Shown in pieces: positions 1 to 64,000 of a stretch of 64,000 nucleotides of DNA. The notes under the pieces are model-generated. The model ran no database searches, had not been told where the DNA came from, and saw only the letters and a list, made by a program, of their open reading frames with translations. The DNA is taken from NCBI GenBank assembly GCA_963843555.1, contig CAWJKV010000014.1, positions 19,758-83,757 of the forward strand, read 5' to 3'. Position numbers and translations under genes: made by a program. Positions within the stretch are counted from its first letter, which is position 1, and every line of letters begins with the position of its first letter. The DNA comes from an uncultured Methanosarcinales archaeon. Its GTDB lineage: Archaea > Halobacteriota > Methanosarcinia > Methanotrichales > Methanotrichaceae.

Positions 1-75
1 TGGACAGGGAAGAAGGCTCCGGTGGACGTAATGGAAAGGGCGGTTCGAGAGGCTTTGGCGCGGGGAGGAAAGTGA
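1..75 (+). CDS. aroE: 3' end of probable shikimate dehydrogenase (partial)
   Basis: Frame 1 reads WTGKKAPVDVMERAVREALARGGK*, an AroE-like C-terminal WTG..P...M motif; overlaps the tyrA start. Confidence 0.6.
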   Translation, partial: WTGKKAPVDVMERAVREALARGGK

Positions 76-986
76 TGTTGCAGGAAGCGATGGGAGAATG
101 GCGCATACTGATACTGGGAGGAACGGGAGAGACGGGTTCATGGTTCGCCCGCTATTTTAAAGAGAAGGGCTTCGATGTTGCGGTCTGGGGTCCGAGCGGG
201 AAGGTCGAGGTCGCGGAGCGTCTGGGAGTGCGCTACGCCCATGACATGATGTTGGAGGTGGAAAGGAGCGACATCGTTCTGGTCAGCGTTCTCATCGAGA
301 AGACGGTGGAGGTTATCCGGATGGTGGCGCCTCGCATGCATCCGGGCAGCCTGATAATGGATGTGACCTCTATCAAGTCCGGGCCGGTGAAGGCCATGAA
401 GACCTATGCCCCCAAGGGGGTGGAGGTGCTGGGCACTCATCCCATGTTCGGGCCCACCATGTCCTCCCTCTCCGGCCAGACCATCATCTTCACGCCTGTG
501 GAAGGGAAGACTGGAAAGTGGCTTTCTATCATTCAATCTCTCTTCGAGTCCGATGGAGCGCATATCGGGATCCTGGAGGCGGAAGAGCACGACGAGATGA
601 TGGCCGTGGTGCAGGCGCTCACCCACTTCGCTTACATCGGCATCGGAGCGACGCTGAAGGCTCTGGACTTCGATGTTTTGAGGTCGCGCCAGTTCATGTC
701 TCCGGTGTATGAGATAATGATCGACTTTGTGGGCAGAATCCTGGACCAGAATCCGGAGCTTTACGCCTCCATTCAGAAGAATCCGAAAGCGGCAGCAGTT
801 CGCCAGACCTATGTGGCAGAGTGTATGCGGCTATGTGAAAAAGCGGATGCCGGGGATTTGGAGGGCTTCAAACAGATCATGAGGGATGCGGCCCAGCACT
901 ACGGTGGGACGCACGAGGCTCTGGAGAGATCGGACAGGGTGATCAATGCCAGGATCAGGGGAGAAAATAAGGAGAAAGATGATTAA
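72..986 (+). CDS. tyrA: Prephenate dehydrogenase
   Basis: Rossmann GGTGETG, DVTSIK, HPMFGP, EHDEMMAVVQALTH motifs. Confidence 0.92.
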   Translation: MMLQEAMGEWRILILGGTGETGSWFARYFKEKGFDVAVWGPSGKVEVAERLGVRYAHDMMLEVERSDIVLVSVLIEKTVEVIRMVAPRMHPGSLIMDVTSIKSGPVKAMKTYAPKGVEVLGTHPMFGPTMSSLSGQTIIFTPVEGKTGKWLSIIQSLFESDGAHIGILEAEEHDEMMAVVQALTHFAYIGIGATLKALDFDVLRSRQFMSPVYEIMIDFVGRILDQNPELYASIQKNPKAAAVRQTYVAECMRLCEKADAGDLEGFKQIMRDAAQHYGGTHEALERSDRVINARIRGENKEKDD

Positions 987-1129
987 ATCAAAAAAATGTA
1001 AAAAATTCATTGGATCTTATCTTGAAGCGAGCACAAAAAATGCGGTGGCGAAATATTGTCGTTCGCCATTCCTTGCGCCCCTCATCTCTTTTCGGTCATT
1101 CGTGAATGGATGTAACAGCAGTTCAACCT

Positions 1130-2116
1130 TCAACCGGATCTCGTCGATGTTACCTGGCCGTTGCTGGATGTGACCGTGGTTCCACTGGGGGAGCTGGTAG
1201 TTGTCTGAGTGGTTCCATCGGCGCTCGTCGTTGTTTGGTAAGTTCCATCAGAGGTTGTCGTGGTCTGACCAACGGGTGTAATGGTGGTCTGGCCGTTGGA
1301 GGTCGTAGTAGTGGTCACACCATTTGAAGTTTGGGAGGAGCTTGTGCTCGTGGTGAAGCTCCCAGGGTTTGAGGCTTTGCCGAGAACGAGTGGTGTCTGG
1401 GTTCCTGCCGGATAAATGCCCGCCGCTGCATTACCTGTAGCCTGGGCAAACGCATCCACAATGACCACATTGCTGGGCTGGTTGTTCACCACAAAGTAGA
1501 GCATGTGTCTACCAACCTGGTCGGCATTGAAGTTCATGGTATTATAACCCGGGTTGAACTGATAAGTGTTGTACTTCGAACTGGTTGTACCGGTCTGAAT
1601 TATCTCGTAGAAGCCCGCAGGCCCTCCAACTGGAGCATTAGCGACCAGCTGCAGCCAGGTACCCACCGGGACTACTGCATATTGCGTCCAATTTGTTGCT
1701 CCCTGGATCCAGAGGTCGTTGGTCTTGGATGGCGCTATGGATGCATACTGGGAGTAAGGCAATCCCACACCGGCACCGTAGTACACACTGGAAGGCGTTT
1801 TCTCTGTTATATCGAACTTGGCAGGATTGCTTACTATCCCACCCACTACAGGCGTACCTGTGGTTGTATAATACTCTCGGTAGGGCGAGAACGTTGTGTC
1901 GCTATACGGTTGGCTGTAGAAGGAACCGCCCGTAGTGTACCAGGGGAAGTTAGGGACTGGCGTATCGAGCCACTGCAACATGCCAGCGAGGCCTGGATCA
2001 TCTGTACGGCCATAATTGACATTTTCACCGCCCAGATAGTCCTGTCCAAATGCGATACCAATTAGCAAGCATGCTGAGAGCGCAGTCATACACAGCAAAA
2101 TTTTGTTGTATTTCAT
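1130..2116 (-). CDS. Secreted cell-surface protein with Thr/Ser-rich C-terminal tail
   Basis: N-terminal signal peptide; Tyr-rich beta domain; TTTSxDG-like repeats at C-terminus. Confidence 0.75.
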   Translation of the reverse strand: MKYNKILLCMTALSACLLIGIAFGQDYLGGENVNYGRTDDPGLAGMLQWLDTPVPNFPWYTTGGSFYSQPYSDTTFSPYREYYTTTGTPVVGGIVSNPAKFDITEKTPSSVYYGAGVGLPYSQYASIAPSKTNDLWIQGATNWTQYAVVPVGTWLQLVANAPVGGPAGFYEIIQTGTTSSKYNTYQFNPGYNTMNFNADQVGRHMLYFVVNNQPSNVVIVDAFAQATGNAAAGIYPAGTQTPLVLGKASNPGSFTTSTSSSQTSNGVTTTTTSNGQTTITPVGQTTTTSDGTYQTTTSADGTTQTTTSSPSGTTVTSSNGQVTSTRSG

Positions 2117-2528
2117 TTCATCACCTATTTATTGCCTAAACCGGTTTCTTAGATTTATGATCCATCATTTTTGAATCCTCTTTCTGCAGGCTATGATTCA
2201 TTCATTGGTAGGCAGTGAGGATTAAGAGTTGAATAAGAGTACATTTTTATTGAATTCGGATTTGTTCTTGAATGATTTCAAACTCCTGTTCGCATGATTC
2301 GCAGGTTAGAACCATAAACCAAAAATACCATCCAATTTCCGTATCATAATCCTTTTGAGATTTCAGTGCAAATAAGATGCCATTGAATAAAAAGCTTTTG
2401 GTATAAAAAAATTAAAGTGTCATAGAGTCTGCGCTTAAGAAGTGCAATAATTAAAGTTTGGGCTCAAAAATACAGACCTTCATTCCCATCAATGGGGTAT
2501 AAATCTTAATAAAATTTTTGAGGGGTAT

Positions 2529-2849
2529 CTATCTTTCGACCCACTCAAATCCCGGATCTTTGATCTTATTAAAATTCTTGATGATAACTGAGGCGTCGTT
2601 CCTGTTCAGCTTGGCGTCCATCATCTTCTCGCAGACACAACGCAGCGCCTTTTTTTCCTTTGTTAGAGCATCACTGTCTCCACTTTTGGAAGCCAGTCCG
2701 GAGCTCTCAAAAAGGTGCTCCTTCTCGTCCATATGAGTGGTCATACCCCATTTTCCGAACATCTCCGCAGCATTATCCAGGAGATTTTGATCAAATGTCT
2801 CTGGAAGCTTGCAACCCTCTATCTGCCGCATAAATTCTTCTTTCTTCAA
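2529..2849 (-). CDS. Hypothetical protein (~106 aa)
   Basis: C-terminal part of ORF 2529..3047; own GGTGA RBS ahead of TTG at 2849 (alternative ATG 2831). Confidence 0.65.
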   Translation of the reverse strand: MKKEEFMRQIEGCKLPETFDQNLLDNAAEMFGKWGMTTHMDEKEHLFESSGLASKSGDSDALTKEKKALRCVCEKMMDAKLNRNDASVIIKNFNKIKDPGFEWVER

Positions 2850-2884
2850 AATGATCACCTTCAAAAAATAAGAAAAGAATGGTT

Positions 2885-3210
2885 TTAGCGTCTTCTTCTC
2901 AGAGCTACGAAGGGTCACTGCCAGGAGCCCTGCTACGGCAAATGCACCCTCGAAGCCAGGTGTCTGGGTCGTTGTCGTTGTTTTAGATGTAGTCGTTGGC
3001 TCGGTAGCGGGAGTTTCAGTTTTAGTTGTAGTTGATTGTGACGGCACCTGAACCAGGAACCGAGGTGGTCGTAGTTTCAGTTGTATTGACGGCTTCTGTG
3101 CCAGGAGCAGTGGTCGCAGTTGTTGTAGTTGATTGAGTTGCTTCTTCTGCTGCGCCTAGAGCCAGCAGCATCATTGTGGCAATTAGCATGGCCACCAATA
3201 TCTTTTTCAT
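2885..3210 (-). CDS. Thr-rich PGF-CTERM surface glycoprotein (archaeosortase A substrate), split by two single-base insertions
   Basis: Signal peptide in ORF 3022..3210; Thr-rich body and TPGFEGAFAVAGLLAV in ORF 2529..3047; removing one C restores ...AVTFVALRRRR* (TAA at 2885-2887). Confidence 0.8.
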
Positions 3211-3260
3211 ATCAAAACCTCTCTTCTCTTATGATCTTTATTAATAGCATCTGTTACCCC

Positions 3261-3497
3261 TTAAACATTATCCATGGTGTGTTTAGGGCAGGAAACACGT
3301 AAGCCTAAGTCTGCAAGCTGTAATATCGCCAGGTTGAATGAGCCTCCGAATATTAGCGTTATCACCGCCAGAATGATGAATACGATTATCAACCATTTTG
3401 CAATATCCATCGATATGCCTGCACCACGCACTCCCAATATACCAAGAATGAGAGCTATTACAAAGAACACTATCGCCAAATAAAGTAAGTCCGCCAT
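3261..3497 (-). CDS. DUF1328/UPF0391-like small membrane protein
   Basis: [34 protein letters not shown] pattern, two TM helices. Confidence 0.75.
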
Positions 3498-3560
3498 TTT
3501 TTTACACCTCTCTATATTTGATTGGTAGTTGTTCGCTTTCGATTTTGACTCTCAAATTGT

Positions 3561-3851
3561 TTATTTCAGCGTATCGGACAGCTTTTTTTCTATGTCAGCT
3601 TTCGCTTTCTCCCCATCAGCTTTTGCATGGGCCATCGTATTCTCGATATCAGCCTTCCCCTTCGCAGCATCAGCCTTTAGGTCAGCCTTTGCATAAGCTA
3701 CCTTCTTCCCGGCCTCATCGTGCTCGATATTGGCCTTGATCTTCTCCACATCAGCATTCACATCAGCCTTTGCATAGGCGACATCCTTCTCTATATCGGC
3801 CACTGCTTTCTTAGAATCTGCTTTTGCCTTCTCCACGGAACCGTCTGCCAT
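3561..3851 (-). CDS. Hydrophilic AKAD-repeat protein (LEA/general-stress-like)
   Basis: 96 aa rich in A/K/D/E with recurring (A)KAD units. Confidence 0.65.
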   Translation of the reverse strand: MADGSVEKAKADSKKAVADIEKDVAYAKADVNADVEKIKANIEHDEAGKKVAYAKADLKADAAKGKADIENTMAHAKADGEKAKADIEKKLSDTLK

Positions 3852-4364
3852 TTTTAATTCCCCATTACATGGATCTAAACCTAATATGATGTCATTGCAT
3901 AAAAAGAGTTTGGTACCTAAATTGTAAGATATGTAAAATTATAAAAACAGGCTTCGATATGGAGAGAGACGCAAAAACCCGAATCTCCGAAACAGATGCC
4001 AAAGACTCAGATGGTACCCTTCAATCCAGAAGCTGCCTGCGAATCTTTGCTATCGGTCAGGTGATAAGGTACCTCCTTGCTTTGTTATGAACAAGCAGCC
4101 TAATATGTTGTGCCGGGCAGGGCAATTCCGGGATCATGCCTCAATATTTACAGCTTGAAATGTTGCGAAGACCTATTATATATCAAATGCATAGACCTAA
4201 TCATGATATGCACTGCAGCGTGCAACTCTCTGGAGCCCGAACTCCCTTCATTGGTTAGAGTACGAGAGTTTAGGCCGCCTCAGGCATTGGCAATTAATCG
4301 GCACCAATTGTGCAACTAAAACCCAGGAGTCATAATCATAAGCCAAAATACATTTCTCAGGAGC

Positions 4365-7300
4365 TTGAATCGCCTCAAGGAAGGCGACGATGGGGATGCC
4401 TTCCTGAACAAGTTTAGTTATGAGCAGCCCCTAAATTCTGAGCTTTTCAGCACTGAACAGCTGAAAGAGCATGCTAAGATGCAGGCAGAACGGGATGAGA
4501 TCGATCCAAAGCTCAATAAAGACCTGCTCTTGCCAAGACTGGATGAGAACGAGCAGATCCTGCTACATGTCTATGAGCTTCTTACGGATGCTGTAGCATC
4601 AAACCTCAGAATCGCACCAGCTTCTGAGTGGTTACTTGATAACTTCTACAGAATAGAAGGCCAGATTCGCATAGCCAGGCTTCACCTGCCTGCAAATTAT
4701 AGCAAAATCCTGCCCCACCTGCTCAAGGGTCCGCTGGCAGGGTATCCGCGAGTCTATGGCCTTGCCACAGAGCTGCTGCTTCATACTGATGGCAGGTTGG
4801 ATGCAGAGCGCTTGAAAGGCCTCGTAGAAGGGTATCAGACAGTCAGCAAACTGAACCTGGGCGAGCTGTGGGCGGTTCCGATCATGCTCCGCCTGGCGCT
4901 GATAGAAAACCTGCGGCGCATATCTCTCTGCATCGCCAGGGCCAGATACGACAGAAACCTTGCCGGCAACTGGGTTGATAAGATAATTGAGGTTGCTGAG
5001 ACCGCCCCTAAGGACATGATCGTTGTAGTGGCGGAATTGGCCAGATCAGATCCTCCATTATCCGGCGCCTTTGTTGCTGAATTTGCCCGGAGGCTGGAGG
5101 GACAGAGCATAGCATTTGCCCTGCCGTTAACGTGGATCGAAGAACGTCTATCTGAAATGGGAAAGACCACCGGGCAGATGATCCAGCAGGATATCCAGCG
5201 AGGGGCTGCTGATAAGGTCTCCATAGGCAATAGCATCGGAAGTTTCCGTTTTCTTGAGTCTATGGACTGGCGCGAATTCGTAGAGGGAAGCAGTGCTGTA
5301 GAAAAAGCACTCGATCAGGATCCTGCCGGCGTGTACAGCCAGATGGATTTCGCAACCCGGGACCGCTACCGCCATACAGTTGAAAAGATCGCAAGAAATT
5401 GCAGGCTATCCGAAGAAGAAGTTGCGCATAATGCAGTAAAACTGGCACAGGAGAGGCTGGAGGCGTCAGGAAGTGAGGATCGATGCGCTCATGTTGGATT
5501 TTATCTGATAGATAAGGGGCTTGCAAAACTGGAGAGAACTGTCGGAATGAGACGGTCGCTAAATGAGTCCATCGTAAGGGCAGCTCTCCGATTCCCACTG
5601 CTCTGCTACGTAGGAGCTATAGTGCTGGTTACGGCTTTGACTGCGGCCGTTATGTTGATTCTCGCTCCAAAGCTCGGATCAAACGAATGGATGCTGGTCC
5701 CGGCATCAATATTGCTCTTGTTTTGCATGAGCAGCCCGGCAGTCGGCCTGGTGAACTTGCTGGCGACAATGCTTGTCAAGCCTCATATTCTCCCCAGAAT
5801 GGATTTCTCCGGAGGCATTCCAAAAGAGTTGAGCACTCTGGTAGTAGTGCCTTCCTTGCTGACCGATCCTGAAAGAGTCTCTGATCTCCTGCTGGGTTTA
5901 GAAATTCGGTATCTGGCAAACCGTGACGAAAACCTTTGCTTCGGCCTTCTGGTAGATCTTGCCGATGCCGAGCAGGAGATTATGCCGGAGGATGAGCATC
6001 TATTGCTCTTGGCGCATAACGGAATTGAGGCTCTGAACGAGAAGTACCCCGATGGCATCTTCTTTCTCTTCCCCCGCCGGCGCAAATGGAACTCCCAGGA
6101 TGAGATTTGGAGAGGTTATGAGCGAAAAAGGGGCATAATCGGTGAGCTCAACTCATTGCTAAGAGGCGGGTCAGAGGATAGCTTCTCTGGAATTACCGGC
6201 AATGTGTCGATTCTCCCCGGAATAAAGTACGTCATCACGGTTGACGAAGATACCAAGATGCCTTACGACTCCGCCCGGCTTCTGATAGAGACTATGGCTC
6301 ACCCTCTCAACCGCCCCAGGTTCGATGAGCATAAGAGATATGTCGCTGAGGGCTACAGCATCCTCCACCCCCGCCTCAGTGCAAGCATGCCTGAAGCAGA
6401 CAGATCGAGGTTTGTCAAGCTCTTTGGAGGCGAGCCCGGCATTGATTCATACACGCGAGAGGTCTCGGATGTTTATCAAGACATTTTTGGAGAAGGTTCC
6501 TTTTCCGGCAAAGGGATCTATGACGTAGACGCCTTCTTGCAGTCTCTGGGTGAACGTTTTCCCGATAATCTGATCCTGAGCCATGATCTCCTGGAGGGCA
6601 GCTACGCCAGAGCGGCGCTGGTCAGCGATGTCCAGTTTTACGAGGATTATCCCTACCGCTACAGCTCAGACGTCAGCCGCAGGCACAGATGGATCAGAGG
6701 GGATTGGCAGATTGTAAACTGGCTTCTCGCGCGAGTGCCGGGCCCCGGAGGTATGATAGTAGATAATCCGATCTCAGGGTTATCACGATGGAAGATTATC
6801 GACAACCTTCGACGGAGTTTAGTGACTCCTGCCCAGATCTTTCTCTTGTCTCTGGCATGGTTGATATTGCAGCAGCCTGAGTTTTGGACATATATTGTGA
6901 TAGGAGCAATTCTGGTTTTGCCGGTGCTGGCCAGCATTCGATCTATCCTGATTAAATCTGCCGAGATACCCATGGATCAGCATCTGCGTTCTGCCGGGAG
7001 ATCGACTGCCAGACATCTGGCCCAGGCGGTGCTCAGCCTCACCTTTTTGCCCTATGAGGCTTTTTTCAGTCTGGATGCGATTGTCCGAAGCGCTGGGCGA
7101 ATGCACTTTACTCATAAGCTGCTGCTGGAATGGAACTCTTCGAGCAGTTCCAAGAGTAATGGGCAAAGTGGTCTGGTGGGATTCTACCGGTCGATGTGGA
7201 TAGCTCCAGCGGTTGCCATTTCCCTGGCAGTGTATCTTGCCTTCCTGCGAACTGATGTATTCAATTTTGTCTGGCCGCTGCTGGTATCCTGGAGCCTCGC

Positions 7301-10300
7301 TCCTGCAGTTGCCTGGTGGATCAGCCAGCCTCTTGATACGCCTAAAGCAAAACTGAAGGAGGATCAGACGATCTTCCTGCGCAAGCTTTCAAGAAAGACG
7401 TGGAGGTTCTTTGAGACGTTTGTCGGGCCCGAAAACCACTGGCTCCCGCCGGATAATTATCAGGAGAAACCACTCTCTGTGACTGCTACTGGTACATCGC
7501 CCACGAATATGGGATTGTCACTGCTGGCGAACCTGGCAGCATACGACTTCGGTTATATCTCAACTGGGAAGCTGATAGAGCGAAACGCCTCCACCCTCGA
7601 AAATATGATGGGCCTGGAGCGGTTCCACGGCCATTTTTACAACTGGTATGACATCAAGATGCTAGAGCCTATGCAGCCCAAATATATCTCAACTGTAGAT
7701 AGCGGTAACCTGTCCGGCCATTTGCTGACTCTGCAGCAGGGTATGAATGAGCTTTTAGACCAGAAGATCCTGCCTCCTCAGGCAATTGACGGTTTAATAG
7801 ATACACTGCATATCCTGAGAGATGCCGTGGGAGGGAGTCCTGCAGAAGATGGCCGGGAAGAAATCGTGCGATCACATATTTTGGAGCAGATAGCCCGCTT
7901 CCAGATGGAACTCTCGTCGCCTCCGAGCACACTCTCTGCAGCTTGGCTACTGCTGGATCAGCAGATGAGGAATATCTCCGAGTTATTAGATCTCCTGAGC
8001 CCGAAAGTTAATGATGAAGTGAAGTGGTGGGCCCGGGCTTATGAGCGACAGCTCAGGGACCATCTGGATGATCTGACCCTCATGGCTCCGTGGCTACTAT
8101 TGCCAATGCGGATTATGGTTCATCCCCTCGACGAGGAGGTCTTGATAGAAGCCTCGACAGAAAGAACAGGAATGCTGAGCCAATTGCAGGCTGAACTGCT
8201 CCGGCTTGAAAGCATTCCGAGCCTCGGAGAGATTTCAGAGATGACACTTAAGCTGGTGCCCATGATAGACCAGATTCTCGGCTCAATACAGGGCATGGGC
8301 AAACAGGGCATGAGTCAAGAGGAGAGAGACTGGTTCCTCCAGCTTGGTCAGACGATCACTGAAGCAGGCAACCGAGCCGTTGATAGGAAAGCCTCGATCG
8401 AGAAGATTGCAGAGGAATGTGGCGACCTGGCGGAGATCGAATACGACCTCCTCTTCGATGAGTCACGTAAGCTTCTGGCAATAGGCTATAATGTCAATGA
8501 CTCCAGGCGCGATGAGAGCTGCTACGATCTTCTGGCATCTGAGGCCAGGCTATGCAGCTTTGTTGCTATCGCTCAGGGTAGATTGAAGCTGGAGCATTGG
8601 TTTGTCCTGGGTCGCAGTCTTACCAGCGCAGGAGGAGAACTGGCTTTGCTCTCCTGGGGAGGAACCATGTTTGAGTATCTTATGCCATTGTTGATCATGC
8701 CGACTTACGAGAATTCACTCCTCAATCAGACCTATAGGTCGACAGTGGTGCGGCAGATCGAATATGGTAAGCAGCGAGGCGTTCCATGGGGCATTTCGGA
8801 GAGCGGCTATAATATTATAGACATCAACCAGATCTACCAGTACAGGGCTTTTGGAGTGCCTGGCCTCGGTTTTAAGCGGGGATTGGCAAAAGACCTGGTA
8901 ATAGCACCTTATGCTTCCGTTCTGGCGTTGATGGTCTCGCCATTCGAGGCCTGCACTAATCTGCAACAAATGGCAAATAAGGGCTATCTTGGCGAATACG
9001 GCTTTTACGAGGCCGTCGATTATACTCCATCACGTCTTTCCCGGGACGAGACCAGCGCAATTGTGCAGTCATTTATGGCCCATCACCAGGGCATGAGCTT
9101 CCTCTCATTAGCCTACGTCTTATTGGACCGGCCCATGCAAAGAAGATTCATGAAAAATCCCATCTTCCAGTCTGTGGATCTGCTTCTCCAGGAAAGGGTT
9201 CCCAGGGCTGCGCCTTTCTATCCCCATGCTGCGGAGGTCTCATCATCAATTTGGAGGACTGGCATGCCGGAGCGGCAAGAGGCCTTTAGGGCATTCACCG
9301 ATCCGAACAGCTCCCCCTCTGATTTACATCTTCTCTCCAATGGCAACTACAAACTGATGATCACAAGTTCCGGTGCAGGGTATAGCCAGTGGAAGGATGT
9401 TGCAGTCAGTCGCTGGAAAGGTGACAGTACCCGTGACAATGAAGGGCAGTTCATCTATATCCGGGATCTGGACAATAATGAGGTATGGTCTGCGGGATAC
9501 CAGCCTATCTGCAGAAATGAAGAGACTTATCAAGCCATCTTCCAGGGATCCAAGGCAGAGTTCAGGTCGAGGGTTTTGGATATCGATACCCATACGGAGG
9601 TTGTTATCTCGCCAGAGGACGATGTCGAGCTGCGGAGCGTCAGCCTTACCAATCTCTCATCGACCAGACGGACGATAGAGCTGACCAGTTATGCAGAGGT
9701 CGTTCTGACGACACCAATGGCGGATGCAACTCATCCCGCCTTTAGCAACCTATTCGTAGAGACAGAGATCGTGCGCAAGAGATCTGCCATCCTCTGCACC
9801 AGGCGACCGAGATCGAAGGATGATAAGACGCCCTGGATGTTGCATCTGATAGCAGCCGAGAAAATAAATGAAGATGAGGTCTTCTTTGAGACCGATCGGA
9901 GCCTGTTCATGGGCAGGGGAAAAACCACTGCCAATCCCGATGCATTGAATGGGAAAGTGGAGCTCTCAGACAGCGAGGGCCCCATTCTGGATCCAATTGT
10001 TTCTATCAGGTGCACTGTTGCGATCGACCCGGGTGAAAAGGTTAAGGTGAACTTCGTCACAGGCATCGCAGATACCAGAGACTCTGCTCTTGGGTTGATT
10101 GATAAATATCATGACCCGGGTCTGACTGAACGGGTCCACAATCTGGCCTGGACTCATGATCAGATGATAAAGCAGCAGCTCAATATCACTGAGAGCGATA
10201 TACACCTTTATCTTCGCCTTGCCGGCGGCGTGATCTATCCCAGCTCAAACTGGCGGGCCAATGCAAGCATTCTCTTGAGCAATCAAAGGGGCCAGTCAGT

Positions 10301-13142
10301 TCTATGGGCATATGGTATCTCAGGAGATATCCCTATTGTCCTTCTCACGATTCGGGAGCGAGCTTACATCGATCTGGCGCGCCAGCTCTTGAGGGCTCAT
10401 GCCTACTGGCATATTATGGGGCTGGCAGTGGATCTGGTTATCTGGAACGGCGACAGTTCAGGGTACCGGCAGCAGCTTCAGGACGAAATTATGGGCATGA
10501 TATCCGTTAGCACTGACTCCCGGGACCGGCCTGGCAGAGTCTATGTGATACACGGGGATGAGATATCCGAAGAGGCAGGGATCCTTTTGCAGGCCACTGC
10601 CCGAGCCGTCTTTTCCGATGATAGAGGAACATTCGAGGAGCAGCTCGATCGCAAGAATAGACTCTATGGAACAGCCCCTCTTTTAAATCCGGAAAAAATT
10701 TTGCGGGTCGAGGACTATAAGGCGGTTGAGTCGTCGGGCCAGGATCTGATCTACTTCAACGGATTTGCCGGTTTTACAAAGGATGGAAGGGAGTATATAA
10801 TCAGGATGGCGCCGGGACAGACGACCCCGGCTCCCTGGTCTAATGTGATAGCAAATGCTCATTTCGGGACGGTGATCTCAGAATGCGGAGGAGCCTATAC
10901 CTGGGGCGAGAACTCCCAGCAGTTCCGCTTAAGCCCCTGGTATAACGATCCTGTAAGCGACTCCAGCGGCGAGGCTATGTACATCCGAGACGAGGAAACC
11001 GGCCAGTTCTGGTCCCCAACCGGGCTGCCCGCAAGGGGAGAGACACCTTACACCTGCAGGCATGGACTTGGCTACAGCGTCTTCGAGCACAAAGAACTCG
11101 GGATCGCGTCTGAGCTGTGGATATATGTGGCATTAGACGCACCTGTGAAGTTTTGCAGGCTGGTTATCCGCAATGAGTCAATTGGTTCTCGCCGGCTATC
11201 CGTTACAGACTTTGTCGAACTGGTGCTGGGAGAGATGCGCATAAAGAGTGAAATGCACATAAACACAGAGATCGATTCAAGGACAGGAGCCATCTTTGCC
11301 AGAAATCCCTATAATACGGATTTTCCTGCAAGAGTGGTCTTCCTGGATGTCAATACCGGGGCAGACAGCTTCAGTGGCGATCGGGCCGAGTTCCTGGGCC
11401 GAAATGGCAGCCTGGTCAGTCCTGAAGCCATGGCAAGGGTTCGGCTCTCCAACAGAGTGGGCGCAGCCATGGACCCGTGCGCTGCCCAACAGGTTAAGAT
11501 AGATCTCGAAGAAGGGCAGGAGAGCGAGATAGTCTTCATCCTTGGAACGGGACGAAACATGGATGATGCACGAAATCTGATCAAACGTTTTCGAGGATCA
11601 GGTCCGGCGCGTTCTGCTCTGGAGGCGGTCTGGAACTACTGGAACCGCACCCTCGGCGCGTTGCGCGTGGAGACTCCGTATAGGTCTTTGGATGTGCTCA
11701 CCAATGGTTGGCTCATCTACCAGACCCTGGCCTGCCGCATTTGGGCACGCAGCGGATACTATCAGTCGGGAGGAGCCTTCGGCTTCCGTGACCAGTTGCA
11801 GGATTCAATGGCTCTGATCTACGCAGAGCCTCAAATCGCGCGCGAGCACCTGCTACGATGTGCTGCCCAGCAGTTCCCGGAAGGAGATGTCCTGCATTGG
11901 TGGCATCCGCCATCGGGACGCGGCGTGCGCACGCATAGTTCTGATGATCGTCTCTGGCTGCCGCTGGTCGCACATATCTACGTCACCACCACAGGAGATA
12001 CGGGAGTGCTGGATGAATGCATTAACTTCATCGAAGGCAGAGACCTTAAGCCTGATGAGGAAGCGAACTACGATCTACCCGTAAAATCAGAAGAGTGCGG
12101 AACCCTTTATGAGCACTGCATTCGAGCCATCAGGCGCAGCCTGCAGTTGGGACAGCACGGCCTGCCTCTCATGGGGACTGGCGATTGGAACGATGCCATG
12201 AACCGGGTGGGCTATCAGGGCAAGGGGGAGAGCGTATGGTTGGCTTTCTTCCTGTATGATGTGCTCAACAGGTTCAGAGAGATCTCTCTCATGCGAGGCG
12301 ATAAGACCTTCGCCGATATTTGCACCAGCGAGGCTGCCCGTCTCCGCCAGTCGATCAGAGAGAACGGATGGGACGGCAAATGGTATTTACGGGCTTATTT
12401 TGATAGCGGAGAGCCCCTGGGGTCTTCGGCTAATGAAGAATGTCAGATCGACTCCCTCACGCAGAGCTGGTCGGTTCTCTCCGGTGCAGGAGATCCGGAA
12501 AGATCAAAGACGGCCATGATGGAGGTGGATCGCAGGTTGGTAAGAAGGGATGAATCGCTGATTATGCTCCTGACGCCGCCCTTTGATAAGTCCGACATGG
12601 ATCCGGGTTACATCAAAGGATACATTCCGGGAGTGAGAGAGAACGGCGGGCAGTACACTCATGCCGCCATCTGGGTAACAATGGCTTTTGCCGCCATGGG
12701 TGACAGCCTCCGGGCCTGGGAGCTGCTGGATATGATTAATCCAGTGAATCACGGCTCGACTCCGGAACAGGTGGCAGTCTACAGGACGGAGCCGTATGTC
12801 ATGGCGGCCGATGTCTATGCTATGCCGCCGCATGTTGGGCGGGGCGGATGGACCTGGTACACAGGAGCGTCGGGATGGATGTACCGGCTCATTGTCGAGT
12901 CATTGCTCGGAATGAAGCTGGATGCTGACAAGCTGCATTTTGCACCATGTATTCCTGTTGATTGGAAGTCGTTTATCCTGCATTACCGCTATCGTGAAAC
13001 GTTCTACCACATTACTGTCGAGAGGACGGGGGAAGGATGCATAGTATCAAGCGTGACGGTGGACGGCCTGGCGCAGGAGGATAGGATGGTGCACCTGGTC
13101 GATGATCGGAAGGAGCATAATGTGGGGGTGAAGATAGGATAG
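4365..13142 (+). CDS. ndvB: Cyclic beta-1,2-glucan synthase-like protein (Cgs/NdvB/ChvB; GT84 + glycoamylase-like + GH94)
   Basis: 2925 aa; EWLLDNF, GELWAVPIMLR, GYERKRG, LSHDLLEG, RRHRWIRGDWQ, LPPDNYQE, YDLLASEARL, PWGISES, YQSGGAFGFRDQLQD, GDWND, ENGGQYTH. Confidence 0.9.
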   Translation: MNRLKEGDDGDAFLNKFSYEQPLNSELFSTEQLKEHAKMQAERDEIDPKLNKDLLLPRLDENEQILLHVYELLTDAVASNLRIAPASEWLLDNFYRIEGQIRIARLHLPANYSKILPHLLKGPLAGYPRVYGLATELLLHTDGRLDAERLKGLVEGYQTVSKLNLGELWAVPIMLRLALIENLRRISLCIARARYDRNLAGNWVDKIIEVAETAPKDMIVVVAELARSDPPLSGAFVAEFARRLEGQSIAFALPLTWIEERLSEMGKTTGQMIQQDIQRGAADKVSIGNSIGSFRFLESMDWREFVEGSSAVEKALDQDPAGVYSQMDFATRDRYRHTVEKIARNCRLSEEEVAHNAVKLAQERLEASGSEDRCAHVGFYLIDKGLAKLERTVGMRRSLNESIVRAALRFPLLCYVGAIVLVTALTAAVMLILAPKLGSNEWMLVPASILLLFCMSSPAVGLVNLLATMLVKPHILPRMDFSGGIPKELSTLVVVPSLLTDPERVSDLLLGLEIRYLANRDENLCFGLLVDLADAEQEIMPEDEHLLLLAHNGIEALNEKYPDGIFFLFPRRRKWNSQDEIWRGYERKRGIIGELNSLLRGGSEDSFSGITGNVSILPGIKYVITVDEDTKMPYDSARLLIETMAHPLNRPRFDEHKRYVAEGYSILHPRLSASMPEADRSRFVKLFGGEPGIDSYTREVSDVYQDIFGEGSFSGKGIYDVDAFLQSLGERFPDNLILSHDLLEGSYARAALVSDVQFYEDYPYRYSSDVSRRHRWIRGDWQIVNWLLARVPGPGGMIVDNPISGLSRWKIIDNLRRSLVTPAQIFLLSLAWLILQQPEFWTYIVIGAILVLPVLASIRSILIKSAEIPMDQHLRSAGRSTARHLAQAVLSLTFLPYEAFFSLDAIVRSAGRMHFTHKLLLEWNSSSSSKSNGQSGLVGFYRSMWIAPAVAISLAVYLAFLRTDVFNFVWPLLVSWSLAPAVAWWISQPLDTPKAKLKEDQTIFLRKLSRKTWRFFETFVGPENHWLPPDNYQEKPLSVTATGTSPTNMGLSLLANLAAYDFGYISTGKLIERNASTLENMMGLERFHGHFYNWYDIKMLEPMQPKYISTVDSGNLSGHLLTLQQGMNELLDQKILPPQAIDGLIDTLHILRDAVGGSPAEDGREEIVRSHILEQIARFQMELSSPPSTLSAAWLLLDQQMRNISELLDLLSPKVNDEVKWWARAYERQLRDHLDDLTLMAPWLLLPMRIMVHPLDEEVLIEASTERTGMLSQLQAELLRLESIPSLGEISEMTLKLVPMIDQILGSIQGMGKQGMSQEERDWFLQLGQTITEAGNRAVDRKASIEKIAEECGDLAEIEYDLLFDESRKLLAIGYNVNDSRRDESCYDLLASEARLCSFVAIAQGRLKLEHWFVLGRSLTSAGGELALLSWGGTMFEYLMPLLIMPTYENSLLNQTYRSTVVRQIEYGKQRGVPWGISESGYNIIDINQIYQYRAFGVPGLGFKRGLAKDLVIAPYASVLALMVSPFEACTNLQQMANKGYLGEYGFYEAVDYTPSRLSRDETSAIVQSFMAHHQGMSFLSLAYVLLDRPMQRRFMKNPIFQSVDLLLQERVPRAAPFYPHAAEVSSSIWRTGMPERQEAFRAFTDPNSSPSDLHLLSNGNYKLMITSSGAGYSQWKDVAVSRWKGDSTRDNEGQFIYIRDLDNNEVWSAGYQPICRNEETYQAIFQGSKAEFRSRVLDIDTHTEVVISPEDDVELRSVSLTNLSSTRRTIELTSYAEVVLTTPMADATHPAFSNLFVETEIVRKRSAILCTRRPRSKDDKTPWMLHLIAAEKINEDEVFFETDRSLFMGRGKTTANPDALNGKVELSDSEGPILDPIVSIRCTVAIDPGEKVKVNFVTGIADTRDSALGLIDKYHDPGLTERVHNLAWTHDQMIKQQLNITESDIHLYLRLAGGVIYPSSNWRANASILLSNQRGQSVLWAYGISGDIPIVLLTIRERAYIDLARQLLRAHAYWHIMGLAVDLVIWNGDSSGYRQQLQDEIMGMISVSTDSRDRPGRVYVIHGDEISEEAGILLQATARAVFSDDRGTFEEQLDRKNRLYGTAPLLNPEKILRVEDYKAVESSGQDLIYFNGFAGFTKDGREYIIRMAPGQTTPAPWSNVIANAHFGTVISECGGAYTWGENSQQFRLSPWYNDPVSDSSGEAMYIRDEETGQFWSPTGLPARGETPYTCRHGLGYSVFEHKELGIASELWIYVALDAPVKFCRLVIRNESIGSRRLSVTDFVELVLGEMRIKSEMHINTEIDSRTGAIFARNPYNTDFPARVVFLDVNTGADSFSGDRAEFLGRNGSLVSPEAMARVRLSNRVGAAMDPCAAQQVKIDLEEGQESEIVFILGTGRNMDDARNLIKRFRGSGPARSALEAVWNYWNRTLGALRVETPYRSLDVLTNGWLIYQTLACRIWARSGYYQSGGAFGFRDQLQDSMALIYAEPQIAREHLLRCAAQQFPEGDVLHWWHPPSGRGVRTHSSDDRLWLPLVAHIYVTTTGDTGVLDECINFIEGRDLKPDEEANYDLPVKSEECGTLYEHCIRAIRRSLQLGQHGLPLMGTGDWNDAMNRVGYQGKGESVWLAFFLYDVLNRFREISLMRGDKTFADICTSEAARLRQSIRENGWDGKWYLRAYFDSGEPLGSSANEECQIDSLTQSWSVLSGAGDPERSKTAMMEVDRRLVRRDESLIMLLTPPFDKSDMDPGYIKGYIPGVRENGGQYTHAAIWVTMAFAAMGDSLRAWELLDMINPVNHGSTPEQVAVYRTEPYVMAADVYAMPPHVGRGGWTWYTGASGWMYRLIVESLLGMKLDADKLHFAPCIPVDWKSFILHYRYRETFYHITVERTGEGCIVSSVTVDGLAQEDRMVHLVDDRKEHNVGVKIG

Positions 13143-13511
13143 GACTTCTAGAGGATGAAAGTTCGAAAGGAACTATCATTCTCATTCTCTTGTCGTCGGG
13201 AAAGATATTCCACTATCTACTTGAAAACTAATGAGAATCGTGTTGATCCGACAGTAAATCTTCCAATAACTCTTCTCTTCCCACCCGAGATCTTCGTGAT
13301 CGGTCATCGCCCCACTTTGGAATCGCGATCGAGGCGTAGGTCGCATATTTATGGTTCGCGTCTTTGCGCCTTCAGGACCGTAGCCCGGGTTTCTGCAAAT
13401 TAAATTTATTTAAAATTATAATATATTTGGCCCACTGCAACCAAGATTCATAGCAAGATATTTAGCTTAATATGAGAAAGTATCTAATGAAAATATAGGC
13501 ACTTAAGAGGT

Positions 13512-13859
13512 GTGAAGATGATTGGAGTATGTCCTGGATGTGGAAAGCCTTTCCGAATTGAGCAGGCAAAAGGCGGAGAAGGATGGGTTTACTGCGAAGA
13601 CGTATGCATCAGCCCGGCTGATATGCCCACTGGCCAGAGGACGATGGCGGATCAAGCCACGAAATTGTACACTGACGGAAACATGAATGAGATGAAGCGA
13701 GAGGATTACATCAAGACGCATGGATTCGATCCCGAGCCGGTGATGGATGCAGTCAACAAATGGCGTGAAGAGCAGATCATGCAATGGGCTGCCTCAATGG
13801 GAAAGAGCGGAGATGAAGTAGACCAGTGGATCAGAAGAATCAGTAAAAAGTTGCCCTGA
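13512..13859 (+). CDS. Hypothetical protein with N-terminal CPGC/CEDVC (possible Zn binding)
   Basis: GAGGTG RBS; Cys motifs. Confidence 0.6.
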   Translation: MKMIGVCPGCGKPFRIEQAKGGEGWVYCEDVCISPADMPTGQRTMADQATKLYTDGNMNEMKREDYIKTHGFDPEPVMDAVNKWREEQIMQWAASMGKSGDEVDQWIRRISKKLP

Positions 13860-14000
13860 AGCCAGAGCTTAACGCCGAGCAAGAAGATTTGCATCAATCT
13901 CGGTCGGTTTATTCCTTTTTTATGCATTTTTCCAAATTTGTCGTTTGCATGAACGAACGAGGAAAAGCTCATTTAATCGAATAGGATACTAACTATTAAT

Positions 14001-15365
14001 ATGGCCCATGAGAACGTCCCTCCCTGGCTCAGAGAAGTGAAGAGGACCCGCCCGGTTATTGCCCTCACTCGAGATATTGATTCGGATGTAGCCATTGTGG
14101 GAGGAGGAATATCAGGAGTCGCGACTTCTTACTTCCTTCTCCGCGATACGGGACTGAGTGTAGATCTCATAGAAAAAGGCAGAGTGGCGCACGGGGCCAC
14201 GGGCCACAATGGCGGTCAGGCAGTGGCCGCCTTCGAGCGTCCTTTAACGGAGCTCTGCGAAAAATTCGGGGAGGAAAAGGTCTCGGAAGGGCTGTTGGCC
14301 ATAATAGGTGCCTGGAAACTACTTTACTCCATGATCTCGGAGACTGGAATCGACGTCACCCTCCAGGAGGTCAAAGCCCATATTGGCCTCTCTTCCCTCG
14401 AAGACGTCCTGATAACGCTCAAGGAAATGCAGCTCTCAGATCGGTTGGGCCTTCCCAGCGAGGACATATTTCTGGCAGAGGACATTGCAGGAGACATTCC
14501 CGGAGAATACCAATGCTTGTTTAAAAGAAGGCAGAGAAAGGAAATTGATGAGCTGCTCCTGACACGAGATAGTGGCTATATCTCTGTTCTGATGGTCAGG
14601 ACTGCTTTGATGAATAGCGCCCTCTTTTGCGAAGAACTGGTCTCATGGATGCTCGACAATTATCCCGGCAGGTTCAGTGTCTATGAGGATACTGAAGTGA
14701 AGAGGATCAAGGTAAGCAGGGGCTCGATCTGCGGCCAAGACAACGGCGCCGATCTTGAGGCAGGCAAAAATGTGATCAATGCAAAGCATGCCATTATTTG
14801 CACCAATGGCTATAATTATCAGGAGATCGAGGGCCTGGATGAATCGACAGGTATGGCCATTAAGGGTATAGTGGGGTTCATGGTCGGGTACATGGGCAGG
14901 AAGTTGAGGGATCCTGCAGCTTCGGTCTACTTAAGCTCAAGAAGATCCGGGCAGGAAGGCTACTTTTACATGAACCGGAGAATGTATATTGATGGCGCTA
15001 ACCGGGAGCTTACAAGCGTGGGCGGGGCCGACCGTCCTCTGGGGTCGAATGAGATGTACCGCCCCGAGGATATCCCTGAGGCGGAAGAAGAGTATTCAAA
15101 GATCGAAGAATTCTATGGGAAGACGGTCATCGGCGTACCTGCAGATATGCGTCGGGACTTCTCCTGGCATGGTCTGATGGGCTATACATCCAGCGGAGTC
15201 AGAGTTATCGGAAGGGATCCCAATCACTCGTGCCTGGTCTACAACATGGGCTGCAACGGCATAGGCTTATTGCCGTCCATCTACGGCGGAAAGAGAGTGG
15301 CGCAGATCATTAATGGTGAGGCTCTGGCTCCGTCTATCTTCGACCCTATCCGGCCTCGTCATTGA
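14001..15365 (+). CDS. FAD-dependent oxidoreductase (DAO/glycine oxidase-like)
   Basis: IVGGGISG, GATGHNGG, C-terminal GCNGIG. Confidence 0.85.
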   Translation: MAHENVPPWLREVKRTRPVIALTRDIDSDVAIVGGGISGVATSYFLLRDTGLSVDLIEKGRVAHGATGHNGGQAVAAFERPLTELCEKFGEEKVSEGLLAIIGAWKLLYSMISETGIDVTLQEVKAHIGLSSLEDVLITLKEMQLSDRLGLPSEDIFLAEDIAGDIPGEYQCLFKRRQRKEIDELLLTRDSGYISVLMVRTALMNSALFCEELVSWMLDNYPGRFSVYEDTEVKRIKVSRGSICGQDNGADLEAGKNVINAKHAIICTNGYNYQEIEGLDESTGMAIKGIVGFMVGYMGRKLRDPAASVYLSSRRSGQEGYFYMNRRMYIDGANRELTSVGGADRPLGSNEMYRPEDIPEAEEEYSKIEEFYGKTVIGVPADMRRDFSWHGLMGYTSSGVRVIGRDPNHSCLVYNMGCNGIGLLPSIYGGKRVAQIINGEALAPSIFDPIRPRH

Positions 15366-15663
15366 AGGCTTTATCGTCCTTCATTCAGAAACCAGTCTTC
15401 ATCACCGGAGGCCACATGGCCTGCTTCCCGAAGATCGGTAGCCCTGAAAAAAAGATTGCTGTAAGATGGCTGATCAAATGGTAAATCTATATGATGCGCC
15501 GCTCACGAATGTCCCTGTTTCATCATAGCCCAAAAAGTAGTTTTATTCATTTTTCGCCTCAATTTCAATTATTTACACTCCCCTATAAAGCCAGCTTACG
15601 GTCGGCTGGTATTCCAATTGCATTTGCTAATGTAAAAAAGTATGCTTTGTTTGCACCTACTCA

Positions 15664-16257
15664 TTAAAAATAGCCCTTGCAGGCCTTTTGAACTAAGAAA
15701 AGCAAGAGCACTGCTACATCCTCAGTGCTGTAAACCCTCATTAGCCCTCGATCAAATAGGATAGTCGCTCCTCCTGGCAGCTCCTCATCCCCCATCCAGA
15801 AGAGGATTCGTGCGAATATCCCGGGAAAGGTGGCGACCTCTACCGCGGTATCCCCTCCTTCAACCATTCTACCTTTGAAGCGCACCACCAGAATTTCTGT
15901 CAAATTCTCCGGATCCTTCTGGAAGCATTCCAATAGCGGTTTTATGGTACTTTTCTGAAAGGCAGGCCAGAAGACCTGGCCGCCCTCGATCTCTTTGAAG
16001 GATATCCATTCGCCTGTAGGGTGAAAGCCATACTTTTGGAGGCCGATCAGGTAGTGAAGTATGAGAACTGCCTCCACTTCCCCGGCAGGAGAATTGGTGG
16101 CAACAGCCAGGACAGCTCTTTCATCAACTCTTACTTCGTAATTGTCTTCCAGGAGCAGTACGCTATATTTGGAGAATTCAGCCAGCTCTTTCAATTCGTC
16201 CAGGGCCTTATTTAATGAGATCTCGTAACCCATCAGATTCTCTGGGGGCGTGTTCAT
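15664..16257 (-). CDS. DUF3786-like protein
   Basis: LILHYL, GEWISFKEI.GG, W.GDEELP..ATILFD, EDVAV; probable start MNTPP at 16257. Confidence 0.75.
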   Translation of the reverse strand: MNTPPENLMGYEISLNKALDELKELAEFSKYSVLLLEDNYEVRVDERAVLAVATNSPAGEVEAVLILHYLIGLQKYGFHPTGEWISFKEIEGGQVFWPAFQKSTIKPLLECFQKDPENLTEILVVRFKGRMVEGGDTAVEVATFPGIFARILFWMGDEELPGGATILFDRGLMRVYSTEDVAVLLLFLVQKACKGYF

Positions 16258-16367
16258 ATTTTTCTTTTTTGGAGTGGAACGGCAGCGGTGAACCCGCGCA
16301 GCAAGCATCGGGAGTATTACGATAAAAATAAAAATTCAAGAAGTGAAATTATTAAATTTTGCCTTTA

Positions 16368-17927
16368 CTACTCAGAACCGCGAGGAACCTCCTGGTCCTT
16401 CTTTGGTATGCCAAAAAATGCCAATGCGGCGCAAACCAGGAAGACAGCAGCTGCCACCAATAGCACTTCAGTCAACCCAATTTGATAAGCCTGCTGATAA
16501 CCCCCCACCAATCCCTCCAGCTTAGACACCGGAATTGAATACTTTGAGGCCACTGAACCGACATTGCTTCCTAATATTTGCTTGAGAACCGTAGTAGCAT
16601 TCTGAATCTGAGACTGATTTAGTCCAGCACCTCCTAAAATATGGTAGTAAGCATTCGTTCCGAATATGATGAATAGAGTATTCATTAGAGCAATTCCAAG
16701 GGAACTGCCTAAAGTCTGGCCAGCATTGTTGGCCGCGGAAGCGGAACCTGCCAGTTCCTTGGGCGGAACGCTCAGTGTCACGTTAGCCTGAGCAGTATTA
16801 GCAATTCCCAAGCCGAGACCGAACAATACCTCAGCAGCTATCAAGACCCAGAGAATTTCATCAGTAAGAGCTCGAGACATGAAGAGCAGGCCGAGCGCTG
16901 CAATGATGTTACCAAAGAATAAAATATTTCGGTTTCCAAACCGGCTTATGATCAAGCCGCCGAGTATACTGAAAGCAAATAAAGACATAGCCAACGGTAT
17001 CATCGCCAGAGCAGATTTTTCGGGTGGTATCTTGAGCAGAATTTGCAGATAATTGGATATCTGGAAGTTAACACCGCTGATTCCCAAACCCATCAAGACA
17101 TTCACAATCATGCTGACAGAAAAAACGCGATTAAGGAAGAGCCCAAATGGCAGGGCAGCATAATGTATTCGTGACTCCCACCAAAAGAAGGCACACATGA
17201 TAGCCATGCCAAGGAAAATGGGTACCAGAACATTTTTTTGTATGAAACCATTCAGCCCATTGGCCTCATTAATACCGTAGACTATTCCTATGAGGCCTGC
17301 CGCGCAAAGAAAGATGCCTACCCAATCCACTCTTTTCTGGGACGCGGATTTGCTCTCAGGCACAATCTTCAGTACCAGGAGGAGCGCAACTAATCCGACC
17401 AGTATGGTAATAGAAAATGCGAATCTCCAGCCGTATGTCTGGTTCAGCCATTGAATGGCCAGTGTGGATAATCCAACGACAAGACCAGAGGACCCTCCAA
17501 AGATACCAATCGCTTTGGGACGCTCTTGCGAGCTAAAAGAAATCACTATGATAGCCAGAGATAGGGGGCTAACCAAAGCACCACTGATACCAGCAAGTGC
17601 CTGGGCCCCTAACAAGAAATTAAAGGAAATTGCTGCAGCCGAGAGAATTGATGCGATTATTGAGCCTACCAGGCCTACTAAGAGCAATCGTTTTCTTCCA
17701 TGGATATCCCCAAGGGTTCCGCCTCCCAGGATGAAGGCTGAAAGAACCAATAAGCCTATGCTTACAAGCATTCCAATCGAGGAGCTGGGTACACCGAAAT
17801 TCTTCTGAATGGACGGTGCGATAAAGGCAATCATCGATAGACCGATGGCTGGCACCATGGCTGCCAGAGTGCATGCTGCCAGGATACGCCAGCGATTGGG
17901 ATTTAGTTCAACAATATCGGATTGCAT
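16368..17927 (-). CDS. MFS drug:H+ antiporter (DHA2/EmrB-QacA-like)
   Basis: GGTLGDIHGRKR motif A, GWRFAF, VPESK, DWVG; ~14 TM segments. Confidence 0.85.
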   Translation of the reverse strand: MQSDIVELNPNRWRILAACTLAAMVPAIGLSMIAFIAPSIQKNFGVPSSSIGMLVSIGLLVLSAFILGGGTLGDIHGRKRLLLVGLVGSIIASILSAAAISFNFLLGAQALAGISGALVSPLSLAIIVISFSSQERPKAIGIFGGSSGLVVGLSTLAIQWLNQTYGWRFAFSITILVGLVALLLVLKIVPESKSASQKRVDWVGIFLCAAGLIGIVYGINEANGLNGFIQKNVLVPIFLGMAIMCAFFWWESRIHYAALPFGLFLNRVFSVSMIVNVLMGLGISGVNFQISNYLQILLKIPPEKSALAMIPLAMSLFAFSILGGLIISRFGNRNILFFGNIIAALGLLFMSRALTDEILWVLIAAEVLFGLGLGIANTAQANVTLSVPPKELAGSASAANNAGQTLGSSLGIALMNTLFIIFGTNAYYHILGGAGLNQSQIQNATTVLKQILGSNVGSVASKYSIPVSKLEGLVGGYQQAYQIGLTEVLLVAAAVFLVCAALAFFGIPKKDQEVPRGSE

Positions 17928-18313
17928 GTATCGTCTCGCTCCTCAAAAGCTTCCACTGCTGATCGGATGTTCCCAATTTTTCTTATGCCGGGTCTAGGCC
18001 CCTTCGACTGTGAGGCTGAATCGAATGGTTGAATAAAGCTATCACCCTTTACCCAAGATGTATGCTCACTGCTGGTAGAAGAAATTTTCCTAATTTTGAA
18101 TCTCATCTCAAGAATCAAATGCTATCGCGGTATTCCCAAGCCTTATGGTGCTCTAACGACATGGGAATTGCCAAAGTCAACAGCAAATCCTAAGTTCCAG
18201 ATTTTTTCCATTTTGGTGGTGCAGTCGTGCAGTCACTATGACTCGAAAGAAAGTTATTAATGTTCAAAAATACTATAATATCTCAACAGATCAATATGGA
18301 TGAGGAATGAAAT

Positions 18314-19360
18314 ATGAAATTAGGAAATATCTTGAAATTTGCCCTGTTTCTCCTGGTGATAGCAGTACCAATCGCTGGCGCTGAGAACGCCACAGAGAAG
18401 ATCTGGTATATAAGCCCTGAAATGGCCTCCTGCACGGGTGTATCTCCGCAAATGTGCCTGCAGGTCAAGGAAAATCCGCAGGAAAACTACACCCTATTTT
18501 ACGGCGGGATAGAGGGATTCTGTTATAGGCCGGGTTATGAGTATGAAATCAAAGTCAGAGAGGAGCCAGTTATAAATCCTCCGGCCGATGCGTCCTCCAA
18601 GAACTGGATCCTGGTTGAAGTGATCAGCAAGACAGGCGCTGTTACAAGCTCAAACCTGGAAGGGGCTTCATGGTCTCTGGACACCTACCTCGACCAGGAA
18701 GGCAAAACAGAATGTGTGCTACCTTATACTGAAATTACTGCTCTATTCGAGTCAGGCCGGGTTTCTGGCAATGGGGGATGCAATAGCTATGGAGGCAACT
18801 ACGTTAGAAAAGGGGATAATATTACAGTGGGCATGATTATTTCGACGTTGATGTTCTGTGCGGATAATATTTCGGACCAGGAATCGGAATATTTGCAAAA
18901 TCTGCAGAATGCAGCCACATACAATGTCTCTGGCAATCTGCTGAGGATGATGAACGCGAATGGAACCATAATCCTAACTTATTCTGTAGTTCAGCCCCTG
19001 CCCCTATCGGGCACAAACTGGAGTATGCTATATTACAATAACGGCAAAGATGCCCTGGTTTCAGCCTTGGCAGGGATGGAGGTTACTGCCCACTTCAATG
19101 TCGATGGAAATCTAACGGGCTCGGCTGGCTGCAACAACTATGGGGCAAGTTATCAGGCCAATGGCAGCATGATCGAGATAGGGCCGGTAGCTACCACCCT
19201 CATGTATTGTTCTGAGCCAGAAGGCATCATGGAGCAGGAGAGCGAATACCTGACCGCCCTGCAGTCTGCAGCCAGCTACAGGATTGAAGGACAAGAATTG
19301 TCGCTCCTTTATGCAAACAATACCACAGCCATCACCTACAAGAATGCTGCAGCCCTTTGA
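18314..19360 (+). CDS. Secreted DUF4377 + two META (HslJ-like) domain protein
   Basis: Signal peptide; CTGVSPQMCLQV...IEGF.Y.PGYEY..PPADASS; two GxxGCNxY...STLMxC repeats. Confidence 0.85.
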   Translation: MKLGNILKFALFLLVIAVPIAGAENATEKIWYISPEMASCTGVSPQMCLQVKENPQENYTLFYGGIEGFCYRPGYEYEIKVREEPVINPPADASSKNWILVEVISKTGAVTSSNLEGASWSLDTYLDQEGKTECVLPYTEITALFESGRVSGNGGCNSYGGNYVRKGDNITVGMIISTLMFCADNISDQESEYLQNLQNAATYNVSGNLLRMMNANGTIILTYSVVQPLPLSGTNWSMLYYNNGKDALVSALAGMEVTAHFNVDGNLTGSAGCNNYGASYQANGSMIEIGPVATTLMYCSEPEGIMEQESEYLTALQSAASYRIEGQELSLLYANNTTAITYKNAAAL

Positions 19361-19740
19361 GGATGATCTGAGACTGGAAATCTGTCGATAATCCTTAGGC
19401 GCGACTGTGCGCAAAGGCTCGGAAGCTGACGCTTCCGGGCTCAAATTATCTTATGAGTTTTCTCAGACAGGATTGGATACGAATTGTGACATGAATTGAA
19501 TAAATCATCCCTAAAATTCGTCAGAATTAGTGATCCTTAGCCGATTCTTAATTCTTCATACTTTTATGAAAGCATCTCAAATATCTGTATATATGAATCA
19601 TGATACTTTATAATGGCCAACTCTCAATAAGATGAAAGAACCAGGATCAAAAAACCTTTTCGACACCCATATCTTTGGCAACTCACAACCACGGTACTGG
19701 GAAAGATTTGGCAAGATACCAGTCTATAAAGGAGATAAAC

Positions 19741-22113
19741 ATGTCAAAGCAACCTGATAAACACCTGCGTGCACATCTGCCCATCCCAGAAGTGCCGAAG
19801 TCGGGCCTGACGACGTACGATGCCAAGGACCCGGACACCACGTACCCGCCGATCGAGCCGCTTCGTCCGCCTGCTGGCGCGCCCAATGTGCTGATCATCC
19901 TGCTCGACGATGCGGGTTTTGGCTCGTCAAGCGCGTTCGGTGGGCCGTGCCACACCCCGACCTTTGAGAAGCTGGCAGCCGGAGGGCTGAGATACAATCG
20001 CTTCCACACCTGCGCGCTGTGCGCTCCCACTCGTCAGGCTCTGATGACCGGTCGCAACCACCACTCTGTGGGCATGGGCAACATCACCGAGATTGCCACA
20101 TCGGCTCCCGGCCAAAACTCGCTACGGCCCAACACAAAAGCGCCGATGGCCTTGACCCTGAAGTTGAACGGCTACTCCACAGCCATGTTCGGCAAGTGTC
20201 ATGAAGTGCCGGTCTGGGAAAGCAGCCCCATGGGGCCGTTCGAGCACTGGCCTTCTGGCGGCGGCGGCTTCGAGTACTTCTACGGCTTCATTGGAGGGGA
20301 GAGTAACCAGTGGGATCCGGCGCTGTATGAGGGCCAAACTCCGATCGAGCCGCCGGCAACGCCTGAAGAGGGATACCACCTGACTGAAGACCTGGCAGAT
20401 CATGCCGTCAACTGGATTCGCCAGCAAAAGGCGCTGATGCCCGACAAACCCTTCTTCGTATACTTTTCGACGGGTGCGACGCACGCCCCGCACCATGTGC
20501 CCAAGGAGTGGGCTGATAAGTACAAGGGCAAGTTCGCCCAGGGCTGGGACAAAGTGCGAGAGGAAACCTTCGCACGCCAAAAGGCGTTGGGTGTCATCCC
20601 GCAGGATGCCGAGCTGACACGACGCCACACTGAGATTCCCGGCTGGGAGGATATGCCTGCCGAGCTCAAGCCTGTGCTCGAGCGCGAGATGGAAGTGTAC
20701 GCTGGATTCATGGAGCACACCGACTATCACGTCGGACGCGTGATCGATGCCATTGAAGACCTGGGAGTTATGGACGACACGTTGATCTTCTGCATCATTG
20801 GAGACAACGGCGCCTCAGCCGAAGGAACATTGAATGGCGCGTTTAACGAGATGGCCAATTTCAACGGAATGGCCGCCCTGGAGACGCCGGAGTTCATGTT
20901 GTCCAAGATGGATGAGTTCGGCTCACCAGAGTCGTACAATCACTACGCCGTGGGTTGGGCGCACGCCATGGACGCGCCGTATCAATGGACCAAGCAGGTC
21001 GCTTCGCACTGGGGCGGGACGCGCAATGGCACAATAGTGCACTGGTCTAAGGGCATTTCGGAAAAAGGAGGCCTGCGCTCTCAGTTTTGCCACGTCATTG
21101 ACGTCGCCCCGACTATCCTGGAGGCCGCCGGGCTCCCTGAGCCGGTATCGGTCAACGGCGTCCAGCAGTCGCCGATGGAAGGCACGAGCATAGCATACAG
21201 CTTCAACGAGGCCAATGCCCCCGAACGGCATTACCTGCAGTACTTCGAGATGTTCGGCAACCGGGGCCTCTACTACAAAGGCTGGAGCGCCGTAACCAAG
21301 CACCGCACTCCGTGGCTGATGGTCGGGCAGAAGATGGTGGCCTTCGATGACGATATCTGGGAGCTGTACGATGGCAGCAAGGACTTCACCCAGGCGAACG
21401 ATCAGTCAAAAGAGATGCCGGATATGCTACATAAGCTGCAGCGTCTGTGGCTGATCGAGGCGACCAAGTACAACGTCATCCCGTTGGATGACCGGCAGGC
21501 CGAGCGCTTCTTCCCCGATATTGCCGGACGGCCAACACTCATCCAGGGCAATTCGCAGTTATTCTTCCCCGGGATGGGACGCCTGTCGGAAAGCAGTGTC
21601 GTCAACATGAAGAACAAATCGTTCTCCGTCACTGCCGAGATCGAGCTTGCCGGCAAAGTCGCCAATGGCGTGATCATCGCCCAGGGTGGCCGTTTCGGCG
21701 GCTGGAGCGTGTATGCCAAGGAGGGATTTGCCAGGTTCACCTACAATGTGCTGGGCATCCACGAATTTCCGACCGAGGCGACGGAGCCGATTCCCCAGGG
21801 CAGGCATCAGGTGCGAATGGAATTTGCCTACGACGGCGGCGGCCTGGCCAAGGGCGGCAACGTCACGCTGTACTACGATGGCAAGGAAGTGGGCAAAGGT
21901 CGCGTGGCCGCCACCCAGCCGATGATATTCTCGGCGGACGAGACGACGGATATCGGCTACGAGTCCGGCACGCCTGTCAGCCCCGATTACAGCACCAAGA
22001 CGAGCAAGTTCACAGGCAAGATTCACTGGGTGCAGCTCGACGTGGGCAAGGACGATCACGACCACTTCATTGATCCCGAGGAGCGGCTGCGTATTGCCAT
22101 GGCAAGACAGTAA
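19741..22113 (+). CDS. Cys-type (formylglycine) arylsulfatase
   Basis: PNVLIILLDD, CAPTRQALMTG (CxPxR), FGKCH, GDNG; GGAG RBS before ATG 19741. Confidence 0.92.
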   Translation: MSKQPDKHLRAHLPIPEVPKSGLTTYDAKDPDTTYPPIEPLRPPAGAPNVLIILLDDAGFGSSSAFGGPCHTPTFEKLAAGGLRYNRFHTCALCAPTRQALMTGRNHHSVGMGNITEIATSAPGQNSLRPNTKAPMALTLKLNGYSTAMFGKCHEVPVWESSPMGPFEHWPSGGGGFEYFYGFIGGESNQWDPALYEGQTPIEPPATPEEGYHLTEDLADHAVNWIRQQKALMPDKPFFVYFSTGATHAPHHVPKEWADKYKGKFAQGWDKVREETFARQKALGVIPQDAELTRRHTEIPGWEDMPAELKPVLEREMEVYAGFMEHTDYHVGRVIDAIEDLGVMDDTLIFCIIGDNGASAEGTLNGAFNEMANFNGMAALETPEFMLSKMDEFGSPESYNHYAVGWAHAMDAPYQWTKQVASHWGGTRNGTIVHWSKGISEKGGLRSQFCHVIDVAPTILEAAGLPEPVSVNGVQQSPMEGTSIAYSFNEANAPERHYLQYFEMFGNRGLYYKGWSAVTKHRTPWLMVGQKMVAFDDDIWELYDGSKDFTQANDQSKEMPDMLHKLQRLWLIEATKYNVIPLDDRQAERFFPDIAGRPTLIQGNSQLFFPGMGRLSESSVVNMKNKSFSVTAEIELAGKVANGVIIAQGGRFGGWSVYAKEGFARFTYNVLGIHEFPTEATEPIPQGRHQVRMEFAYDGGGLAKGGNVTLYYDGKEVGKGRVAATQPMIFSADETTDIGYESGTPVSPDYSTKTSKFTGKIHWVQLDVGKDDHDHFIDPEERLRIAMARQ

Positions 22114-22356
22114 GTCGCTCGGAGATGAGATGAAGAAACATAGAGGCATCCGCTCTGTTAAGTGGCGGAAGTCTCTTGTTTTATTTAGCAGCATCAACCA
22201 ACCCCTGTAAGATTGTCCTCGGCCCGCTCATCGGCCATCGCCAGGATAGGGCTAGGATGGTCGCACCTGCTTAAATTTCGCAAGCAAAACATTTAACAGA
22301 TGGATGGGCAGAAATTATGAAAGCAAAAAGGGAAAAGCGCTAACGTCAGGACATAA

Positions 22357-23655
22357 ATGACAGATCCGGCATCAACCCCCTCCGCAGCTAAACAAGCAGC
22401 GAAAACCAAGTCGGATGATGTTCCAATCATCGCACTGTGGCAGATCCTTCTCATAGCCCTGATTGTGGGGCTCTTTGCGGTGGTATGGCTCGTAGCGTAC
22501 CAACTGCTAAACAGCTTGGTCTGGGAAAATGAATTTGTGACCGCCAACCGCTGGACGATCCCGGTGGGAACGATATTTTTCTCCCTGCTCGTCGGACTAG
22601 TTGTCAAGTATTTGCATGCTCCCAACCTTATCGAAGGGCGGGGTGCAGCGGAAGCTCTAGCATCCGGAGACATTTCTGGCTACAAGACTTTTTGGGGTGC
22701 ACTGCTATCTTCCTTCTTTTCGTTACTATCAGGGGCAAGCGTTGGTCCTGAAGGTCCCATCGGCTTTCTCGCCGTGGACATTTCCGAATGGCTGGCGCTC
22801 AGGCTCAAGCTGCCCAAGGGAGCCTTCCTTTCGTCATGTTTGGCGGGTTTGAGTTCGGCATATAACGGGATTGTCGGCAATCCGGTCTTTTCCGCCGTCT
22901 TTGCGTCCGAGATGAGCGGCGGAAAGGGGGGACTCACCCTACTGGTAGCGAATCTGGCTGCCGGTGCAGTTGGTTTCCTGATCTTTGCCCTTCTGAAAGT
23001 CCCGGCCTTTGCAGGCTTTCTCGCCGTTCCTCATATTAGCACGATTGAGCCAATCTGGGTGGCATGGGCGATTGCTCTGGGCGTGCTCGGTGCCCTGCTG
23101 GCAGCCTATATCGCCGTTGCCCTTCGTGTCACTGGCAGGATCATGGGAGTGTTCAAGGATCGGATCATGCTAAGGATACTGTTTGCGGGAGCAATTATCG
23201 GCGGGGTCTGCTACTTCATCCCGGAGCTCATGTTCTCGGGTGAGTCGTCCATTCACACCATCATTGCAAGCGCAGCAACCTATGGGGTGCCGATGCTTTT
23301 GCTCTTTGCAGTTTTGAAACCACCTTTGCTAGCGCTGTCGTTCAAAGGGGGATATCTGGGCGGCCCAATTTTTCCCTCTCTCTTTACCGCCGCCATGCTC
23401 GGTCTAGCCATCAATCAACTTGTGCCAAGCCTGCCGCTAGAAATCTGTCTCACCTGTGTTGAGGTTGGCGTGATCACATTGGTCTTAAAAGCGCCTCTGA
23501 CAAGCATTCTGTTAGTGGCCATCGTAGCGGGTGGGGAAGCAAGCCTGGATGGGCTCATTGTGGTAGCGAGTGTAACGGCGATAATAGTGGGACAGGCATT
23601 TCAAGCGCTGATGATACGACGCGGTTCTGAGGCAGATGCTCCCGAAGCATCTTGA
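22357..23655 (+). CDS. ClC-family chloride/fluoride channel protein
   Basis: GASVGPEGP, GGYLGGPIFP, APLTSILL. Confidence 0.85.
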   Translation: MTDPASTPSAAKQAAKTKSDDVPIIALWQILLIALIVGLFAVVWLVAYQLLNSLVWENEFVTANRWTIPVGTIFFSLLVGLVVKYLHAPNLIEGRGAAEALASGDISGYKTFWGALLSSFFSLLSGASVGPEGPIGFLAVDISEWLALRLKLPKGAFLSSCLAGLSSAYNGIVGNPVFSAVFASEMSGGKGGLTLLVANLAAGAVGFLIFALLKVPAFAGFLAVPHISTIEPIWVAWAIALGVLGALLAAYIAVALRVTGRIMGVFKDRIMLRILFAGAIIGGVCYFIPELMFSGESSIHTIIASAATYGVPMLLLFAVLKPPLLALSFKGGYLGGPIFPSLFTAAMLGLAINQLVPSLPLEICLTCVEVGVITLVLKAPLTSILLVAIVAGGEASLDGLIVVASVTAIIVGQAFQALMIRRGSEADAPEAS

Positions 23656-23842
23656 AAAATGAGGATCGAAAATCAGGCCTTGGGTTCAACCTTCGATTTT
23701 GCTCAGCCATTGCAGATGGGATGGAGCGGAGGCACAAAGAAGAAGGCCAGCAGTTCTATCATATGCCTATTGGAAGAATGAGCTTGGCAAGTAAGCGGGA
23801 GGGAGAAGCGGGAGTCTGAGCTGGCCGAGGCCGTCGCACGGC

Positions 23843-24060
23843 TTGGCTGAAGGGGCCGGGATTCAGGAGCTCTCGAGACAGCAAAAGCTATCCACGAAGA
23901 AGGTCACAACCCATATCCTCAGGCACAGCCATTTGGTGAATGGGCTCGTAGCGGGCGTGCCTCTGTGCTTGATACAGAAGCATTGGGGCACAAGAGGTTG
24001 TCCACGACGGAGATATGCGCCAAAGTGACACTTGCCCTGTTGAATGAAGTGTATAAGATG
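23843..24060 (+). pseudogene. Tyrosine recombinase/integrase C-terminal relic
   Basis: KVTTHILRHSH...AGVPL..IQKHWG, followed out of frame by TTEIYA. Confidence 0.7.
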
Positions 24061-24123
24061 CAGGAGTTGGCGCAGGTGAGGGACAAAACTATGCCAAAAA
24101 AAGGAGATGGGTATTAGCTACTT

Positions 24124-24852
24124 TTACACGCAGGGTAGCCAGTCAACGCTGATTGCGCCGCATGTGGAGTTGCCCCAGAGCTGGATGAACTTCTCGATGG
24201 AGAAGACGCCAGTCAGGTCTTCAACGCTGCGGCCATACTCGGCATGGCGGCCCTTGAGCGCGTTGTCAGCCATGGGATCCCTTGAGATCCATCCGATGTG
24301 GGCAACACCGATTACGTTGCTGTTGAGGTTAGCCTCGAGAACACCTGTGCAGCAGTTCGTCACGCCGTTATTGCCATAGCCCCTGGTCTTGACCTCGGTG
24401 GTCTTCTGCAGGTGCTCTGCATGGGTGTACATCTCAGTCAGCACAGCGCCGATCCTGTAATTCTGGACGCAGAGTTTCTCGACCCACTTCTGGTCGTAGG
24501 TTCCGGTCTGGTAAGATACGGGCATGTACTCGAACTCAGCTTCCTTGGTGAAGTTGATGTAGTCCATGGGTGCGCCACCGGTTGGGTAAACGCAATTGGC
24601 TAGAACATTTCCATCCCTGCCGAGCTGCCTCTCGGCCTCGAGCTCAGTCCTCTCGGTGATCACGTTACCGGATCCGGACTCTTTCTCTACCAGCTTCTGG
24701 CCTGCAAAACCAGTCTGGGTTGAAACGATCATCTCTACATTCTTGTATCCAACGCCCTTGACCGATGCCTTTTCGTACATATAGTTGGCTGCACCGGCCA
24801 TGCCTACTACGGCCATGGCGATAATAACCAAAACAGCTATTAGTTTTCTCAT
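24124..24852 (-). CDS. Secreted beta-rich protein ending in DWLPCV (possible sheath/envelope structural protein)
   Basis: Signal peptide; 6 Cys; strong RBS; visibly C/G-ending codon bias. The sheath assignment is inference only. Confidence 0.7.
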   Translation of the reverse strand: MRKLIAVLVIIAMAVVGMAGAANYMYEKASVKGVGYKNVEMIVSTQTGFAGQKLVEKESGSGNVITERTELEAERQLGRDGNVLANCVYPTGGAPMDYINFTKEAEFEYMPVSYQTGTYDQKWVEKLCVQNYRIGAVLTEMYTHAEHLQKTTEVKTRGYGNNGVTNCCTGVLEANLNSNVIGVAHIGWISRDPMADNALKGRHAEYGRSVEDLTGVFSIEKFIQLWGNSTCGAISVDWLPCV

Positions 24853-26473
24853 TTATTTCCCACCACTCCTTTACAGGAGGATCGAAGAGCTGCTCTTTGA
24901 CAGCAACGAATGATCCCTCAGTGCATCACCCCGATAGGACAGCCGAATCCGAATTTAAGATGCGGGACCGTTCCACCAGATGAGATGGAACTCTTGCTCG
25001 ACATTGTTTAACGCATCTGAATGCGTCAATGTCACCCTGTCCAGCGTGAGGCGCCTGATCCTGTAATTCCAATTAACCTTTGCGTGTGTCTTCCAGGCAC
25101 ACGCGTCTTGAATTCGGTTACTCACATATAAGCCTGTCGAGCATGAAAAGGATGCGGAGTCCTGAAATTTATTTTGCATCCTTCCTAAACGTATGGTGTT
25201 TGAATTCATGTAATTCTCACAACCCTTACGACAATGACCCATTGCGAAATAAGCTTCCAGAAGCATTTTCCTCCGAAAGCCTCCTCTGGGTCGTGAATAA
25301 ATTACGGTTGGTGTTACTCTATTGCAGAATCAGGATCAGTAGATACTGATTTTCTCAGGATAGCACTTGGTGGGGCACGTTCATGGAATCACTATCTGTA
25401 AACGAGTTAAAGAAACTCCAACCTCACATTCGATTACTGCCCGCCTATGGGATCTACAGGTTTTGAATCTAAAAGAGAGGAATATATAATCCCATCTCAA
25501 ATAAAACAAACCATGACGCAACTCCAGGCATTTTCTACCGGATCCGGACTTGATATTGCTGCAAGTTCAGTCTATTTACACAGCACAGCGCAGTTGCGCC
25601 TCAATTTTATGGAAATATACTACGCCATCCTAAGATAATCTGGGACATTTTGCCGAGTGGATAATGGGGTATGGGGCCTGGCCAATCTTCAAATTGGCTA
25701 ATTGCCTCCCCTCTTTTCGACCAGTATTCTTTGAGAAATGAAAGGAATCTTATGAGAAGCATTTGATGAGGACGTAGGAGGCAAAAGTCAGTGATATAGG
25801 TGGGAAAGAAATGAGATTCGACTTTTGCCAAGTACCATATACGACAATTGCCGAAATATAAGGGTTTTGGTCCTTCCTAGTACAGCATGGCTGAAATAGG
25901 CCGACTTATGGAGGCAAGATTTGGCTAGAGATTCCAGTAAACAGATAGAATTAATGTGCATCGGCAATACATCCCTTATGACATCTTTATATATATAATA
26001 ATTTCTTAAACCCTATGCAGAAGGCAATTATGCCAAGTCGGAAACTCCATTTGACGGATTATCTGCGCTAACGCATTGAGTTGCTTGTACGACGGTGAGG
26101 TCCAGGTTTTTGAACTATGGCTTTGGAAAACCTAGGGATACTTCTCGACTACTCCGGTGGAATCGAGGAAAATATCGGACGAATTGTGGCTGCTATATAG
26201 ACAAACATTGAAGCCGGCACGCAGGCCAAGGCTTCCTGTGGGCCACGATAGACGGCAGCCAGGCAGTTGTATACTACTCGATGATGTTTACGGAGGCGAG
26301 ATCTGGGGTCAGCCTAGGAATTATGTAGCGGCAGAAGGTATCTTCTCTCTGACGTATCTCGATATGGCAGGCCTAATGCAACTCACTGAAATGGACAGTG
26401 AGGCCATCTCGGAGTTATACATAGATATTTTCTGAGATCTAATTTGAGAATGGTACTGCGCCCCAAGATCTTA

Positions 26474-26500
26474 TTATCGTCTTATAGCGATAAGTTTATA
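26474..26500 (+). promoter_or_regulatory. Palindrome TTATCG-N8-CGATAA next to TATA box; putative ArsR operator
   Basis: 26474-26493 inverted repeat, TTTATA at 26495, ATG at 26528. Confidence 0.6.
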
Positions 26501-26527
26501 TCAGAATGGGTTTAGCATGCCTATATC

Positions 26528-26890
26528 ATGACCCAAAAATCTGTCTCGGATCTACGAGTCAAGATCCTTGATGCACTTTCAGACCCCACAAGGCTGGAGC
26601 TGTTGGAATATCTCTCCCAGGGAGAGCGTTGCGTCTGCGAGATCATCCCTGCCTTTCAGAGATCCCAATCCACCATATCCAAACATCTGAACATCCTCCA
26701 CGAAGCAGATATCCTAGATCGTAAGCTGGAGGGCAAGAGGACAGTTTACAGAATAAAAGATCCTCAAGTATTTGATCTGATCAGAATGGTGGACAGTATG
26801 GCTCTGAGGCAGATATCTCAGCTTAATGAAGCCGGAAAGATTCTGGAAAAATCCCTCAGCAATACTCAATTCTCGGCGCAACTTCAATAG
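26528..26890 (+). CDS. arsR: ArsR/SmtB repressor
   Basis: ALSDPTRLELL, ERCVCEI, SQSTISKHL. Confidence 0.9.
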   Translation: MTQKSVSDLRVKILDALSDPTRLELLEYLSQGERCVCEIIPAFQRSQSTISKHLNILHEADILDRKLEGKRTVYRIKDPQVFDLIRMVDSMALRQISQLNEAGKILEKSLSNTQFSAQLQ

Positions 26891-26903
26891 GTGTTGATCT
26901 CAA

Positions 26904-27986
26904 ATGGATACATACACGATTATGGCGGCTCTGCAAGCAGGCTTCGCAACATTGCTGGAATATCTATCGGCACACGTTTTGACCTGCCTGATTCCCGCAT
27001 TCTTCATAGCCGGCGCCATTTCCACACTCCTGCATAAGGAGACAGTGCTTAAATATTTCGGAGCTGACGCGCCCAAATGGCTTTGCTACAGCGTGGCTGC
27101 CACTTCAGGAACGGTCCTGGCTGTATGCAGCTGCACCATCCTGCCCATGTTTGCAGGAATAGAAAAGAGAGGCGCAGGAATCGGCCCAGCCACGGCCTTT
27201 CTCTTCTCGGGTCCAGCCATCAACATCATGGCCATAATACTCACGGCGCGGGTCTTGGGCCTGGATCTGGGAGTAGCCAGAGCGGTAGCGGCGGTCACCA
27301 TGGCGGTCGTCATCGGCCTCATCATGGCTGCCATATTCCAGAAATCTGAAAAAAAATGTGAATCTAAACCCGCTGCAACCGCCCAGATAGATTCCGACTC
27401 TGAGTCGAAGAGCCGTCCCGGCTATATCACAGGCTTATTCATGGCCATCCTGGTGGCCATATTGCTCGTGGCCACCTCCAGCTTCTTCGCATTATTGCCT
27501 AAATCGATAATCGTAGGAGCACTGGTATTATCAGCCGTTTTCCTGATGAAGACCTACTACCTGCCCGAAGAGAGAGATGAGTTCCTATCCGAGACCTGGT
27601 GGCTGACCAAGAAGATCTTTCCCCTGCTGGTAGTGGGCACATTCCTCACCGGCGTTATCGGTTACTTCATGCCCATGGAATGGATTCGCGCCGTCTTTGG
27701 CACCAGCAGCTTTTCGGCCTGCTTTTTGGCCTCGGTCATAGGCGCTCTGCTCTACATGCCCACGCTGCTGGAGGTCCCTATTGTGGGAACTCTCTTCGGC
27801 TACAGCACCGGCGATACCGCCGCCGGCCCCGCGCTATCGCTCTTGCTTGCCGGACCGTCTTTGAGCCTGCCAAGTATGATAGTGATCACAAGGGTAATTG
27901 GTCTGAAGAAAGGAGGCGTATACATAGTTCTGGTTGTCATAATGTCGACCCTGGCCGGCATGATATATGGAGCAATTGTTTCATAA
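26904..27986 (+). CDS. arsP: ArsP/DUF318 permease
   Basis: AVCSCTILPMF, FLFSGPAIN, YMPTLLEVPI, LLLAGPSLSLPS. Confidence 0.85.
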   Translation: MDTYTIMAALQAGFATLLEYLSAHVLTCLIPAFFIAGAISTLLHKETVLKYFGADAPKWLCYSVAATSGTVLAVCSCTILPMFAGIEKRGAGIGPATAFLFSGPAINIMAIILTARVLGLDLGVARAVAAVTMAVVIGLIMAAIFQKSEKKCESKPAATAQIDSDSESKSRPGYITGLFMAILVAILLVATSSFFALLPKSIIVGALVLSAVFLMKTYYLPEERDEFLSETWWLTKKIFPLLVVGTFLTGVIGYFMPMEWIRAVFGTSSFSACFLASVIGALLYMPTLLEVPIVGTLFGYSTGDTAAGPALSLLLAGPSLSLPSMIVITRVIGLKKGGVYIVLVVIMSTLAGMIYGAIVS

Positions 27987-28009
27987 TTAATAGTAGGGGT
28001 CAGAGGAAA

Positions 28010-28480
28010 ATGAAGAACATTTGGAGAGGAAGTGTTGCGGGTTGCATCCGAAAACGGGCAGCAGGTGAAAATAGCATCTCTCTATTTTGCTGGCATGACC
28101 ACTCTGCCACTGCAGATCAGCTCCGCCGGCTTGAAGGTGTATCCAAAGAGGTTGAGCAGCCGTCAAGGTGAGCATCCATCTCTACAACCAGGCTGCAATG
28201 GATACAATCACCTGGGAGGATCAGCCTGAGTATAATCCGGAGGCCTTGAGAACCTTGAATATCCAGAGCCGGGCTGGCAGACCTGGGACGCAACAGCCTT
28301 CGTGAAAAAGGCGGCAGTGGAATGCAGCGAGGCTGTCCTTTCTCCATGGTATTGGTGTCAGAGGACTGATTTACCTGATGATTTATAACCTGGGCATAGT
28401 GCTTCCCGTGCTGCTCTTAGGAGTCGCCAAGGCTCTTGGCATGAGCCCAGTGAAGGTGGATAATTTCCGGAACCGTCACA
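28010..28480 (+). pseudogene. Degraded CcdA/DsbD-like membrane gene remnant
   Basis: 28358-28478 reads VRGLIYLMIYNLGIVLPVLLLGVAKALGMSPVKVDNFRNRH (CcdA-type YNLG..LP helix); no intact ORF. Confidence 0.45.
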
Positions 28481-28565
28481 ATGATTTAGGCGAAAGGAAT
28501 GGGCTCAAGTTTATCCGGTAAATGGATATTGAGAATCGGAAAATCAAACTCGTGAGGTGGATTAA

Positions 28566-28802
28566 ATGGTGAAGATCGAAGTATTGGGAACAGGCTGTGC
28601 CAAGTGCAAGAGCCTATTGAAGAACGTGGAGAAGGCGGTCTCGGAGTCTGGCATTCAGGCGGAGATCATCAAAGTGGATAGCATCCAGGAGATCATGGAT
28701 CGGGGTGTGATGATGACCCCCGCGCTCTTTATCGACGGCGAGTCCAAAATGGTTGGAAAGACCGGCAGTGTGGAAGAGATAAAGAAGATGCTCAAGAAAT
28801 GA
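28566..28802 (+). CDS. Small redox-active disulfide protein (MTH895-like thioredoxin)
   Basis: IEVLGTGCAKC, GVMMTPALFIDG. Confidence 0.9.
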   Translation: MVKIEVLGTGCAKCKSLLKNVEKAVSESGIQAEIIKVDSIQEIMDRGVMMTPALFIDGESKMVGKTGSVEEIKKMLKK

Positions 28803-28814
28803 GGGATTAATATC

Positions 28815-29195
28815 ATGGAAGAGAAAAAGAAATGCCTGTGCAGTTCCTCGGATGTACGTGTCGTAGCCTGCTCCGGAGCCTCAAATGTGGGACAGATCGC
28901 AAACCAGGCGGCAATCGAGCTGGCCAGAGAAAATGTGGCAGGATTCTTCTGTCTGGCGGGAGTAGGAGCCCATATTAAAGGAATGGTCAAATCCGGGAAA
29001 GAAGCTGATCTGATGGTGGCCATAGACGGATGTCCTGTGCAGTGTGCTGCCAAGACTTTGCAGCATGCCGAAATCGAGCCTGCGATACAGGTAATTGTAA
29101 CGGAACTTGGAATTGAGAAGTCTCATGATATCGCAATTGATGAAAAGGCCTGCTCTAAAGTTGTAGCAAAGGTAAAGGAAGAGCTGGCTGCCTAA
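28815..29195 (+). CDS. DGC-domain putative zinc-binding protein
   Basis: ACSGASNVGQ, CLAGVG, IDGCPVQCA. Confidence 0.9.
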   Translation: MEEKKKCLCSSSDVRVVACSGASNVGQIANQAAIELARENVAGFFCLAGVGAHIKGMVKSGKEADLMVAIDGCPVQCAAKTLQHAEIEPAIQVIVTELGIEKSHDIAIDEKACSKVVAKVKEELAA

Positions 29196-29212
29196 AATAT
29201 TGGTGGAAAGAA

Positions 29213-30316
29213 ATGAGTTTATTGAAATCAAAGCTGATGCTGATTTGCATAATCTTCGGGATCCTATTGGCGGTCATAGCCCTTACACAGAACGCATATG
29301 CAGGAGCGGAATGTGCATCCTTGGGCGGTGGTTGCGACGACGGCGGCGACTGGAACCCCATGTCCAAGCTGGACGAGATTGGAAAGCCAACCACCAACAG
29401 TCAGGAGCAGACTGCGGCCAAGTGGCCGGAGAAGTCGAGGCAGATGAGATGGAACATGAATGCTTCCACCCAGGAGGATGAAAAGAACACGGCTTCGGAG
29501 ACTCCTGAGAAGGCTGAAGCGCCTGCTCAGAAGGCCATACCTGTAAAGGTTGCAGAGGATCCTGCAAGGATAGTACGCAGCCCTGAGGCAAAAACGATTC
29601 TCGCTCCACTGGACACGGTCACGGATGGTGATATTCTGTTGGACGTGAGCGAAAACTCCAGCACGCATATTGCTGGGTCAGTGGTCATACCTTACATGGA
29701 GTTTGACGTGCAAGCTGGAGTTTTGAAACCCGCGCCTGAAATCTCCAAGATTCTGGGAGACGCCGGAATCTCTCGTGATGATTCCGTCGTAATCTACGGA
29801 GAATGCCTGCCCTGCGGAGGAGGTCCGTCTGTAGCGACTTACATCTACTGGATGATGAAGAGTCTGGGTCATGAGACGGTGAAGGTTTTAGACGGGACGG
29901 CCGAAGACTGGGAGGCAATGGGACGGGACACCACGAAAGACGCCCAGATACTACCCAGCAAAATCTACAATCCCGTAGAAACAGCAAATTACACTGCAAC
30001 CTATGAGTTCGTAAAGAGCGGCCAGGCGCAGATCGTGGACGCCAGGACTTTGCAGGAGTTTGGGTCCGGAAGCATACCGGGATCGATCAGCATACCCTAT
30101 ACCAGCGTGCTGAATGGGAAAAAGATCAAAGGCGAGGACCAGCTGAATAAGGTTTTTATGATTCTGGACAAAGACCAGCCGGTAGTTGTCTTCACCAACA
30201 CGGGTATGAAAGCCTCTGTGGTCTGGTTCGCCCTGGAGATGATGGGTTATGATGCCAGGCTCTACAATTACCAGGATTGGACGGTAAATCAGCCTTCTAA
30301 AGGCTATTTGGGATAG
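29213..30316 (+). CDS. Exported tandem-rhodanese (TST-fold) protein, CLPC type
   Basis: Signal peptide; GISRDDSVVIYGECLPCGGG; IVDART; catalytic loop VVVFTNTGMKAS (Cys replaced by Thr). Confidence 0.85.
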   Translation: MSLLKSKLMLICIIFGILLAVIALTQNAYAGAECASLGGGCDDGGDWNPMSKLDEIGKPTTNSQEQTAAKWPEKSRQMRWNMNASTQEDEKNTASETPEKAEAPAQKAIPVKVAEDPARIVRSPEAKTILAPLDTVTDGDILLDVSENSSTHIAGSVVIPYMEFDVQAGVLKPAPEISKILGDAGISRDDSVVIYGECLPCGGGPSVATYIYWMMKSLGHETVKVLDGTAEDWEAMGRDTTKDAQILPSKIYNPVETANYTATYEFVKSGQAQIVDARTLQEFGSGSIPGSISIPYTSVLNGKKIKGEDQLNKVFMILDKDQPVVVFTNTGMKASVVWFALEMMGYDARLYNYQDWTVNQPSKGYLG

Positions 30317-30328
30317 TGTGGTGAAAGA

Positions 30329-31885
30329 ATGATATTAATCAAATCAAATTCGTGTAGAGCGGAACCAGCGGAACGCAAGGGCTTCTCTGCAATAGCTAGT
30401 ACGGTGCTCATTTACGGGGTCATTTCCATCCTTATGCATGGCCTGGTCTTGAGTGCGCCTGTCTTGGCAGGCACGGAAACGGGCGAGTTCTGCCCCACCT
30501 GCCCTGACTGGAGCGACATGGATGGCTGGCTGGCGAAGAAGGCGGCATATGATCAAGAACAACAGAACGTTAAGCTCAATGTCCAGCAGATCCTACCTGA
30601 GACTCAGAATGCAGATCCGGCTCCCGTTCAGAATACCAATGCATCCGTCCAGAGAGACTATTCTCCAGCTCGGACATCCAGGTTTGCCGAGGCGCTCGTA
30701 TCTCCGACAGAGGTCTCGCCTGAAGACGTTGTGCTGGACATCAGCCCCAGCGCTACAAAATACATAGACGGTGCTGTGAATGTCAACTACGAGGGCTTTA
30801 TGGGCGAAGGCGGTCAGCTCAAGCCCATCTCAGAAATTGCCTCGTTGCTTGGCGATGCAGGCATATCCCGCAACGACTCTCTGGTGATTGCAGGCGAGTG
30901 TCTTCCCTGTGGTGGCGGTCCATCCCCGGCAGTCTTCACCTATTGGCTGCTGAAGTACTTGGGGCATGAAAAAGTAAGAGTTCTGGACGGCAGCATCGAG
31001 GACTGGACGGCGGCCGGGCTAAATACCAGCAATAAGTCTGCCACAAGGCCGAAGACGAACTACACTCTCCTGCTTATGCCGGAGCTTCTTGCTACCTTTG
31101 ACTATGTCGTTAACGGCGGGGCCCAAATCGTGGACGCCAGGCCTGCCGTAGACTTCGGCATGGGTTCTATTCCCGGAGCCGTAAACATTCCCTATGAGAA
31201 TGTGATCGAGAATGAGAGAATAAAGCCCGAAGAGGATCTGCAGAGGGCTTTCATAGAGCTGGAGAAGGACCGGCCTGTCGTGGTTTATACCAATGTAGGC
31301 GTTGAGGCCTCACTGGTATGGTTTGCTTTGACCCTATCTGGCTACGATGCCAGGCTATACTCCTGGCGTGACTGGACTGAAAATCTGCCCAAGTTCGGAT
31401 TCGAGCTGGAGAATGTTGAGGCCCAGCCCAACCCAGTTCAGTCCGGCTCGACTACGACTATAACGGCATCTTTCCAGGAGTCGCAGACTAATGCTACAGA
31501 GAATTCATCGCAAAACGGCGAGACCAAGCTCACGATTAAGGGATGCTCTACCTGCGGATTTGAGGGTTTCGCTCTCGGCACCTCAGGCGCCTCCGGGGCC
31601 TCCGGGAATAATTCTGGGATAGTCCAACTTGGTTCATCCGGCAAGACATCGCAGGCAGGCGGGGTGCAGGCTGTCGATAGCGCCTTGCGCTGCACCGCCA
31701 TAATTAACAGCCCTGACGGCACCGAGGTAGCAAGGACGAGCCTGCTGCGCACCTCCGCATACCAATATATGGGGATCTGGAATGCCAATGTGGCACCCGG
31801 GATTTACAAAGTGAGTATATCGGCCACAGCCTCTGGCAGCGCAAAGACCTTTGCAGATGTCCTGGAGATAGAGGTAACCCTTTAG
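30329..31885 (+). CDS. Exported tandem-rhodanese protein with CPTC, CLPC, CSTC and a C-terminal beta (Ig-like) domain
   Basis: Hydrophobic N-terminus; IAGECLPCGGG; VVVYTNVGVEAS; C-terminal YxGxWNANVAPGIY. Confidence 0.82.
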   Translation: MILIKSNSCRAEPAERKGFSAIASTVLIYGVISILMHGLVLSAPVLAGTETGEFCPTCPDWSDMDGWLAKKAAYDQEQQNVKLNVQQILPETQNADPAPVQNTNASVQRDYSPARTSRFAEALVSPTEVSPEDVVLDISPSATKYIDGAVNVNYEGFMGEGGQLKPISEIASLLGDAGISRNDSLVIAGECLPCGGGPSPAVFTYWLLKYLGHEKVRVLDGSIEDWTAAGLNTSNKSATRPKTNYTLLLMPELLATFDYVVNGGAQIVDARPAVDFGMGSIPGAVNIPYENVIENERIKPEEDLQRAFIELEKDRPVVVYTNVGVEASLVWFALTLSGYDARLYSWRDWTENLPKFGFELENVEAQPNPVQSGSTTTITASFQESQTNATENSSQNGETKLTIKGCSTCGFEGFALGTSGASGASGNNSGIVQLGSSGKTSQAGGVQAVDSALRCTAIINSPDGTEVARTSLLRTSAYQYMGIWNANVAPGIYKVSISATASGSAKTFADVLEIEVTL

Positions 31886-32182
31886 GGCCAGGATGGCTGG
31901 CCGGTCTTTATTTATTGCATCAAAGCTTGCCTTTCTCCACCGTACAGACCACCGCTCCCTAGCCGCAGTTTTTCTGAATCCTTCATCTCTGATTATTTAA
32001 GATTCTCTGAAAATCAGAAAATCTCTTTTATTCCTACTCCATGCCATCGACCCAGCCAAAGCAATATTTCATATCGATAAAAATTGATGCGTAATTCTCA
32101 AAACAAATACGATTTTGGATTCTAAAATCAATTTAATGCGACGCACATCAAATCCTGGCAGAATTCAGATAAAGCGCAAGCA

Positions 32183-32206
32183 TTATATATCGGCAAAGAT
32201 TGATAT
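32183..32206 (+). promoter_or_regulatory. TATA box overlapped by ATATC-N10-GATAT operator
   Basis: TTATATAT 32183-32190; ATATC ggcaaagatt GATAT 32187-32206; degenerate copy at 32071-32090. Confidence 0.7.
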
Positions 32207-32220
32207 GATCTGCGATTATC

Positions 32221-32514
32221 ATGGGACTGAAAGATAAGATCTTCGGAGATAAGGCCAGCAGCGGTTGCTGCTGCGGCACGCGCATCGTCGGCCTGAGGCA
32301 GATCAACGTCGGGGGACGCAACACGGGAATTATGGGAATGGACGAGACCTTCCAGGAATACTTTAAAAAGGGAAAGAAGCCCGAGGATTCTACCGGAGAT
32401 GAGATGGTCGAGGATTTAAAGAAGCTCAATTTCATCGCCGAGGATGCTGAGAAGATGTATAAAGAGGCTTTTTTGAGAGAGTATCAAAGGTTCTACGAAT
32501 CCAGGAAGAAATGA
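32221..32514 (+). CDS. Small conserved protein with N-terminal CCC motif
   Basis: SSGCCCGTR; I.VGG..TGI.G.D; first gene after the promoter. Confidence 0.75.
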   Translation: MGLKDKIFGDKASSGCCCGTRIVGLRQINVGGRNTGIMGMDETFQEYFKKGKKPEDSTGDEMVEDLKKLNFIAEDAEKMYKEAFLREYQRFYESRKK

Positions 32515-32959
32515 ACTCCGCAGAAGGGAATGGTGACATCAATAGTGACCGGCAAAGAAGGTTTGCGAGGATTCAAAGATCGATGAGGATGCAATATGCA
32601 GCCTGGCGAGGCTCATCGGAGACACGGACAAAGCCCGAGCCAGGACCAGGAAGCTCGCCTCATTGATGAAGAATATCGAGATGGAAGGCCCGGAAGGAGA
32701 GGTCGATGTCTTCAAGGCGGCTGCCGACCCCTGCCGGCTCAGGATTCTTAAGCTTCTCAAAGAAGGAGAACTCTGTGTCTGCGAGATCATGACCGCCCTT
32801 AAAAAACCTCAATCCTCCACCTCCCATCATTTGTCCATTTTGAGAGAGGCGGGACTTGTCAAAGAGCGCAGAGACGGCAAATGGTCCTATTATCGACTTG
32901 CGGATGGAGCGGTCAATGAGATGGTCAAACAGGCCGGAGCACTAAAGAAAAAACAATAA
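32511..32959 (+). CDS. arsR: ArsR/SmtB repressor, 5' end frameshifted (ORF track starts at 32663)
   Basis: ADPCRL, ELCVCEI, PQSSTSHHL; upstream in-frame EDAICSLARLIGDTDKA matches paralog 46125 but has no in-frame start; ATG 32511 overlaps the previous stop. Confidence 0.8.
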
Positions 32960-32980
32960 AAATTTTTGAAGGATATAAAA

Positions 32981-33880
32981 ATGTTTTGGGAAGACTTAGC
33001 GGTAGCGGCGAATTTCTTCGTGGAAATCGCTGTAGAATTGATCGTTTTATTCATAGGCATAACCTTTCTCGTGGGGCTAATACAGGAGTACGTACCGGAT
33101 GAGACCATAAAGAAGGTCCTTGGTGGGCAGCACAAAATTCTGGGCAGCATCCTTGGGGCTGGATTCGGCGCTCTTACGCCATTTTGTTCCTGCTCGACCA
33201 TACCTCTCCTCCTGGGAATGCTCAACGCCGGCGTGCCCTTTGCATCTGCAATGTCATTCTTGTTCGCTTCTCCGCTGCTGAACCCGGTGATAATATCATT
33301 GTTCGTCATTTTGATGGGATGGAAGATAACTGCGCTCTACTTTGCCGTCACCTTTGTGGGCGCAATTGCCATCGGTCTCTTGCTCGATAGCCTCGGCTTT
33401 GCCAGTCAGGTGAAATCCGTGGCCGCAGTACGAAGCTGCTGTGACTGCCAGCAGGCAGCGGATGCGAAATCGAGGATACAACGCTCTGCTGCAAATGCAT
33501 TCAGTTTATTCCGCCAACTCGTGCCCTATCTCCTGTTAGGCGCAGGCATTGGTGCATTCATTCATGGATTCGTTCCTACGGAGATCATCACCCGCTTCGC
33601 AGGGCCGGACAATCCCTTGGCCGTTCCTGTGGCCGCTCTCATAGGCATTCCCATCTACATCCGGGCCGAGACCATGATCCCCATCGGCCTGGTCCTCACG
33701 GAGAAAGGCATGAGCGTGGGGGCCGTCCTGGCACTGGTTATCGGCGGAGCGGGGGCGAGCATCCCTGAGCTGACGCTTCTATCGGCCATATTCGAGAAGA
33801 AGCTGCTGGCAGCCTTCGTGCTTACTATCTTCAGCATAGCGGTGGCTGCGGGATATCTGGCCAATTTGCTGGTAGCTTAG
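32981..33880 (+). CDS. arsP: ArsP/DUF318 permease (second subfamily)
   Basis: TPFCSCSTIP, FLFASPLLNP, GIPIYIRAETMIPI, GAGASIPE; central SCCDC. Confidence 0.87.
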   Translation: MFWEDLAVAANFFVEIAVELIVLFIGITFLVGLIQEYVPDETIKKVLGGQHKILGSILGAGFGALTPFCSCSTIPLLLGMLNAGVPFASAMSFLFASPLLNPVIISLFVILMGWKITALYFAVTFVGAIAIGLLLDSLGFASQVKSVAAVRSCCDCQQAADAKSRIQRSAANAFSLFRQLVPYLLLGAGIGAFIHGFVPTEIITRFAGPDNPLAVPVAALIGIPIYIRAETMIPIGLVLTEKGMSVGAVLALVIGGAGASIPELTLLSAIFEKKLLAAFVLTIFSIAVAAGYLANLLVA

Positions 33881-33974
33881 GTAAGAAATGCGACGATATT
33901 TCGCCAATGATGCCTGCTGGTGTCAGAAGGCGAAATAACTTCCTTTTATGAGTGAATATTTTCCGATGCTTCGA

Positions 33975-34064
33975 GCCATAACATTCATATATGCACATTT
34001 GCACATGTATAAGAAAAAGGCCAAAAGCTAAATGGCAATGGCAGATGCATGATGAAATTCGGGC
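33975..34064 (+). repeat. ~90-bp duplicated promoter/operator segment, copy 1
   Basis: Aligns with 35305-35397; contains TCATATATG-N10-CATGTATAA at 33985-34012. Confidence 0.8.
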
Positions 34065-34191
34065 TCATTTGGGGAAACATGGACGGGTCTCTAAGCAAAT
34101 CGTCGCAGAGGAGTTTCCTTGATGATCGCGCCAATAATTATACGGCATGTTATGCCCCAACTCATTGGAATAGTTAAAAGAGGTCTTAATC

Positions 34192-35289
34192 GTGAACTCA
34201 AATAAAAAACTCTCATTCCTGGATACATATCTGACCCTTTGGATATTTTTAGCCATGGCTCTTGGCATTGCATTAGGGTATTTCTTTCCAGCCGTTCCGA
34301 AGGCGATCACAGGGCTTTCCATTGGCACTACATCAATACCTATTGCCATTGGATTGATCCTTATGATGTACCCTCCATTAGCGAAAGTCAGATATGAAGA
34401 ACTCGGAAGAGTCTTCAAGGATACAAAGGTTCTGGGTCTTTCGCTTGTGCAAAACTGGATTGTCGGTCCCGTGCTCATGTTTGTCTTGGCGGTGATCTTC
34501 CTCCAAGACTATCCCCATTACATGTATGGTCTGATACTGGTTGGGCTGGCCAGGTGCATCGCCATGGTGATAGTCTGGAACGATCTGGCGGGCGGAGACT
34601 GTGAGTACTGTGCTTCCATCGTGGGTTTGAACTCTGTCTTCCAGGTTTTCTTCTACTCCATATATGCCTATATTTTCCTAACCGTACTGCCTTCAGCGTT
34701 GGGCATCGCTGAAGGAGTCGCAGTCAATGTGACCATGGGCGAGATCGCAAAGAGCGTTTTCATCTATCTGGGCATACCATTCATTGCTGGTATTATCACC
34801 AGATACGTGTTGATCAGATCCAGAGGAAAGAGCTGGTACGAGAACAAATTCATCCCTCGAATATCACCTATTACCCTCATTGCTCTGCTTTTCACCATCG
34901 TGGTGATGTTCTCGCTAAAAGGGGAGTATATTGTAGGGGTCCCACTGGACGTAGTGAGAATCGCCATACCACTGACCATATACTTCGCATTGATGTTTTT
35001 CATAAGCTTTTACATGGCATACAAATCGGGAATCGATTACCAAAGAAGTACCAGTCTTTCATTCACCGCTGCCTCCAACAATTTTGAGCTGGCCATTGCT
35101 GTGGCAATAGGTGTCTTTGGCATAAGTTCCGGCGAAGCATTCGCAACAGTTATCGGACCTCTCGTGGAGGTGCCAGTAATGATCTTACTGGTCAGAGTAG
35201 CCCTATATTTGAAGGAGCGGTGGTATAAAAACAGAGAAGATGCGAGCTGCAATCTTGCTGCAAAATGCAAATCAATGGAGGTTAATTAA
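34192..35289 (+). CDS. acr3: Acr3 arsenite efflux transporter
   Basis: [51 protein letters not shown]. Confidence 0.95.
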
Positions 35290-35304
35290 TCCTAAGTCGA
35301 CTCC

Positions 35305-35397
35305 GGCCACAACATTCATATATGCGCATTCTCACATATATGATGAAGAGACCAAAAGCTCAACTGCAATCGCCGAATGCGTGATAAAATTCGTGCC
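35305..35397 (+). repeat. ~90-bp duplicated promoter/operator segment, copy 2
   Basis: Perfect arms TCATATATG-N10-CATATATGA at 35316-35343. Confidence 0.8.
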
Positions 35398-35445
35398 CTT
35401 GCGAAAACACTGCCTGTAGCTCCAATCAAATTGGAAAGAGGAGCA

Positions 35446-35712
35446 ATGAAAATGAACGAAAACACAAAAGAACTCGTTGCCATTGGGGCGTCTTTAGCCG
35501 CTCATTGTCAACCCTGCCTGACCTTTCATGTCGACAAGGCTAGAAAACTTGGAATTGGAGAAGATGAGATCAATGAAGCCATCGCTGTGGGGCGCATGAT
35601 CCGGAAAGGGGCCATGTCGGCCATGGACAGGTTTGCCGAAAGCGTTGTTGCAGCTCCGGAAAACAAACCTTCCCCATGTTGCGACAATGCTGCGGGCAAT
35701 TGCTGCAGTTAA
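35446..35712 (+). CDS. CMD/AhpD-like protein with Cys-rich tail
   Basis: KELVAIGAS.AAHCQPCLTFH..KA; tail PCCDNAAGNCCS; GAGGAG RBS. Confidence 0.85.
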   Translation: MKMNENTKELVAIGASLAAHCQPCLTFHVDKARKLGIGEDEINEAIAVGRMIRKGAMSAMDRFAESVVAAPENKPSPCCDNAAGNCCS

Positions 35713-35733
35713 CAGTAAGGAGGAGATAACACC

Positions 35734-36369
35734 ATGAAGAATGACAATCGGGAGCCTACTTCATCTGCAAATCAGGCTGAAAGAGCATCAGAATGCGGAC
35801 CGGGATGCAATTGCGGGGGAACCAGAATCGGCACAAAGGGCAAGGTGATCATTTGTCTGGTTGTCGCCATTGCTGCCGTAATCGTTTTGGCGAATAGCGT
35901 TATGCAGAAAGCGGAAACGGGCGCTGATGGGGGATTAAATGCATTCACCCTAAACGTGCTGGCAGCCAAGAACGACACGGCCGAAAATACGAGTGAAGCG
36001 AATTGGGATGAGCCACTGGTATCGCTTGCATCCATCAGAGATTTGAGTTCCCAGAAAGACGCGTTCTTCATTTATCTGCCCGCCAAGGGTCAGAGCCCTA
36101 ATGAAACTGTCAAGAAAGAAATCGAAGCCACAGCAGAGAAGGCGCAATCACAGGGAACAAGGATGGCAGTATTCGTACTGGATGAAGGCTCTCAGGATTA
36201 TGCCCAGTTGACCAGTCAAGTGCCTGTTCCATGCGTGCTGGCAGCGATCAACGGAACTGGCAAAATCGCTGCCACCACTAAAATATCGGAAGCGGATCTG
36301 CTGCAATCTCTCGTGACGGCATCGCGACCATCAGGCTGCGCTCCAGGGGGCTGTGCTGTGCCATGCTAA
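35734..36369 (+). CDS. Single-pass membrane protein with Cys-rich N- and C-termini
   Basis: CGPGCNCG; one TM helix; C-terminal GCAPGGCAVPC. Confidence 0.75.
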   Translation: MKNDNREPTSSANQAERASECGPGCNCGGTRIGTKGKVIICLVVAIAAVIVLANSVMQKAETGADGGLNAFTLNVLAAKNDTAENTSEANWDEPLVSLASIRDLSSQKDAFFIYLPAKGQSPNETVKKEIEATAEKAQSQGTRMAVFVLDEGSQDYAQLTSQVPVPCVLAAINGTGKIAATTKISEADLLQSLVTASRPSGCAPGGCAVPC

Positions 36370-36387
36370 TAATTAGGAGGGATCTGA

Positions 36388-37104
36388 TTGGACTGGCTTC
36401 TATATCCTGCTGAATGGGCCAAGACCGCGCTAGAACAGGCAGGAATGGGCCCGATGGCACTGCCTTTGGCCTTTCTTTTGGGCCTGGCCAGCGCAGTGGC
36501 AAGCACCTGTTGCACCTTACCGGTGTTTGGCGCCATCGTCGGATACGCCGGAATGCAAGAGGCAAACGATCGGCGCTCCAATCTGCTTGGTGCTTTCTTC
36601 TTCATGCTCGGCTCGATCATAGCTCTGCTGATTTTCGGGAGTGTCGCCGGGCTGATCGGTCAGGTCGCCCAGAGCGTCCTTGGAAATTACTGGAAGGTTT
36701 TCGCGGGAGTTGTTGCCATCATCGTCGGGCTCGGTGCCCTGAATCTCCTTCCTCTCAAGATCCCAGGGATAAAGAACAGGGCAATAGAAACTCGAAAACG
36801 AGGATTTCTGGGAGCAGCGGCAGTCGGACTCATCATAGGCGGAGCGGTGAGCGTATGCTCTTTGGGCTGCAATCCCGGGATTTTCATCATCCTGGGTGTC
36901 GCTGTACTGCAGGGATATACGCTCTGGATGTTCGGCATTCTGGGTGCTTACGCTGTCGGCTTCAGCCTGCCTTTAGCTGCACTCATGCTGGGTGTAACTC
37001 TTGGCAAATCAGCTATAGGATTTAAAAAAGCGGACAGTGCGATCCGACTTGTGGCAGGAGTCGTTTTGATCACGGTAGGCTTCTATTTCCTCAGCACGTT
37101 TTGA
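36388..37104 (+). CDS. CcdA/DsbD-like transmembrane electron transporter
   Basis: 6 TM segments; STCCTLP and CSLGCNP at the two redox-Cys positions; YAVGFSLPL. Confidence 0.8.
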   Translation: MDWLLYPAEWAKTALEQAGMGPMALPLAFLLGLASAVASTCCTLPVFGAIVGYAGMQEANDRRSNLLGAFFFMLGSIIALLIFGSVAGLIGQVAQSVLGNYWKVFAGVVAIIVGLGALNLLPLKIPGIKNRAIETRKRGFLGAAAVGLIIGGAVSVCSLGCNPGIFIILGVAVLQGYTLWMFGILGAYAVGFSLPLAALMLGVTLGKSAIGFKKADSAIRLVAGVVLITVGFYFLSTF

Positions 37105-37123
37105 ATAAGGAAGTGAAAATTAC

Positions 37124-37880
37124 ATGAAGAGCAGAATCGAAGCGGATCGAATAGAAAAATCTAATTATTCAAGCATTAAGCTGGGAAGTCTCTTAATTGT
37201 CCTGATACTCGTCATGGGCTTGGTCGATGCGGCAAAGATCACAGTAGGCCCATTGGATGAAGATTACCCGCAGATCCAGAAGGCCATCGATAACTCAAGC
37301 AATGGAGATGTCATTGAAGTTCATAGCGGAACATATCGGGAAAGGGTCAAAGTTGTCAAAGCTGTAAGCTTATTGGGCCTTGACACTGGCGATGGCTTGC
37401 CAGTGATAAATGCATCAGGATCGAGCAACTCGATAACCCTGATGGCGAATGGATCTACAGTCAAGGGATTCAATCTCACCGGATCTGGCCACTGCGGATG
37501 CGGAAGTGCGGGGATACAGGTGGTATCCAGCAATAACATGGTCCTCGATAATATCATCTATAAGAATAAGTACGGGATATATGTAAAACCGGAGAATTTC
37601 AATAACACTTTTGTATCCAACCTCCTCCTGCAAAATGAGATCTCAGCCTATGACCCGGGCAATAATTCATGGAGTAGCAGCCCAAAGGCGGAAGGGCTGC
37701 AAAAATTAGTAGAGTTGGTGGTTGGAAAGCAGATGAAGGGCAATCATTATAGCGATTACGATGAGCCGGATGAAGGCTGCAACGACACCAATGAAGGATG
37801 GATTTTGCGATATGCCCAGGAAGATAGATGGTGGAAATTCGGTCGATCTATATCCATCATTCTCTAAAGGGAACTCCTGA
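37124..37880 (+). CDS. Exported NosD/CASH beta-helix protein (C-terminal +1 frameshift)
   Basis: YPQIQKAID, GDVIEVHSGTY, SGHCGCGSAGI; removing one base near 37793 gives KDGFCDMPRKIDGGNSVDLYP, as in paralog 42583. Confidence 0.8.
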
Positions 37881-37904
37881 ACTACAAGGAAGTGAAAAAA
37901 TTTC

Positions 37905-38411
37905 ATGAAAGCAGAGGAAACTGGAAAGAAGAAGGGACTGCTCGGCTCCATCCTGAAAACTATAACCGGAGCCGGCAGTTGTTGCGCACCTGGAAACGAT
38001 TGTTGCAGTCCGAAAGACGCAAATGCAACCGTTGAAACCGAGTATCATGGAGAGAGGGAAATATTGATAAAAATCTATGATCCGCCAATGTGCTGCTCCA
38101 GCGGCGTCTGCGGGCCAAATGTGAACAGCGCGCTGGTGGAATTTTCCGGCGCATTGAAATCGCTTGCTGAGCAGGGAATTGGCTTTGAACGCTGGAATCT
38201 ATCCCAGCAACCGCAGGCATTTGCAGAAAATTTGCAGGTGAAGGTGCTACTGACCAAACTTGGCAAGGATGCACTGCCTTTTATCTTCGTTAACGACGAA
38301 CTCAAGATAACTGGGCGTTATCCAAAGTCTGAAGAGCTCTTTGCCTTGTTGGGAATTGACGATAAGACTGTGAGATCCGAGGTTTGCTGTGCAGAAGGAT
38401 GCTGCAAATGA
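37905..38411 (+). CDS. arsD: ArsD arsenic metallochaperone with extra Cys pairs
   Basis: IYDPPMCCSSGVCGP, RWNLSQQPQAF, GRYP; N-terminal SCC..DCC, C-terminal VCCAEGCCK. Confidence 0.9.
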   Translation: MKAEETGKKKGLLGSILKTITGAGSCCAPGNDCCSPKDANATVETEYHGEREILIKIYDPPMCCSSGVCGPNVNSALVEFSGALKSLAEQGIGFERWNLSQQPQAFAENLQVKVLLTKLGKDALPFIFVNDELKITGRYPKSEELFALLGIDDKTVRSEVCCAEGCCK

Positions 38412-40165
38412 AAGAGCTAATTGCAGGCGTCCCCCGATTTCTATTTTTCACCGGAAAGGGTGGTGTCGGGAAAACATCCATGTCCTGTGTCGTCTCCTTC
38501 GCGCTGGCCGATCAAGGAAAACGGGTTTTGTTGATCAGCACCGACCCGGCATCAAACCTGGACGAGGTGCTGGAAACGCCCCTCACCGGTCGGCCCACAC
38601 CGATCAATGGCCAGCCGGGCCTGTGGGCTATGAATATCGATCCGGTTCAGGCTGCCGCCGAATATCGGGAAAGGATTGTAGGACCTTACCGGGGGGTATT
38701 GCCGGAGGATGCAGTGCAATCCATCGAAGAACAACTATCAGGAGCCTGCACGGTTGAGATCGCTGCCTTCAATGAATTCACCCGGTTCATCGGCGATGAC
38801 AAGGCCGCCAGGGACTACGATCATGTTGTCCTCGATACAGCGCCCACGGGCCACACATTAAGACTGCTCAGCCTGCCTGCTGCATGGAACGATTTCGTGA
38901 TCGCTAATACCAGCGGCAGCTCCTGCCTCGGTCCTCTTTCCGGCCTCAAGGATCAACGTCTCATTTATGAGGCAGCGGTGAAGTCGCTCACAAATTATCA
39001 AAAGACGCTTCTTATTCTGGTCGCCAGAGCCGAAGAGATCACACTCAGAGAAGCCGCCCGTGCCAGTGCGGAGCTCTATCTAATAGGAATGAAGAATCAG
39101 CACCTGATTATCAACGGTCTTTTTCAAACCAAATCATCAGACCCTGTTGCCGAAGCATTTTCCCGCAAAGCCGAAGAGGCCATGGCCTGCATGCCGGAGC
39201 GGTTGGCACGGCTGCCGCGTACTGTATTCGGCAACAATCCGCAGGGCTTGACAGGTATCAAAGCCATTCGAGATGCCGTTCAAGGCAAACCTGTCATCTG
39301 CGCCCCGGATGTTGTGGAGAAACTGCGAACAGGCAGAAGTCATCTCCTGTCCCAGACGGGACGATGGAAAGAACTGCTGGATAGCCTGGAGGAGCGCGGG
39401 ACAGGGCTCATTATGACCATGGGCAAAGGCGGCGTCGGGAAGACCTCGATAGCTGTTGCCATAGCCAGAGAACTGGCCAATCGCGGGCATCCGGTCCATC
39501 TGTCCACCACCGATCCCGCCGCTCACATTGAGGATATGCTGGATCGACCGCTCCCCAATCTTCAGGTCAGTCGAATTGACCCCAAAGAAGAAAACCGCAA
39601 GTATGTCAAGAACATTCTTGAAGGGAAGAAAGGATCGTTATCGGACGAAGATATGGCTTTGCTGGAGGAAGAACTTCGCTCTCCTTGTATCGAAGAGATC
39701 GCCGTTTTTCGAGCATTTGCCCATGCTGTAGCCCTGGGACAGGATAACTTTGTAGTTCTGGATACCGCTCCGACCGGCCACACCTTGCTCCTGCTGGACG
39801 CCACTCAATCCTATCACCGCGAAGTGGCAAAGAATTCTGATGGTGTTGCCGATGATGTGTTAGAACTTCTGCCGCGTTTACGTGACCCGGAATTTACCAA
39901 AATTCTTCTGGTGACGCTGCCTGAGGCGACGCCTGTTCACGAGGCAGCGCGCCTGCAGGATGATCTTCGACGGGCGCAAATTGAGCCCTTCGCCTGGATC
40001 ATCAACCAGAGTTTCGCCTTATCCGGAACCACCGACACGCTTCTTGCAGCTCGCGGCGTTAATGAATTGAAATACATTGATGAAGTAGCTTCGAAGCTCG
40101 CCAAAAACGTGGTCATTTTATCATGGCGACCCGACGAAATCAAAGGTGTTGAACCTGGGGATTGA
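38408..40165 (+). CDS. arsA: ArsA arsenite-activated ATPase
   Basis: Two GKGGVGKT and two DTAPTGH; metalloid Cys in ACTVEI, SCLGP, SPCIEE; ATGA overlap with arsD. Confidence 0.95.
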   Translation: MKELIAGVPRFLFFTGKGGVGKTSMSCVVSFALADQGKRVLLISTDPASNLDEVLETPLTGRPTPINGQPGLWAMNIDPVQAAAEYRERIVGPYRGVLPEDAVQSIEEQLSGACTVEIAAFNEFTRFIGDDKAARDYDHVVLDTAPTGHTLRLLSLPAAWNDFVIANTSGSSCLGPLSGLKDQRLIYEAAVKSLTNYQKTLLILVARAEEITLREAARASAELYLIGMKNQHLIINGLFQTKSSDPVAEAFSRKAEEAMACMPERLARLPRTVFGNNPQGLTGIKAIRDAVQGKPVICAPDVVEKLRTGRSHLLSQTGRWKELLDSLEERGTGLIMTMGKGGVGKTSIAVAIARELANRGHPVHLSTTDPAAHIEDMLDRPLPNLQVSRIDPKEENRKYVKNILEGKKGSLSDEDMALLEEELRSPCIEEIAVFRAFAHAVALGQDNFVVLDTAPTGHTLLLLDATQSYHREVAKNSDGVADDVLELLPRLRDPEFTKILLVTLPEATPVHEAARLQDDLRRAQIEPFAWIINQSFALSGTTDTLLAARGVNELKYIDEVASKLAKNVVILSWRPDEIKGVEPGD

Positions 40166-40265
40166 AAGTTTCATGATAAAATTGCCCTTGAAATGAAATG
40201 CCGATTCAATGGAGTTGTCAAGAAGGTAAGGAAGTGCTTGGATCCAAGAATCCAGGAGGAATGTA

Positions 40266-41168
40266 ATGAGTTTACCAAAATCAAAGCTGGTGCTGATTTC
40301 CATAATCTGCGCGGCCTTATTAGCGGCCATGGCCCTGTTTTACTTTACGGATGAAGGAAGCAAGGCGTCAGAGAACATTAAGGTTGTTGAAGATTCCAAG
40401 ACGGCTCAGAATGCCGTTCCTGTAGACCAGGCAAGCGTGGTGAAGAGCGACGGGGCTAAACCGATTCTTGTGCCATTGGACAAGGTCAAAGATGCGGATA
40501 TTCTCCTGGACGTGAGCGAGGATTCCAAAACGCATATCCCAGGCTCTGTGGTCATTCCCTACACGGAATTCGACATACGAGCGGGTGTTGTAAAGCCCGT
40601 TTCTGAAATCGCCAGGATTCTCGGAGACGCCGGAATCTCTCGTGAGGATTCAGTCTTGATCTACGGCGAATGCCTGCCCTGCGGCGGCGGTCCGTCCGTA
40701 GCGACTTACGTCTATTGGATTATGAAGAGTCTGGGTCATGAGAAGGTTTTGGTTCTCAATGGAACGGTTGAAGATTGGGAGGCAATGGGACGCGATAGTA
40801 CGAAAGACGCCCGAAAACTCCCTGGCAAAGTCTACACTCCTGCAGAAACGGCAAATTACACTGCAACCTATCAGTTCGTAAAAAGCGACCAGGCGCAGAT
40901 TGTTGACGCCAGGACCTTGCAGGAGTTTATGGCCCAAACCATACCGGGATCGATCAGCATACCCTATGAAAGCGTGCTGGACGGGAAAAAGATCAAAAGC
41001 ATGGACGAGTTGAATAAGGTTTTCGCGGCGTTGGACAAAGATAAGCCGGTGGCGGTTTTCACTTACACGGGTATGAAGGCCTCTGTGGTTTGGTTTGCCC
41101 TGAAGATGATGGGATATGATGCCAGGCTCTACAGCTACAAGGATTGGATGGAAAATGAACAATCTTAA
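40266..41168 (+). CDS. Membrane-anchored tandem-rhodanese protein, CLPC type (close paralog of 29213)
   Basis: N-terminal hydrophobic helix; IYGECLPCGGG; VAVFTYTGMKAS. Confidence 0.85.
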   Translation: MSLPKSKLVLISIICAALLAAMALFYFTDEGSKASENIKVVEDSKTAQNAVPVDQASVVKSDGAKPILVPLDKVKDADILLDVSEDSKTHIPGSVVIPYTEFDIRAGVVKPVSEIARILGDAGISREDSVLIYGECLPCGGGPSVATYVYWIMKSLGHEKVLVLNGTVEDWEAMGRDSTKDARKLPGKVYTPAETANYTATYQFVKSDQAQIVDARTLQEFMAQTIPGSISIPYESVLDGKKIKSMDELNKVFAALDKDKPVAVFTYTGMKASVVWFALKMMGYDARLYSYKDWMENEQS

Positions 41169-41192
41169 AAGATATTACATCTCGATCCTGCT

Positions 41193-41555
41193 CTATTCAG
41201 ATCTAAATACGGAAGCTGTATTCTGAGCTCCACAAGTTTTCTTTTTAGCCAGATCTTCCATAGACGACAGTTCGGTGCACAAGGACTCACAAAGACTTTG
41301 GAATAGGCTCGCTTCTACTTTATTTCCGGGATCACTTAGGGTATAGTATATCCATAAACCCTCCCGCCTGGACTTCAAAAGGCCTGCACGACGCAGGATA
41401 GCAAGATGACGGGAAGCCTTTGTCTGCGAGATGCCCAGAGCGGCCTCGATTTGACAGACGCAAAACTCCCTCTTGTAAAGCAAGACTATGAGCCTCAGTC
41501 GCGTTTCATCGGAGAGTGCCTTAAATAACTCAACGTATTGTTCCGTTTGGTTCAT
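41193..41555 (-). CDS. arsR: ArsR/SmtB repressor
   Basis: FKALSDETRLRL, EFCVCQI, SQTKASRHL. Confidence 0.9.
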   Translation of the reverse strand: MNQTEQYVELFKALSDETRLRLIVLLYKREFCVCQIEAALGISQTKASRHLAILRRAGLLKSRREGLWIYYTLSDPGNKVEASLFQSLCESLCTELSSMEDLAKKKTCGAQNTASVFRSE

Positions 41556-41557
41556 CT

Positions 41558-41585
41558 ATTTACATGCAAATATGCGCATATATGA
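41558..41585 (-). promoter_or_regulatory. Operator TCATATATG-N10-CATGTA directly upstream of arsR (autoregulation; probably leaderless)
   Basis: Same motif as 33985 and 35316; ends 2 bp before the ATG. Confidence 0.75.
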
Positions 41586-41635
41586 AGCTTTTGGCGTTTT
41601 GAAGACGCATTCTCTGTTGGATTCCAGACTCATCT

Positions 41636-42084
41636 TTATTTCCTAAACGTATGTGATATCCAATCCTTTATCTCATCCCTCACTTGCCGGAAGACCTCAA
41701 GCTGCTCCTCCTCAGAGCCTGTGGCCAGGGCAGGATCCTCGAAGCTTCAGTGAATGACTTCTCTTGCTTTAGGAAATTTGTAGGAAGCTCAAACTCTGTG
41801 CTGCAGATCGGGCAGGCCTGTTTGGCCCGGTTGCAGACAGTGACTGCCAGTTCAAATACTGTATCCTGAAATTCCATTGAAGACTTGGATTGCTGACCAG
41901 AGATATCGATGCCGATTTCCAACATGACCTGCACGGCGCGAGGATCGACCGATGCGGCCTCGACTCCGGCGCTGTAAGCCTGGTATCGATCGCCGTACAT
42001 GGCCCGCAAGAGGCCTTCGGCCATCTGGGAGCGGGCGGAGTTGTTAGTGCAGAGAACGAGAACCTTCTTCTTATCCTGGTGCAT
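41636..42084 (-). pseudogene. arsC: Thioredoxin-dependent arsenate reductase (LMWP fold) with frameshift and in-frame TGA
   Basis: LCTNNSARSQMAEG, TVC..A..ACP; after a shift near 41775 reads PKAREVIH*SFEDPA...VFRQVRDEI (TGA 41747-41749 at the conserved Trp). Confidence 0.85.
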
Positions 42085-42217
42085 CGCAAGGGATGTCATC
42101 CATGTCTCAATGCTCATCAAAATAGATCAGCATTTTGCCCGTTCTGTTGCAGGAGGATTTTTGCAGTATTCTGGAGGCAGGTTACATTGAAATCCTTCCT
42201 TGCATAGACTATTGCAG

Positions 42218-42514
42218 ATGACCTGTGACGAGCAGGAGCTTTATGATATCTTGCAAGAGATCGAGGCGCTCTGCACAATGCACGAGCGAATTACGCAGTC
42301 CTCCAAGTGCCGGGAGTTCAACCACCGCGCTGCCCTGCTGCTGCAAAGACTGGAAGACTCTGAATGCGATCGTCTGGCGGATAGGACCATGGACCTTCTG
42401 GCATCCTGCAATCCCAAAGACCTCTCTCAATGTGACAGCATCCAGCGTGCCAGGGATGTTCTGCAGAGGCTGAGGGAGATGGCCAGAGAGAACTTGAAAG
42501 AAGAAAAAGATTGA
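42218..42514 (+). CDS. Hypothetical helical protein with 6 Cys
   Basis: ORF 42200..42514, ATG 42218; divergent from arsC. Confidence 0.55.
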   Translation: MTCDEQELYDILQEIEALCTMHERITQSSKCREFNHRAALLLQRLEDSECDRLADRTMDLLASCNPKDLSQCDSIQRARDVLQRLREMARENLKEEKD

Positions 42515-42582
42515 AGAAACCAAATATCGTCTCTCGGCCCACTTGTCATTCAGGCGTTCTCTGCGTTTCCTGTTGTTATAGT

Positions 42583-43294
42583 TCAGTTTACCTTTGAGAC
42601 GAATGGATAATGATCGATTGAAGATCCATCATCTATCTTCCTGGGCAGATCGCAGAATCCATCCTTATCGGTGTCATTGCAGCCTTCCTTTGGCTCGTCG
42701 TAATCGCCATAATGGTTTCCTTTCATCTGTTTTCCAGTAAATAATTCCAAAAGCCCTTGTATTCCATCTGAGTTCTGGCTGCTGCTATTCCACGAATTGC
42801 CACCCTGATCTCTGGCTGCGATTTCATTCCCCCGCAGATCATTAGATACAAAGATGTTATTGACAGATCCCATCATGACGTATATGCCGTACTTATTCTT
42901 GTAGAAGACATTATCAGAGATCGTGTTGTTATTGGATTCAATCCGTATTCCCGCATTTCTGGAGCAAGCGCATCCGGTAGAGCCGGTCAGATTAAACCCC
43001 TTTACCGTAGATCCATTGGCTATCAGGGCGATTGCATTTCCAAATCCTTCTGCATCTACAACTGGCAAGCCATCGCCTGTGTCAAGGCCTATTAAGCTTA
43101 CAGCTTTGACAACTTTGAGCCTTTCCCGATATGTTCCGCTATGAAACTTCAATGACATCTCCATTACTTGAGTTATCGATGGCCTTCTGGATCTGTGGGT
43201 AGTCTTCGTCTAATGGGCCTACAGTAATTTTTACCGCTTGGGCCAGGTCAATGATCAATATTATTGTTAATATAATTAATAGACTTTTTCGCAT
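42583..43294 (-). CDS. Exported NosD/CASH beta-helix protein (N-terminal +1 frameshift)
   Basis: MRKSLLIILTIILIIDLAQAVKITVGPLDEDYPQIQKAID from 43294; extra T near 43145; STGCACSRNAGI; GCNDTDKDGFCD. Confidence 0.8.
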
Positions 43295-43438
43295 AAGTAC
43301 TCCTCGCATGATACAAAAAAGGATAAATTTGTTCTATTTGAACTTTTCTATCGTGTGTCAATTGGGTCAATTGCTTTTCCGATATGGGTATAAGCCCGGC
43401 GGGAGGAGTCTTCCTCACCGCGGGACATTTTTTCCACA

Positions 43439-44839
43439 TTACCACATCTTGTACCCCAGGTACCTCACCGCATAGACGAGGCCGATCAAGATCACTGCCA
43501 CTCCGAAGATCTTGGTCACATACTTTCCGGCATAGATGTACTTCTCGCCGATCTGCCCGCCCACAGCCCTGGAGAAGGTGGAAATGGGAATCACAGGCAC
43601 GCCATGGCCCAATCCGAAGACGAAGAGCATCAGGCCTCCCACCAGGGGTGTCACGTCCTGGGAGATGAGCCAGATGAGCACCGGGAAGACCAGGGACACG
43701 GCGCAGGGTGCCCAGCCCAGGGCGAAGAAGACGCCCAGGGTGAAAGCTCCAATGAAGGCCGAATACTCGAAAAGGCCCATGGAGAAGTGAACCAGCCTCT
43801 CCATTATGCCCTTCTTTTGCACCGGCGAGTCATCTTCATCAGCATCGGCTTTGCGGAAGGAGAAGTGCGACCTGACCGGCTCAATGATCTCGCCGATGGG
43901 CTTGATGATATTTATTCCCAGGATGATCATCAAGAGGCCGGCTGCCAGGTCAAAGAAGCGGGCCTGGCGGATGAAGACGCCGATGTCTGAGAGAAAGAGC
44001 CCCAGCACGAAGAAAACCAAGGCCATGCCCAGAGTGAAGGCCACCCCGATCATGAAACCCTCTTTGGAGGCCGTTGCTGACTTCTTGAGGTACTCCTCTT
44101 TCCGGCGAGCAGTCATGACATAGGAGAACATAGCCAGGAGCAGAGCCACGGAGCAGGGCGAGAGGGAAGTTACAATTCCCAGGACGAACATGGTCAGGTA
44201 GTTCACGCCCTGGCTGGATGCGATTCCTTCGAATCCGGAAGCCTCACCGCTCTCCATGCTTTTCAGGTCACTGTAAAGAGAATCAGCGCTCTGGATGCCA
44301 TCGATCTCGCCCTTGCCGAGCTGGTAGACGTGGAAGAGGTCCGCAACGTTTCCTTCTTTATCTATCAGGATCAGCGTAGGGTTGGCAAAGCCGCCCTCCA
44401 GGGTGGAGTAATCGATGTATTTGCTGGTAAGAGGATAGGGCTCAAAGTCCTCAATCCAAGGCCAGGTTACATTGGTGTTCCACCAGAAACTGGCCAGAGT
44501 CCGGCCGTCCTCTGAGTATGGGTTCTTCCGGACGTTGAGGGTTATGATATTAATGCCGGGATCCTTCTGCTTTAAGATGGAAAGCTCCCGGGTCTGGGCG
44601 TTCAGTGCGTTCTCGCACTCCCTGCAGAGGGGATTCTCAATGTTGGTGATGTGCAAAAGGACGACCTCACCCCGGTAGTCGCTCAAGGAGACATTCTTTC
44701 CATCAAGGTCCACTGCCTGAAAATCAGGAGCTTTAGCCTCCTGTGCCAGGCCTGTTGACAAGCTTAAGAAGAGGGAACATAAGATGACAAAAAGGGTGAT
44801 TGGTCCCAAAATCAGGGATCTTTTAATTTTGAAAGACAT
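43439..44839 (-). CDS. Exported redoxin (TlpA/AhpC-TSA-like, CREC) fused to CcdA/DsbD
   Basis: Signal peptide; APDF..VDLDGKNVSLSDYRGEVV; PLCREC; TSLSPCS; GWAPCA; FGLGHGVP. Confidence 0.87.
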   Translation of the reverse strand: MSFKIKRSLILGPITLFVILCSLFLSLSTGLAQEAKAPDFQAVDLDGKNVSLSDYRGEVVLLHITNIENPLCRECENALNAQTRELSILKQKDPGINIITLNVRKNPYSEDGRTLASFWWNTNVTWPWIEDFEPYPLTSKYIDYSTLEGGFANPTLILIDKEGNVADLFHVYQLGKGEIDGIQSADSLYSDLKSMESGEASGFEGIASSQGVNYLTMFVLGIVTSLSPCSVALLLAMFSYVMTARRKEEYLKKSATASKEGFMIGVAFTLGMALVFFVLGLFLSDIGVFIRQARFFDLAAGLLMIILGINIIKPIGEIIEPVRSHFSFRKADADEDDSPVQKKGIMERLVHFSMGLFEYSAFIGAFTLGVFFALGWAPCAVSLVFPVLIWLISQDVTPLVGGLMLFVFGLGHGVPVIPISTFSRAVGGQIGEKYIYAGKYVTKIFGVAVILIGLVYAVRYLGYKMW

Positions 44840-44869
44840 GGCTGTTTATCCTTTTATTCAGGCCAGACT

Positions 44870-45412
44870 TCATTTGTTCCAGTTAGCGGAGTTCTCGTTA
44901 TAGTAGACTAATGCGTCCTCGATATATTTCTTGGTCCAGCTCTCGCCTGTAACCTCATCAGTGCTGTGCCAGACCGGCACGACCTTTCCCTCCGCATTCG
45001 GAGCCAGAGTTACAATAACTGTCAATGGCACATACATGCCGCCGCCGTTGGGATCGTATGCCCGCAGGGCTTCTTCTGATCTGGCATCGCTTCCGTCAGC
45101 AGATAAATTGAAGTAGGTGAATTCATCTCCCATCTCGTCAACTATCTTTGTCAGGGCCTCTGTCTGAGGTGCACAGTAGCTGCAGCCTTTGTGAGCGTAG
45201 ACAACCACAGGCTTGCTTTCTAGAGCGTCCAAAACCCAAGCAGGATGGTTGACCTCACCGCCTTTACCACTGGATTGATCCGGATATGTTGTCCACCAGT
45301 CATTATTTCCCGATCCTACTGAATATTCAGCACCCATGACATTAACGCTGAACGCCAGAATGAAGACCGCAATCAAAGATGCTACGCAAACTGTTTTCTT
45401 GATTATGCCCAT
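44870..45412 (-). CDS. Exported thioredoxin-fold protein (CSYC)
   Basis: Signal peptide; KPVVVYAHKGCSYCAPQ; YVPLTVIV cis-Pro loop. Confidence 0.82.
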   Translation of the reverse strand: MGIIKKTVCVASLIAVFILAFSVNVMGAEYSVGSGNNDWWTTYPDQSSGKGGEVNHPAWVLDALESKPVVVYAHKGCSYCAPQTEALTKIVDEMGDEFTYFNLSADGSDARSEEALRAYDPNGGGMYVPLTVIVTLAPNAEGKVVPVWHSTDEVTGESWTKKYIEDALVYYNENSANWNK

Positions 45413-45587
45413 GATACACTCTCCTTTAGCTCCATTTTTTCATCTTGACGAAATCCTACTATGAGGTCTGAGGCTGCAAATTGTCCTCGATAATAGCTCT
45501 CGCTTCAAGTTTTCAAGTCGCCTTAACTGAGTTCTTTTCAGATCAGATCATCTGAATTGCCCGTTAACAGGGCAAGCCTAGAACGGC

Positions 45588-45607
45588 ATATCGACATTAT
45601 TGGATAT
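45588..45607 (-). promoter_or_regulatory. ATATC-N10-GATAT operator upstream of the trx-ccdA-nosD operon
   Basis: ATATC gacattattg GATAT. Confidence 0.65.
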
Positions 45608-45811
45608 AAGTCTTTCGACTTTATGATCTATATAGTCTTACATAGGAAAAATTTTTGTTAGAATCCCTTTCATCTAACAGCATTTCGGCGAACATACATA
45701 TTTTCAATTGTTAATTTCGGCCATCTTGTTACCTAATTATGTGGAAAATGTTTAATATATTTAATTAAAGACAGATGTCGTAATTGGATTTAACTGTATG
45801 ACGGGAAAATC

Positions 45812-45835
45812 TTATATATCGAAATAACTGGATAT
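45812..45835 (+). promoter_or_regulatory. TATA box overlapped by ATATC-N10-GATAT operator
   Basis: TTATATAT 45812-45819; ATATC gaaataactg GATAT 45816-45835; same geometry as 32183. Confidence 0.7.
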
Positions 45836-45946
45836 GGATAGCCGGATTAACCTGCGGTATGGACGGACCGGTATACGCTAAATCAGAAGAAATACTGTAT
45901 ACAGCCAGCAGTCAACAGAGAAGGCACAAGAGGGTGAAATGCCAAA

Positions 45947-46099
45947 ATGAGCACGGTGAAATGCGAAATATGCAATAAAGAAGCGGAATCCCTATTCATC
46001 GTAAGTCACAAAAAGAGGGGTAGAATAAGAATATGCTGCGACTGTCTGAAGCAAGAGGGGCCAAAGCTTCTAAATCAAAAAAGCTGCAGTTGCTGTTGA
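45947..46099 (+). CDS. Unannotated 50-aa Cys-rich protein (zinc-ribbon/metallothionein-like)
   Basis: MSTVKCEICNKEAESLFIVSHKKRGRIRICCDCLKQEGPKLLNQKSCSCC*; GGGTGA RBS; below the ORF-track length cutoff. Confidence 0.75.
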   Translation: MSTVKCEICNKEAESLFIVSHKKRGRIRICCDCLKQEGPKLLNQKSCSCC

Positions 46100-46124
46100 A
46101 AGTTGCTGCTAAAGAGAGGAGTCC

Positions 46125-46517
46125 ATGACATGCGTTACGGAAGAAGCTGTTAACAGGATGACACGGCTGATCGGCGATGCCGATAAAGCCGAATGCAAGG
46201 TCGACAAGATCCGTTCCATAGTGAACAGCATAGACGAGCTGGAGATCGAGGAGGAGGCTGAGATATTTCAGGCTATGGCCGATCCCTGCCGACTCAAGAT
46301 CCTCATGCTCCTGAGAGAAGGAGAGTTATGCGTCTGCGAGATCATGATCGGTCTCGACAGACCCCAATCCAGCACATCTCATCACCTTTCCATCCTCAAG
46401 GATGCAGGGCTCATCAAAGAGCGCAAGGATGGGAGATGGTCCAGATACCGGCTGTCCGAGGGCGCTGTTATTGAGATGCTCAATATGGTAAAGCTGATGA
46501 AAGAAGCTAAAATCTGA
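46125..46517 (+). CDS. arsR: ArsR/SmtB repressor (paralog of 32511)
   Basis: ADPCRLKIL, ELCVCEI, PQSSTSHHL. Confidence 0.9.
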   Translation: MTCVTEEAVNRMTRLIGDADKAECKVDKIRSIVNSIDELEIEEEAEIFQAMADPCRLKILMLLREGELCVCEIMIGLDRPQSSTSHHLSILKDAGLIKERKDGRWSRYRLSEGAVIEMLNMVKLMKEAKI

Positions 46518-46533
46518 GAGAGGGCAAAAACAA

Positions 46534-47631
46534 ATGACCAAATTCGATACTATTCACAATGATAACGCCAGCTCAACTCTTGACCGAAAGAGATCAGGCT
46601 CAAGAGGGTTCTATGTTCTGGGAATTCTGATAATTTCCTTGATGGCTTTTGCGCCCGTAGTTGACGCGGGCTGCAGTTGCGGCGGAGGCACCTGGGATCC
46701 TAGCGGTTTCCTCAACTCTGAACCTGGAACCGGCCAGCCCGTCCAGCCAGGCAGCGCCCAAAACAACGCTGCTGGATATTCCGGTAACAGCACGCAGAAT
46801 TCCGGTATAAACACAGAGAAGCCGTTGGATAGGGCGGCCTCTTTTCCTAATGGTGGGATCCTTAAGTCCATGAAGAGCGTTTCCAGCTCAGATGTGGTAG
46901 TGGACGTATCCAACGGCGACAGCTACGCGAAGTCTCATATCGAGAATGCCATTCACATTCAAACCAGAGACTTCTTAGATGGCGCTGGCAACCTAAAAAC
47001 AGATGAGGAACTAGCCTCGATCTTGGGCGATAAAGGCATCTCCAGAGATGATTCAGTAGTCCTTTACGGGAATAAAGAGAGCTCTGGGGAAGCCGAATTT
47101 GCCTTCCTGGTGCTACAACACTTGGGACAAAAGGATGTCAGACTCCTGGATGGAAGCCTGGCAGACTGGAAAGCTGCAGGCTTGCCTGAGGCGGCTTTGG
47201 AGAATATAAAGCCTAGCGTTGTGTACAACCCCGAAGTCAACCCCAAGGTTATAGCCGAATTCGAATACGTGAAGTCCAAACAGGCCCAGATCGTGGATGC
47301 CCGGCCCTTTGTGGAGTTTGGCAAAGGCCGCATACCAGGCTCTGTCGCTCTGGATCCAGCCAATATAATTAAAGGAGATCGTATCAAGAATGGAGACGAA
47401 CTGGGTATGGTATTCGGCAGGCTGAGCAAAGACCAGCCGATCGTAGTTTATTCCAGCGATTACAGCCGCTCATCTCTGGTCTGGTATGCTCTGCAGCTCA
47501 TGGGATATGAGGCCAGCATCTACACCTGGGAGGATTGGAAGGCGAACGAGGCAACGGGGGAGCAGGCCGCTACGACTCCGGCTGGAGGAGGCACTGCCAG
47601 CACGAAATACACAAAGCTGGGCAATACGTGA
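46534..47631 (+). CDS. Exported tandem-rhodanese protein lacking both the catalytic Cys and CLPC
   Basis: Signal peptide followed by GCSCGGGTWDP; VVLYGNKESSG; IVVYSSDYSRSS. Confidence 0.82.
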   Translation: MTKFDTIHNDNASSTLDRKRSGSRGFYVLGILIISLMAFAPVVDAGCSCGGGTWDPSGFLNSEPGTGQPVQPGSAQNNAAGYSGNSTQNSGINTEKPLDRAASFPNGGILKSMKSVSSSDVVVDVSNGDSYAKSHIENAIHIQTRDFLDGAGNLKTDEELASILGDKGISRDDSVVLYGNKESSGEAEFAFLVLQHLGQKDVRLLDGSLADWKAAGLPEAALENIKPSVVYNPEVNPKVIAEFEYVKSKQAQIVDARPFVEFGKGRIPGSVALDPANIIKGDRIKNGDELGMVFGRLSKDQPIVVYSSDYSRSSLVWYALQLMGYEASIYTWEDWKANEATGEQAATTPAGGGTASTKYTKLGNT

Positions 47632-47669
47632 TCGTCTAAGTATTATGCCATTGGGAGGAGAGTTCTAAC

Positions 47670-47741
47670 TACAAACTGGGAGTGAACTATGAGAACACGG
47701 CGGCTCTCTCCTTCACCGCGGCCAGCAACAACTTCGAGCTG
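47670..47741 (+). pseudogene. acr3: 72-bp relic of a second acr3 gene
   Basis: Translates to [24 protein letters not shown] versus [24 protein letters not shown] in the intact Acr3. Confidence 0.8.
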
Positions 47742-47817
47742 AAGCTGAGGGATAAGTACTATCCCGGTGCGCCCTGATAAGATATTTGCGAAACTAATAG
47801 TTAGCATGGTGAGATAG

Positions 47818-48615
47818 ATGACTGGATCGCCCGCTGAGGTAAAGCTCGTGAGCAACGCAATGGCCAACGCCACGAGGAGAAAGATAATGGCCATGCTGGT
47901 GGAGAAGGACAGAACAAGAGCAGAGATCGAGCAAGAGATAGGAGGCTCCATGCTGGACTACCACATGCAAATGCTGCAGCAAGCCGGCTTGATCGACATC
48001 AAGGAAGACGCTATGGTTCTAACCGATTTTGGAAAGAACTTCATGGAGACCAAGGCCGAGAAGCCGGCCGAGGCCAAGAAAGATCTTGCAGGCACAAAGC
48101 CCCTGGAAGTCGTCGAGCTCAGACAGCTCTTGCCCTGCATTGCCGACAGCACCAAGTTCAGGATTATTGCCCGTTTTGAGCCACCTTTGGGCGGTGCCCT
48201 AAAACTCCTGGAGCCCCTATTCCCTAGGGCCAGGTACTCGGAGAGGATTGGAGCGCTCATCATCCAGAAGGGCAATATTCTCATCACCGTCTATTCCACC
48301 GGCAATGTTACCATGACCATGATCAAGAGCGAGGCAGAGGCTCGAGAGACTATGGAGGATCTGAAGAGGACCATCAACGAGGCCATAGCTAAGGGGGTGA
48401 CTCCAGTTCCAAGAGAGAAGATCAAGGTAGATCACGCTGAGATCTATGAGTACCTTCCCAAGACCAATTGCCAGATCTGTGGAGAGCAGAGCTGCTACGC
48501 TTTCGCCATCAAGCTGGTGGGAAGGGAGACAGCTCTGGATAAATGCACTCCGCTGCTGGAGGCCAAATACGCCACCAATCTGGAGCATGTCAGGGCATTG
48601 CTCGAATACCTCTGA
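47818..48615 (+). CDS. ArsR-like HTH fused to a putative Fe-S domain
   Basis: N-terminal wHTH (ANATRRKIM..LDYHM); LLPCIAD; C-terminal LPKTNCQICGEQSCYAFA...CTPL. Confidence 0.85.
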   Translation: MTGSPAEVKLVSNAMANATRRKIMAMLVEKDRTRAEIEQEIGGSMLDYHMQMLQQAGLIDIKEDAMVLTDFGKNFMETKAEKPAEAKKDLAGTKPLEVVELRQLLPCIADSTKFRIIARFEPPLGGALKLLEPLFPRARYSERIGALIIQKGNILITVYSTGNVTMTMIKSEAEARETMEDLKRTINEAIAKGVTPVPREKIKVDHAEIYEYLPKTNCQICGEQSCYAFAIKLVGRETALDKCTPLLEAKYATNLEHVRALLEYL

Positions 48616-48627
48616 AGGAGGAACACC

Positions 48628-49000
48628 TTGAAGACGCTGACCATCATCCTCACGGACGGTCCCTACATCTCAGAATATGCCGAGATGGCCTACAAGATCG
48701 CATCAGAGTCGCTGAAAGATTTCAGGTTAATATATATTTCTTCACCTGGATGCGGTGCATATTCCCAAGCTCGGGCAAAAGCCTTCTCTTTTTGGAAATG
48801 CTGGCCTGTTATTCCAGGAGCAGGCCGAGAGGGGAGCTGTGGTCAGGGCCTGTGCCAGGTGTGCCACAGCCAGAGGCTACCTGGCCGGGGAAGATGGCGT
48901 CTGCGCGGATTATCATCCGGGGAAAAGATCACCAGCCTCTACGATCTGGCAGAGATGATGGAGAAGAGCGACAGGGCAATTGCCATTCGAAGACAGGTGA
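48628..49000 (+). pseudogene. DsrE/TusD-like sulfur relay protein, frameshifted
   Basis: TLTIILTDGPY; FLHLDAVH; VRACARCATARG; ITSLYDLAEMMEKSDR spread across frames. Confidence 0.75.
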
Positions 49001-49003
49001 AGC

Positions 49004-49256
49004 ATGGACAATAAAAGAGATCTTCCTTCTGACCAAGACGCCTCAAAATGACCGCACGAAGCTATGCCTTGACCTCATGGAGCTTTCGGAAAATGGCGTT
49101 CTGTATATCGCCGGAGACGGGGTCTACAATTTGCTTGAAGAGACAACTCTCGAAGTCCTACCAAGGGGGAGGATTCTGGACCTAAAAGATCTCTTGAATG
49201 CAAAGCAAAAAGACCTATGTAGGATTAAAGTGTCTGCATCGATGCAATATCATTGA
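49004..49256 (+). pseudogene. DsrH/TusB-like protein, frameshifted near the start and possibly truncated
   Basis: EIFLLTKTP...CL...VLYIAGDGVY; extra A in ATAAAAGAG. Confidence 0.55.
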
Positions 49257-49601
49257 GTCTTCGTGCTGTTAGGATCGGGAAAGAATCGCCTTCTAGTTAT
49301 CACTCAAAGGCTTATTCAGTATGGCGGGAAACATCTGCGATAAGATAAAGAGGCATCACTATATTGGAACAAAGACAGATTTCCTTTTAAAGAACCATAC
49401 CGCTAGAGCCGCATCCATCTCTCCTTGTAGCCTCCGAGCCTCCCTGCGAGCTGCATGAATATGCCTGGCGGCCTTCCGCAGTGACTTGGCATCCTTGAGT
49501 TCACGCGGATGGAAGTAGGCGAGAGGAAATATTTACCGGTATTTTGTTCTACGCAGCACGCTGCTAGGTATTCATTTTAAAATAAGAAAAGTTAAATGTT
49601 T

Positions 49602-50096
49602 TTAGAAACCACGACTTGAAGGCAGGAACTTCCAGTCATCAGTGCCGTTGGTATCTCTTCCATCCGGGTCCCTTGTCCAGGCGCCCTCGTTATCCTCTCC
49701 ATCGCTCAAGGCTGGAGTCCTATCAACCTCTCGGCCGGACGCGTCCATAAGCCTCAGAACCTCGCCGCCGTGAGCCAGCCATTTTGGCGGCACATCCAGA
49801 ACATAGTAATCGATGGCTTTGACCATCGTTCCTTTGGGAAAAGTCATCGATCTTCCAATAGAATTATTTATGCTCCATCCGCCGATATCGACATCTTTGT
49901 TGTCGTTATTGAAGAGCTCAAACCATGCTGTTACCACCGCTTTGAAAGCATCCTCCTTCCCGGCCGGGTTTTGCTCTACCTCATTGATTACAACGCTGGC
50001 GAGCGACGTTCCCAGCAAGAAAACGATAGAGGTCATTATAAGAAGAAACATTTTACCTGATATCATGCAAATTCTCCATTTAGGTGAAATCTCCAT
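49602..50096 (-). CDS. Secreted lamin-tail-domain protein
   Basis: VVINEVEQNPAG, WFELFN...VDIGGWSI, WTRDPDG.DT, SSRG. Confidence 0.8.
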   Translation of the reverse strand: MEISPKWRICMISGKMFLLIMTSIVFLLGTSLASVVINEVEQNPAGKEDAFKAVVTAWFELFNNDNKDVDIGGWSINNSIGRSMTFPKGTMVKAIDYYVLDVPPKWLAHGGEVLRLMDASGREVDRTPALSDGEDNEGAWTRDPDGRDTNGTDDWKFLPSSRGF

Positions 50097-50497
50097 CCGT
50101 GCTAATATCAGTGTCGCCTGATTGGTGCTATTGGTTTTGATTGAATCATCTGAACATGGTCTTCATCTCATAGACTCCCGACTCGTTTCTCTTGCTGGCG
50201 GCAAACCCCATCTTGTTGAAGAGCCGGAAGACGATATGAGCGATGGCGATGAGATCCATGGCCCTCTTCTGCTGCCGTCTCAGATGAAGAAGGAGTTGAG
50301 GCGAAGGTTATCTCTGAACTTTTCATCTGTGCAGGGTGCCACACCAAGGTTAACGAGGACGAATTTCCTTGAAGATGAAGCGCTCTTGATCCCTGAACTT
50401 ACAGGGCCATTTTTTTCGGATTTTGTCCCACGAAGCAACGCATCTAATCGATTCGGAATTTGTGGATTCCTGCATTTAGGCTCCTTCGAATCCCGTC

Positions 50498-52195
50498 TTA
50501 TTGAATCAAAGGCAGGATCTTCAGCCTCCACCTCAAACGATTCCTCCGTTCGTATTTTATGCTGAAGGCCTCCGTGCCCTTCGGACTGCCTATCAGAGCC
50601 AGAATATCGTCTCCCTGCACAATCGTATTGGAGTCAGGCACTGCAATCGCCTGGCCCATTCGCTCCAGAGCGACCACCCGGCAGCCGAAATTATGGGGCA
50701 GATCCAGCTCCGCCAGAGTCTTTCCCGTCAGTCCAGACCTCTTCCCTACTTGGAAGATCTTGAGATCCAGATCCTCATAAAGCAGATCCAGCTCCTCTTC
50801 ATCTCCCTGGATGATTTTGGCCAGCATGTGGCTGGCGACAATGGGCATTGATGCCACATAATCCGCACCAGCCCGGTAGATCTTCTCTGCAGACTTGAGA
50901 CGGTTTGCCCTCACCACCACAAAGGCATGCGGGTTGAGGTTCTTGGCCATTAGTGTGGCATAAATAGCATCGGAGTCCTGATTGAGCATGATCAGGACGC
51001 TCACCGCCTCTTTGATTCCAGCCTGCAACAAAATGGCCTCTCTTGTAGCGTCGCCGGTTATTTGCTTAAAACCTATATCTCCCAGATCGTGATGATCTAC
51101 AATCAAGGGTTTTATTCCGCAGACAGACTGCACTGTGGCTACACGCCTTCCCACGTCCCCGTATCCCAGGATGATCTGAGGTCCCTCCTTGCGAGTGCCT
51201 ATAGTTAGATCTCGAATTTTGGAGAGCTGATCGATATTTCCTACTGCCATCAAGACCGAGTTTGACCGCACCACATCATCGGATCCAGGGCTGGAATGGA
51301 AGACTCCTCGCTGCCAGATGCCGACAATGCCAGCGCCCGTCTCCACAATCACCTTCTCCTCCAGCTTCTCTCCAATCAGCTCCGCTCCTGGATAGATGGG
51401 CAGCTCGATCAGCAGAAGATCTCCAAAGAGCCGGATGGCTCCCGGGAATACGTCCTTCAGTGGGGGCGAGGTGATCTGGGCGATGAAGGTTCCGAGGAGC
51501 GTCTTTGGCGATATGATCCTGGAGGCCCCGGCATACTTCAAGAACCTGGATCTGGTCTGGTCGTCTACCAGAGCGATTATCTCGATATCCGAGATCTCTC
51601 GCAGGGTTAGAATGACTTCGGCATTCATCTCCTCAGTTTCGTTGGCAATAAAGAGGCGGGCAGAGCTGATGTTCGCCCTTTGCAGCACTTCCTCCTCGGA
51701 AGGATCCCCCGAGAGAACAGGATAATTTCGATAAATAGTTCTGGCAGTATTCTCAGAGCGTTCGATGATCAGGAAAGGTATCTGCAACAGAGAAAATCGC
51801 TCTGCCAGAGTCTCCACTACAGGATTGAAGCCGGAAATTATTATGTGACCGGATATGTTCTTCGGAGTGGAGCTGGGGTCAGATCTGACAAGATGCTCCA
51901 GCCGGGGTGTGATTATTAGAGGCATGATCACTGCCCAGAGTATGGCGATACCGGAGAGGGCCACTAAAATGCTGAAGATGCGACCCAATTGGCTGCGGAA
52001 GACTATATCTCCGTAGCCCAGTGTTGTTATGGTGGCGGCAACCCAATAAAAGGCTGTGATAAGGTTTGCATTCTGGTACTGGCCCTCCTGATTCATCAAA
52101 GCCATGAAGACCAGGCTGTAAAATACAACTAAAATCAGTATTCCAGAAATGAGCTTGAAGGCCTTTTGCAATCCTGTTCCCCACATACCATCCAC
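50498..52195 (-). CDS. Potassium channel with two TrkA-N/TrkA-C (RCK) pairs
   Basis: TITTLGYGD filter; GYGDVG; RAGADYV. Confidence 0.9.
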   Translation of the reverse strand: MDGMWGTGLQKAFKLISGILILVVFYSLVFMALMNQEGQYQNANLITAFYWVAATITTLGYGDIVFRSQLGRIFSILVALSGIAILWAVIMPLIITPRLEHLVRSDPSSTPKNISGHIIISGFNPVVETLAERFSLLQIPFLIIERSENTARTIYRNYPVLSGDPSEEEVLQRANISSARLFIANETEEMNAEVILTLREISDIEIIALVDDQTRSRFLKYAGASRIISPKTLLGTFIAQITSPPLKDVFPGAIRLFGDLLLIELPIYPGAELIGEKLEEKVIVETGAGIVGIWQRGVFHSSPGSDDVVRSNSVLMAVGNIDQLSKIRDLTIGTRKEGPQIILGYGDVGRRVATVQSVCGIKPLIVDHHDLGDIGFKQITGDATREAILLQAGIKEAVSVLIMLNQDSDAIYATLMAKNLNPHAFVVVRANRLKSAEKIYRAGADYVASMPIVASHMLAKIIQGDEEELDLLYEDLDLKIFQVGKRSGLTGKTLAELDLPHNFGCRVVALERMGQAIAVPDSNTIVQGDDILALIGSPKGTEAFSIKYERRNRLRWRLKILPLIQ

Positions 52196-52272
52196 CTCCT
52201 TTAATTAAAAAGGTTCCGAGGGCGATGAATTGAAAGCGAGAAATCCTAAGCAACGAATTCAAAGCTTTGAAT

Positions 52273-53073
52273 TCAAAGCGATAAATCGAATTTGCGAATT
52301 GTCTTCAGAAACTCTCCGATTCTTCCTTCCATGCGGCTCATCAGAGAATCGCTTGGGCAGGCCAAGGCAACGGCGCAGCCTTTCGCGCCGTCGTAGTCCA
52401 GCCCAATCTGGGTGAACCGGATCGAGAATTCATGGAAAGATTCAATGAGACGACTCTCCGGAAGAAACTCTCTACCAAACGTATCGATCGTATCCACCAT
52501 ATGCCAGCAGAGAACTGTCCATCCCAATTCATGAGCATTATCAAACAGCTTTTCTGATGCATTTACGTCTTTGGGATCAAGAAAAGGTGGATCTATAAGC
52601 AGAAGTCCGGGTGCCCTTTGGTTCAGCAGAGATGTAACTCCTGAAAAACCGTCGCCCAATTGGATGGAAGAGAAGGGGATTTCAATCTGATCGGGATTTT
52701 TGCGCCAGGTCGCAATGACTTCGGCATCGATGTCCCAGGCCTCGAACTCCAGCTTGGCCCCCTTCCGCCTGGCCAGTTCCCATACCAACCGGGCCGATCC
52801 AGGATAACACATCAGGCCGTGAGGATTCAAATCTGCCAAGATTTTAGAATAGGAAAAATTTCTGAGGGACGGCAGAACAGGCCAGATTTTGCCTATTCCG
52901 CCCTCCCAATCACCGGGCACCTTCAGGGAATACTCCGGGCGTCCTACGTGGCTTTCCGCATAAACCAGGCTGCTATCGGGGGTGAGGAGGCAATCTGCCG
53001 CCTCGAGCAGGAGGAAATGCTTCCAGACATCGCCTGCATTGCCTGCATGCACTCTGTGATCGTAATGGCGCAT
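52273..53073 (-). CDS. RlmJ-like N6-adenine methyltransferase
   Basis: YDHRVHAGNAGDVWKH, YAESHVG, YPGS, LLLIDPPF. Confidence 0.8.
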   Translation of the reverse strand: MRHYDHRVHAGNAGDVWKHFLLLEAADCLLTPDSSLVYAESHVGRPEYSLKVPGDWEGGIGKIWPVLPSLRNFSYSKILADLNPHGLMCYPGSARLVWELARRKGAKLEFEAWDIDAEVIATWRKNPDQIEIPFSSIQLGDGFSGVTSLLNQRAPGLLLIDPPFLDPKDVNASEKLFDNAHELGWTVLCWHMVDTIDTFGREFLPESRLIESFHEFSIRFTQIGLDYDGAKGCAVALACPSDSLMSRMEGRIGEFLKTIRKFDLSL

Positions 53074-53086
53074 CTAGCCAAGGGTT

Positions 53087-53557
53087 TTAGTCGTTCTGGT
53101 ACATCTTCTTGGCGATATTGAAGGCCTGGGCCGGAGTCGCTATGGCTATCCTCTGGGAGTCATCGAAGCTAGCCTTGGAGGCAGCGGCCGTTGCGGCAGC
53201 AGTTCGGAGCAGCTTTTTATCCACCTCATTGGTCAGCCAGCGGGCTCCGCCTATGCCAACCAGAAGGGCGCCGGCAATGGAAGAGATGGTGACTGTGACC
53301 TCTTCCGTTCCTACTCCGGTAGCAGTCCCAAAAAGGACCGTATTGGCGAAGGCTCCGTAGAGTCCCCAGGAGATAAAGGCAGCAACAGCTCCCAGGAGAA
53401 TGTTGCCTGCAAAACCAGGGCGGATGATGGTGACCTCGCCCGCAGTCTCCTCACTGGGCTTGATGAAGCCATTATCGCTCACAAGTGCATTTATGATTCC
53501 GCCTATGGCACCGCTCAACATGATTACTCCTATCGGTATTAACATCGGCATCGGCAT
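53087..53557 (-). CDS. Gly-rich membrane protein (DUF4257-like)
   Basis: GAIGGIIN..DNG...P...PGF.GNILLGAVAA; 3 TM segments. Confidence 0.6.
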   Translation of the reverse strand: MPMPMLIPIGVIMLSGAIGGIINALVSDNGFIKPSEETAGEVTIIRPGFAGNILLGAVAAFISWGLYGAFANTVLFGTATGVGTEEVTVTISSIAGALLVGIGGARWLTNEVDKKLLRTAAATAAASKASFDDSQRIAIATPAQAFNIAKKMYQND

Positions 53558-53765
53558 TTATGTCCTCCCTCATATTTTATCAGATTCGGGAAAGCTGCAT
53601 CCATCCCCTCGAATGGCTGAAGAGACCCGGACCCTCACTATTTCTCACTAATTTTTTTAAGACTGATTTATCGCCATACTATTTGAACTTTATTGTTCTG
53701 ATTGCAGAAAGGAGTCCTGAAAGGATCATATCCCCTTTTATTCTTTGGCAGGATTATGATTATCC

Positions 53766-54569
53766 ATGGTCGAAGATCTTAAGAGAGCTATCCGGAAAAG
53801 ATGCAAGAAGATGGAGATACCGCTTGTAGGAGTGGCCAGTGTGGAACAGTGGAAGGACCCCCCGTTTCTCCCCTGGATGCCAGAGGAGTTCTTTCCGCAG
53901 TCGATATATCCTGAAGCACGGTCGGTGATAGTCATAGGCCTGCCGGTCAGCCTGCCGGTGCTGGAGACCTCGCCCTCCATTTTCTACCGGGAGCTGTACA
54001 ATACTGTGAACGGCTTGCTGGACCAGTACACCTACCGTCTGGCCAATTTTCTCAATGATTCAGGCCACCCATCCGTCTTCGTCCCTAGAGACGGATATTT
54101 CGGCATCAAGGCGTTGCTGAAAAATCCGGTGGCATTCTTCTCACACCGCCATGCTGCCTATCTGGCAGGCCTGGGCACCTTCGGTGTGAATAACATGCTG
54201 CTCACATCAGAGTTCGGACCGCGGGTGCGCTTTGGCTCCGTTTTCACGTCAGCCGAGCTGGAGCCGGATCTACTCCAGGAAGGCCAGCTCTGCACCAGAT
54301 GCATGCGCTGCGTGAAGATGTGCCCGGCAAACGCGCTGAATGAGAAGGACTATCCTCGAGGATTGACCGACAAGAAGACCTGCGCTGAGCACAGCAATGA
54401 GCTGAACCGGCAGGGCATCTCTCCCTGCGGAATCTGCATCAAGGTCTGTCCGGTGGGCGAAGACCGCAGGCTTTACAATCGGATGGATGCTTCGATCTAC
54501 TCCAAGAGAGACCGATTCCTGGATAAGCATAGGGCATGGGAACATGTCAGGTCCTATGGCGGGATTTGA
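53766..54569 (+). CDS. QueG/reductive-dehalogenase-superfamily 2[4Fe-4S] protein
   Basis: PEARSVIVIG, SHRHAAYLAGLG..G.N, FGPRVRF, CTRCMRCVKMCP, CGICIKVCP. Confidence 0.82.
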   Translation: MVEDLKRAIRKRCKKMEIPLVGVASVEQWKDPPFLPWMPEEFFPQSIYPEARSVIVIGLPVSLPVLETSPSIFYRELYNTVNGLLDQYTYRLANFLNDSGHPSVFVPRDGYFGIKALLKNPVAFFSHRHAAYLAGLGTFGVNNMLLTSEFGPRVRFGSVFTSAELEPDLLQEGQLCTRCMRCVKMCPANALNEKDYPRGLTDKKTCAEHSNELNRQGISPCGICIKVCPVGEDRRLYNRMDASIYSKRDRFLDKHRAWEHVRSYGGI

Positions 54570-54839
54570 ATGGCCCTGGAAGTGCAAGATCTATTCTGTA
54601 TAAATTGCTTTTCTCTGTGGTGCCATGTCTCTCCGAGCTTCCCTCGGGCTCCAGCGGCTTCGCCCTCGCGGCAGCGGAAGCTCATGCCCAACGCGCGTCT
54701 GGCAACCAGGCACTCTTCTTCGGCCCGAATCCTGAGGCGAATGATTTGCTCCAAAATATCATAATTAATCAACATTCTTCTCAAGCGAAAGATATGGCGA
54801 CAGATAAGACCAAATACAAGGAGCGAAGATGAATACTCA

Positions 54840-55598
54840 ATGAAAAGGCTAACAGCCTACATCTCGGGCAATATACAGAAAGTGGGCTATCGCAAGAGAA
54901 TTATCGATATTGCCAGAGCCTTCGGCCTCAAAGGAATGATTGAGAATCTTGATGACGGTAGAGTTAAGATTATCGCTGAAGGAGATGATGAAAAGCTCGA
55001 ATGGTTTGAACATGCCATCGAAATCAAGAACACTCTCATTCAGGTATCTCAGGTAGAGAAAACATATAGCTCATCAGGTGGCGACTTTGCCAAATTTGGC
55101 AAATTAGTGGACGAAGGGGAGACGGACTCTCGACTTGATAAGGGCATTGGGGTCATGAATGAGATGCTTGTTGCCATTAAGCAAGTAAATACGACCCTGG
55201 TTGATATGAACTTAAATCTGGGTGGAAAAATGGATGATCTCAGCTGCAAAATGGACGAAGTAAATGAGAATCTGGGCGGCAAGATAGATCGATTGGATGG
55301 AAATCTGGGCGGCAAGATAGATAGCCTGGGCGGCAAGATGGACAAAGTAAATGAAAACCTAGGCAGCAAGATAGACCGATTGGATGGAAATCTGGGCGGC
55401 AAGTTGAATCGCATGCTTCAAAACCAGGATGATTTTCTCTTGGAAGTCAAAGAAATCGGCCTAAATGGGGATGAGCTTCTTGTCGAAGTTAGGGATATTA
55501 ACAAGAAGATCGATAAGGTCCGAGACAATGAAATCATTGAAATGAAAAACGATATTGCAGAAGTTAAAGCCGCATTGAGGGCCAAAGGAATTATCTAA
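54840..55598 (+). CDS. Acylphosphatase domain + repetitive coiled coil
   Basis: ISGNIQKVGYR, G.IENLDDGRVKI.AEG; LGGK(M/I)D repeats. Confidence 0.85.
   Translation: MKRLTAYISGNIQKVGYRKRIIDIARAFGLKGMIENLDDGRVKIIAEGDDEKLEWFEHAIEIKNTLIQVSQVEKTYSSSGGDFAKFGKLVDEGETDSRLDKGIGVMNEMLVAIKQVNTTLVDMNLNLGGKMDDLSCKMDEVNENLGGKIDRLDGNLGGKIDSLGGKMDKVNENLGSKIDRLDGNLGGKLNRMLQNQDDFLLEVKEIGLNGDELLVEVRDINKKIDKVRDNEIIEMKNDIAEVKAALRAKGII
55215..55405 (+). repeat. Intragenic tandem repeats (AATCTGGGCGGCAAGATAGAT-like; 18+11 aa unit twice)
   Basis: NLGGKMDDLSCKMDEVNE/NLGGKIDRLDG/NLGGKIDSLGGKMDKVNE/NLGSKIDRLDG/NLGGK. Confidence 0.8.
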
Positions 55599-55747
55599 GG
55601 TCTGTACCTGGACTCGCATGCATATGAAACTGCAAGCCTTATACCCACAAATTCTACAATCCCGATTCTCAAATCCAGGTCTTATAAACAAACCTGATCT
55701 TGTAAATGAACTTTATCATGCGATCTTAATCATATATCGGAAGTCGT

Positions 55748-58615
55748 TCACACCGCTCTCTTTCGCCCAGTCGTCAATTTTCTGGAACAGGAAGGGGCCT
55801 TTGAAAGCCTTCCTTTCAAGAAACTCCCCGTATGGCTCTCTTTCACTTCAGCCACCTCCTCAGGTGTGCCTGTGGCTACAATCTGCCCGCCCGCATTCCC
55901 GCCCTCGGGTCCCATGTCGATAATGTAGTCGGCCGACTTGATCACATCCAGATTGTGCTCGATTACAACAACAGTGTTGCCCCTGGCTACCAGGTCGTCC
56001 AGCACTGATATGAGCCTCTTCACATCCTCGAAGTGCAGCCCCGTGGTCGGCTCGTCCAGCAGGTAGATGGTCCTGCCCGTCGCCTTCTTGGCCAGCTCCC
56101 GGGTGAGCTTGATCCTCTGGGCCTCTCCTCCGGAAAGGGTCGTCGAGCTCTGGCCCAGCTTGATGTACCCAAGGCCGACACCCAGCAGAGTGTCGAGCTT
56201 GTTTCGAATGCACGGGATGTTCTGGAAATGTTCCCGCCCCTCCTCGACAGTCATATCCAGGACCTGGGCAATGGACTTTCCTTTATATTTGACCTCCAGG
56301 GTCTCCCGGTTGTAGCGGGTTCCTTTGCACTCCTCGCATTCGATGTAAACGTCCGGCAAGAAGTTCATCTCGATCTTGATCAGCCCATCCCCATGGCAAG
56401 CCTCGCACCGTCCGCCCTGCACATTGAAGGAGAAGCGACCGCCCTTATAGCCTCTCACTCTGGCCTCCTTGGTCTCGGCAAAGGCTTGCCGGATGGGGTC
56501 GAAGACCTTGGTGTAGGTCGCCGGATTGGATCGAGGCGTCCTTCCGATAGGGCTCTGATCTATGACTATGACTTTGTCGATCTCAGAGTCGAACAAGAGC
56601 TCGTCGTACTCCCCTGGAGCCTCGCTAGACCTGTAGATCTTCTTCATCAGAGCCCGGTAGAGAGTATCGTAGATCAGTGTGGACTTGCCCGATCCCGAGA
56701 CTCCGGTGATGGCCGTCAGGACGCCGATGGGAATAGCCGCATCTATATTCTTCAAATTATTCTCCCGGCATCCTATGAGGCGGACGAAGGAGCGGCTTTT
56801 TCTTCGGCTGGCCGGAACCTCGATCCTCTTCTGGCCGGATAGGTACTGGCCTGTCAGTGACGCCGGGTTCTTCTCGATATCCTCAGGAGTCCCCTCAGCC
56901 ACTACATAGCCACCATGGATTCCTGCCCCCGGTCCAATGTCCAGCACATGATCTGCGTTGCGAATGGTCTCCTCGTCATGCTCTACTACTATGAGGGTAT
57001 TTCCGAGCTCACGAAGCTTCTTCAGAGTCTCGATCAGACGGGCGTTGTCGCGCTGGTGAAGGCCGATGGAGGGCTCATCCAGGACGTAGAGAACGCCGGT
57101 GAGGTTTGAGCCGATCTGAGTGGCCAGGCGAATGCGCTGCGCTTCTCCTCCGGAGAGGGTTCCCGCGTTTCGGGATAGAGTGAGGTAGCCCAGACCCACG
57201 TGCTCCAAAAATCCGAGACGGGAGCGGATCTCCTTCATTATCTGGCGAGCTATCTCCAGCTCTTTTAGAGAGAGCCTGCCCTGCAATGTTTCGAAGAAAG
57301 CGATGCAATCACCGATGGAAAGGTCGGTTACATCAACAATGGACTTTCCGGCTACGCTCACGGCGAGCACCTTCTCCTTCAACCTCCGGCCGTTGCAGGC
57401 CGGGCAGGGCAAGACCCGCATGAACTTCTCCAGCTCTTCACGCCGGTATTCGGAGTTCGTCTGGCCGTAGAGCCGCAGGCTTTGCGGTATCAGGCCCTCC
57501 CACTGAGAATTGTGCGACCAGTAGGCGTCTCCATTCTTCATGCTCATGTTGAATCGAATGCGTTCATCCGATCCGTACATCAGGGCGTTATTCTGCTCTT
57601 CTGTCAGGTTTTTCAATGGCGTGAAGATATCGAAGCCGAAGTGCTTGGCGACTGCCGTGAGGTGCTGACCCCGCCAGCCGTCGATGGCATTGCGATAGAG
57701 GGCCACAGCCCCATCAGCGATACATAGCTCCCTATCGGGTATGATCAGATCCGGATCAAACTCCATGCGAATGCCCAGACCGTTGCAGGACTCGCAGGCT
57801 CCAAAGGGGCTGTTGAAGGAGAACATGCGGGGCTGCAGCTCTTCGAAGGCCATACCGCAGACCGGGCAGGCCATCTTTGCCGAGTAGAGGCGCTCGTTCC
57901 CTTTTGCATCCAGGACTATGACCAGACCTTCGGCCTTCTTGAGAGCATTCTCAATGGACTCCACCAGACGCGATCTATCCTCGGACGGATCCAAACGATC
58001 CATGACAACTTCTATATCATGCTTCTTGTAGCGGTCGAGCTCGATCTCCTCGTCGGTCCTCTGGATAACGCCGTTCACCCGCACCCTGGCGAAACCCTCT
58101 CCATTCAGGTCTATTAGGAGCTGGCCGTAGGTTCCCTTCTTCTGCCGGACCACGGGAGCGAGAATTGTGACCTGACCTCCGCTGCCGGTCTCGCTGAGGA
58201 CACTATCGGCGATCCTATCCGGCGACTGGGATTCGATGCGAATGCCGTGCACGGGGCAATGGGGAATGCCGATGCGGGCAAAGAGCAGCCGCAAGTAGTC
58301 ATAGATCTCAGTAACGGTTCCCACAGTGCTGCGAGGGTTCTTGGAGGTCGTCTTCTGTTCGATGGAGATGGCCGGGGAAAGCCCTTCAATGCTATCGACA
58401 TCCGGCTTGTCCATCTGCCCCAGGAACTGGCGAGCGTAAGCCGATAGAGATTCGACGTAGCGGCGCTGGCCCTCGGCGTAGATGGTGTCGAATGCCAATG
58501 TGGATTTGCCCGAGCCTGATACGCCGGTGATGACGATGAAACGGTCTCGGGGAAGCTCGACGGTGATATCCTTCAGGTTGTGCTCGCGGGCACCTTTGAT
58601 TAATATCGATTTCAT
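55748..58615 (-). CDS. uvrA: Excinuclease ABC subunit A
   Basis: GAREHNLK, two [17 protein letters not shown] x2, Zn fingers. Confidence 0.97.
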
Positions 58616-58747
58616 TTTAGCTTCTCACTGGATTCTGCGAATTGAAGAGCTAATGAGGACTTATGGGACTAATCCTTTTCGGCCATCCATAAATCGGCAT
58701 TTAACCGTGAACGTGAACTCAATCAATTGAAAAATATGCGAATCAAG

Positions 58748-59740
58748 TCAAATATCTCGATGGGATGCAATATCGCAACCCGTGCACGGCAGGCACATGG
58801 TCTCTGCCAGATCTGCCCTCAGGTCGTAATCTTTCAGCACTTTTCTGGTTATCCTGGCAAGCTTGAGAAGCCTATCGGCTGACGGCCTCTTGACTTCAGC
58901 TTCCCCCTTTCTTAATGGATGAGGCGATATTGGCCTCAAATTAGGTATGACGCCCATCTTTGCCAGTTTGGTTACTCCCGCCTCAACGCAATCGTCACTC
59001 TCGCCCAGGCCCAGGATGATGTTAGAGGAGACTCTGTTTTTCCCGAATATCTCCACGGCCTTCTTCAGGGACTTGAGTAGATATTCTAGAGATAAACCAG
59101 GGCAAATCCTGGCGAAGATCTCCGAATCCATGGTCTCCACGTTATATTTAATCTCCGTTGCACCGGCTTGCTTCAGCTCCTCTGAGGATGTATCAGTAGG
59201 ATAAACCGAAACGCCAATTGGCAAGTCATATCGCGCCCTCAGGATCTTCACAATCGACACCGCTTTCCTGACCTCGTCTTCAGGCGACCTCTCCACTCCG
59301 CTGGTGAGAGAAATAGCTTTCAGCTGCCCTGTACGTTTGGCCTCCTCTACGAGTTGCAGGATTTCATCCGGGACCTTTACCTCTCCGTTGAGTTTAGGAA
59401 CCGGGCAGAACTTGCAGTCATAAATGCAGCATCCGCTTATGGTCAGGTAGGCCTGCTCAGGGCAGTGGCTGAGAGCCGGCTCCAGCTTGCCGGTGACAAT
59501 GGGTCTTCCATCTTTAATCACCACAACATCCGTGTAGCATCTGATCACCTTGAAGGGAGAGTCCTTGTTGATGGAAAGCCTCACCCTGTGGCCGCCTGAT
59601 TTGAGGAAGAAAGACTCCAGACCGGCTCCGGGTCCCGCGCTGGGTGTGGTTGTCCTGATAGCCTCCCGCAGCAAATCCTCGTCTATATCAGCGCTGCCGA
59701 TGCTTACCAGCATTGCTTTAATCTCGGCATTCATCTCCAT
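58748..59740 (-). CDS. Radical SAM protein (biotin-synthase-related archaeal family)
   Basis: CIYDCKFC; TSGV; NIILGLGE; C-terminal CLPCTGCD. Confidence 0.85.
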   Translation of the reverse strand: MEMNAEIKAMLVSIGSADIDEDLLREAIRTTTPSAGPGAGLESFFLKSGGHRVRLSINKDSPFKVIRCYTDVVVIKDGRPIVTGKLEPALSHCPEQAYLTISGCCIYDCKFCPVPKLNGEVKVPDEILQLVEEAKRTGQLKAISLTSGVERSPEDEVRKAVSIVKILRARYDLPIGVSVYPTDTSSEELKQAGATEIKYNVETMDSEIFARICPGLSLEYLLKSLKKAVEIFGKNRVSSNIILGLGESDDCVEAGVTKLAKMGVIPNLRPISPHPLRKGEAEVKRPSADRLLKLARITRKVLKDYDLRADLAETMCLPCTGCDIASHRDI

Positions 59741-59972
59741 GTTTGGGCCTCAAAATCAGTTTCCTGGATGGAATACAATTGATTCACAATTGTGAATGGA
59801 TCATTTGAAGTGGATTGATATTTAAATAACGGCAATGCGGCAAAAACAAAAAGAGTTCAGTGACGGCTCTGCACCCCAACCTCTGCAGGACTGCAGCTCA
59901 GCCAAAAGCAGCGAAAATTGCCGCTACCCGTAAGTATTAAAGCATCCTATTCTTCAGTTGAGAGATAGAGGT

Positions 59973-60043
59973 GCCGGGGTGACTGACCGGCTAAGTGCGC
60001 GGCTGCAGACCGCGAGAATTGGGTTCGACTCCCAACCCCGGCC
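59973..60043 (+). tRNA. tRNA-Cys (GCA)
   Basis: Acceptor GCCGGGG/CCCCGGC; D arm ACT/AGT; anticodon arm CGCGG-CTGCAGA-CCGCG; T arm TTGGG-TTCGACT-CCCAA. Confidence 0.92.
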
Positions 60044-60045
60044 TC

Positions 60046-61449
60046 ATGAAGATCCAAAGTACCATGACTGGAAACAAGGAGAATTTCCAGCCCATTCATA
60101 ATAATCGCATCAATCTATTTGTCTGCGGTCCCACTGTCTATGACGATTCACATATAGGCCACGCCAGAACCTACATCGCCTTCGATGTGGTGGCACGCTA
60201 TCTCGAGTTCAAGGGCTATAGCGTCTTCTACCTGCAGAACATCACCGATGTAGACGACAAGATCATCAAGAGGGCCATAGAGAGGGGCGAAAGTCCACGG
60301 TCGCTGGCGAGGAGGTTCGAAGAGAGATATCTGGAAGACATGCGTAGGCTGGGCGTTACCAACGTCAACTATTATGCTCGCGCCACAGAACATATCCCTG
60401 AGATCATCAGTCAGATAGAGAGATTGGTCGAGTTGGGTTTTGCCTACGAGACAAAGACCGGCATCTACTTCGATGAATCCCGTTTCGAAGATTTTGGAAA
60501 GCTCTCCCATCAGACGGCTGATGACCTGGAGAAGCACAGAATTGAGCCGGATCCGACGAAGAGAAATCCGGGAGACTTCTCTCTCTGGAAAAAGCGGCAG
60601 GACGGAGAGGAGGTGACCTGGAATTCTCCCTGGGGACCGGGCCGGCCCGGATGGCATATAGAGGACACGGCTATTACCGAGACCTATTTCGGAGCGCAGT
60701 ATGATATCCATGGCGGTGCTATGGACCTGATCTTCCCTCATCACGAGGCGGAGATCGCCCAGATGGAGGCGACTTCAGGGAAAAAGCCGCTGGTGAGATA
60801 CTGGATGCACACCGGCTTTCTCAATGTCAGGGGCGAGAAGATGTCCAAGTCCCTGGGAAACTTCACAACCATTCGGGATATGCTGCAAAAATATGATGCG
60901 GATTCTTTCCGATTCTTCGTTCTTCTGGCCCACTACAGAAGCCCCATAGACTTCTCTGAGGAGGCTTTAGAGCAGGCTAAGAAGAGCCTGGAGCGGATAA
61001 AACAGGCCGCGAAGATCATTGAGGAGCAATTGGAAAGGGCCCCCGAGATGGAGTTTGAATCCATCGCTCCCGGAGAGGTAGATCCCATCGTGGCCCTGGC
61101 CAAAGCCAAATTCCTGGAATCCATGGATAACGATTTCAATACGCCTTACGCCCTGAGAGCCGTTTTCGACATGGTAAGGGAAGTAAATCGTCGCATCAAT
61201 GAGAAGACCATTTCTCGAAAGGGATTGCAAGATGCCAGCCTTCAGCTTCGGGAATTTGGAGAGACACTCGGGCTGGGCTTCCATGCAGCAGGCAAAAAGC
61301 CAGCGGAAAAGGCAGATGATGTGACTGGCAATCTGATCGAGCTCCTGACCGAAACAAGGCAAAAGCTCCGCGAGAAAAAGGAGTGGCAGCTTGCTGATGA
61401 GATTCGAGCCAGGTTGAATGAGCTGAATATAGTCATTGAGGACGCATAG
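60046..61449 (+). CDS. cysS: Cysteinyl-tRNA synthetase
   Basis: CGPTVYD, HIGH, GRPGWHIE, DLIFPHHE, KMSKS; true start ATG 60046 (the ORF track extends into the tRNA). Confidence 0.96.
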   Translation: MKIQSTMTGNKENFQPIHNNRINLFVCGPTVYDDSHIGHARTYIAFDVVARYLEFKGYSVFYLQNITDVDDKIIKRAIERGESPRSLARRFEERYLEDMRRLGVTNVNYYARATEHIPEIISQIERLVELGFAYETKTGIYFDESRFEDFGKLSHQTADDLEKHRIEPDPTKRNPGDFSLWKKRQDGEEVTWNSPWGPGRPGWHIEDTAITETYFGAQYDIHGGAMDLIFPHHEAEIAQMEATSGKKPLVRYWMHTGFLNVRGEKMSKSLGNFTTIRDMLQKYDADSFRFFVLLAHYRSPIDFSEEALEQAKKSLERIKQAAKIIEEQLERAPEMEFESIAPGEVDPIVALAKAKFLESMDNDFNTPYALRAVFDMVREVNRRINEKTISRKGLQDASLQLREFGETLGLGFHAAGKKPAEKADDVTGNLIELLTETRQKLREKKEWQLADEIRARLNELNIVIEDA

Positions 61450-61696
61450 AAGGCAATGGAAGTACGCGATTGAAGGTAGACGATGGATTAGAGAGAAGAG
61501 TCAAGGAGAATTGACACTCAATCTGATATTCTCAAGTCCGATTCTGCTATAGATGCAATTCCTCATTTTCCGGTATTCAGTATGCAGATCGAACAAAAGG
61601 ATTTGAAGGATGATGCAATTTCTGCCGCAAAAAATAGCATAATAGTGCTCTTGATATATGATATCATTCAAGCGGCTCCGAATATCTAAGAGTCAA

Positions 61697-61975
61697 CTAC
61701 ATCTTTTCCATCATCTTTAGAGCATCTTCAAGCGGCAATGCAGGAGTTACGTGTGCTATTCCCAGCTCCGCGAAAGCATGTGTTATCCTCAGGATGGATT
61801 CTTCGCTTGGAGCTTCGAATATTGCTACAGAGATGTGCCTGCCGATAAGGAGATATCTCCCTATGACTTTTACTTCTTCTGGGAACTTGAATTCTCTCCA
61901 GCGCGCCAGCAGTTTTGCTTTATTTTCCGGTTTCCATTCGAACCACAGTACAAACAGCATTATTTCATCTCCCAT
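61697..61975 (-). CDS. DUF3303/GYD-like small protein
   Basis: MLFVLWFEW.PE...VKVIGRY.LIG...AIFEA. Confidence 0.7.
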   Translation of the reverse strand: MGDEIMLFVLWFEWKPENKAKLLARWREFKFPEEVKVIGRYLLIGRHISVAIFEAPSEESILRITHAFAELGIAHVTPALPLEDALKMMEKM

Positions 61976-62136
61976 TGAGTTATATAATGTTTATATGTTA
62001 TAGATAGTCTATTAAACTTTCGGTGTAAATCGCATGTGAATAATCAAACTTGATTATTGTTCGCGTTTGAAGTCAATAAAATTGCCTCATTAAAAAGTTA
62101 TATATACCACTTGAGTTAACAATTGTGATCGGTGAG

Positions 62137-62423
62137 ATGAAAAATGAGGGATCGTTTTTGCTGACGCTGAATTCGAATCGCACAGCTCGAACCTAGACCG
62201 CTTGCCGCCATCGGCCAAGCTGGTTATCAAGGTTCTGGAATCAGGAAGCCTTTTGACCCAAAAGGAGATCATAAACAAGACCTACCTTCCAGCTAGAACC
62301 GTAAGATACGCCTTATCCAGGCTTAAGGAAGAGAACCTTCTCCTGCGAAGATTTTACTTCAGAGACGCGCGACAGAGCCTTTATGGCCTTAACGCACCCT
62401 CCCTTGAGGTGATGACTGCATAG
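62137..62423 (+). CDS. Winged-helix transcription regulator (5' end probably frameshifted; ORF track starts at 62202)
   Basis: LPPSAKLVIKVLE..LTQKEI...LP.RTVRYAL.RL; DARQSLY; TATA at 62098. Confidence 0.8.
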
Positions 62424-62565
62424 CTATAGCTATAACTTCATCACATATAACACATATAACTAATCTTTTTTTAAAAAAAAATACATAAAAATGACTCGAA
62501 ATGCCTTGTGCAATTTTATTTATCATGACATCCAGATAATGATTGGAGAAGATGGGAGAAATGAT

Positions 62566-62865
62566 ATGGATCATATAAAGGTGCAGTTAACTGGAAAGCA
62601 GGCAGATGGATACGTGATACCTCTGGGGCCAGTAGGTCTCATCAACGTGGTTACAGATGTAGGAATGGTGGGCTGCGGGGCCTTCGATGTCGCGGCCCTA
62701 AACAACTTCGGCTACCCGGCCGCGAAGGTCAGGCCCGCGAAAGGTAGCTCGATTGCCACTATCGAGGACCTTCTGCAGGGCATCGTCAAGGAAGTGAATC
62801 CCAGTGCGGAGAAGCTGGGATTGAAGGTTGGACTAACCGGAAGAGAAGCTCTCGAATTGCTTTAG
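62566..62865 (+). CDS. DUF1805/YunC family protein
   Basis: GMVGCGAFDV, TIEDLL, A.KLG.KVG.TGREAL. Confidence 0.82.
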   Translation: MDHIKVQLTGKQADGYVIPLGPVGLINVVTDVGMVGCGAFDVAALNNFGYPAAKVRPAKGSSIATIEDLLQGIVKEVNPSAEKLGLKVGLTGREALELL

Positions 62866-62910
62866 GGCATTTTTTTTTCTGAAACTGAGCGAATTCCTGG
62901 CACGGCTTGC

Positions 62911-63363
62911 TTACATTCCAGTCAGGTTCTTCACGTATGTGTTCATTTCCTTAACTTCTCCAATCACGTCTTTTACTTCCCATTTAATCTCCTTGACATC
63001 CTCTTTTATAGATTTTATGTCATCTTTCATCTCCAGAAGGATGGGTACAGCCTTTTCAACTATTTGGAATGTGGCAAAAATCTTGATATACTCTTCTATC
63101 CTCATCACCTCTCCTTCGTAGTCCTCTGTGACAGTATTTGATACAATTGCTCTCGCTGGGGATTTTGTCTCGGCAAGCTTCCTGAAAGCATCAACCTCCT
63201 TCTCACCTCCATCTACTATGATCATCACTTGCTGCTCCTTCTCTCCTTCGAAGTTGTAGGCCTCGAACATTTTGATGCTGCATGCTATGGCTTTATTCAT
63301 CAAAAAGTGCCTGTAGTCCACATTATGAACTCTTGGGCCATTGATTACAATTTTGAGCTTCAT
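62911..63363 (-). CDS. Acylphosphatase-like domain + coiled coil
   Basis: INGPRVHNVDYR; heptad IK..VKE tail. Confidence 0.75.
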   Translation of the reverse strand: MKLKIVINGPRVHNVDYRHFLMNKAIACSIKMFEAYNFEGEKEQQVMIIVDGGEKEVDAFRKLAETKSPARAIVSNTVTEDYEGEVMRIEEYIKIFATFQIVEKAVPILLEMKDDIKSIKEDVKEIKWEVKDVIGEVKEMNTYVKNLTGM

Positions 63364-63499
63364 TATCCTTTTTGATTGCAGTTTTAGGCAATAATCGTTT
63401 TGGATTGCCTGGCAGCAGTGTGGGCTGGATGGCTACATATTTTCTATTTTTCGCTTAATCCAGGCAAGTTTTGCCTTGATGCGAGTCTTTAAGGAGTTT

Positions 63500-63735
63500 T
63501 GCAGTAGTAATAGAAGATGGTGACCTAAAATGAGGTTTTATGTAGTTCCCTACACCGATACGACCAAGAGACTCCTTTTTTGAAGCAACCGGATTAAAGC
63601 GCGATTCTGTCATAAAGCTAAGCGTGTTGATAACCTTAAGGAATGGTTCATTGATGGACTTTCGGAGATGTTGACAGCACTCTGAAAATTGAGATCAATG
63701 CGAAGCCTGGCTTCATGTTACAGACTCTGATTTAC
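63500..63735 (+). pseudogene. Possible degraded MazF/PemK toxin relic
   Basis: Fragment FEATGLKRDSVIKLSVLITL resembles the PemK TGL...SVI motif; multiple stops and shifts. Confidence 0.35.
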
Positions 63736-64000
63736 AAAATAGTGTCAAAGATGCAAAGCCTGGTCTTTATTTTCTGGATGTTCGGCCCAACAGTGTAAGT
63801 TCCAATTCCCGGTTCCTGGACTCGATCTCGGAAAATTGCATTTTGCTTACTGCTCATTACGTTGAGGCACCACGCGCGCAGGTGTTACGCGCGGGGGAAG
63901 GGGGCACCTCAACGCCGGGCAGGTTTGGTAGGATTTAAGGTGGTTATCTATCGGATATGGAATATATTTAGATCGTATTCTAAAGCCGAAGCCCCAAATG

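Follow-up and report, generated by a model that had tools for sequence, protein, structure and literature searches.

A Methanothrix arsenic island with predicted exported thiol proteins: a possible envelope thiol-reducing pathway under ArsR control

Acr3 works with ArsA and ArsD in As(III) efflux, and ArsP is a methylarsenite exporter, as is established for these families. A further set, ArsEFG, was reportedly described by Chen, Zhang and Rosen in 2019 (cited in PMC9144182). The pairing of ars genes with exported thiol proteins is partly known already from bacteria. CcdA together with thioredoxins was reported in 2010 for ars operons in 8 cases (PMC2963123); the authors favoured electron supply to ArsC, and transmembrane electron flow was judged less likely. 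The genes ArsR-ArsP-ArsE-DGC of Pseudodesulfovibrio mercurii ND132 are up-regulated by arsenic (10.1101/2022.10.17.512643). ScsB-TlpA-PprX is a CcdA-type chain that supplies a protective enzyme of the envelope (PMC5403849).

The window, i.e., the whole stretch of 64,000 nucleotides that was analysed, belongs to the genome of a methanogenic archaeon, a Methanothrix, that is 82% complete, and it contains an arsenic island of about 23 kb (26474..49256). All ars genes of the original prediction (four arsR, two arsP, acr3, arsD, arsA and a broken arsC) were found. In profile searches of the window the curated cut-offs were exceeded by four ArsR proteins (NF033788), two ArsP proteins (PF03773), Acr3 (TIGR00832, 465 bits, cut-off 283), ArsA (TIGR04291, 761 bits, cut-off 650) and ArsD (NF033727), and also by the DGC and CMD proteins, four Rhodanese-domain proteins, two NosD-domain proteins and CcdA2. 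The ars genes and small accompanying genes are:

26528..26890, + strand: arsR1, ArsR/SmtB regulator with CVC motif (profile match)
26904..27986, + strand: arsP1, ArsP_1 permease (PF03773)
28815..29195, + strand: DGC-domain protein (PF08859)
32221..32514, + strand: orf97, unknown protein with CCC, adjoining arsR2 also in relatives
32663..32959, + strand: arsR2 (profile match), true start possibly further upstream
32966..33880, + strand: arsP2 permease (PF03773)
34192..35289, + strand: acr3 arsenite efflux transporter (TIGR00832)
35446..35712, + strand: CMD/AhpD-like protein, CQPC (profile match)
37905..38411, + strand: arsD metallochaperone (NF033727)
38408..40165, + strand: arsA ATPase (TIGR04291)
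41193..41555, - strand: arsR3 (profile match)
41636..42120, - strand: arsC, thioredoxin-type arsenate reductase, broken by one frameshift and one in-frame stop
42218..42514, + strand: orf104, small Cys-rich unknown protein, recurring in ars loci of relatives
45947..46099, + strand: 50-aa Cys-rich open reading frame with two CxxC and a C-terminal CSCC, opening the arsR4 unit
46125..46517, + strand: arsR4 (profile match)
47818..48615, + strand: protein with HTH and putative Fe-S domain (Pfam)

The 50-aa reading frame is conserved, had been overlooked before and had no match among the NCBIfam models. Most of the island is duplicated on contig C2 of the same genome, which had also escaped notice. 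The copy in the window is partly decayed; frameshifts, seen in 19 of 83 orthologues, are frequent across the genome.

Five genes encode CcdA-like or thioredoxin-fold proteins; the export of island proteins was predicted solely by hydropathy and a cleavage-site heuristic:

28566..28802, + strand: ArsE/MTH895-family cytoplasmic thioredoxin, CAKC (TIGR00412, 103 bits, cut-off 62)
35734..36369, + strand: orf211, thioredoxin fold lacking CxxC, predicted to be anchored in the membrane
36388..37104, + strand: ccdA1, CcdA-like membrane protein, three Cys in the conserved motifs CCxLP and CNP
43439..44839, - strand: ccdA2, DsbD_TM with both Pro-Cys motifs, fused to a Redoxin domain (CREC) that is predicted to be exported
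44870..45412, - strand: trx, thioredoxin/glutaredoxin-like protein, CSYC, predicted signal peptide

The cytoplasmic thioredoxin had been predicted and was present, and its identity was corrected to the ArsE family (TIGR00412), a known ars gene. The orf211 product, overlooked before, has a conserved Cys following the presumed cis-Pro and Cys-rich ends. CcdA1 had no Pfam match of its own. Literature searches did not reveal any pairing of a three-cysteine CcdA variant with an anchored protein of the thioredoxin fold; pairs of the orf211-ccdA1 type also occur in bacterial ars clusters, and in bacteria the next gene after them is often a heavy-metal P-type ATPase. The cytochrome c assembly protein PF01578 was not found in this genome or in 5/5 near-complete congeners, which agrees with the earlier claim that c-type cytochromes do not account for the CcdA copies, and thus these need another role.

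An ArsEFG-like chemistry would be one such role. The CcdA, thioredoxin and rhodanese-fold proteins would directly reduce or export a specific pentavalent organo- or thio-arsenical, with the CxPC rhodanese as extracytoplasmic reductase and the three-Cys CcdA1 as ArsG-like transporter. The presence of ArsE above its cut-off is in line with this, as are ArsG as the best NCBIfam match of both CcdA1 and CcdA2, the conservation of CCxLP in 119/120 and of CNP in 120/120 CcdA1 homologues, and a conserved C-domain loop of the rhodanese-fold proteins (T-x-T-G-x-K-x-S), which could cradle an oxyanion. However, the ArsG scores were 35 and 50, far below the cut-off of 200, and no protein of the window matched ArsF. 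The bacterial locus L089 carries true ArsE/F/G side by side with orf211-ccdA1, and thus the two sets are distinct. Furthermore, extracellular reduction of As(V) would yield a more toxic species, and core paralogues (see below) retain the motifs without ars genes. We regard this explanation as unlikely.

The rhodanese-fold proteins are encoded by four genes:

29213..30316, + strand: rhodA, tandem rhodanese fold, predicted signal peptide, Thr replacing the catalytic Cys
30329..31885, + strand: rhodB, like rhodA, with an additional CPTC at the N-terminus and a CSTC-bearing C-terminal domain (weak Ig-like match)
40266..41168, + strand: rhodC, predicted anchored CLPC rhodanese, nested within the rhodA clade
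46534..47631, + strand: rhodD, tandem rhodanese fold with predicted signal peptide and N-terminal CSC, loop CxxC missing

Four exported rhodanese-fold proteins had been predicted; all four rhodanese-domain proteins exist, but only three carry CLPC (in rhodA at 29804-29815), and rhodD has just the N-terminal CSC. For RhodC the heuristic favoured anchoring over signal-peptide cleavage. CxPC was retained in 118/120 rhodA homologues, the canonical catalytic Cys in 0/120. In a quick tree ars-linked and core rhodaneses formed separate branches. Exported tandem rhodaneses with Thr for the catalytic Cys and a CxPC loop in the other domain were not found in literature searches. The complete tandem fold (Z 27, rmsd 2.4, 234 aligned) would suit sulfur trafficking, in which rhodanese-fold proteins and DsrEFH shift sulfane sulfur onto or off arsenic, coupled to Acr3 efflux, i.e., thioarsenates would be formed or broken down. 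Its advocates could add that in 23/41 places dsrE is found no more than 5 kb from acr3 and that the unit arsR4-rhodD-acr3-FeS-dsrEFH recurs in relatives. Yet 18/41 dsrE copies are not that close, the catalytic Cys is missing in every row tested, the rhodaneses are predicted outside and DsrEFH inside, and CcdA would deliver electrons, not sulfur, which makes sulfur trafficking quite unlikely.

Within units the gaps between genes are mostly -4 to 30 nt, with 58 nt before arsR2 and 100 nt before rhodC. Three kinds of operator-like box precede units, among them the units for CcdA and for proteins of the thioredoxin and rhodanese folds:

26474..26493, strand not given: box 1, operator-like palindrome upstream of arsR1, kept upstream of relatives' arsR1
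32186..32207, + strand: box 2, operator-like, upstream of orf97-arsR2-arsP2
45587..45608, - strand: box 2, operator-like, upstream of trx-ccdA2
45815..45836, + strand: box 2, operator-like, upstream of the arsR4 unit
33986..34009, + strand: box 3, operator-like, upstream of acr3
35317..35340, + strand: box 3, operator-like, upstream of the CMD-orf211-ccdA1-nosD1-arsD-arsA-rhodC unit
41561..41584, - strand: box 3, operator-like, upstream of arsR3

Genome-wide, box 1 occurs solely upstream of the two arsR1 copies, and box 3 has exactly three sites at up to 5 mismatches (upstream of acr3, CMD and arsR3). Box 2 (TATATC-N10-GATATG) was found three times in the window versus 0.00 expected by chance; five of its seven matches in the genome lie inside the two ars islands. 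It precedes 9/20 ars-clade trx matches and is absent at the other 11/20, versus 0/21 distant trx matches and 0/19 core NosD genes. Co-location and common operator-like boxes across relatives thus bear out the proposal that redox genes share operons and operators with ars genes.

Linkage was counted in 45 genomes of the family, whose kinship makes the counts non-independent, and the loci had been collected around the very genes in question. A rhodanese adjoins acr3 in 34/37 copies, of which 32 were placed by coordinates and 2 through fragments at contig ends. At each of the 12 ccdA1 loci an ars gene is no more than 3.5 kb away. For copies of ccdA2 with at least 75% identity, the distance to acr3 is at most 5 kb in 21/31 cases, for distant copies in 2/45. 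Among the best 28 rhodA-like loci, arsP1 is upstream in 22 and the ArsE thioredoxin is present in 28. The pattern also extends to L069, L073 and L076, which represent other genera of this family. In six genomes of another genus (L103-L108) arsP1 is followed by a CcdA/Trx fusion in a unit without rhodanese, and the only ccdA2 of these genomes is not near acr3. The linkage is conserved. Against this stand ars-free core loci with paralogues of the rhodaneses, both CcdA/Trx fusions and NosD (CcdA/Trx-CBM96 and NosD-rhodA'-rhodB'-subtilase; no ars gene nearby in 19/19), in which the same motifs are kept; in part, this is what the original proposal had named as its refutation. Co-location and boxes tie the thiol-redox module to ars, but rhodD, which adjoins acr3 in relatives and is the rhodanese most tightly linked to it, lacks the loop CxxC in this genus and in 12/12 rows examined, and in 1/12 also the N-terminal Cys pair.

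E. coli ArsR has a third Cys nearby that is missing from ArsR1, ArsR2 and ArsR4, and therefore the inducer may not be arsenic alone. A general soft-metal or thiol-stress regulon, in which ArsR also senses Hg, Cd, Cu or persulfide and the exported set guards envelope thiols with no arsenic-specific role, would fit the membership of the parts in the family's core envelope genes, the weak matches of the ArsP-like permeases to Cu/Zn efflux models, a locus with arsR and a Cd-type P1B ATPase followed by a rhodanese (L047), and 6/28 rhodA loci that lack arsR and arsP and have, of ars genes, ArsE and in one case arsC. It appears rather improbable, as the immediate neighbours are Acr3, ArsA, ArsD and ArsC, and in C6, L121, L126 and L130 yet another clade of rhodaneses comes after an ArsM-like gene, which is 55% identical to an above-cut-off ArsM.

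Broken and decayed genes of the island are:

28014..28479, + strand: remnants of a CBM96/DNRLRE-domain gene and a CcdA/thioredoxin fusion gene (tblastn)
37124..37880, + strand: nosD1, beta-helix protein, predicted signal peptide, frameshift near 37796
42583..43294, - strand: nosD2, inverted near-duplicate of nosD1, frameshift after the signal peptide
47670..47795, + strand: remnant of a deleted acr3
48628..49256, + strand: decayed dsrE and dsrH, dsrF missing

The CBM96/DNRLRE and fusion genes are intact in L021 and L024-L026, and DsrE-F-H in L058. The remnants of this third CcdA/Trx gene and of the second acr3 had been overlooked. The two exported NosD-like proteins were originally counted as parts of the system. 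Both genes are broken in this assembly (the nosD1 break is absent from three related wetland contigs), NosD1 homologues lie within 20 kb of acr3 or arsP1 in 0/31 places, and nosD1 is not a conserved island member. These two genes, like the decayed remnants, suit the idea that a rearranging island picked up the exported genes as passengers without any arsenic role. For the whole set this is very improbable: adjacency is conserved in three genera, ArsR units contain at least three clades of rhodaneses as well as three types of CcdA, and the ars-clade trx-ccdA2 pair has an oriented box of its own.

Judged from sequence, the redox genes are related copies of a housekeeping set of CcdA, thioredoxin-fold and catalytic-Cys-less rhodanese-fold proteins. 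The explanation that we tentatively prefer, at somewhat less than even confidence, is an envelope thiol-reducing pathway that was duplicated under ArsR control and would buffer exported trivalent arsenic. Points against it are the cysteines missing from rhodD, the 6/28 rhodA loci lacking arsR and arsP, the arrangement in L103-L108, the trx matches that have no box 2, the P-type ATPases behind bacterial orf211-ccdA1, the partial decay of this island copy and the view of PMC2963123 on transmembrane electron flow. As(III) or methylarsenite at the CVC sites of ArsR would derepress all units. Electrons would pass, in analogy to CcdA/DsbD biology, from the ArsE-type thioredoxin to CcdA2 and on to both the CREC domain fused to it and the CSYC protein; the intact CcdA/Trx fusion in the arsP1 operon of relatives would have the same reducing role as CcdA2. 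In the weakest step, the reduced carriers might in turn reduce the rhodanese-fold proteins at their CxPC loops and N-terminal Cys pairs; these proteins may then serve as a thiol sink or as an adaptor for thiol repair, and not as classical sulfurtransferases. The exported cysteine pairs are likely kept reduced by transmembrane electrons, for binding pumped-out trivalent arsenic and protecting envelope proteins. We infer electron flow, export and induction of the island parts from the DNA alone.

Compared with the known systems, the island shares with ArsEFG an above-cut-off ArsE and a CcdA-like membrane protein with thioredoxin-fold partners near arsP, and differs, by NCBIfam models, in ArsF and ArsG as given above. 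Its first unit has the gene order of the ND132 operon and additionally contains rhodA and rhodB, in relatives also CBM96 and the CcdA/Trx fusion. DsbD/ScsB/CcdA-TlpA-PprX likewise couples a membrane electron carrier to an exported thioredoxin and a protective protein, and periplasmic PspE is a precedent for an exported rhodanese in disulfide chemistry; neither is arsenic-linked, and PspE is a single-Cys active rhodanese (PMC5403849). Rhodanese, DsbD-type and ArsR-type parts also come together in TsoB, a rhodanese/DsbD fusion selenoprotein, with TsoR, and in ExtH (PMC13188914); the island has the rhodanese and DsbD-type parts as separate genes, and its proteins reached 16-23 bits with the NCBIfam models, versus cut-offs of 805 (TsoB) and 200 (ExtH). 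The tandem sulfurtransferases CysA2/CysA3, SseA and bovine rhodanese have the full two-domain fold in common with the island proteins (Z 27.2, rmsd 2.4, 234 aligned) at 25-27% identity, whereas the latter have Thr for the catalytic Cys, a five-residue ECLPC insertion in the N-domain loop, a predicted signal peptide and a flexible Cys-bearing N-terminus. The operons of PMC2963123 also combine a CcdA-type membrane protein, thioredoxins and an MTH895/ArsE protein; rhodanese has 0 occurrences in the main text of that paper, whereas the island adds CxPC rhodaneses, three types of CcdA, Trx domains with predicted export and an archaeal host.

The island (26474-49256 of the window) belongs to a Methanothrix genome of 2.68 Mb in 18 contigs, which is 82% complete. 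The GC content across the island is 0.44-0.53, without a sharp step. ORF, Pfam and NCBIfam checks bore out the gene list of the original prediction, and Acr3, ArsA, ArsD and ArsR are clustered and all exceed curated cut-offs, as in ars operons of the Acr3/ArsA/ArsD type. The genes form seven units, in which rhodA to rhodD denote the four rhodanese-fold genes, ccdA1 a three-cysteine CcdA-like gene, and ccdA2 a fusion of a CREC redoxin with a DsbD_TM domain:

U1: arsR1, arsP1, a gap with remnants, arsE, DGC, rhodA, rhodB
U2: orf97, arsR2, arsP2
U3: acr3
U4: CMD, orf211, ccdA1, nosD1, arsD, arsA, rhodC
U5: arsR3, preceded on its strand by a broken arsC
U6: trx(CSYC), ccdA2, then nosD2
U7: 50-aa ORF, arsR4, rhodD, an acr3 remnant, FeS/HTH, dsrE, dsrH

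In U1, what is left of a CBM96-domain gene and of a CcdA/Trx fusion lies in the gap before arsE; both genes are intact at that position in relatives, and the same is true for acr3 in U7. A second island copy on contig C2 (189-203 kb) comprises U1, U6 and U7 with an intact acr3, at 82-97% protein identity. At this locus (L147, 189000-207500) the arsC frame is open from the CX5R loop to the end, arsR1 is preceded by a small Cys-rich ORF whose product is predicted to be exported, and about 3.5 kb from the island there is an ArsM-like gene (64% identity to an above-cut-off ArsM). Further features of the window are:

4365-13142, +: very long ORF (2925 aa), the start of which we take to resemble cyclic beta-glucan synthase-type proteins
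19675-22113, +: 812-aa ORF, arylsulfatase-like by motif, in a stretch with a GC content of 0.54-0.59, possibly acquired from bacteria; a CLC-type channel-like ORF comes after it
24124-24852, -: predicted exported 242-aa protein without a Pfam or NCBIfam match; the genome encodes several close copies of it, of which three are on C5 (83-96%) and the others on C11 and C15
37124-37880 and 42583-43294: nosD1 and nosD2, inverted near-duplicates (80-85% over 380 nt) that flank arsD-arsA-rhodC-arsR3-arsC
45947-46099, +: unannotated 50-aa Cys-rich ORF heading the arsR4 unit, without an NCBIfam match but with homologues on C2 and in 19 fetched loci, possibly a small metal- or arsenic-binding protein

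No Rfam match was found between 24000 and 52000. In the window, dsrE/H and both copies of nosD are broken, and so is arsC, as the original prediction had it, with a frameshift and an in-frame stop but with the CX5R loop present. Frame breaks were also found in 19 of the 83 orthologues tested in the genome, and this high frameshift load makes pseudogene calls unreliable. The nosD1 break is absent from three related wetland contigs, which reach over this break but not over the arsC breaks. Thus, the single-base breaks may be assembly errors, while the deletions look real.

The original prediction had called for a gene-neighbourhood comparison, and its outcome was divided: ars-linked copies of the rhodanese genes, ccdA2 and ccdA1 are conserved, but NosD is unlinked and core paralogues occur without ars genes. 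In a quick tree of 99 of the 101 rhodanese rows (two fragments were dropped), the ars-linked clades A, B and D are apart from the core clades and from a stand-alone clade. The core pair rhodA'-rhodB' is found between NosD and a subtilase, divergent from CcdA/Trx-CBM96, and an ars gene was present within 3.5 kb in none of 19 loci. This locus is family-wide (C5, 69800-77700, L149, in the source genome; L029-L041, L046, L048, L070, L074 and L075) and has the look of an as yet undescribed cluster for the maturation of envelope proteins.

Among the best 28 of 206 rhodA-like matches, which were fetched with their neighbours, arsP1 was upstream in 22, and arsE was present in all 28. The reverse count outweighs this result: in 45 genomes of the family a rhodanese gene lies at most 600 nt from 32 of the 37 acr3 places, and two more places have one by contig-end fragments (L109; L110 with L021), which raises the count to 34 of 37 and leaves L113, L114 and L133 as the acr3 places without a rhodanese. 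Of 31 ccdA2 copies with at least 75% identity, 21 were no more than 5 kb from acr3, compared to 2 of 45 distant copies. Distant trx-ccdA2 pairs are mostly among unrelated genes; in three loci (L121, L126, L130) and on C6 (11749-13778, L148), an ArsM-like methyltransferase gene, directly followed by another rhodanese paralogue with a predicted signal peptide, is located 3-4 kb away from such a pair. A dsrE gene was within 5 kb of acr3 at 23 of 41 places, and 49 arsP1 places were counted, many of which stop at contig ends. The genomes are related to each other and often fragmented, and a few named records may duplicate assemblies already in the set, so all these counts measure conservation and are not independent trials. 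Chance linkage was rejected, and the island is a real, conserved feature.

The view that the exported genes are passengers probably holds for nosD. The NosD-like genes had been regarded as part of the module, but none of 31 NosD1 homologues is within 20 kb of acr3 or arsP1, and NosD was therefore rejected as a conserved member of the island. With the model for NosD of nos clusters (TIGR04247) the two proteins, scored on frameshifted fragments, reached 55 and 59 versus a cut-off of 300. For the exported genes as a whole, with the rhodaneses kept beside acr3, passenger status is very improbable.

Three types of operator-like palindromes were found, and from their position and symmetry they are candidate ArsR sites. 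Box 1 is upstream of arsR1 in both islands, nowhere else in the genome, and is kept in relatives. Box 2 (TATATC-N10-GATATG) is upstream of U2, U6 and U7, three copies in the window versus 0.00 expected; genome-wide 5 of 7 matches are inside the two islands, and alternative spacer lengths yielded 0-3 matches. In relatives, oriented box 2 precedes 17 of 18 small ORFs, 7 of 11 orf97 matches and 9 of 20 ars-clade trx matches, versus none of 21 distant trx and none of 19 core NosD genes; the oriented count was preferred over a 420-nt palindromic count because the latter could score a neighbouring divergent box. Box 3 is upstream of acr3, U4 and arsR3, and each copy used as a query retrieved only the other two in the genome (at most five mismatches). 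That the genes form a general soft-metal regulon is a decidedly unlikely alternative.

The rhodaneses are predicted to be exported, as judged by a hydropathy heuristic. The model of mature RhodA had a mean pLDDT of 80.7, with a core above 90 and the N-terminal 90 residues unresolved; it matches tandem rhodaneses and has two rhodanese domains, as in TST/MST. In an alignment with mycobacterial CysA, Thr is found at the position of the catalytic Cys (VFTNTG instead of AYCRIG), and the equivalent loop of the N-domain carries a five-residue ECLPC insertion. Of 120 homologues, 118 retain this CxPC motif; the canonical catalytic Cys of the C-domain loop was found in none of the 120 and in none of the 101 rows from the loci. 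The exported CxxC rhodaneses that had been proposed were confirmed as far as the loop is concerned for 87 of the 89 rows outside group D, but not for RhodD, which lacks the loop CxxC and has a Cys pair just past the predicted cleavage site in 11 of 12 rows. Because the catalytic Cys is missing, assignment as canonical sulfurtransferases was dropped, and such an activity is at most putative.

Rhodanese-fold arsenate reductases of the ACR2/Cdc25 type carry the loop motif HCX5R. The loops read GECLPCGGGP and FTNTGMKAS, and this assignment was also dropped. That island proteins directly reduce or export a specific arsenical is unlikely.

Sulfur transfer to or from arsenic together with DsrEFH would fit the rhodanese fold and the dsrE genes near acr3, but we regard it as quite improbable. 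The DsrEFH/TusDCB relay is decayed in the window, and the intact copy of locus L058 is under the Tus cut-offs. None of the window proteins was above the cut-off of the TsoB and ExtH models. A separate arsR-like-FeS/HTH-dsrE-(dsrF)-dsrH unit without an adjoining arsenic exporter is found on the same contig outside the window (contig positions 90136-92530).

At E 1e-20 the rhodanese family was found in all 36 congeners and in none of 24 genomes from other families; all 9 genomes from other genera of the same family have it as well. One other family has distant CxxC-bearing rhodaneses in 6 of its 39 genomes, without ars neighbours in 8 loci; in L066, L067 and L068, also from another family, a distant rhodanese with a predicted signal peptide is flanked by YcaO/radical SAM genes on one side and by the gene for the beta subunit of methyl-coenzyme M reductase on the other (confirmed with Pfam for L066). 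The ESM Atlas matched only archaeal rhodanese clusters and gave no new fold lead. Genome-wide, with noisy ORF calls, 39 of 259 predicted exported proteins have Cys pairs, and Cys enrichment versus cytoplasmic ORFs was not seen.

CcdA2 scored 45.1 versus 27.1 bits for DsbD_TM, and both Pro-Cys motifs (SPC and APC) are present. CcdA1 has Cys at both positions without the preceding Pro; the protein itself has no Pfam match, but PF02683 or the name CcdA is attached to many homologues. Its three cysteines are conserved (of 120 homologues, 119 have CCxLP and all 120 have CNP), and its profile retrieved nothing relevant from the PDB. The neighbouring orf211 has no Pfam or NCBIfam match; its model has a thioredoxin fold without CxxC after one membrane helix (best E 6e-5, TM about 0.55-0.6 to the targets). 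Complex prediction for both proteins gave 0.29 with a mark of 0.32, which speaks neither for nor against a complex. The pair was found in 8 of 300 genomes of the class, all in the same family, and it recurs in anaerobic bacteria, where BLAST detected an ars gene in 13 of 14 loci (arsR only in one of them). Directly downstream of one bacterial ars cluster with orf211-ccdA1 and a P1B ATPase lies hgcA for mercury methylation (L092, 13508-14545; NF040863 above cut-off), and a similar ORF is downstream of another such cluster (L093, 4505-5542).

The cytochrome c assembly protein PF01578 was found neither in the source genome (82% complete) nor in five congeners that are 95-99% complete; the search controls gave a signal in 9 of 14 cases. 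A cytochrome c role for CcdA was therefore rejected, and some other acceptor is needed.

On the most economical reading, an envelope thiol-reducing pathway with a housekeeping role was duplicated and put under ArsR control. Efflux is established for the Acr3 and ArsP families (PMC6205960) and electron transfer for CcdA-type carriers (PMC5403849). Trivalent arsenic leaving via Acr3 and ArsP would meet reduced Cys pairs, which would bind it or be repaired after it. Gene content, motifs, boxes and conserved adjacency are observed; we infer that the genes are induced, that the proteins are exported and bind arsenic, and in which order electrons flow. Several points count against this reading, i.e., RhodD without the loop CxxC, six rhodA loci without arsP, one genus that has arsP1 with CcdA/Trx and no rhodanese (L103-L108), and doubts about transmembrane electron flow for the CcdA of ars operons (PMC2963123). 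We hold it tentatively, at somewhat below an even chance.

A bolder proposal is that the CxxC/CxC pseudo-rhodaneses are dedicated extracytoplasmic acceptors to which Acr3/ArsP directly hand over As(III) or methylarsenite, much as ArsD does inside the cell, or reductases, or thioarsenic converters, recharged via CcdA, and that orf211 with the three-Cys CcdA1 forms a second, mobile arsenic-handling membrane module common to methanogens and anaerobic bacteria. This proposal is doubtful; if an acceptor or reductase role were true, arsenic resistance would gain a step beyond efflux in one of the major acetoclastic methanogen groups.

In wetlands, paddies and digesters, habitats in which arsenite, methylarsenic and thioarsenates co-occur, Methanothrix is a dominant methanogen that uses acetate. 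Arsenic resistance is usually described as stopping at efflux, and a predicted exported rhodanese beside nearly all acr3 genes of the family points to a task outside the membrane. The protein type is of interest, as it combines a rhodanese fold minus the catalytic Cys with a thioredoxin-like CxPC loop, in organisms for which no cytochrome c assembly gene was found. The island also offers a testable handle on the unexplained role of CcdA/thioredoxin in ars operons, noted in 2010. No literature on these rhodaneses or on orf211-ccdA1 was found, and supplements or subscription papers may already list such neighbours.

PMC9144182 names ArsE, ArsF and ArsG among the genes for organoarsenical resistance. 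The island has ArsE (TIGR00412, 103 versus 62 bits), but ArsF (NF040494) had no match among the 30 window proteins scanned, orf211 and the CSYC protein gave none at E 0.05 either, and ArsG (NF040495) scores were 35.5 and 50.1, far under the cut-off of 200, so that ArsF/ArsG membership was rejected. The control was locus L089 (ArsF 90 versus 60, ArsG 268), where true ArsE, ArsF and ArsG are encoded and, apart from them, an orf211-ccdA1 pair with a P1B ATPase and acr3 after it. Tandem sulfurtransferases (TST/MST) share the two domains with the island proteins but differ in the catalytic Cys. On these tests the island is outside both classes. In strain ND132 an ArsR-ArsP-ArsE-DGC operon is described as arsenic-induced (10.1101/2022.10.17.512643), and TsoB as a fusion of rhodanese and DsbD parts (PMC13188914). 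Taken together, the candidate new system is an ars cluster that probably operates like ArsEFG, ArsR-ArsP-ArsE-DGC and CcdA-bearing ars operons, and not a new kind of system.

Follow-up and report, generated by a model that had tools for sequence, protein, structure and literature searches.

Putative exported tandem rhodaneses with cysteine pairs and without the catalytic cysteine in Methanotrichaceae, with copies in arsenic operons

Described relatives and the four rhodaneses of the window

Tandem TST/MST enzymes (i.e., CysA2/CysA3, FrST, bovine rhodanese, and SseA) resemble the family described here in having two rhodanese domains and the same overall fold (Z 25–27); an active-site D-x-R and Glu are common to both, as is a basic residue at loop position +5 in most members. 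In contrast to these enzymes, the family has Thr or Ser in place of the catalytic Cys, no covering loop, a CxxC insert, a hydrophobic N-terminus, and a Cys tail. Arsenate reductases of the Acr2p/Cdc25 type, which have an H-C-X5-R active loop, share the rhodanese superfamily fold and an arsenic-related gene context with the four proteins studied here, but the latter lack this loop, contain two domains, and are likely exported. Among exported thiol proteins fed by DsbD/CcdA (DsbC/DsbG/ResA type), and in the CcdA-thioredoxin module that ars operons carry, a CxxC protein stands beside CcdA and a thioredoxin, as it does in our family (with export predicted), although the family has a rhodanese rather than a thioredoxin fold and carries its dithiol in a loop or tail. 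Rhodanese domains are also combined with oxyanion or DsbD-like modules in ExtH and TsoB, but our four proteins scored only 16–23 bits against these two, far below the NCBIfam cut-offs of 200 and 805, and 52–70 bits against the PRK11493 sulfurtransferase, below its NCBIfam cut-off of 250 bits.

The four proteins are encoded in a 64,000-nucleotide stretch of Methanotrichaceae DNA (hereafter, the window). At the places given in an initial annotation, they correspond to intact forward-strand open reading frames (ORFs), namely R1 (29213..30316; 367 aa), R2 (30329..31885; 518 aa), R3 (40266..41168; 300 aa), and R4 (46534..47631; 365 aa), each with two Rhodanese (PF00581) stretches in profile searches (E 4e-19 to 6e-28). 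The description as a family of four holds for the window, but the source genome has more copies elsewhere, on contigs C2, C3, C5, and C6. Translations confirmed the C-domain loops FTNTGMKAS (R1), YTNVGVEAS (R2), FTYTGMKAS (R3), and YSSDYSRSS (R4), in which Thr or Ser replaces the catalytic Cys, and the N-domain loop GECLPCGGG in R1, R2, and R3. Hydrophobic N-terminal segments were likewise recovered in all four (17-residue Kyte-Doolittle mean, maximum 2.1–3.3 within the first 50 residues), and R1–R4 and the other family members are likely exported, to judge from their sequences.

The cysteine inventory of the initial annotation was correct for CLPC but missed N-terminal pairs in R1, R2, and R4 and a C-terminal CxxC in R2. 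Behind its hydrophobic N-terminus, R1 carries a tail with Cys34/Cys41, a linker, and the loop C198-L-P-C201; R2 has a CPTC tail (C55/C58), CLPC, and an extra C-terminal domain with a third CxxC (C406/C409); R3 is a short form with CLPC but no Cys tail; and R4 has the tail C47-S-C49-GGG-T-W and no loop CxxC. No selenocysteine was seen in the four ORFs, and an Atlas search gave no usable match for the R2 C-terminal domain or the 24124 protein.

Position and conservation of the cysteine pairs

The AlphaFold (AF2) model of the tandem-rhodanese core was confident (pLDDT 92.9) and matched CysA2 (Z 27.1, rmsd 2.4 over 227 residues); the long loop ahead of the C-domain ‘IPG’ in mycobacterial TST is absent from the family. 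CLPC is present in the N-domain, as first claimed, but not at the catalytic position: the alignment shows an insertion of 5 residues relative to mycobacterial CysA rather than a swap, in which Gly aligns with the catalytic Cys and the CLPC cysteines follow at +2 and +5. Taking FrST as the reference for active-site lining residues, we found that the CxxC loop aligns with Trp102, which is among the residues lining the FrST active site (PMC10962793), and the loop CxxC therefore probably lines the active-site cleft. Modelling, which the initial annotation had suggested for placing CLPC, located CxxC (core 70–73) in the loop ahead of helix 78–89, where the core model is least confident (block pLDDT 73); its cleft position comes from the FrST alignment.

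CLPC of R3 is not a chance occurrence, because G-x-x-C-x-x-C was matched by 118 of the 120 R3 homologues listed. Across 143 Methanotrichaceae members, whose counts are not independent rates because loci were chosen by similarity to the proteins of the window and one genus is over-represented, the loop CxxC was present in 84, and 57 of the other 59 had an upstream Cys pair with W/Y (the two exceptions being cut ORFs); all intact members thus have paired cysteines, either in the loop or in the N-terminal tail. The D-A-R arginine was kept in 142 members, Thr or Ser occupied the catalytic Cys column in 130, and K/R stood at loop +5 in 91, the R2 clade having Glu at this usually basic position. The C-x-x-G-x-R loop occurred in none of the 143, and the single Cys in the catalytic column came without the rest of the motif, which agrees with the earlier view that these are not classical sulfurtransferases, although databases name them ‘sulfurtransferase’ or sseA. 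Cys tails as a general mark of exported proteins were considered and rejected, since they occurred in 20 of 340 ORFs that were crudely classed as exported and in 292 of 4980 background windows.

Distribution and gene neighbourhoods

Methanothrix-type archaea are major methane producers that consume acetate. The protein family was found in 105/105 genomes from the window's taxonomic family (identified as Methanotrichaceae from protein names) and in 0/146 other genomes of the same class; other methanogen families sampled gave no match at E 1e-25, and Methanomicrobiales had no record among 77 named loci. Relatives occurred in 9 of 66 ANME-1-family (Methanophagales) genomes (genus g98, 8/8; g70, 1/4) and in one Archaeoglobaceae MAG. 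Like the family, these forms have a hydrophobic N-terminus, a Cys-rich tail, two N-loop Cys, a short covering loop, and a C-terminal CxxC domain as in R2, whose whole layout recurs in ANME-1 forms. Unlike the Methanotrichaceae proteins, they have Y-C-x-S-G where the catalytic residue belongs, so that dithiol and catalytic Cys are both present. CxxC may have been gained before the catalytic Cys was lost. Their loci showed no ars neighbour beyond weak methyltransferase matches in ANME-1, and no ccdA or exported-thioredoxin match; the Archaeoglobaceae locus has a NosD-like neighbour. No description of these putative exported sulfurtransferases was found in the literature searched, nor of the family in open-licence literature, but a signal-peptide ‘thiosulfate sulfurtransferase’, DsbD, and thioredoxin have been listed as Methanotrichales-enriched (13/13 vs 0/35; PMC11576556 Table S5), the first of which is probably a family member by accession order and gene context.

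In the window, an ArsR-family regulator gene (RCVCE; 26528..26890, +) heads a run with an ArsP-family (ArsP_1) permease matched by profile (26904..27986, +), a small thioredoxin-fold protein (Thioredoxin_3, CAKC; 28566..28802, +), a DGC-domain protein (28815..29195, +; 17 bp upstream of R1), R1, and R2. A second arsR (LCVCE) and second arsP, also profile matches (32663..33880, +), are followed by an Acr3 arsenite exporter above its NCBIfam cut-off (34192..35289, +), a CcdA/ArsG-like membrane protein with a weak, below-cut-off ArsG match (36388..37104, +), and arsD and arsA (37905..40165, +; both above cut-off), of which arsA adjoins R3 at a distance of 100 bp. R4 lies 16 bp behind an arsR (ELCVCE; 46125..46517, +), divergent from which is a putative exported thioredoxin-like protein (44870..45412, −; CxxC invariant in 40 aligned sequences). 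A protein with a redoxin domain (CREC) and a DsbD/CcdA membrane domain, including both Pro-Cys motifs, is encoded at 43439..44839 (−). The arsenic link proposed for R1–R4 is real, because orthologues of these genes belong to ArsR/Acr3/ArsP operons in several genera, and ArsR genes encoding a C-V-C motif lie ahead of them.

Clades were taken from a midpoint-rooted FastTree tree. In the R4 clade, 26/26 members had arsR, ccdA, and the exported-thioredoxin gene nearby, and 22/26 had acr3; an ars gene was near 15/17 members of the R2 clade and 9/11 of the R1/R3 clade, and an R4-like copy was linked to arsR or acr3 in 5/5 complete or near-complete genomes read. R4, which the initial annotation suggested may be a non-catalytic partner, does lack CLPC and the catalytic Cys but is not simply cysteine-free, having a conserved N-terminal CxC and its own conserved operon. 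CcdA genes were within 5 kb of 86/143 members, including 37/72 of those without a nearby ars gene, compared with about 3% of their own genome equally near a ccdA. A core subfamily (38 members, 8 genera) carries CxxC and adjoins CcdA, NosD-like, and S8-protease genes, with acr3, arsA/C/D/M/P, or arsR within 5 kb in 0/38.

Possible roles of the family

Disulfide or sulfur-bond exchange in the outer layers of the cell is, on present sequence evidence, the likely role of the family, and the dithiol role first suggested is plausible. The specific reading that we prefer, with a probability of about 0.45, is that these tandem rhodaneses without catalytic Cys are exported and perform dithiol/disulfide exchange outside the membrane, that CcdA and the exported thioredoxin keep their redox state, and that the window copies form an arsenite-induced arm. 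The loop CxxC would face an open interdomain cleft where a Thr/Ser-lined anion cradle persists, electrons would pass from CcdA via the exported thioredoxin to the family thiols, and clients would be envelope proteins rich in cysteine. Routine upkeep of the envelope would fall to the core copy, and the ArsR-controlled copies, which are likely switched on by arsenic, would bind As(III) exported by Acr3/ArsA and restore thiols blocked by it. If so, a rhodanese fold turned exported dithiol protein would be a new route to extracellular thiol chemistry in an anaerobe, with intermediates persisting in ANME-1.

Several observations count against dithiol exchange: CxxC lies in a pre-helix loop, unlike the helix-start CxxC of thioredoxin folds; the ANME-1 and Archaeoglobaceae loci gave no ccdA or exported-thioredoxin match; plain structural disulfides are common in exported proteins; and the full-length model of mature R1 has a confident core but a low-confidence tail (blocks pLDDT 42–58, one helix 69). 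Prediction of a complex between R4 and the exported thioredoxin, run without folded controls, scored 0.02 against a mark of 0.32 and is given no weight in either direction. The CcdA and thioredoxin link may partly be a shared address, because both are known to accompany ars operons that contain no rhodanese (PMC2963123); what the module serves there was left open in that study, and the family is a candidate answer.

An unlikely but credible alternative to dithiol exchange is that the Cys pairs are stabilising disulfides or ligands of Zn or another metal in surface binding proteins that have no redox role and make use of the old anion cradle. Retention of cradle residues although the catalytic Cys is gone, variable loop Cys spacing (including an ANME-1 form with C-X7-C), recurrence of CxxC-GG-like motifs in flexible tails and the C-terminal domain, and the 59 members without a CxxC loop fit this explanation, which is opposed by the strong association with CcdA and with a thioredoxin whose CxxC is invariant and by the poor order of the CxxC loop, unlike a buried staple. 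Extracellular handling of sulfane sulfur, in which the cradle would bind polysulfide or thiosulfate and the dithiol reduce or carry it (with the ANME-1 CxxC resolving a catalytic persulfide), seems rather improbable. It would suit the sulfurtransferase fold, the catalytic Cys and two loop Cys of the ANME-1 and Archaeoglobaceae forms, and the DsrE-like sulfur-relay genes within 5 kb of 21/143 members, but the DsrE/H genes are cytoplasmic types found only 3' of the R4/acr3 operon, the C-x-x-G-x-R loop is missing from all 143 Methanotrichaceae members, and the R2 clade has Glu for the basic residue.

Comparably doubtful are dedicated As(III) carriers, one suggestion of the initial annotation, or sinks, for which arsenite binding would be the whole purpose of the cysteines. 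The clade linkages to ars genes and the 35 members (29 genomes, 6 genera) within 5 kb of acr3 speak for such a purpose; yet only 7 of these 35 have the loop CxxC, the tightest acr3 link belongs to a clade without CLPC, and neither the core CxxC subfamily nor, weak methyltransferase matches aside, the ANME-1 dithiol forms have ars neighbours, so that arsenic as the reason for CLPC was not upheld. Moreover, transcript levels 2.8–3.8 times the median were recorded in ordinary cultures for a divergent member, by inference Mthe_0453 (PMC10470525 Table S3). The initial annotation also considered that the proteins may be extracellular reductases for arsenate or thioarsenate, akin to Acr2/Cdc25 enzymes; this is very unlikely, because neither loop has Cys-X5-Arg: the loop nucleophile is Thr/Ser, and the N-loop Y-G-E-C-L-P-C-G-G-G-P-S contains no Arg. 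Thioredoxin-type ArsC uses a three-cysteine cascade, which the +5 basic residue and nearby dithiol resemble, and the ars context would also agree, but cytoplasmic ArsC-type genes are separately present, and generating As(III), the more toxic form, on the outside would, we reason, bring no clear benefit.

Accessory factors of the disulfide-linked sheath have been stated to be unknown (PMC6242892, PMC11576556), and the family is a candidate for them. That it is the missing factor for oxygen-free making and editing of disulfides in the Methanothrix-type amyloid sheath, via sulfane sulfur, is a long shot: cleft-bound sulfane sulfur would oxidise the loop CxxC and leave as sulfide, the resulting disulfide would pass to cysteine-rich sheath subunits, and CcdA-thioredoxin would proofread. 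Its presence throughout the sheathed family favours this idea, as does a subfamily directly 3' of the mspA pair in 2 genomes, and homologues of the Methanothrix-type sheath subunit occur in 7/66 ANME-1-family genomes, all g98, although this co-occurrence is in effect one lineage. Methanospirillum is also sheathed, yet no Methanomicrobiales record is among the 77 named loci, the other methanogen families sampled gave no match at E 1e-25, and sheath genes lie near only 3/143 members. General linkage to mspA was rejected, with MspA homologues in 3/81 genomes, the second gene in 10/105, and a rhodanese directly behind in 2. Six further genomes with flanking DNA at an mspA-like second gene had no rhodanese within 1.5 kb, and in one of them an IS-like ORF lies there.

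Rhodanese ORFs within an arsenic-resistance cluster

The initial annotation described four rhodanese ORFs lacking the catalytic Cys, at window positions 29213 (R1), 30329 (R2), 40266 (R3) and 46534 (R4), and our ORF check recovered all four intact, with the loops as quoted. Each carries two Rhodanese stretches, and they score 52-70 bits, where the closest NCBIfam sulfurtransferase model sets its cut-off at 250 bits; their named homologues are Methanothrix proteins titled "rhodanese-like" or "sulfurtransferase". The N-terminal hydrophobic segment claimed for them was also found, within the first 50 residues of every ORF. Judged by eye, an A-x-A-like site closes this segment in R1, R2 and R4 and is missing in R3, so that R3 may stay membrane-anchored; R4 may be lipidated at its first Cys. 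The family is a new variant within the rhodanese superfamily; searches of the open-licence literature turned up no account of it, only mentions as a qPCR target, in table rows and in one enrichment row; none of the rhodanese selenoproteins in the accessible text of PMC13188914 matches it.

The surrounding region is an arsenic-resistance cluster, in which Acr3, ArsD and ArsA exceed their model cut-offs, accompanied by four ArsR, two ArsP and one ArsC-like ORF (41680-42120, minus strand); the model match of the latter covers its N-terminal two thirds only, and it appears to lose frame near its end. R4 is followed by an HTH/TBP-like/Fe-S protein and then a DsrE-like gene (47818-49330), and DsrE/F/H-like genes follow this protein in related loci too (e.g., L050). 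A second cassette copy (R1 90%, R4 82%, arsP 96%, ccdA 94%) lies on contig C2 of the same genome (189000-203200), with frameshifts splitting its R2 and arsP, and represents either a duplication or bin contamination. Elsewhere in the window, a 2925-aa ORF (4365-13142, plus strand) appears to resemble a cyclic beta-1,2-glucan synthase, which would be unusual in an archaeon.

Fold, cleft and two cysteine pairs

The AF2 model of the R3 core was confident (pLDDT 92.9) and matched the tandem sulfurtransferase fold of CysA2 (Z 27.1, rmsd 2.4, 227 residues). The CLPC motif reported for the N-domain loop is present; the alignment places it as an insert, with no Cys at the position matching the catalytic one. 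In 113 of 143 family members, Gly occupies this N-domain position, and the two loop Cys fall at +2 and +5 from it. This loop aligns with the FrST (8k55) loop bearing Trp 102, as numbered in PMC10962793 (we set the 3-residue offset from Arg70, Trp211 and Cys247), and the accessible text of that paper includes Trp 102 in the set of residues surrounding the catalytic Cys; for this reason the dithiol likely lies on the edge of the cleft in which the catalytic Cys once sat. The long loop before the second "IPG" of mycobacterial TST is missing here, and thus the cleft would be open.

Judging from conserved positions, the cradle is otherwise preserved apart from the catalytic Cys: the D-A-R Arg is kept in 142/143 members, with Glu/Asp four residues beyond it in 132, while the Cys column holds Thr/Ser in 130 and the +5 position of the C-loop is Lys/Arg in 91 (Glu in R2's clade). 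One member (L206) has Cys in the catalytic column with the rest of the motif absent.

A second Cys pair directly follows the hydrophobic segment of R1, R2 and R4 and precedes a conserved Trp. It occurs in 57 of the 59 members without the loop CxxC, the two misses being cut ORFs, and its CxC provides the sole mature cysteines of R4; a full-length model of R1 predicts this tail with low confidence. Small exported-looking proteins with such a tail and no rhodanese domain are encoded in the same genome (C5:191143-191784; C15:51629-52138, resembling the R2 C-terminal domain; C18:99610-100122) and at L054:4190-4879.

Distribution and gene neighbourhoods

At E 1e-12, the R1 core query matched 105/105 genomes of the window's family (Methanotrichaceae) and 0/146 other genomes of the class; the R4 query likewise matched all 105. 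Individual genomes have 1 to 15 matches. Across 401 genomes of the phylum, the family profile matched 13/13 of the own family and 8/54 of family f17 (E 1e-48 to 1e-59), and the next matches, near E 1e-30, were tandem sulfurtransferase-like proteins lacking the loop CxxC at the nine loci examined. When the 150 best 50%-identity representatives were compared, three with Methanophagales/ANME-1 cluster names (P0281, P0287, P0289) proved to combine the loop CxxC with the catalytic Cys, and one Archaeoglobaceae MAG joins them among named loci. These forms share the layout of R2 down to its CxxC-bearing C-terminal domain; in another ANME-1 form the loop Cys are spaced C-X7-C. In the simplest history, the dithiol would have arisen in an exported active enzyme, with Methanotrichaceae then losing the catalytic Cys, an order we only infer because the tree was quick and midpoint-rooted. 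Named Methanophagales records (L099, L102, L104) encode, three genes ahead of mcrB-G-A, an exported sulfurtransferase whose catalytic Cys is intact; a U32-family gene and a methyltransferase come after it, and in L104 a PGF-CTERM rhodanese adjoins it. This sulfurtransferase is of possible interest for ANME-1 sulfur exchange.

Neighbourhoods were sampled for 143 members (106 loci, 54 genomes, 11 genera), a part of all matches picked by similarity to the window's proteins and omitting one ordinary sulfurtransferase. Markers were scored within 5 kb, some loci ending at contig ends, and the counts include non-independent kin and are dominated by genus g1. Overall, 86 members have ccdA nearby, 59 have a strict ars gene, and 12 have no marker. 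The core type, defined by an S8-protease neighbour, comprises 38 members (26 loci, 8 genera) with NosD-like (38), CBM96 (35) and CcdA (30) neighbours, and no acr3, arsA/C/D/M/P or arsR within 5 kb of any of them. In the R4 clade, arsR, ccdA and an exported thioredoxin accompany 26/26 rows and acr3 22/26; arsR and acr3 accompany 4/4 of a distant clade in genus g6. The R2 clade has DGC in 16/17 and an ars gene in 15/17, the R1/R3 clade an ars gene in 9/11, and a divergent clade adjoins fba.

Possible functions and the sheath

We tentatively propose, at a probability of about 0.45 for the whole, that these are exported proteins for dithiol exchange, with CcdA and thioredoxin serving them. Envelope maintenance would fall to the core copy; the window's copies would be induced through ArsR, bind the As(III) that is pumped out and free the thiols it blocks. 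Fold, motifs, distribution and gene neighbours were observed; export, the path of electrons, the clients and induction are predicted. The exported thioredoxin keeps an invariant CxxC in 40 sequences, its thioredoxin-family matches being weak, and both Pro-Cys motifs are retained in the CcdA fusion. PMC2963123 notes ars operons that include CcdA and thioredoxins and assigns these no known purpose, and bioRxiv 2022.10.17.512643 describes a bacterium with the same arsR-arsP-trx-DGC cassette, no rhodanese being named in the text available.

Among other readings, it is unlikely, though the foremost of these, that the Cys pairs form a structural or metal site. Sulfane-sulfur handling is somewhat less probable, and we consider a dedicated As(III) carrier equally doubtful; acr3 lies near 35 members from 29 genomes and 6 genera, and just 7 of these members carry the loop CxxC. 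Arsenate reductase activity is very improbable.

At L033, MspA (ABK14853.1) and its neighbour are succeeded by a family member (ABK14855.1 cluster, Mthe_1071), and the gene after that, Mthe_1072 by gene order, appears in PMC11576556 as a sheath protein. This mspA-pair-rhodanese order recurs at L078 and is not general to the family; at L077 the rhodanese gene's place, after the mspA pair and ahead of the next sheath-like gene, is taken by an IS-like ORF (11150-12014). In its accessible text, PMC11576556 doubts MspA as main sheath subunit, finds that all Methanotrichales and some of the ANME-1 have sheath proteins, identifies no sheath assembly factors, and reports a signal-peptide sulfurtransferase, together with DsbD and a thioredoxin, as enriched (13/13 vs 0/35). 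According to the available part of PMC6242892, sheath dissolution requires a reducing agent and accessory factors had been proposed.

A 242-aa window ORF with six Cys (24124-24852, minus strand), of which contig C5 carries near-identical tandem copies, shares 85% identity with a gene of genome G031 that is Mthe_0668 by gene order, the main and most transcribed sheath subunit. As a probe, which would miss other ANME-1 sheath types, it matched 7/66 ANME-1-family genomes, all of genus g98; the exported rhodanese occurs in 8/8 g98 genomes and 1/58 others of that family, a correspondence that counts as one lineage. In published expression data, Mthe_1071 and Mthe_1274 are listed in differential tables, and Table S3 of PMC10470525 gives Mthe_0453 at 2.8-3.8x the median in four conditions; placed two genes before fae-hps, Mthe_0453 is presumably the divergent member L035.
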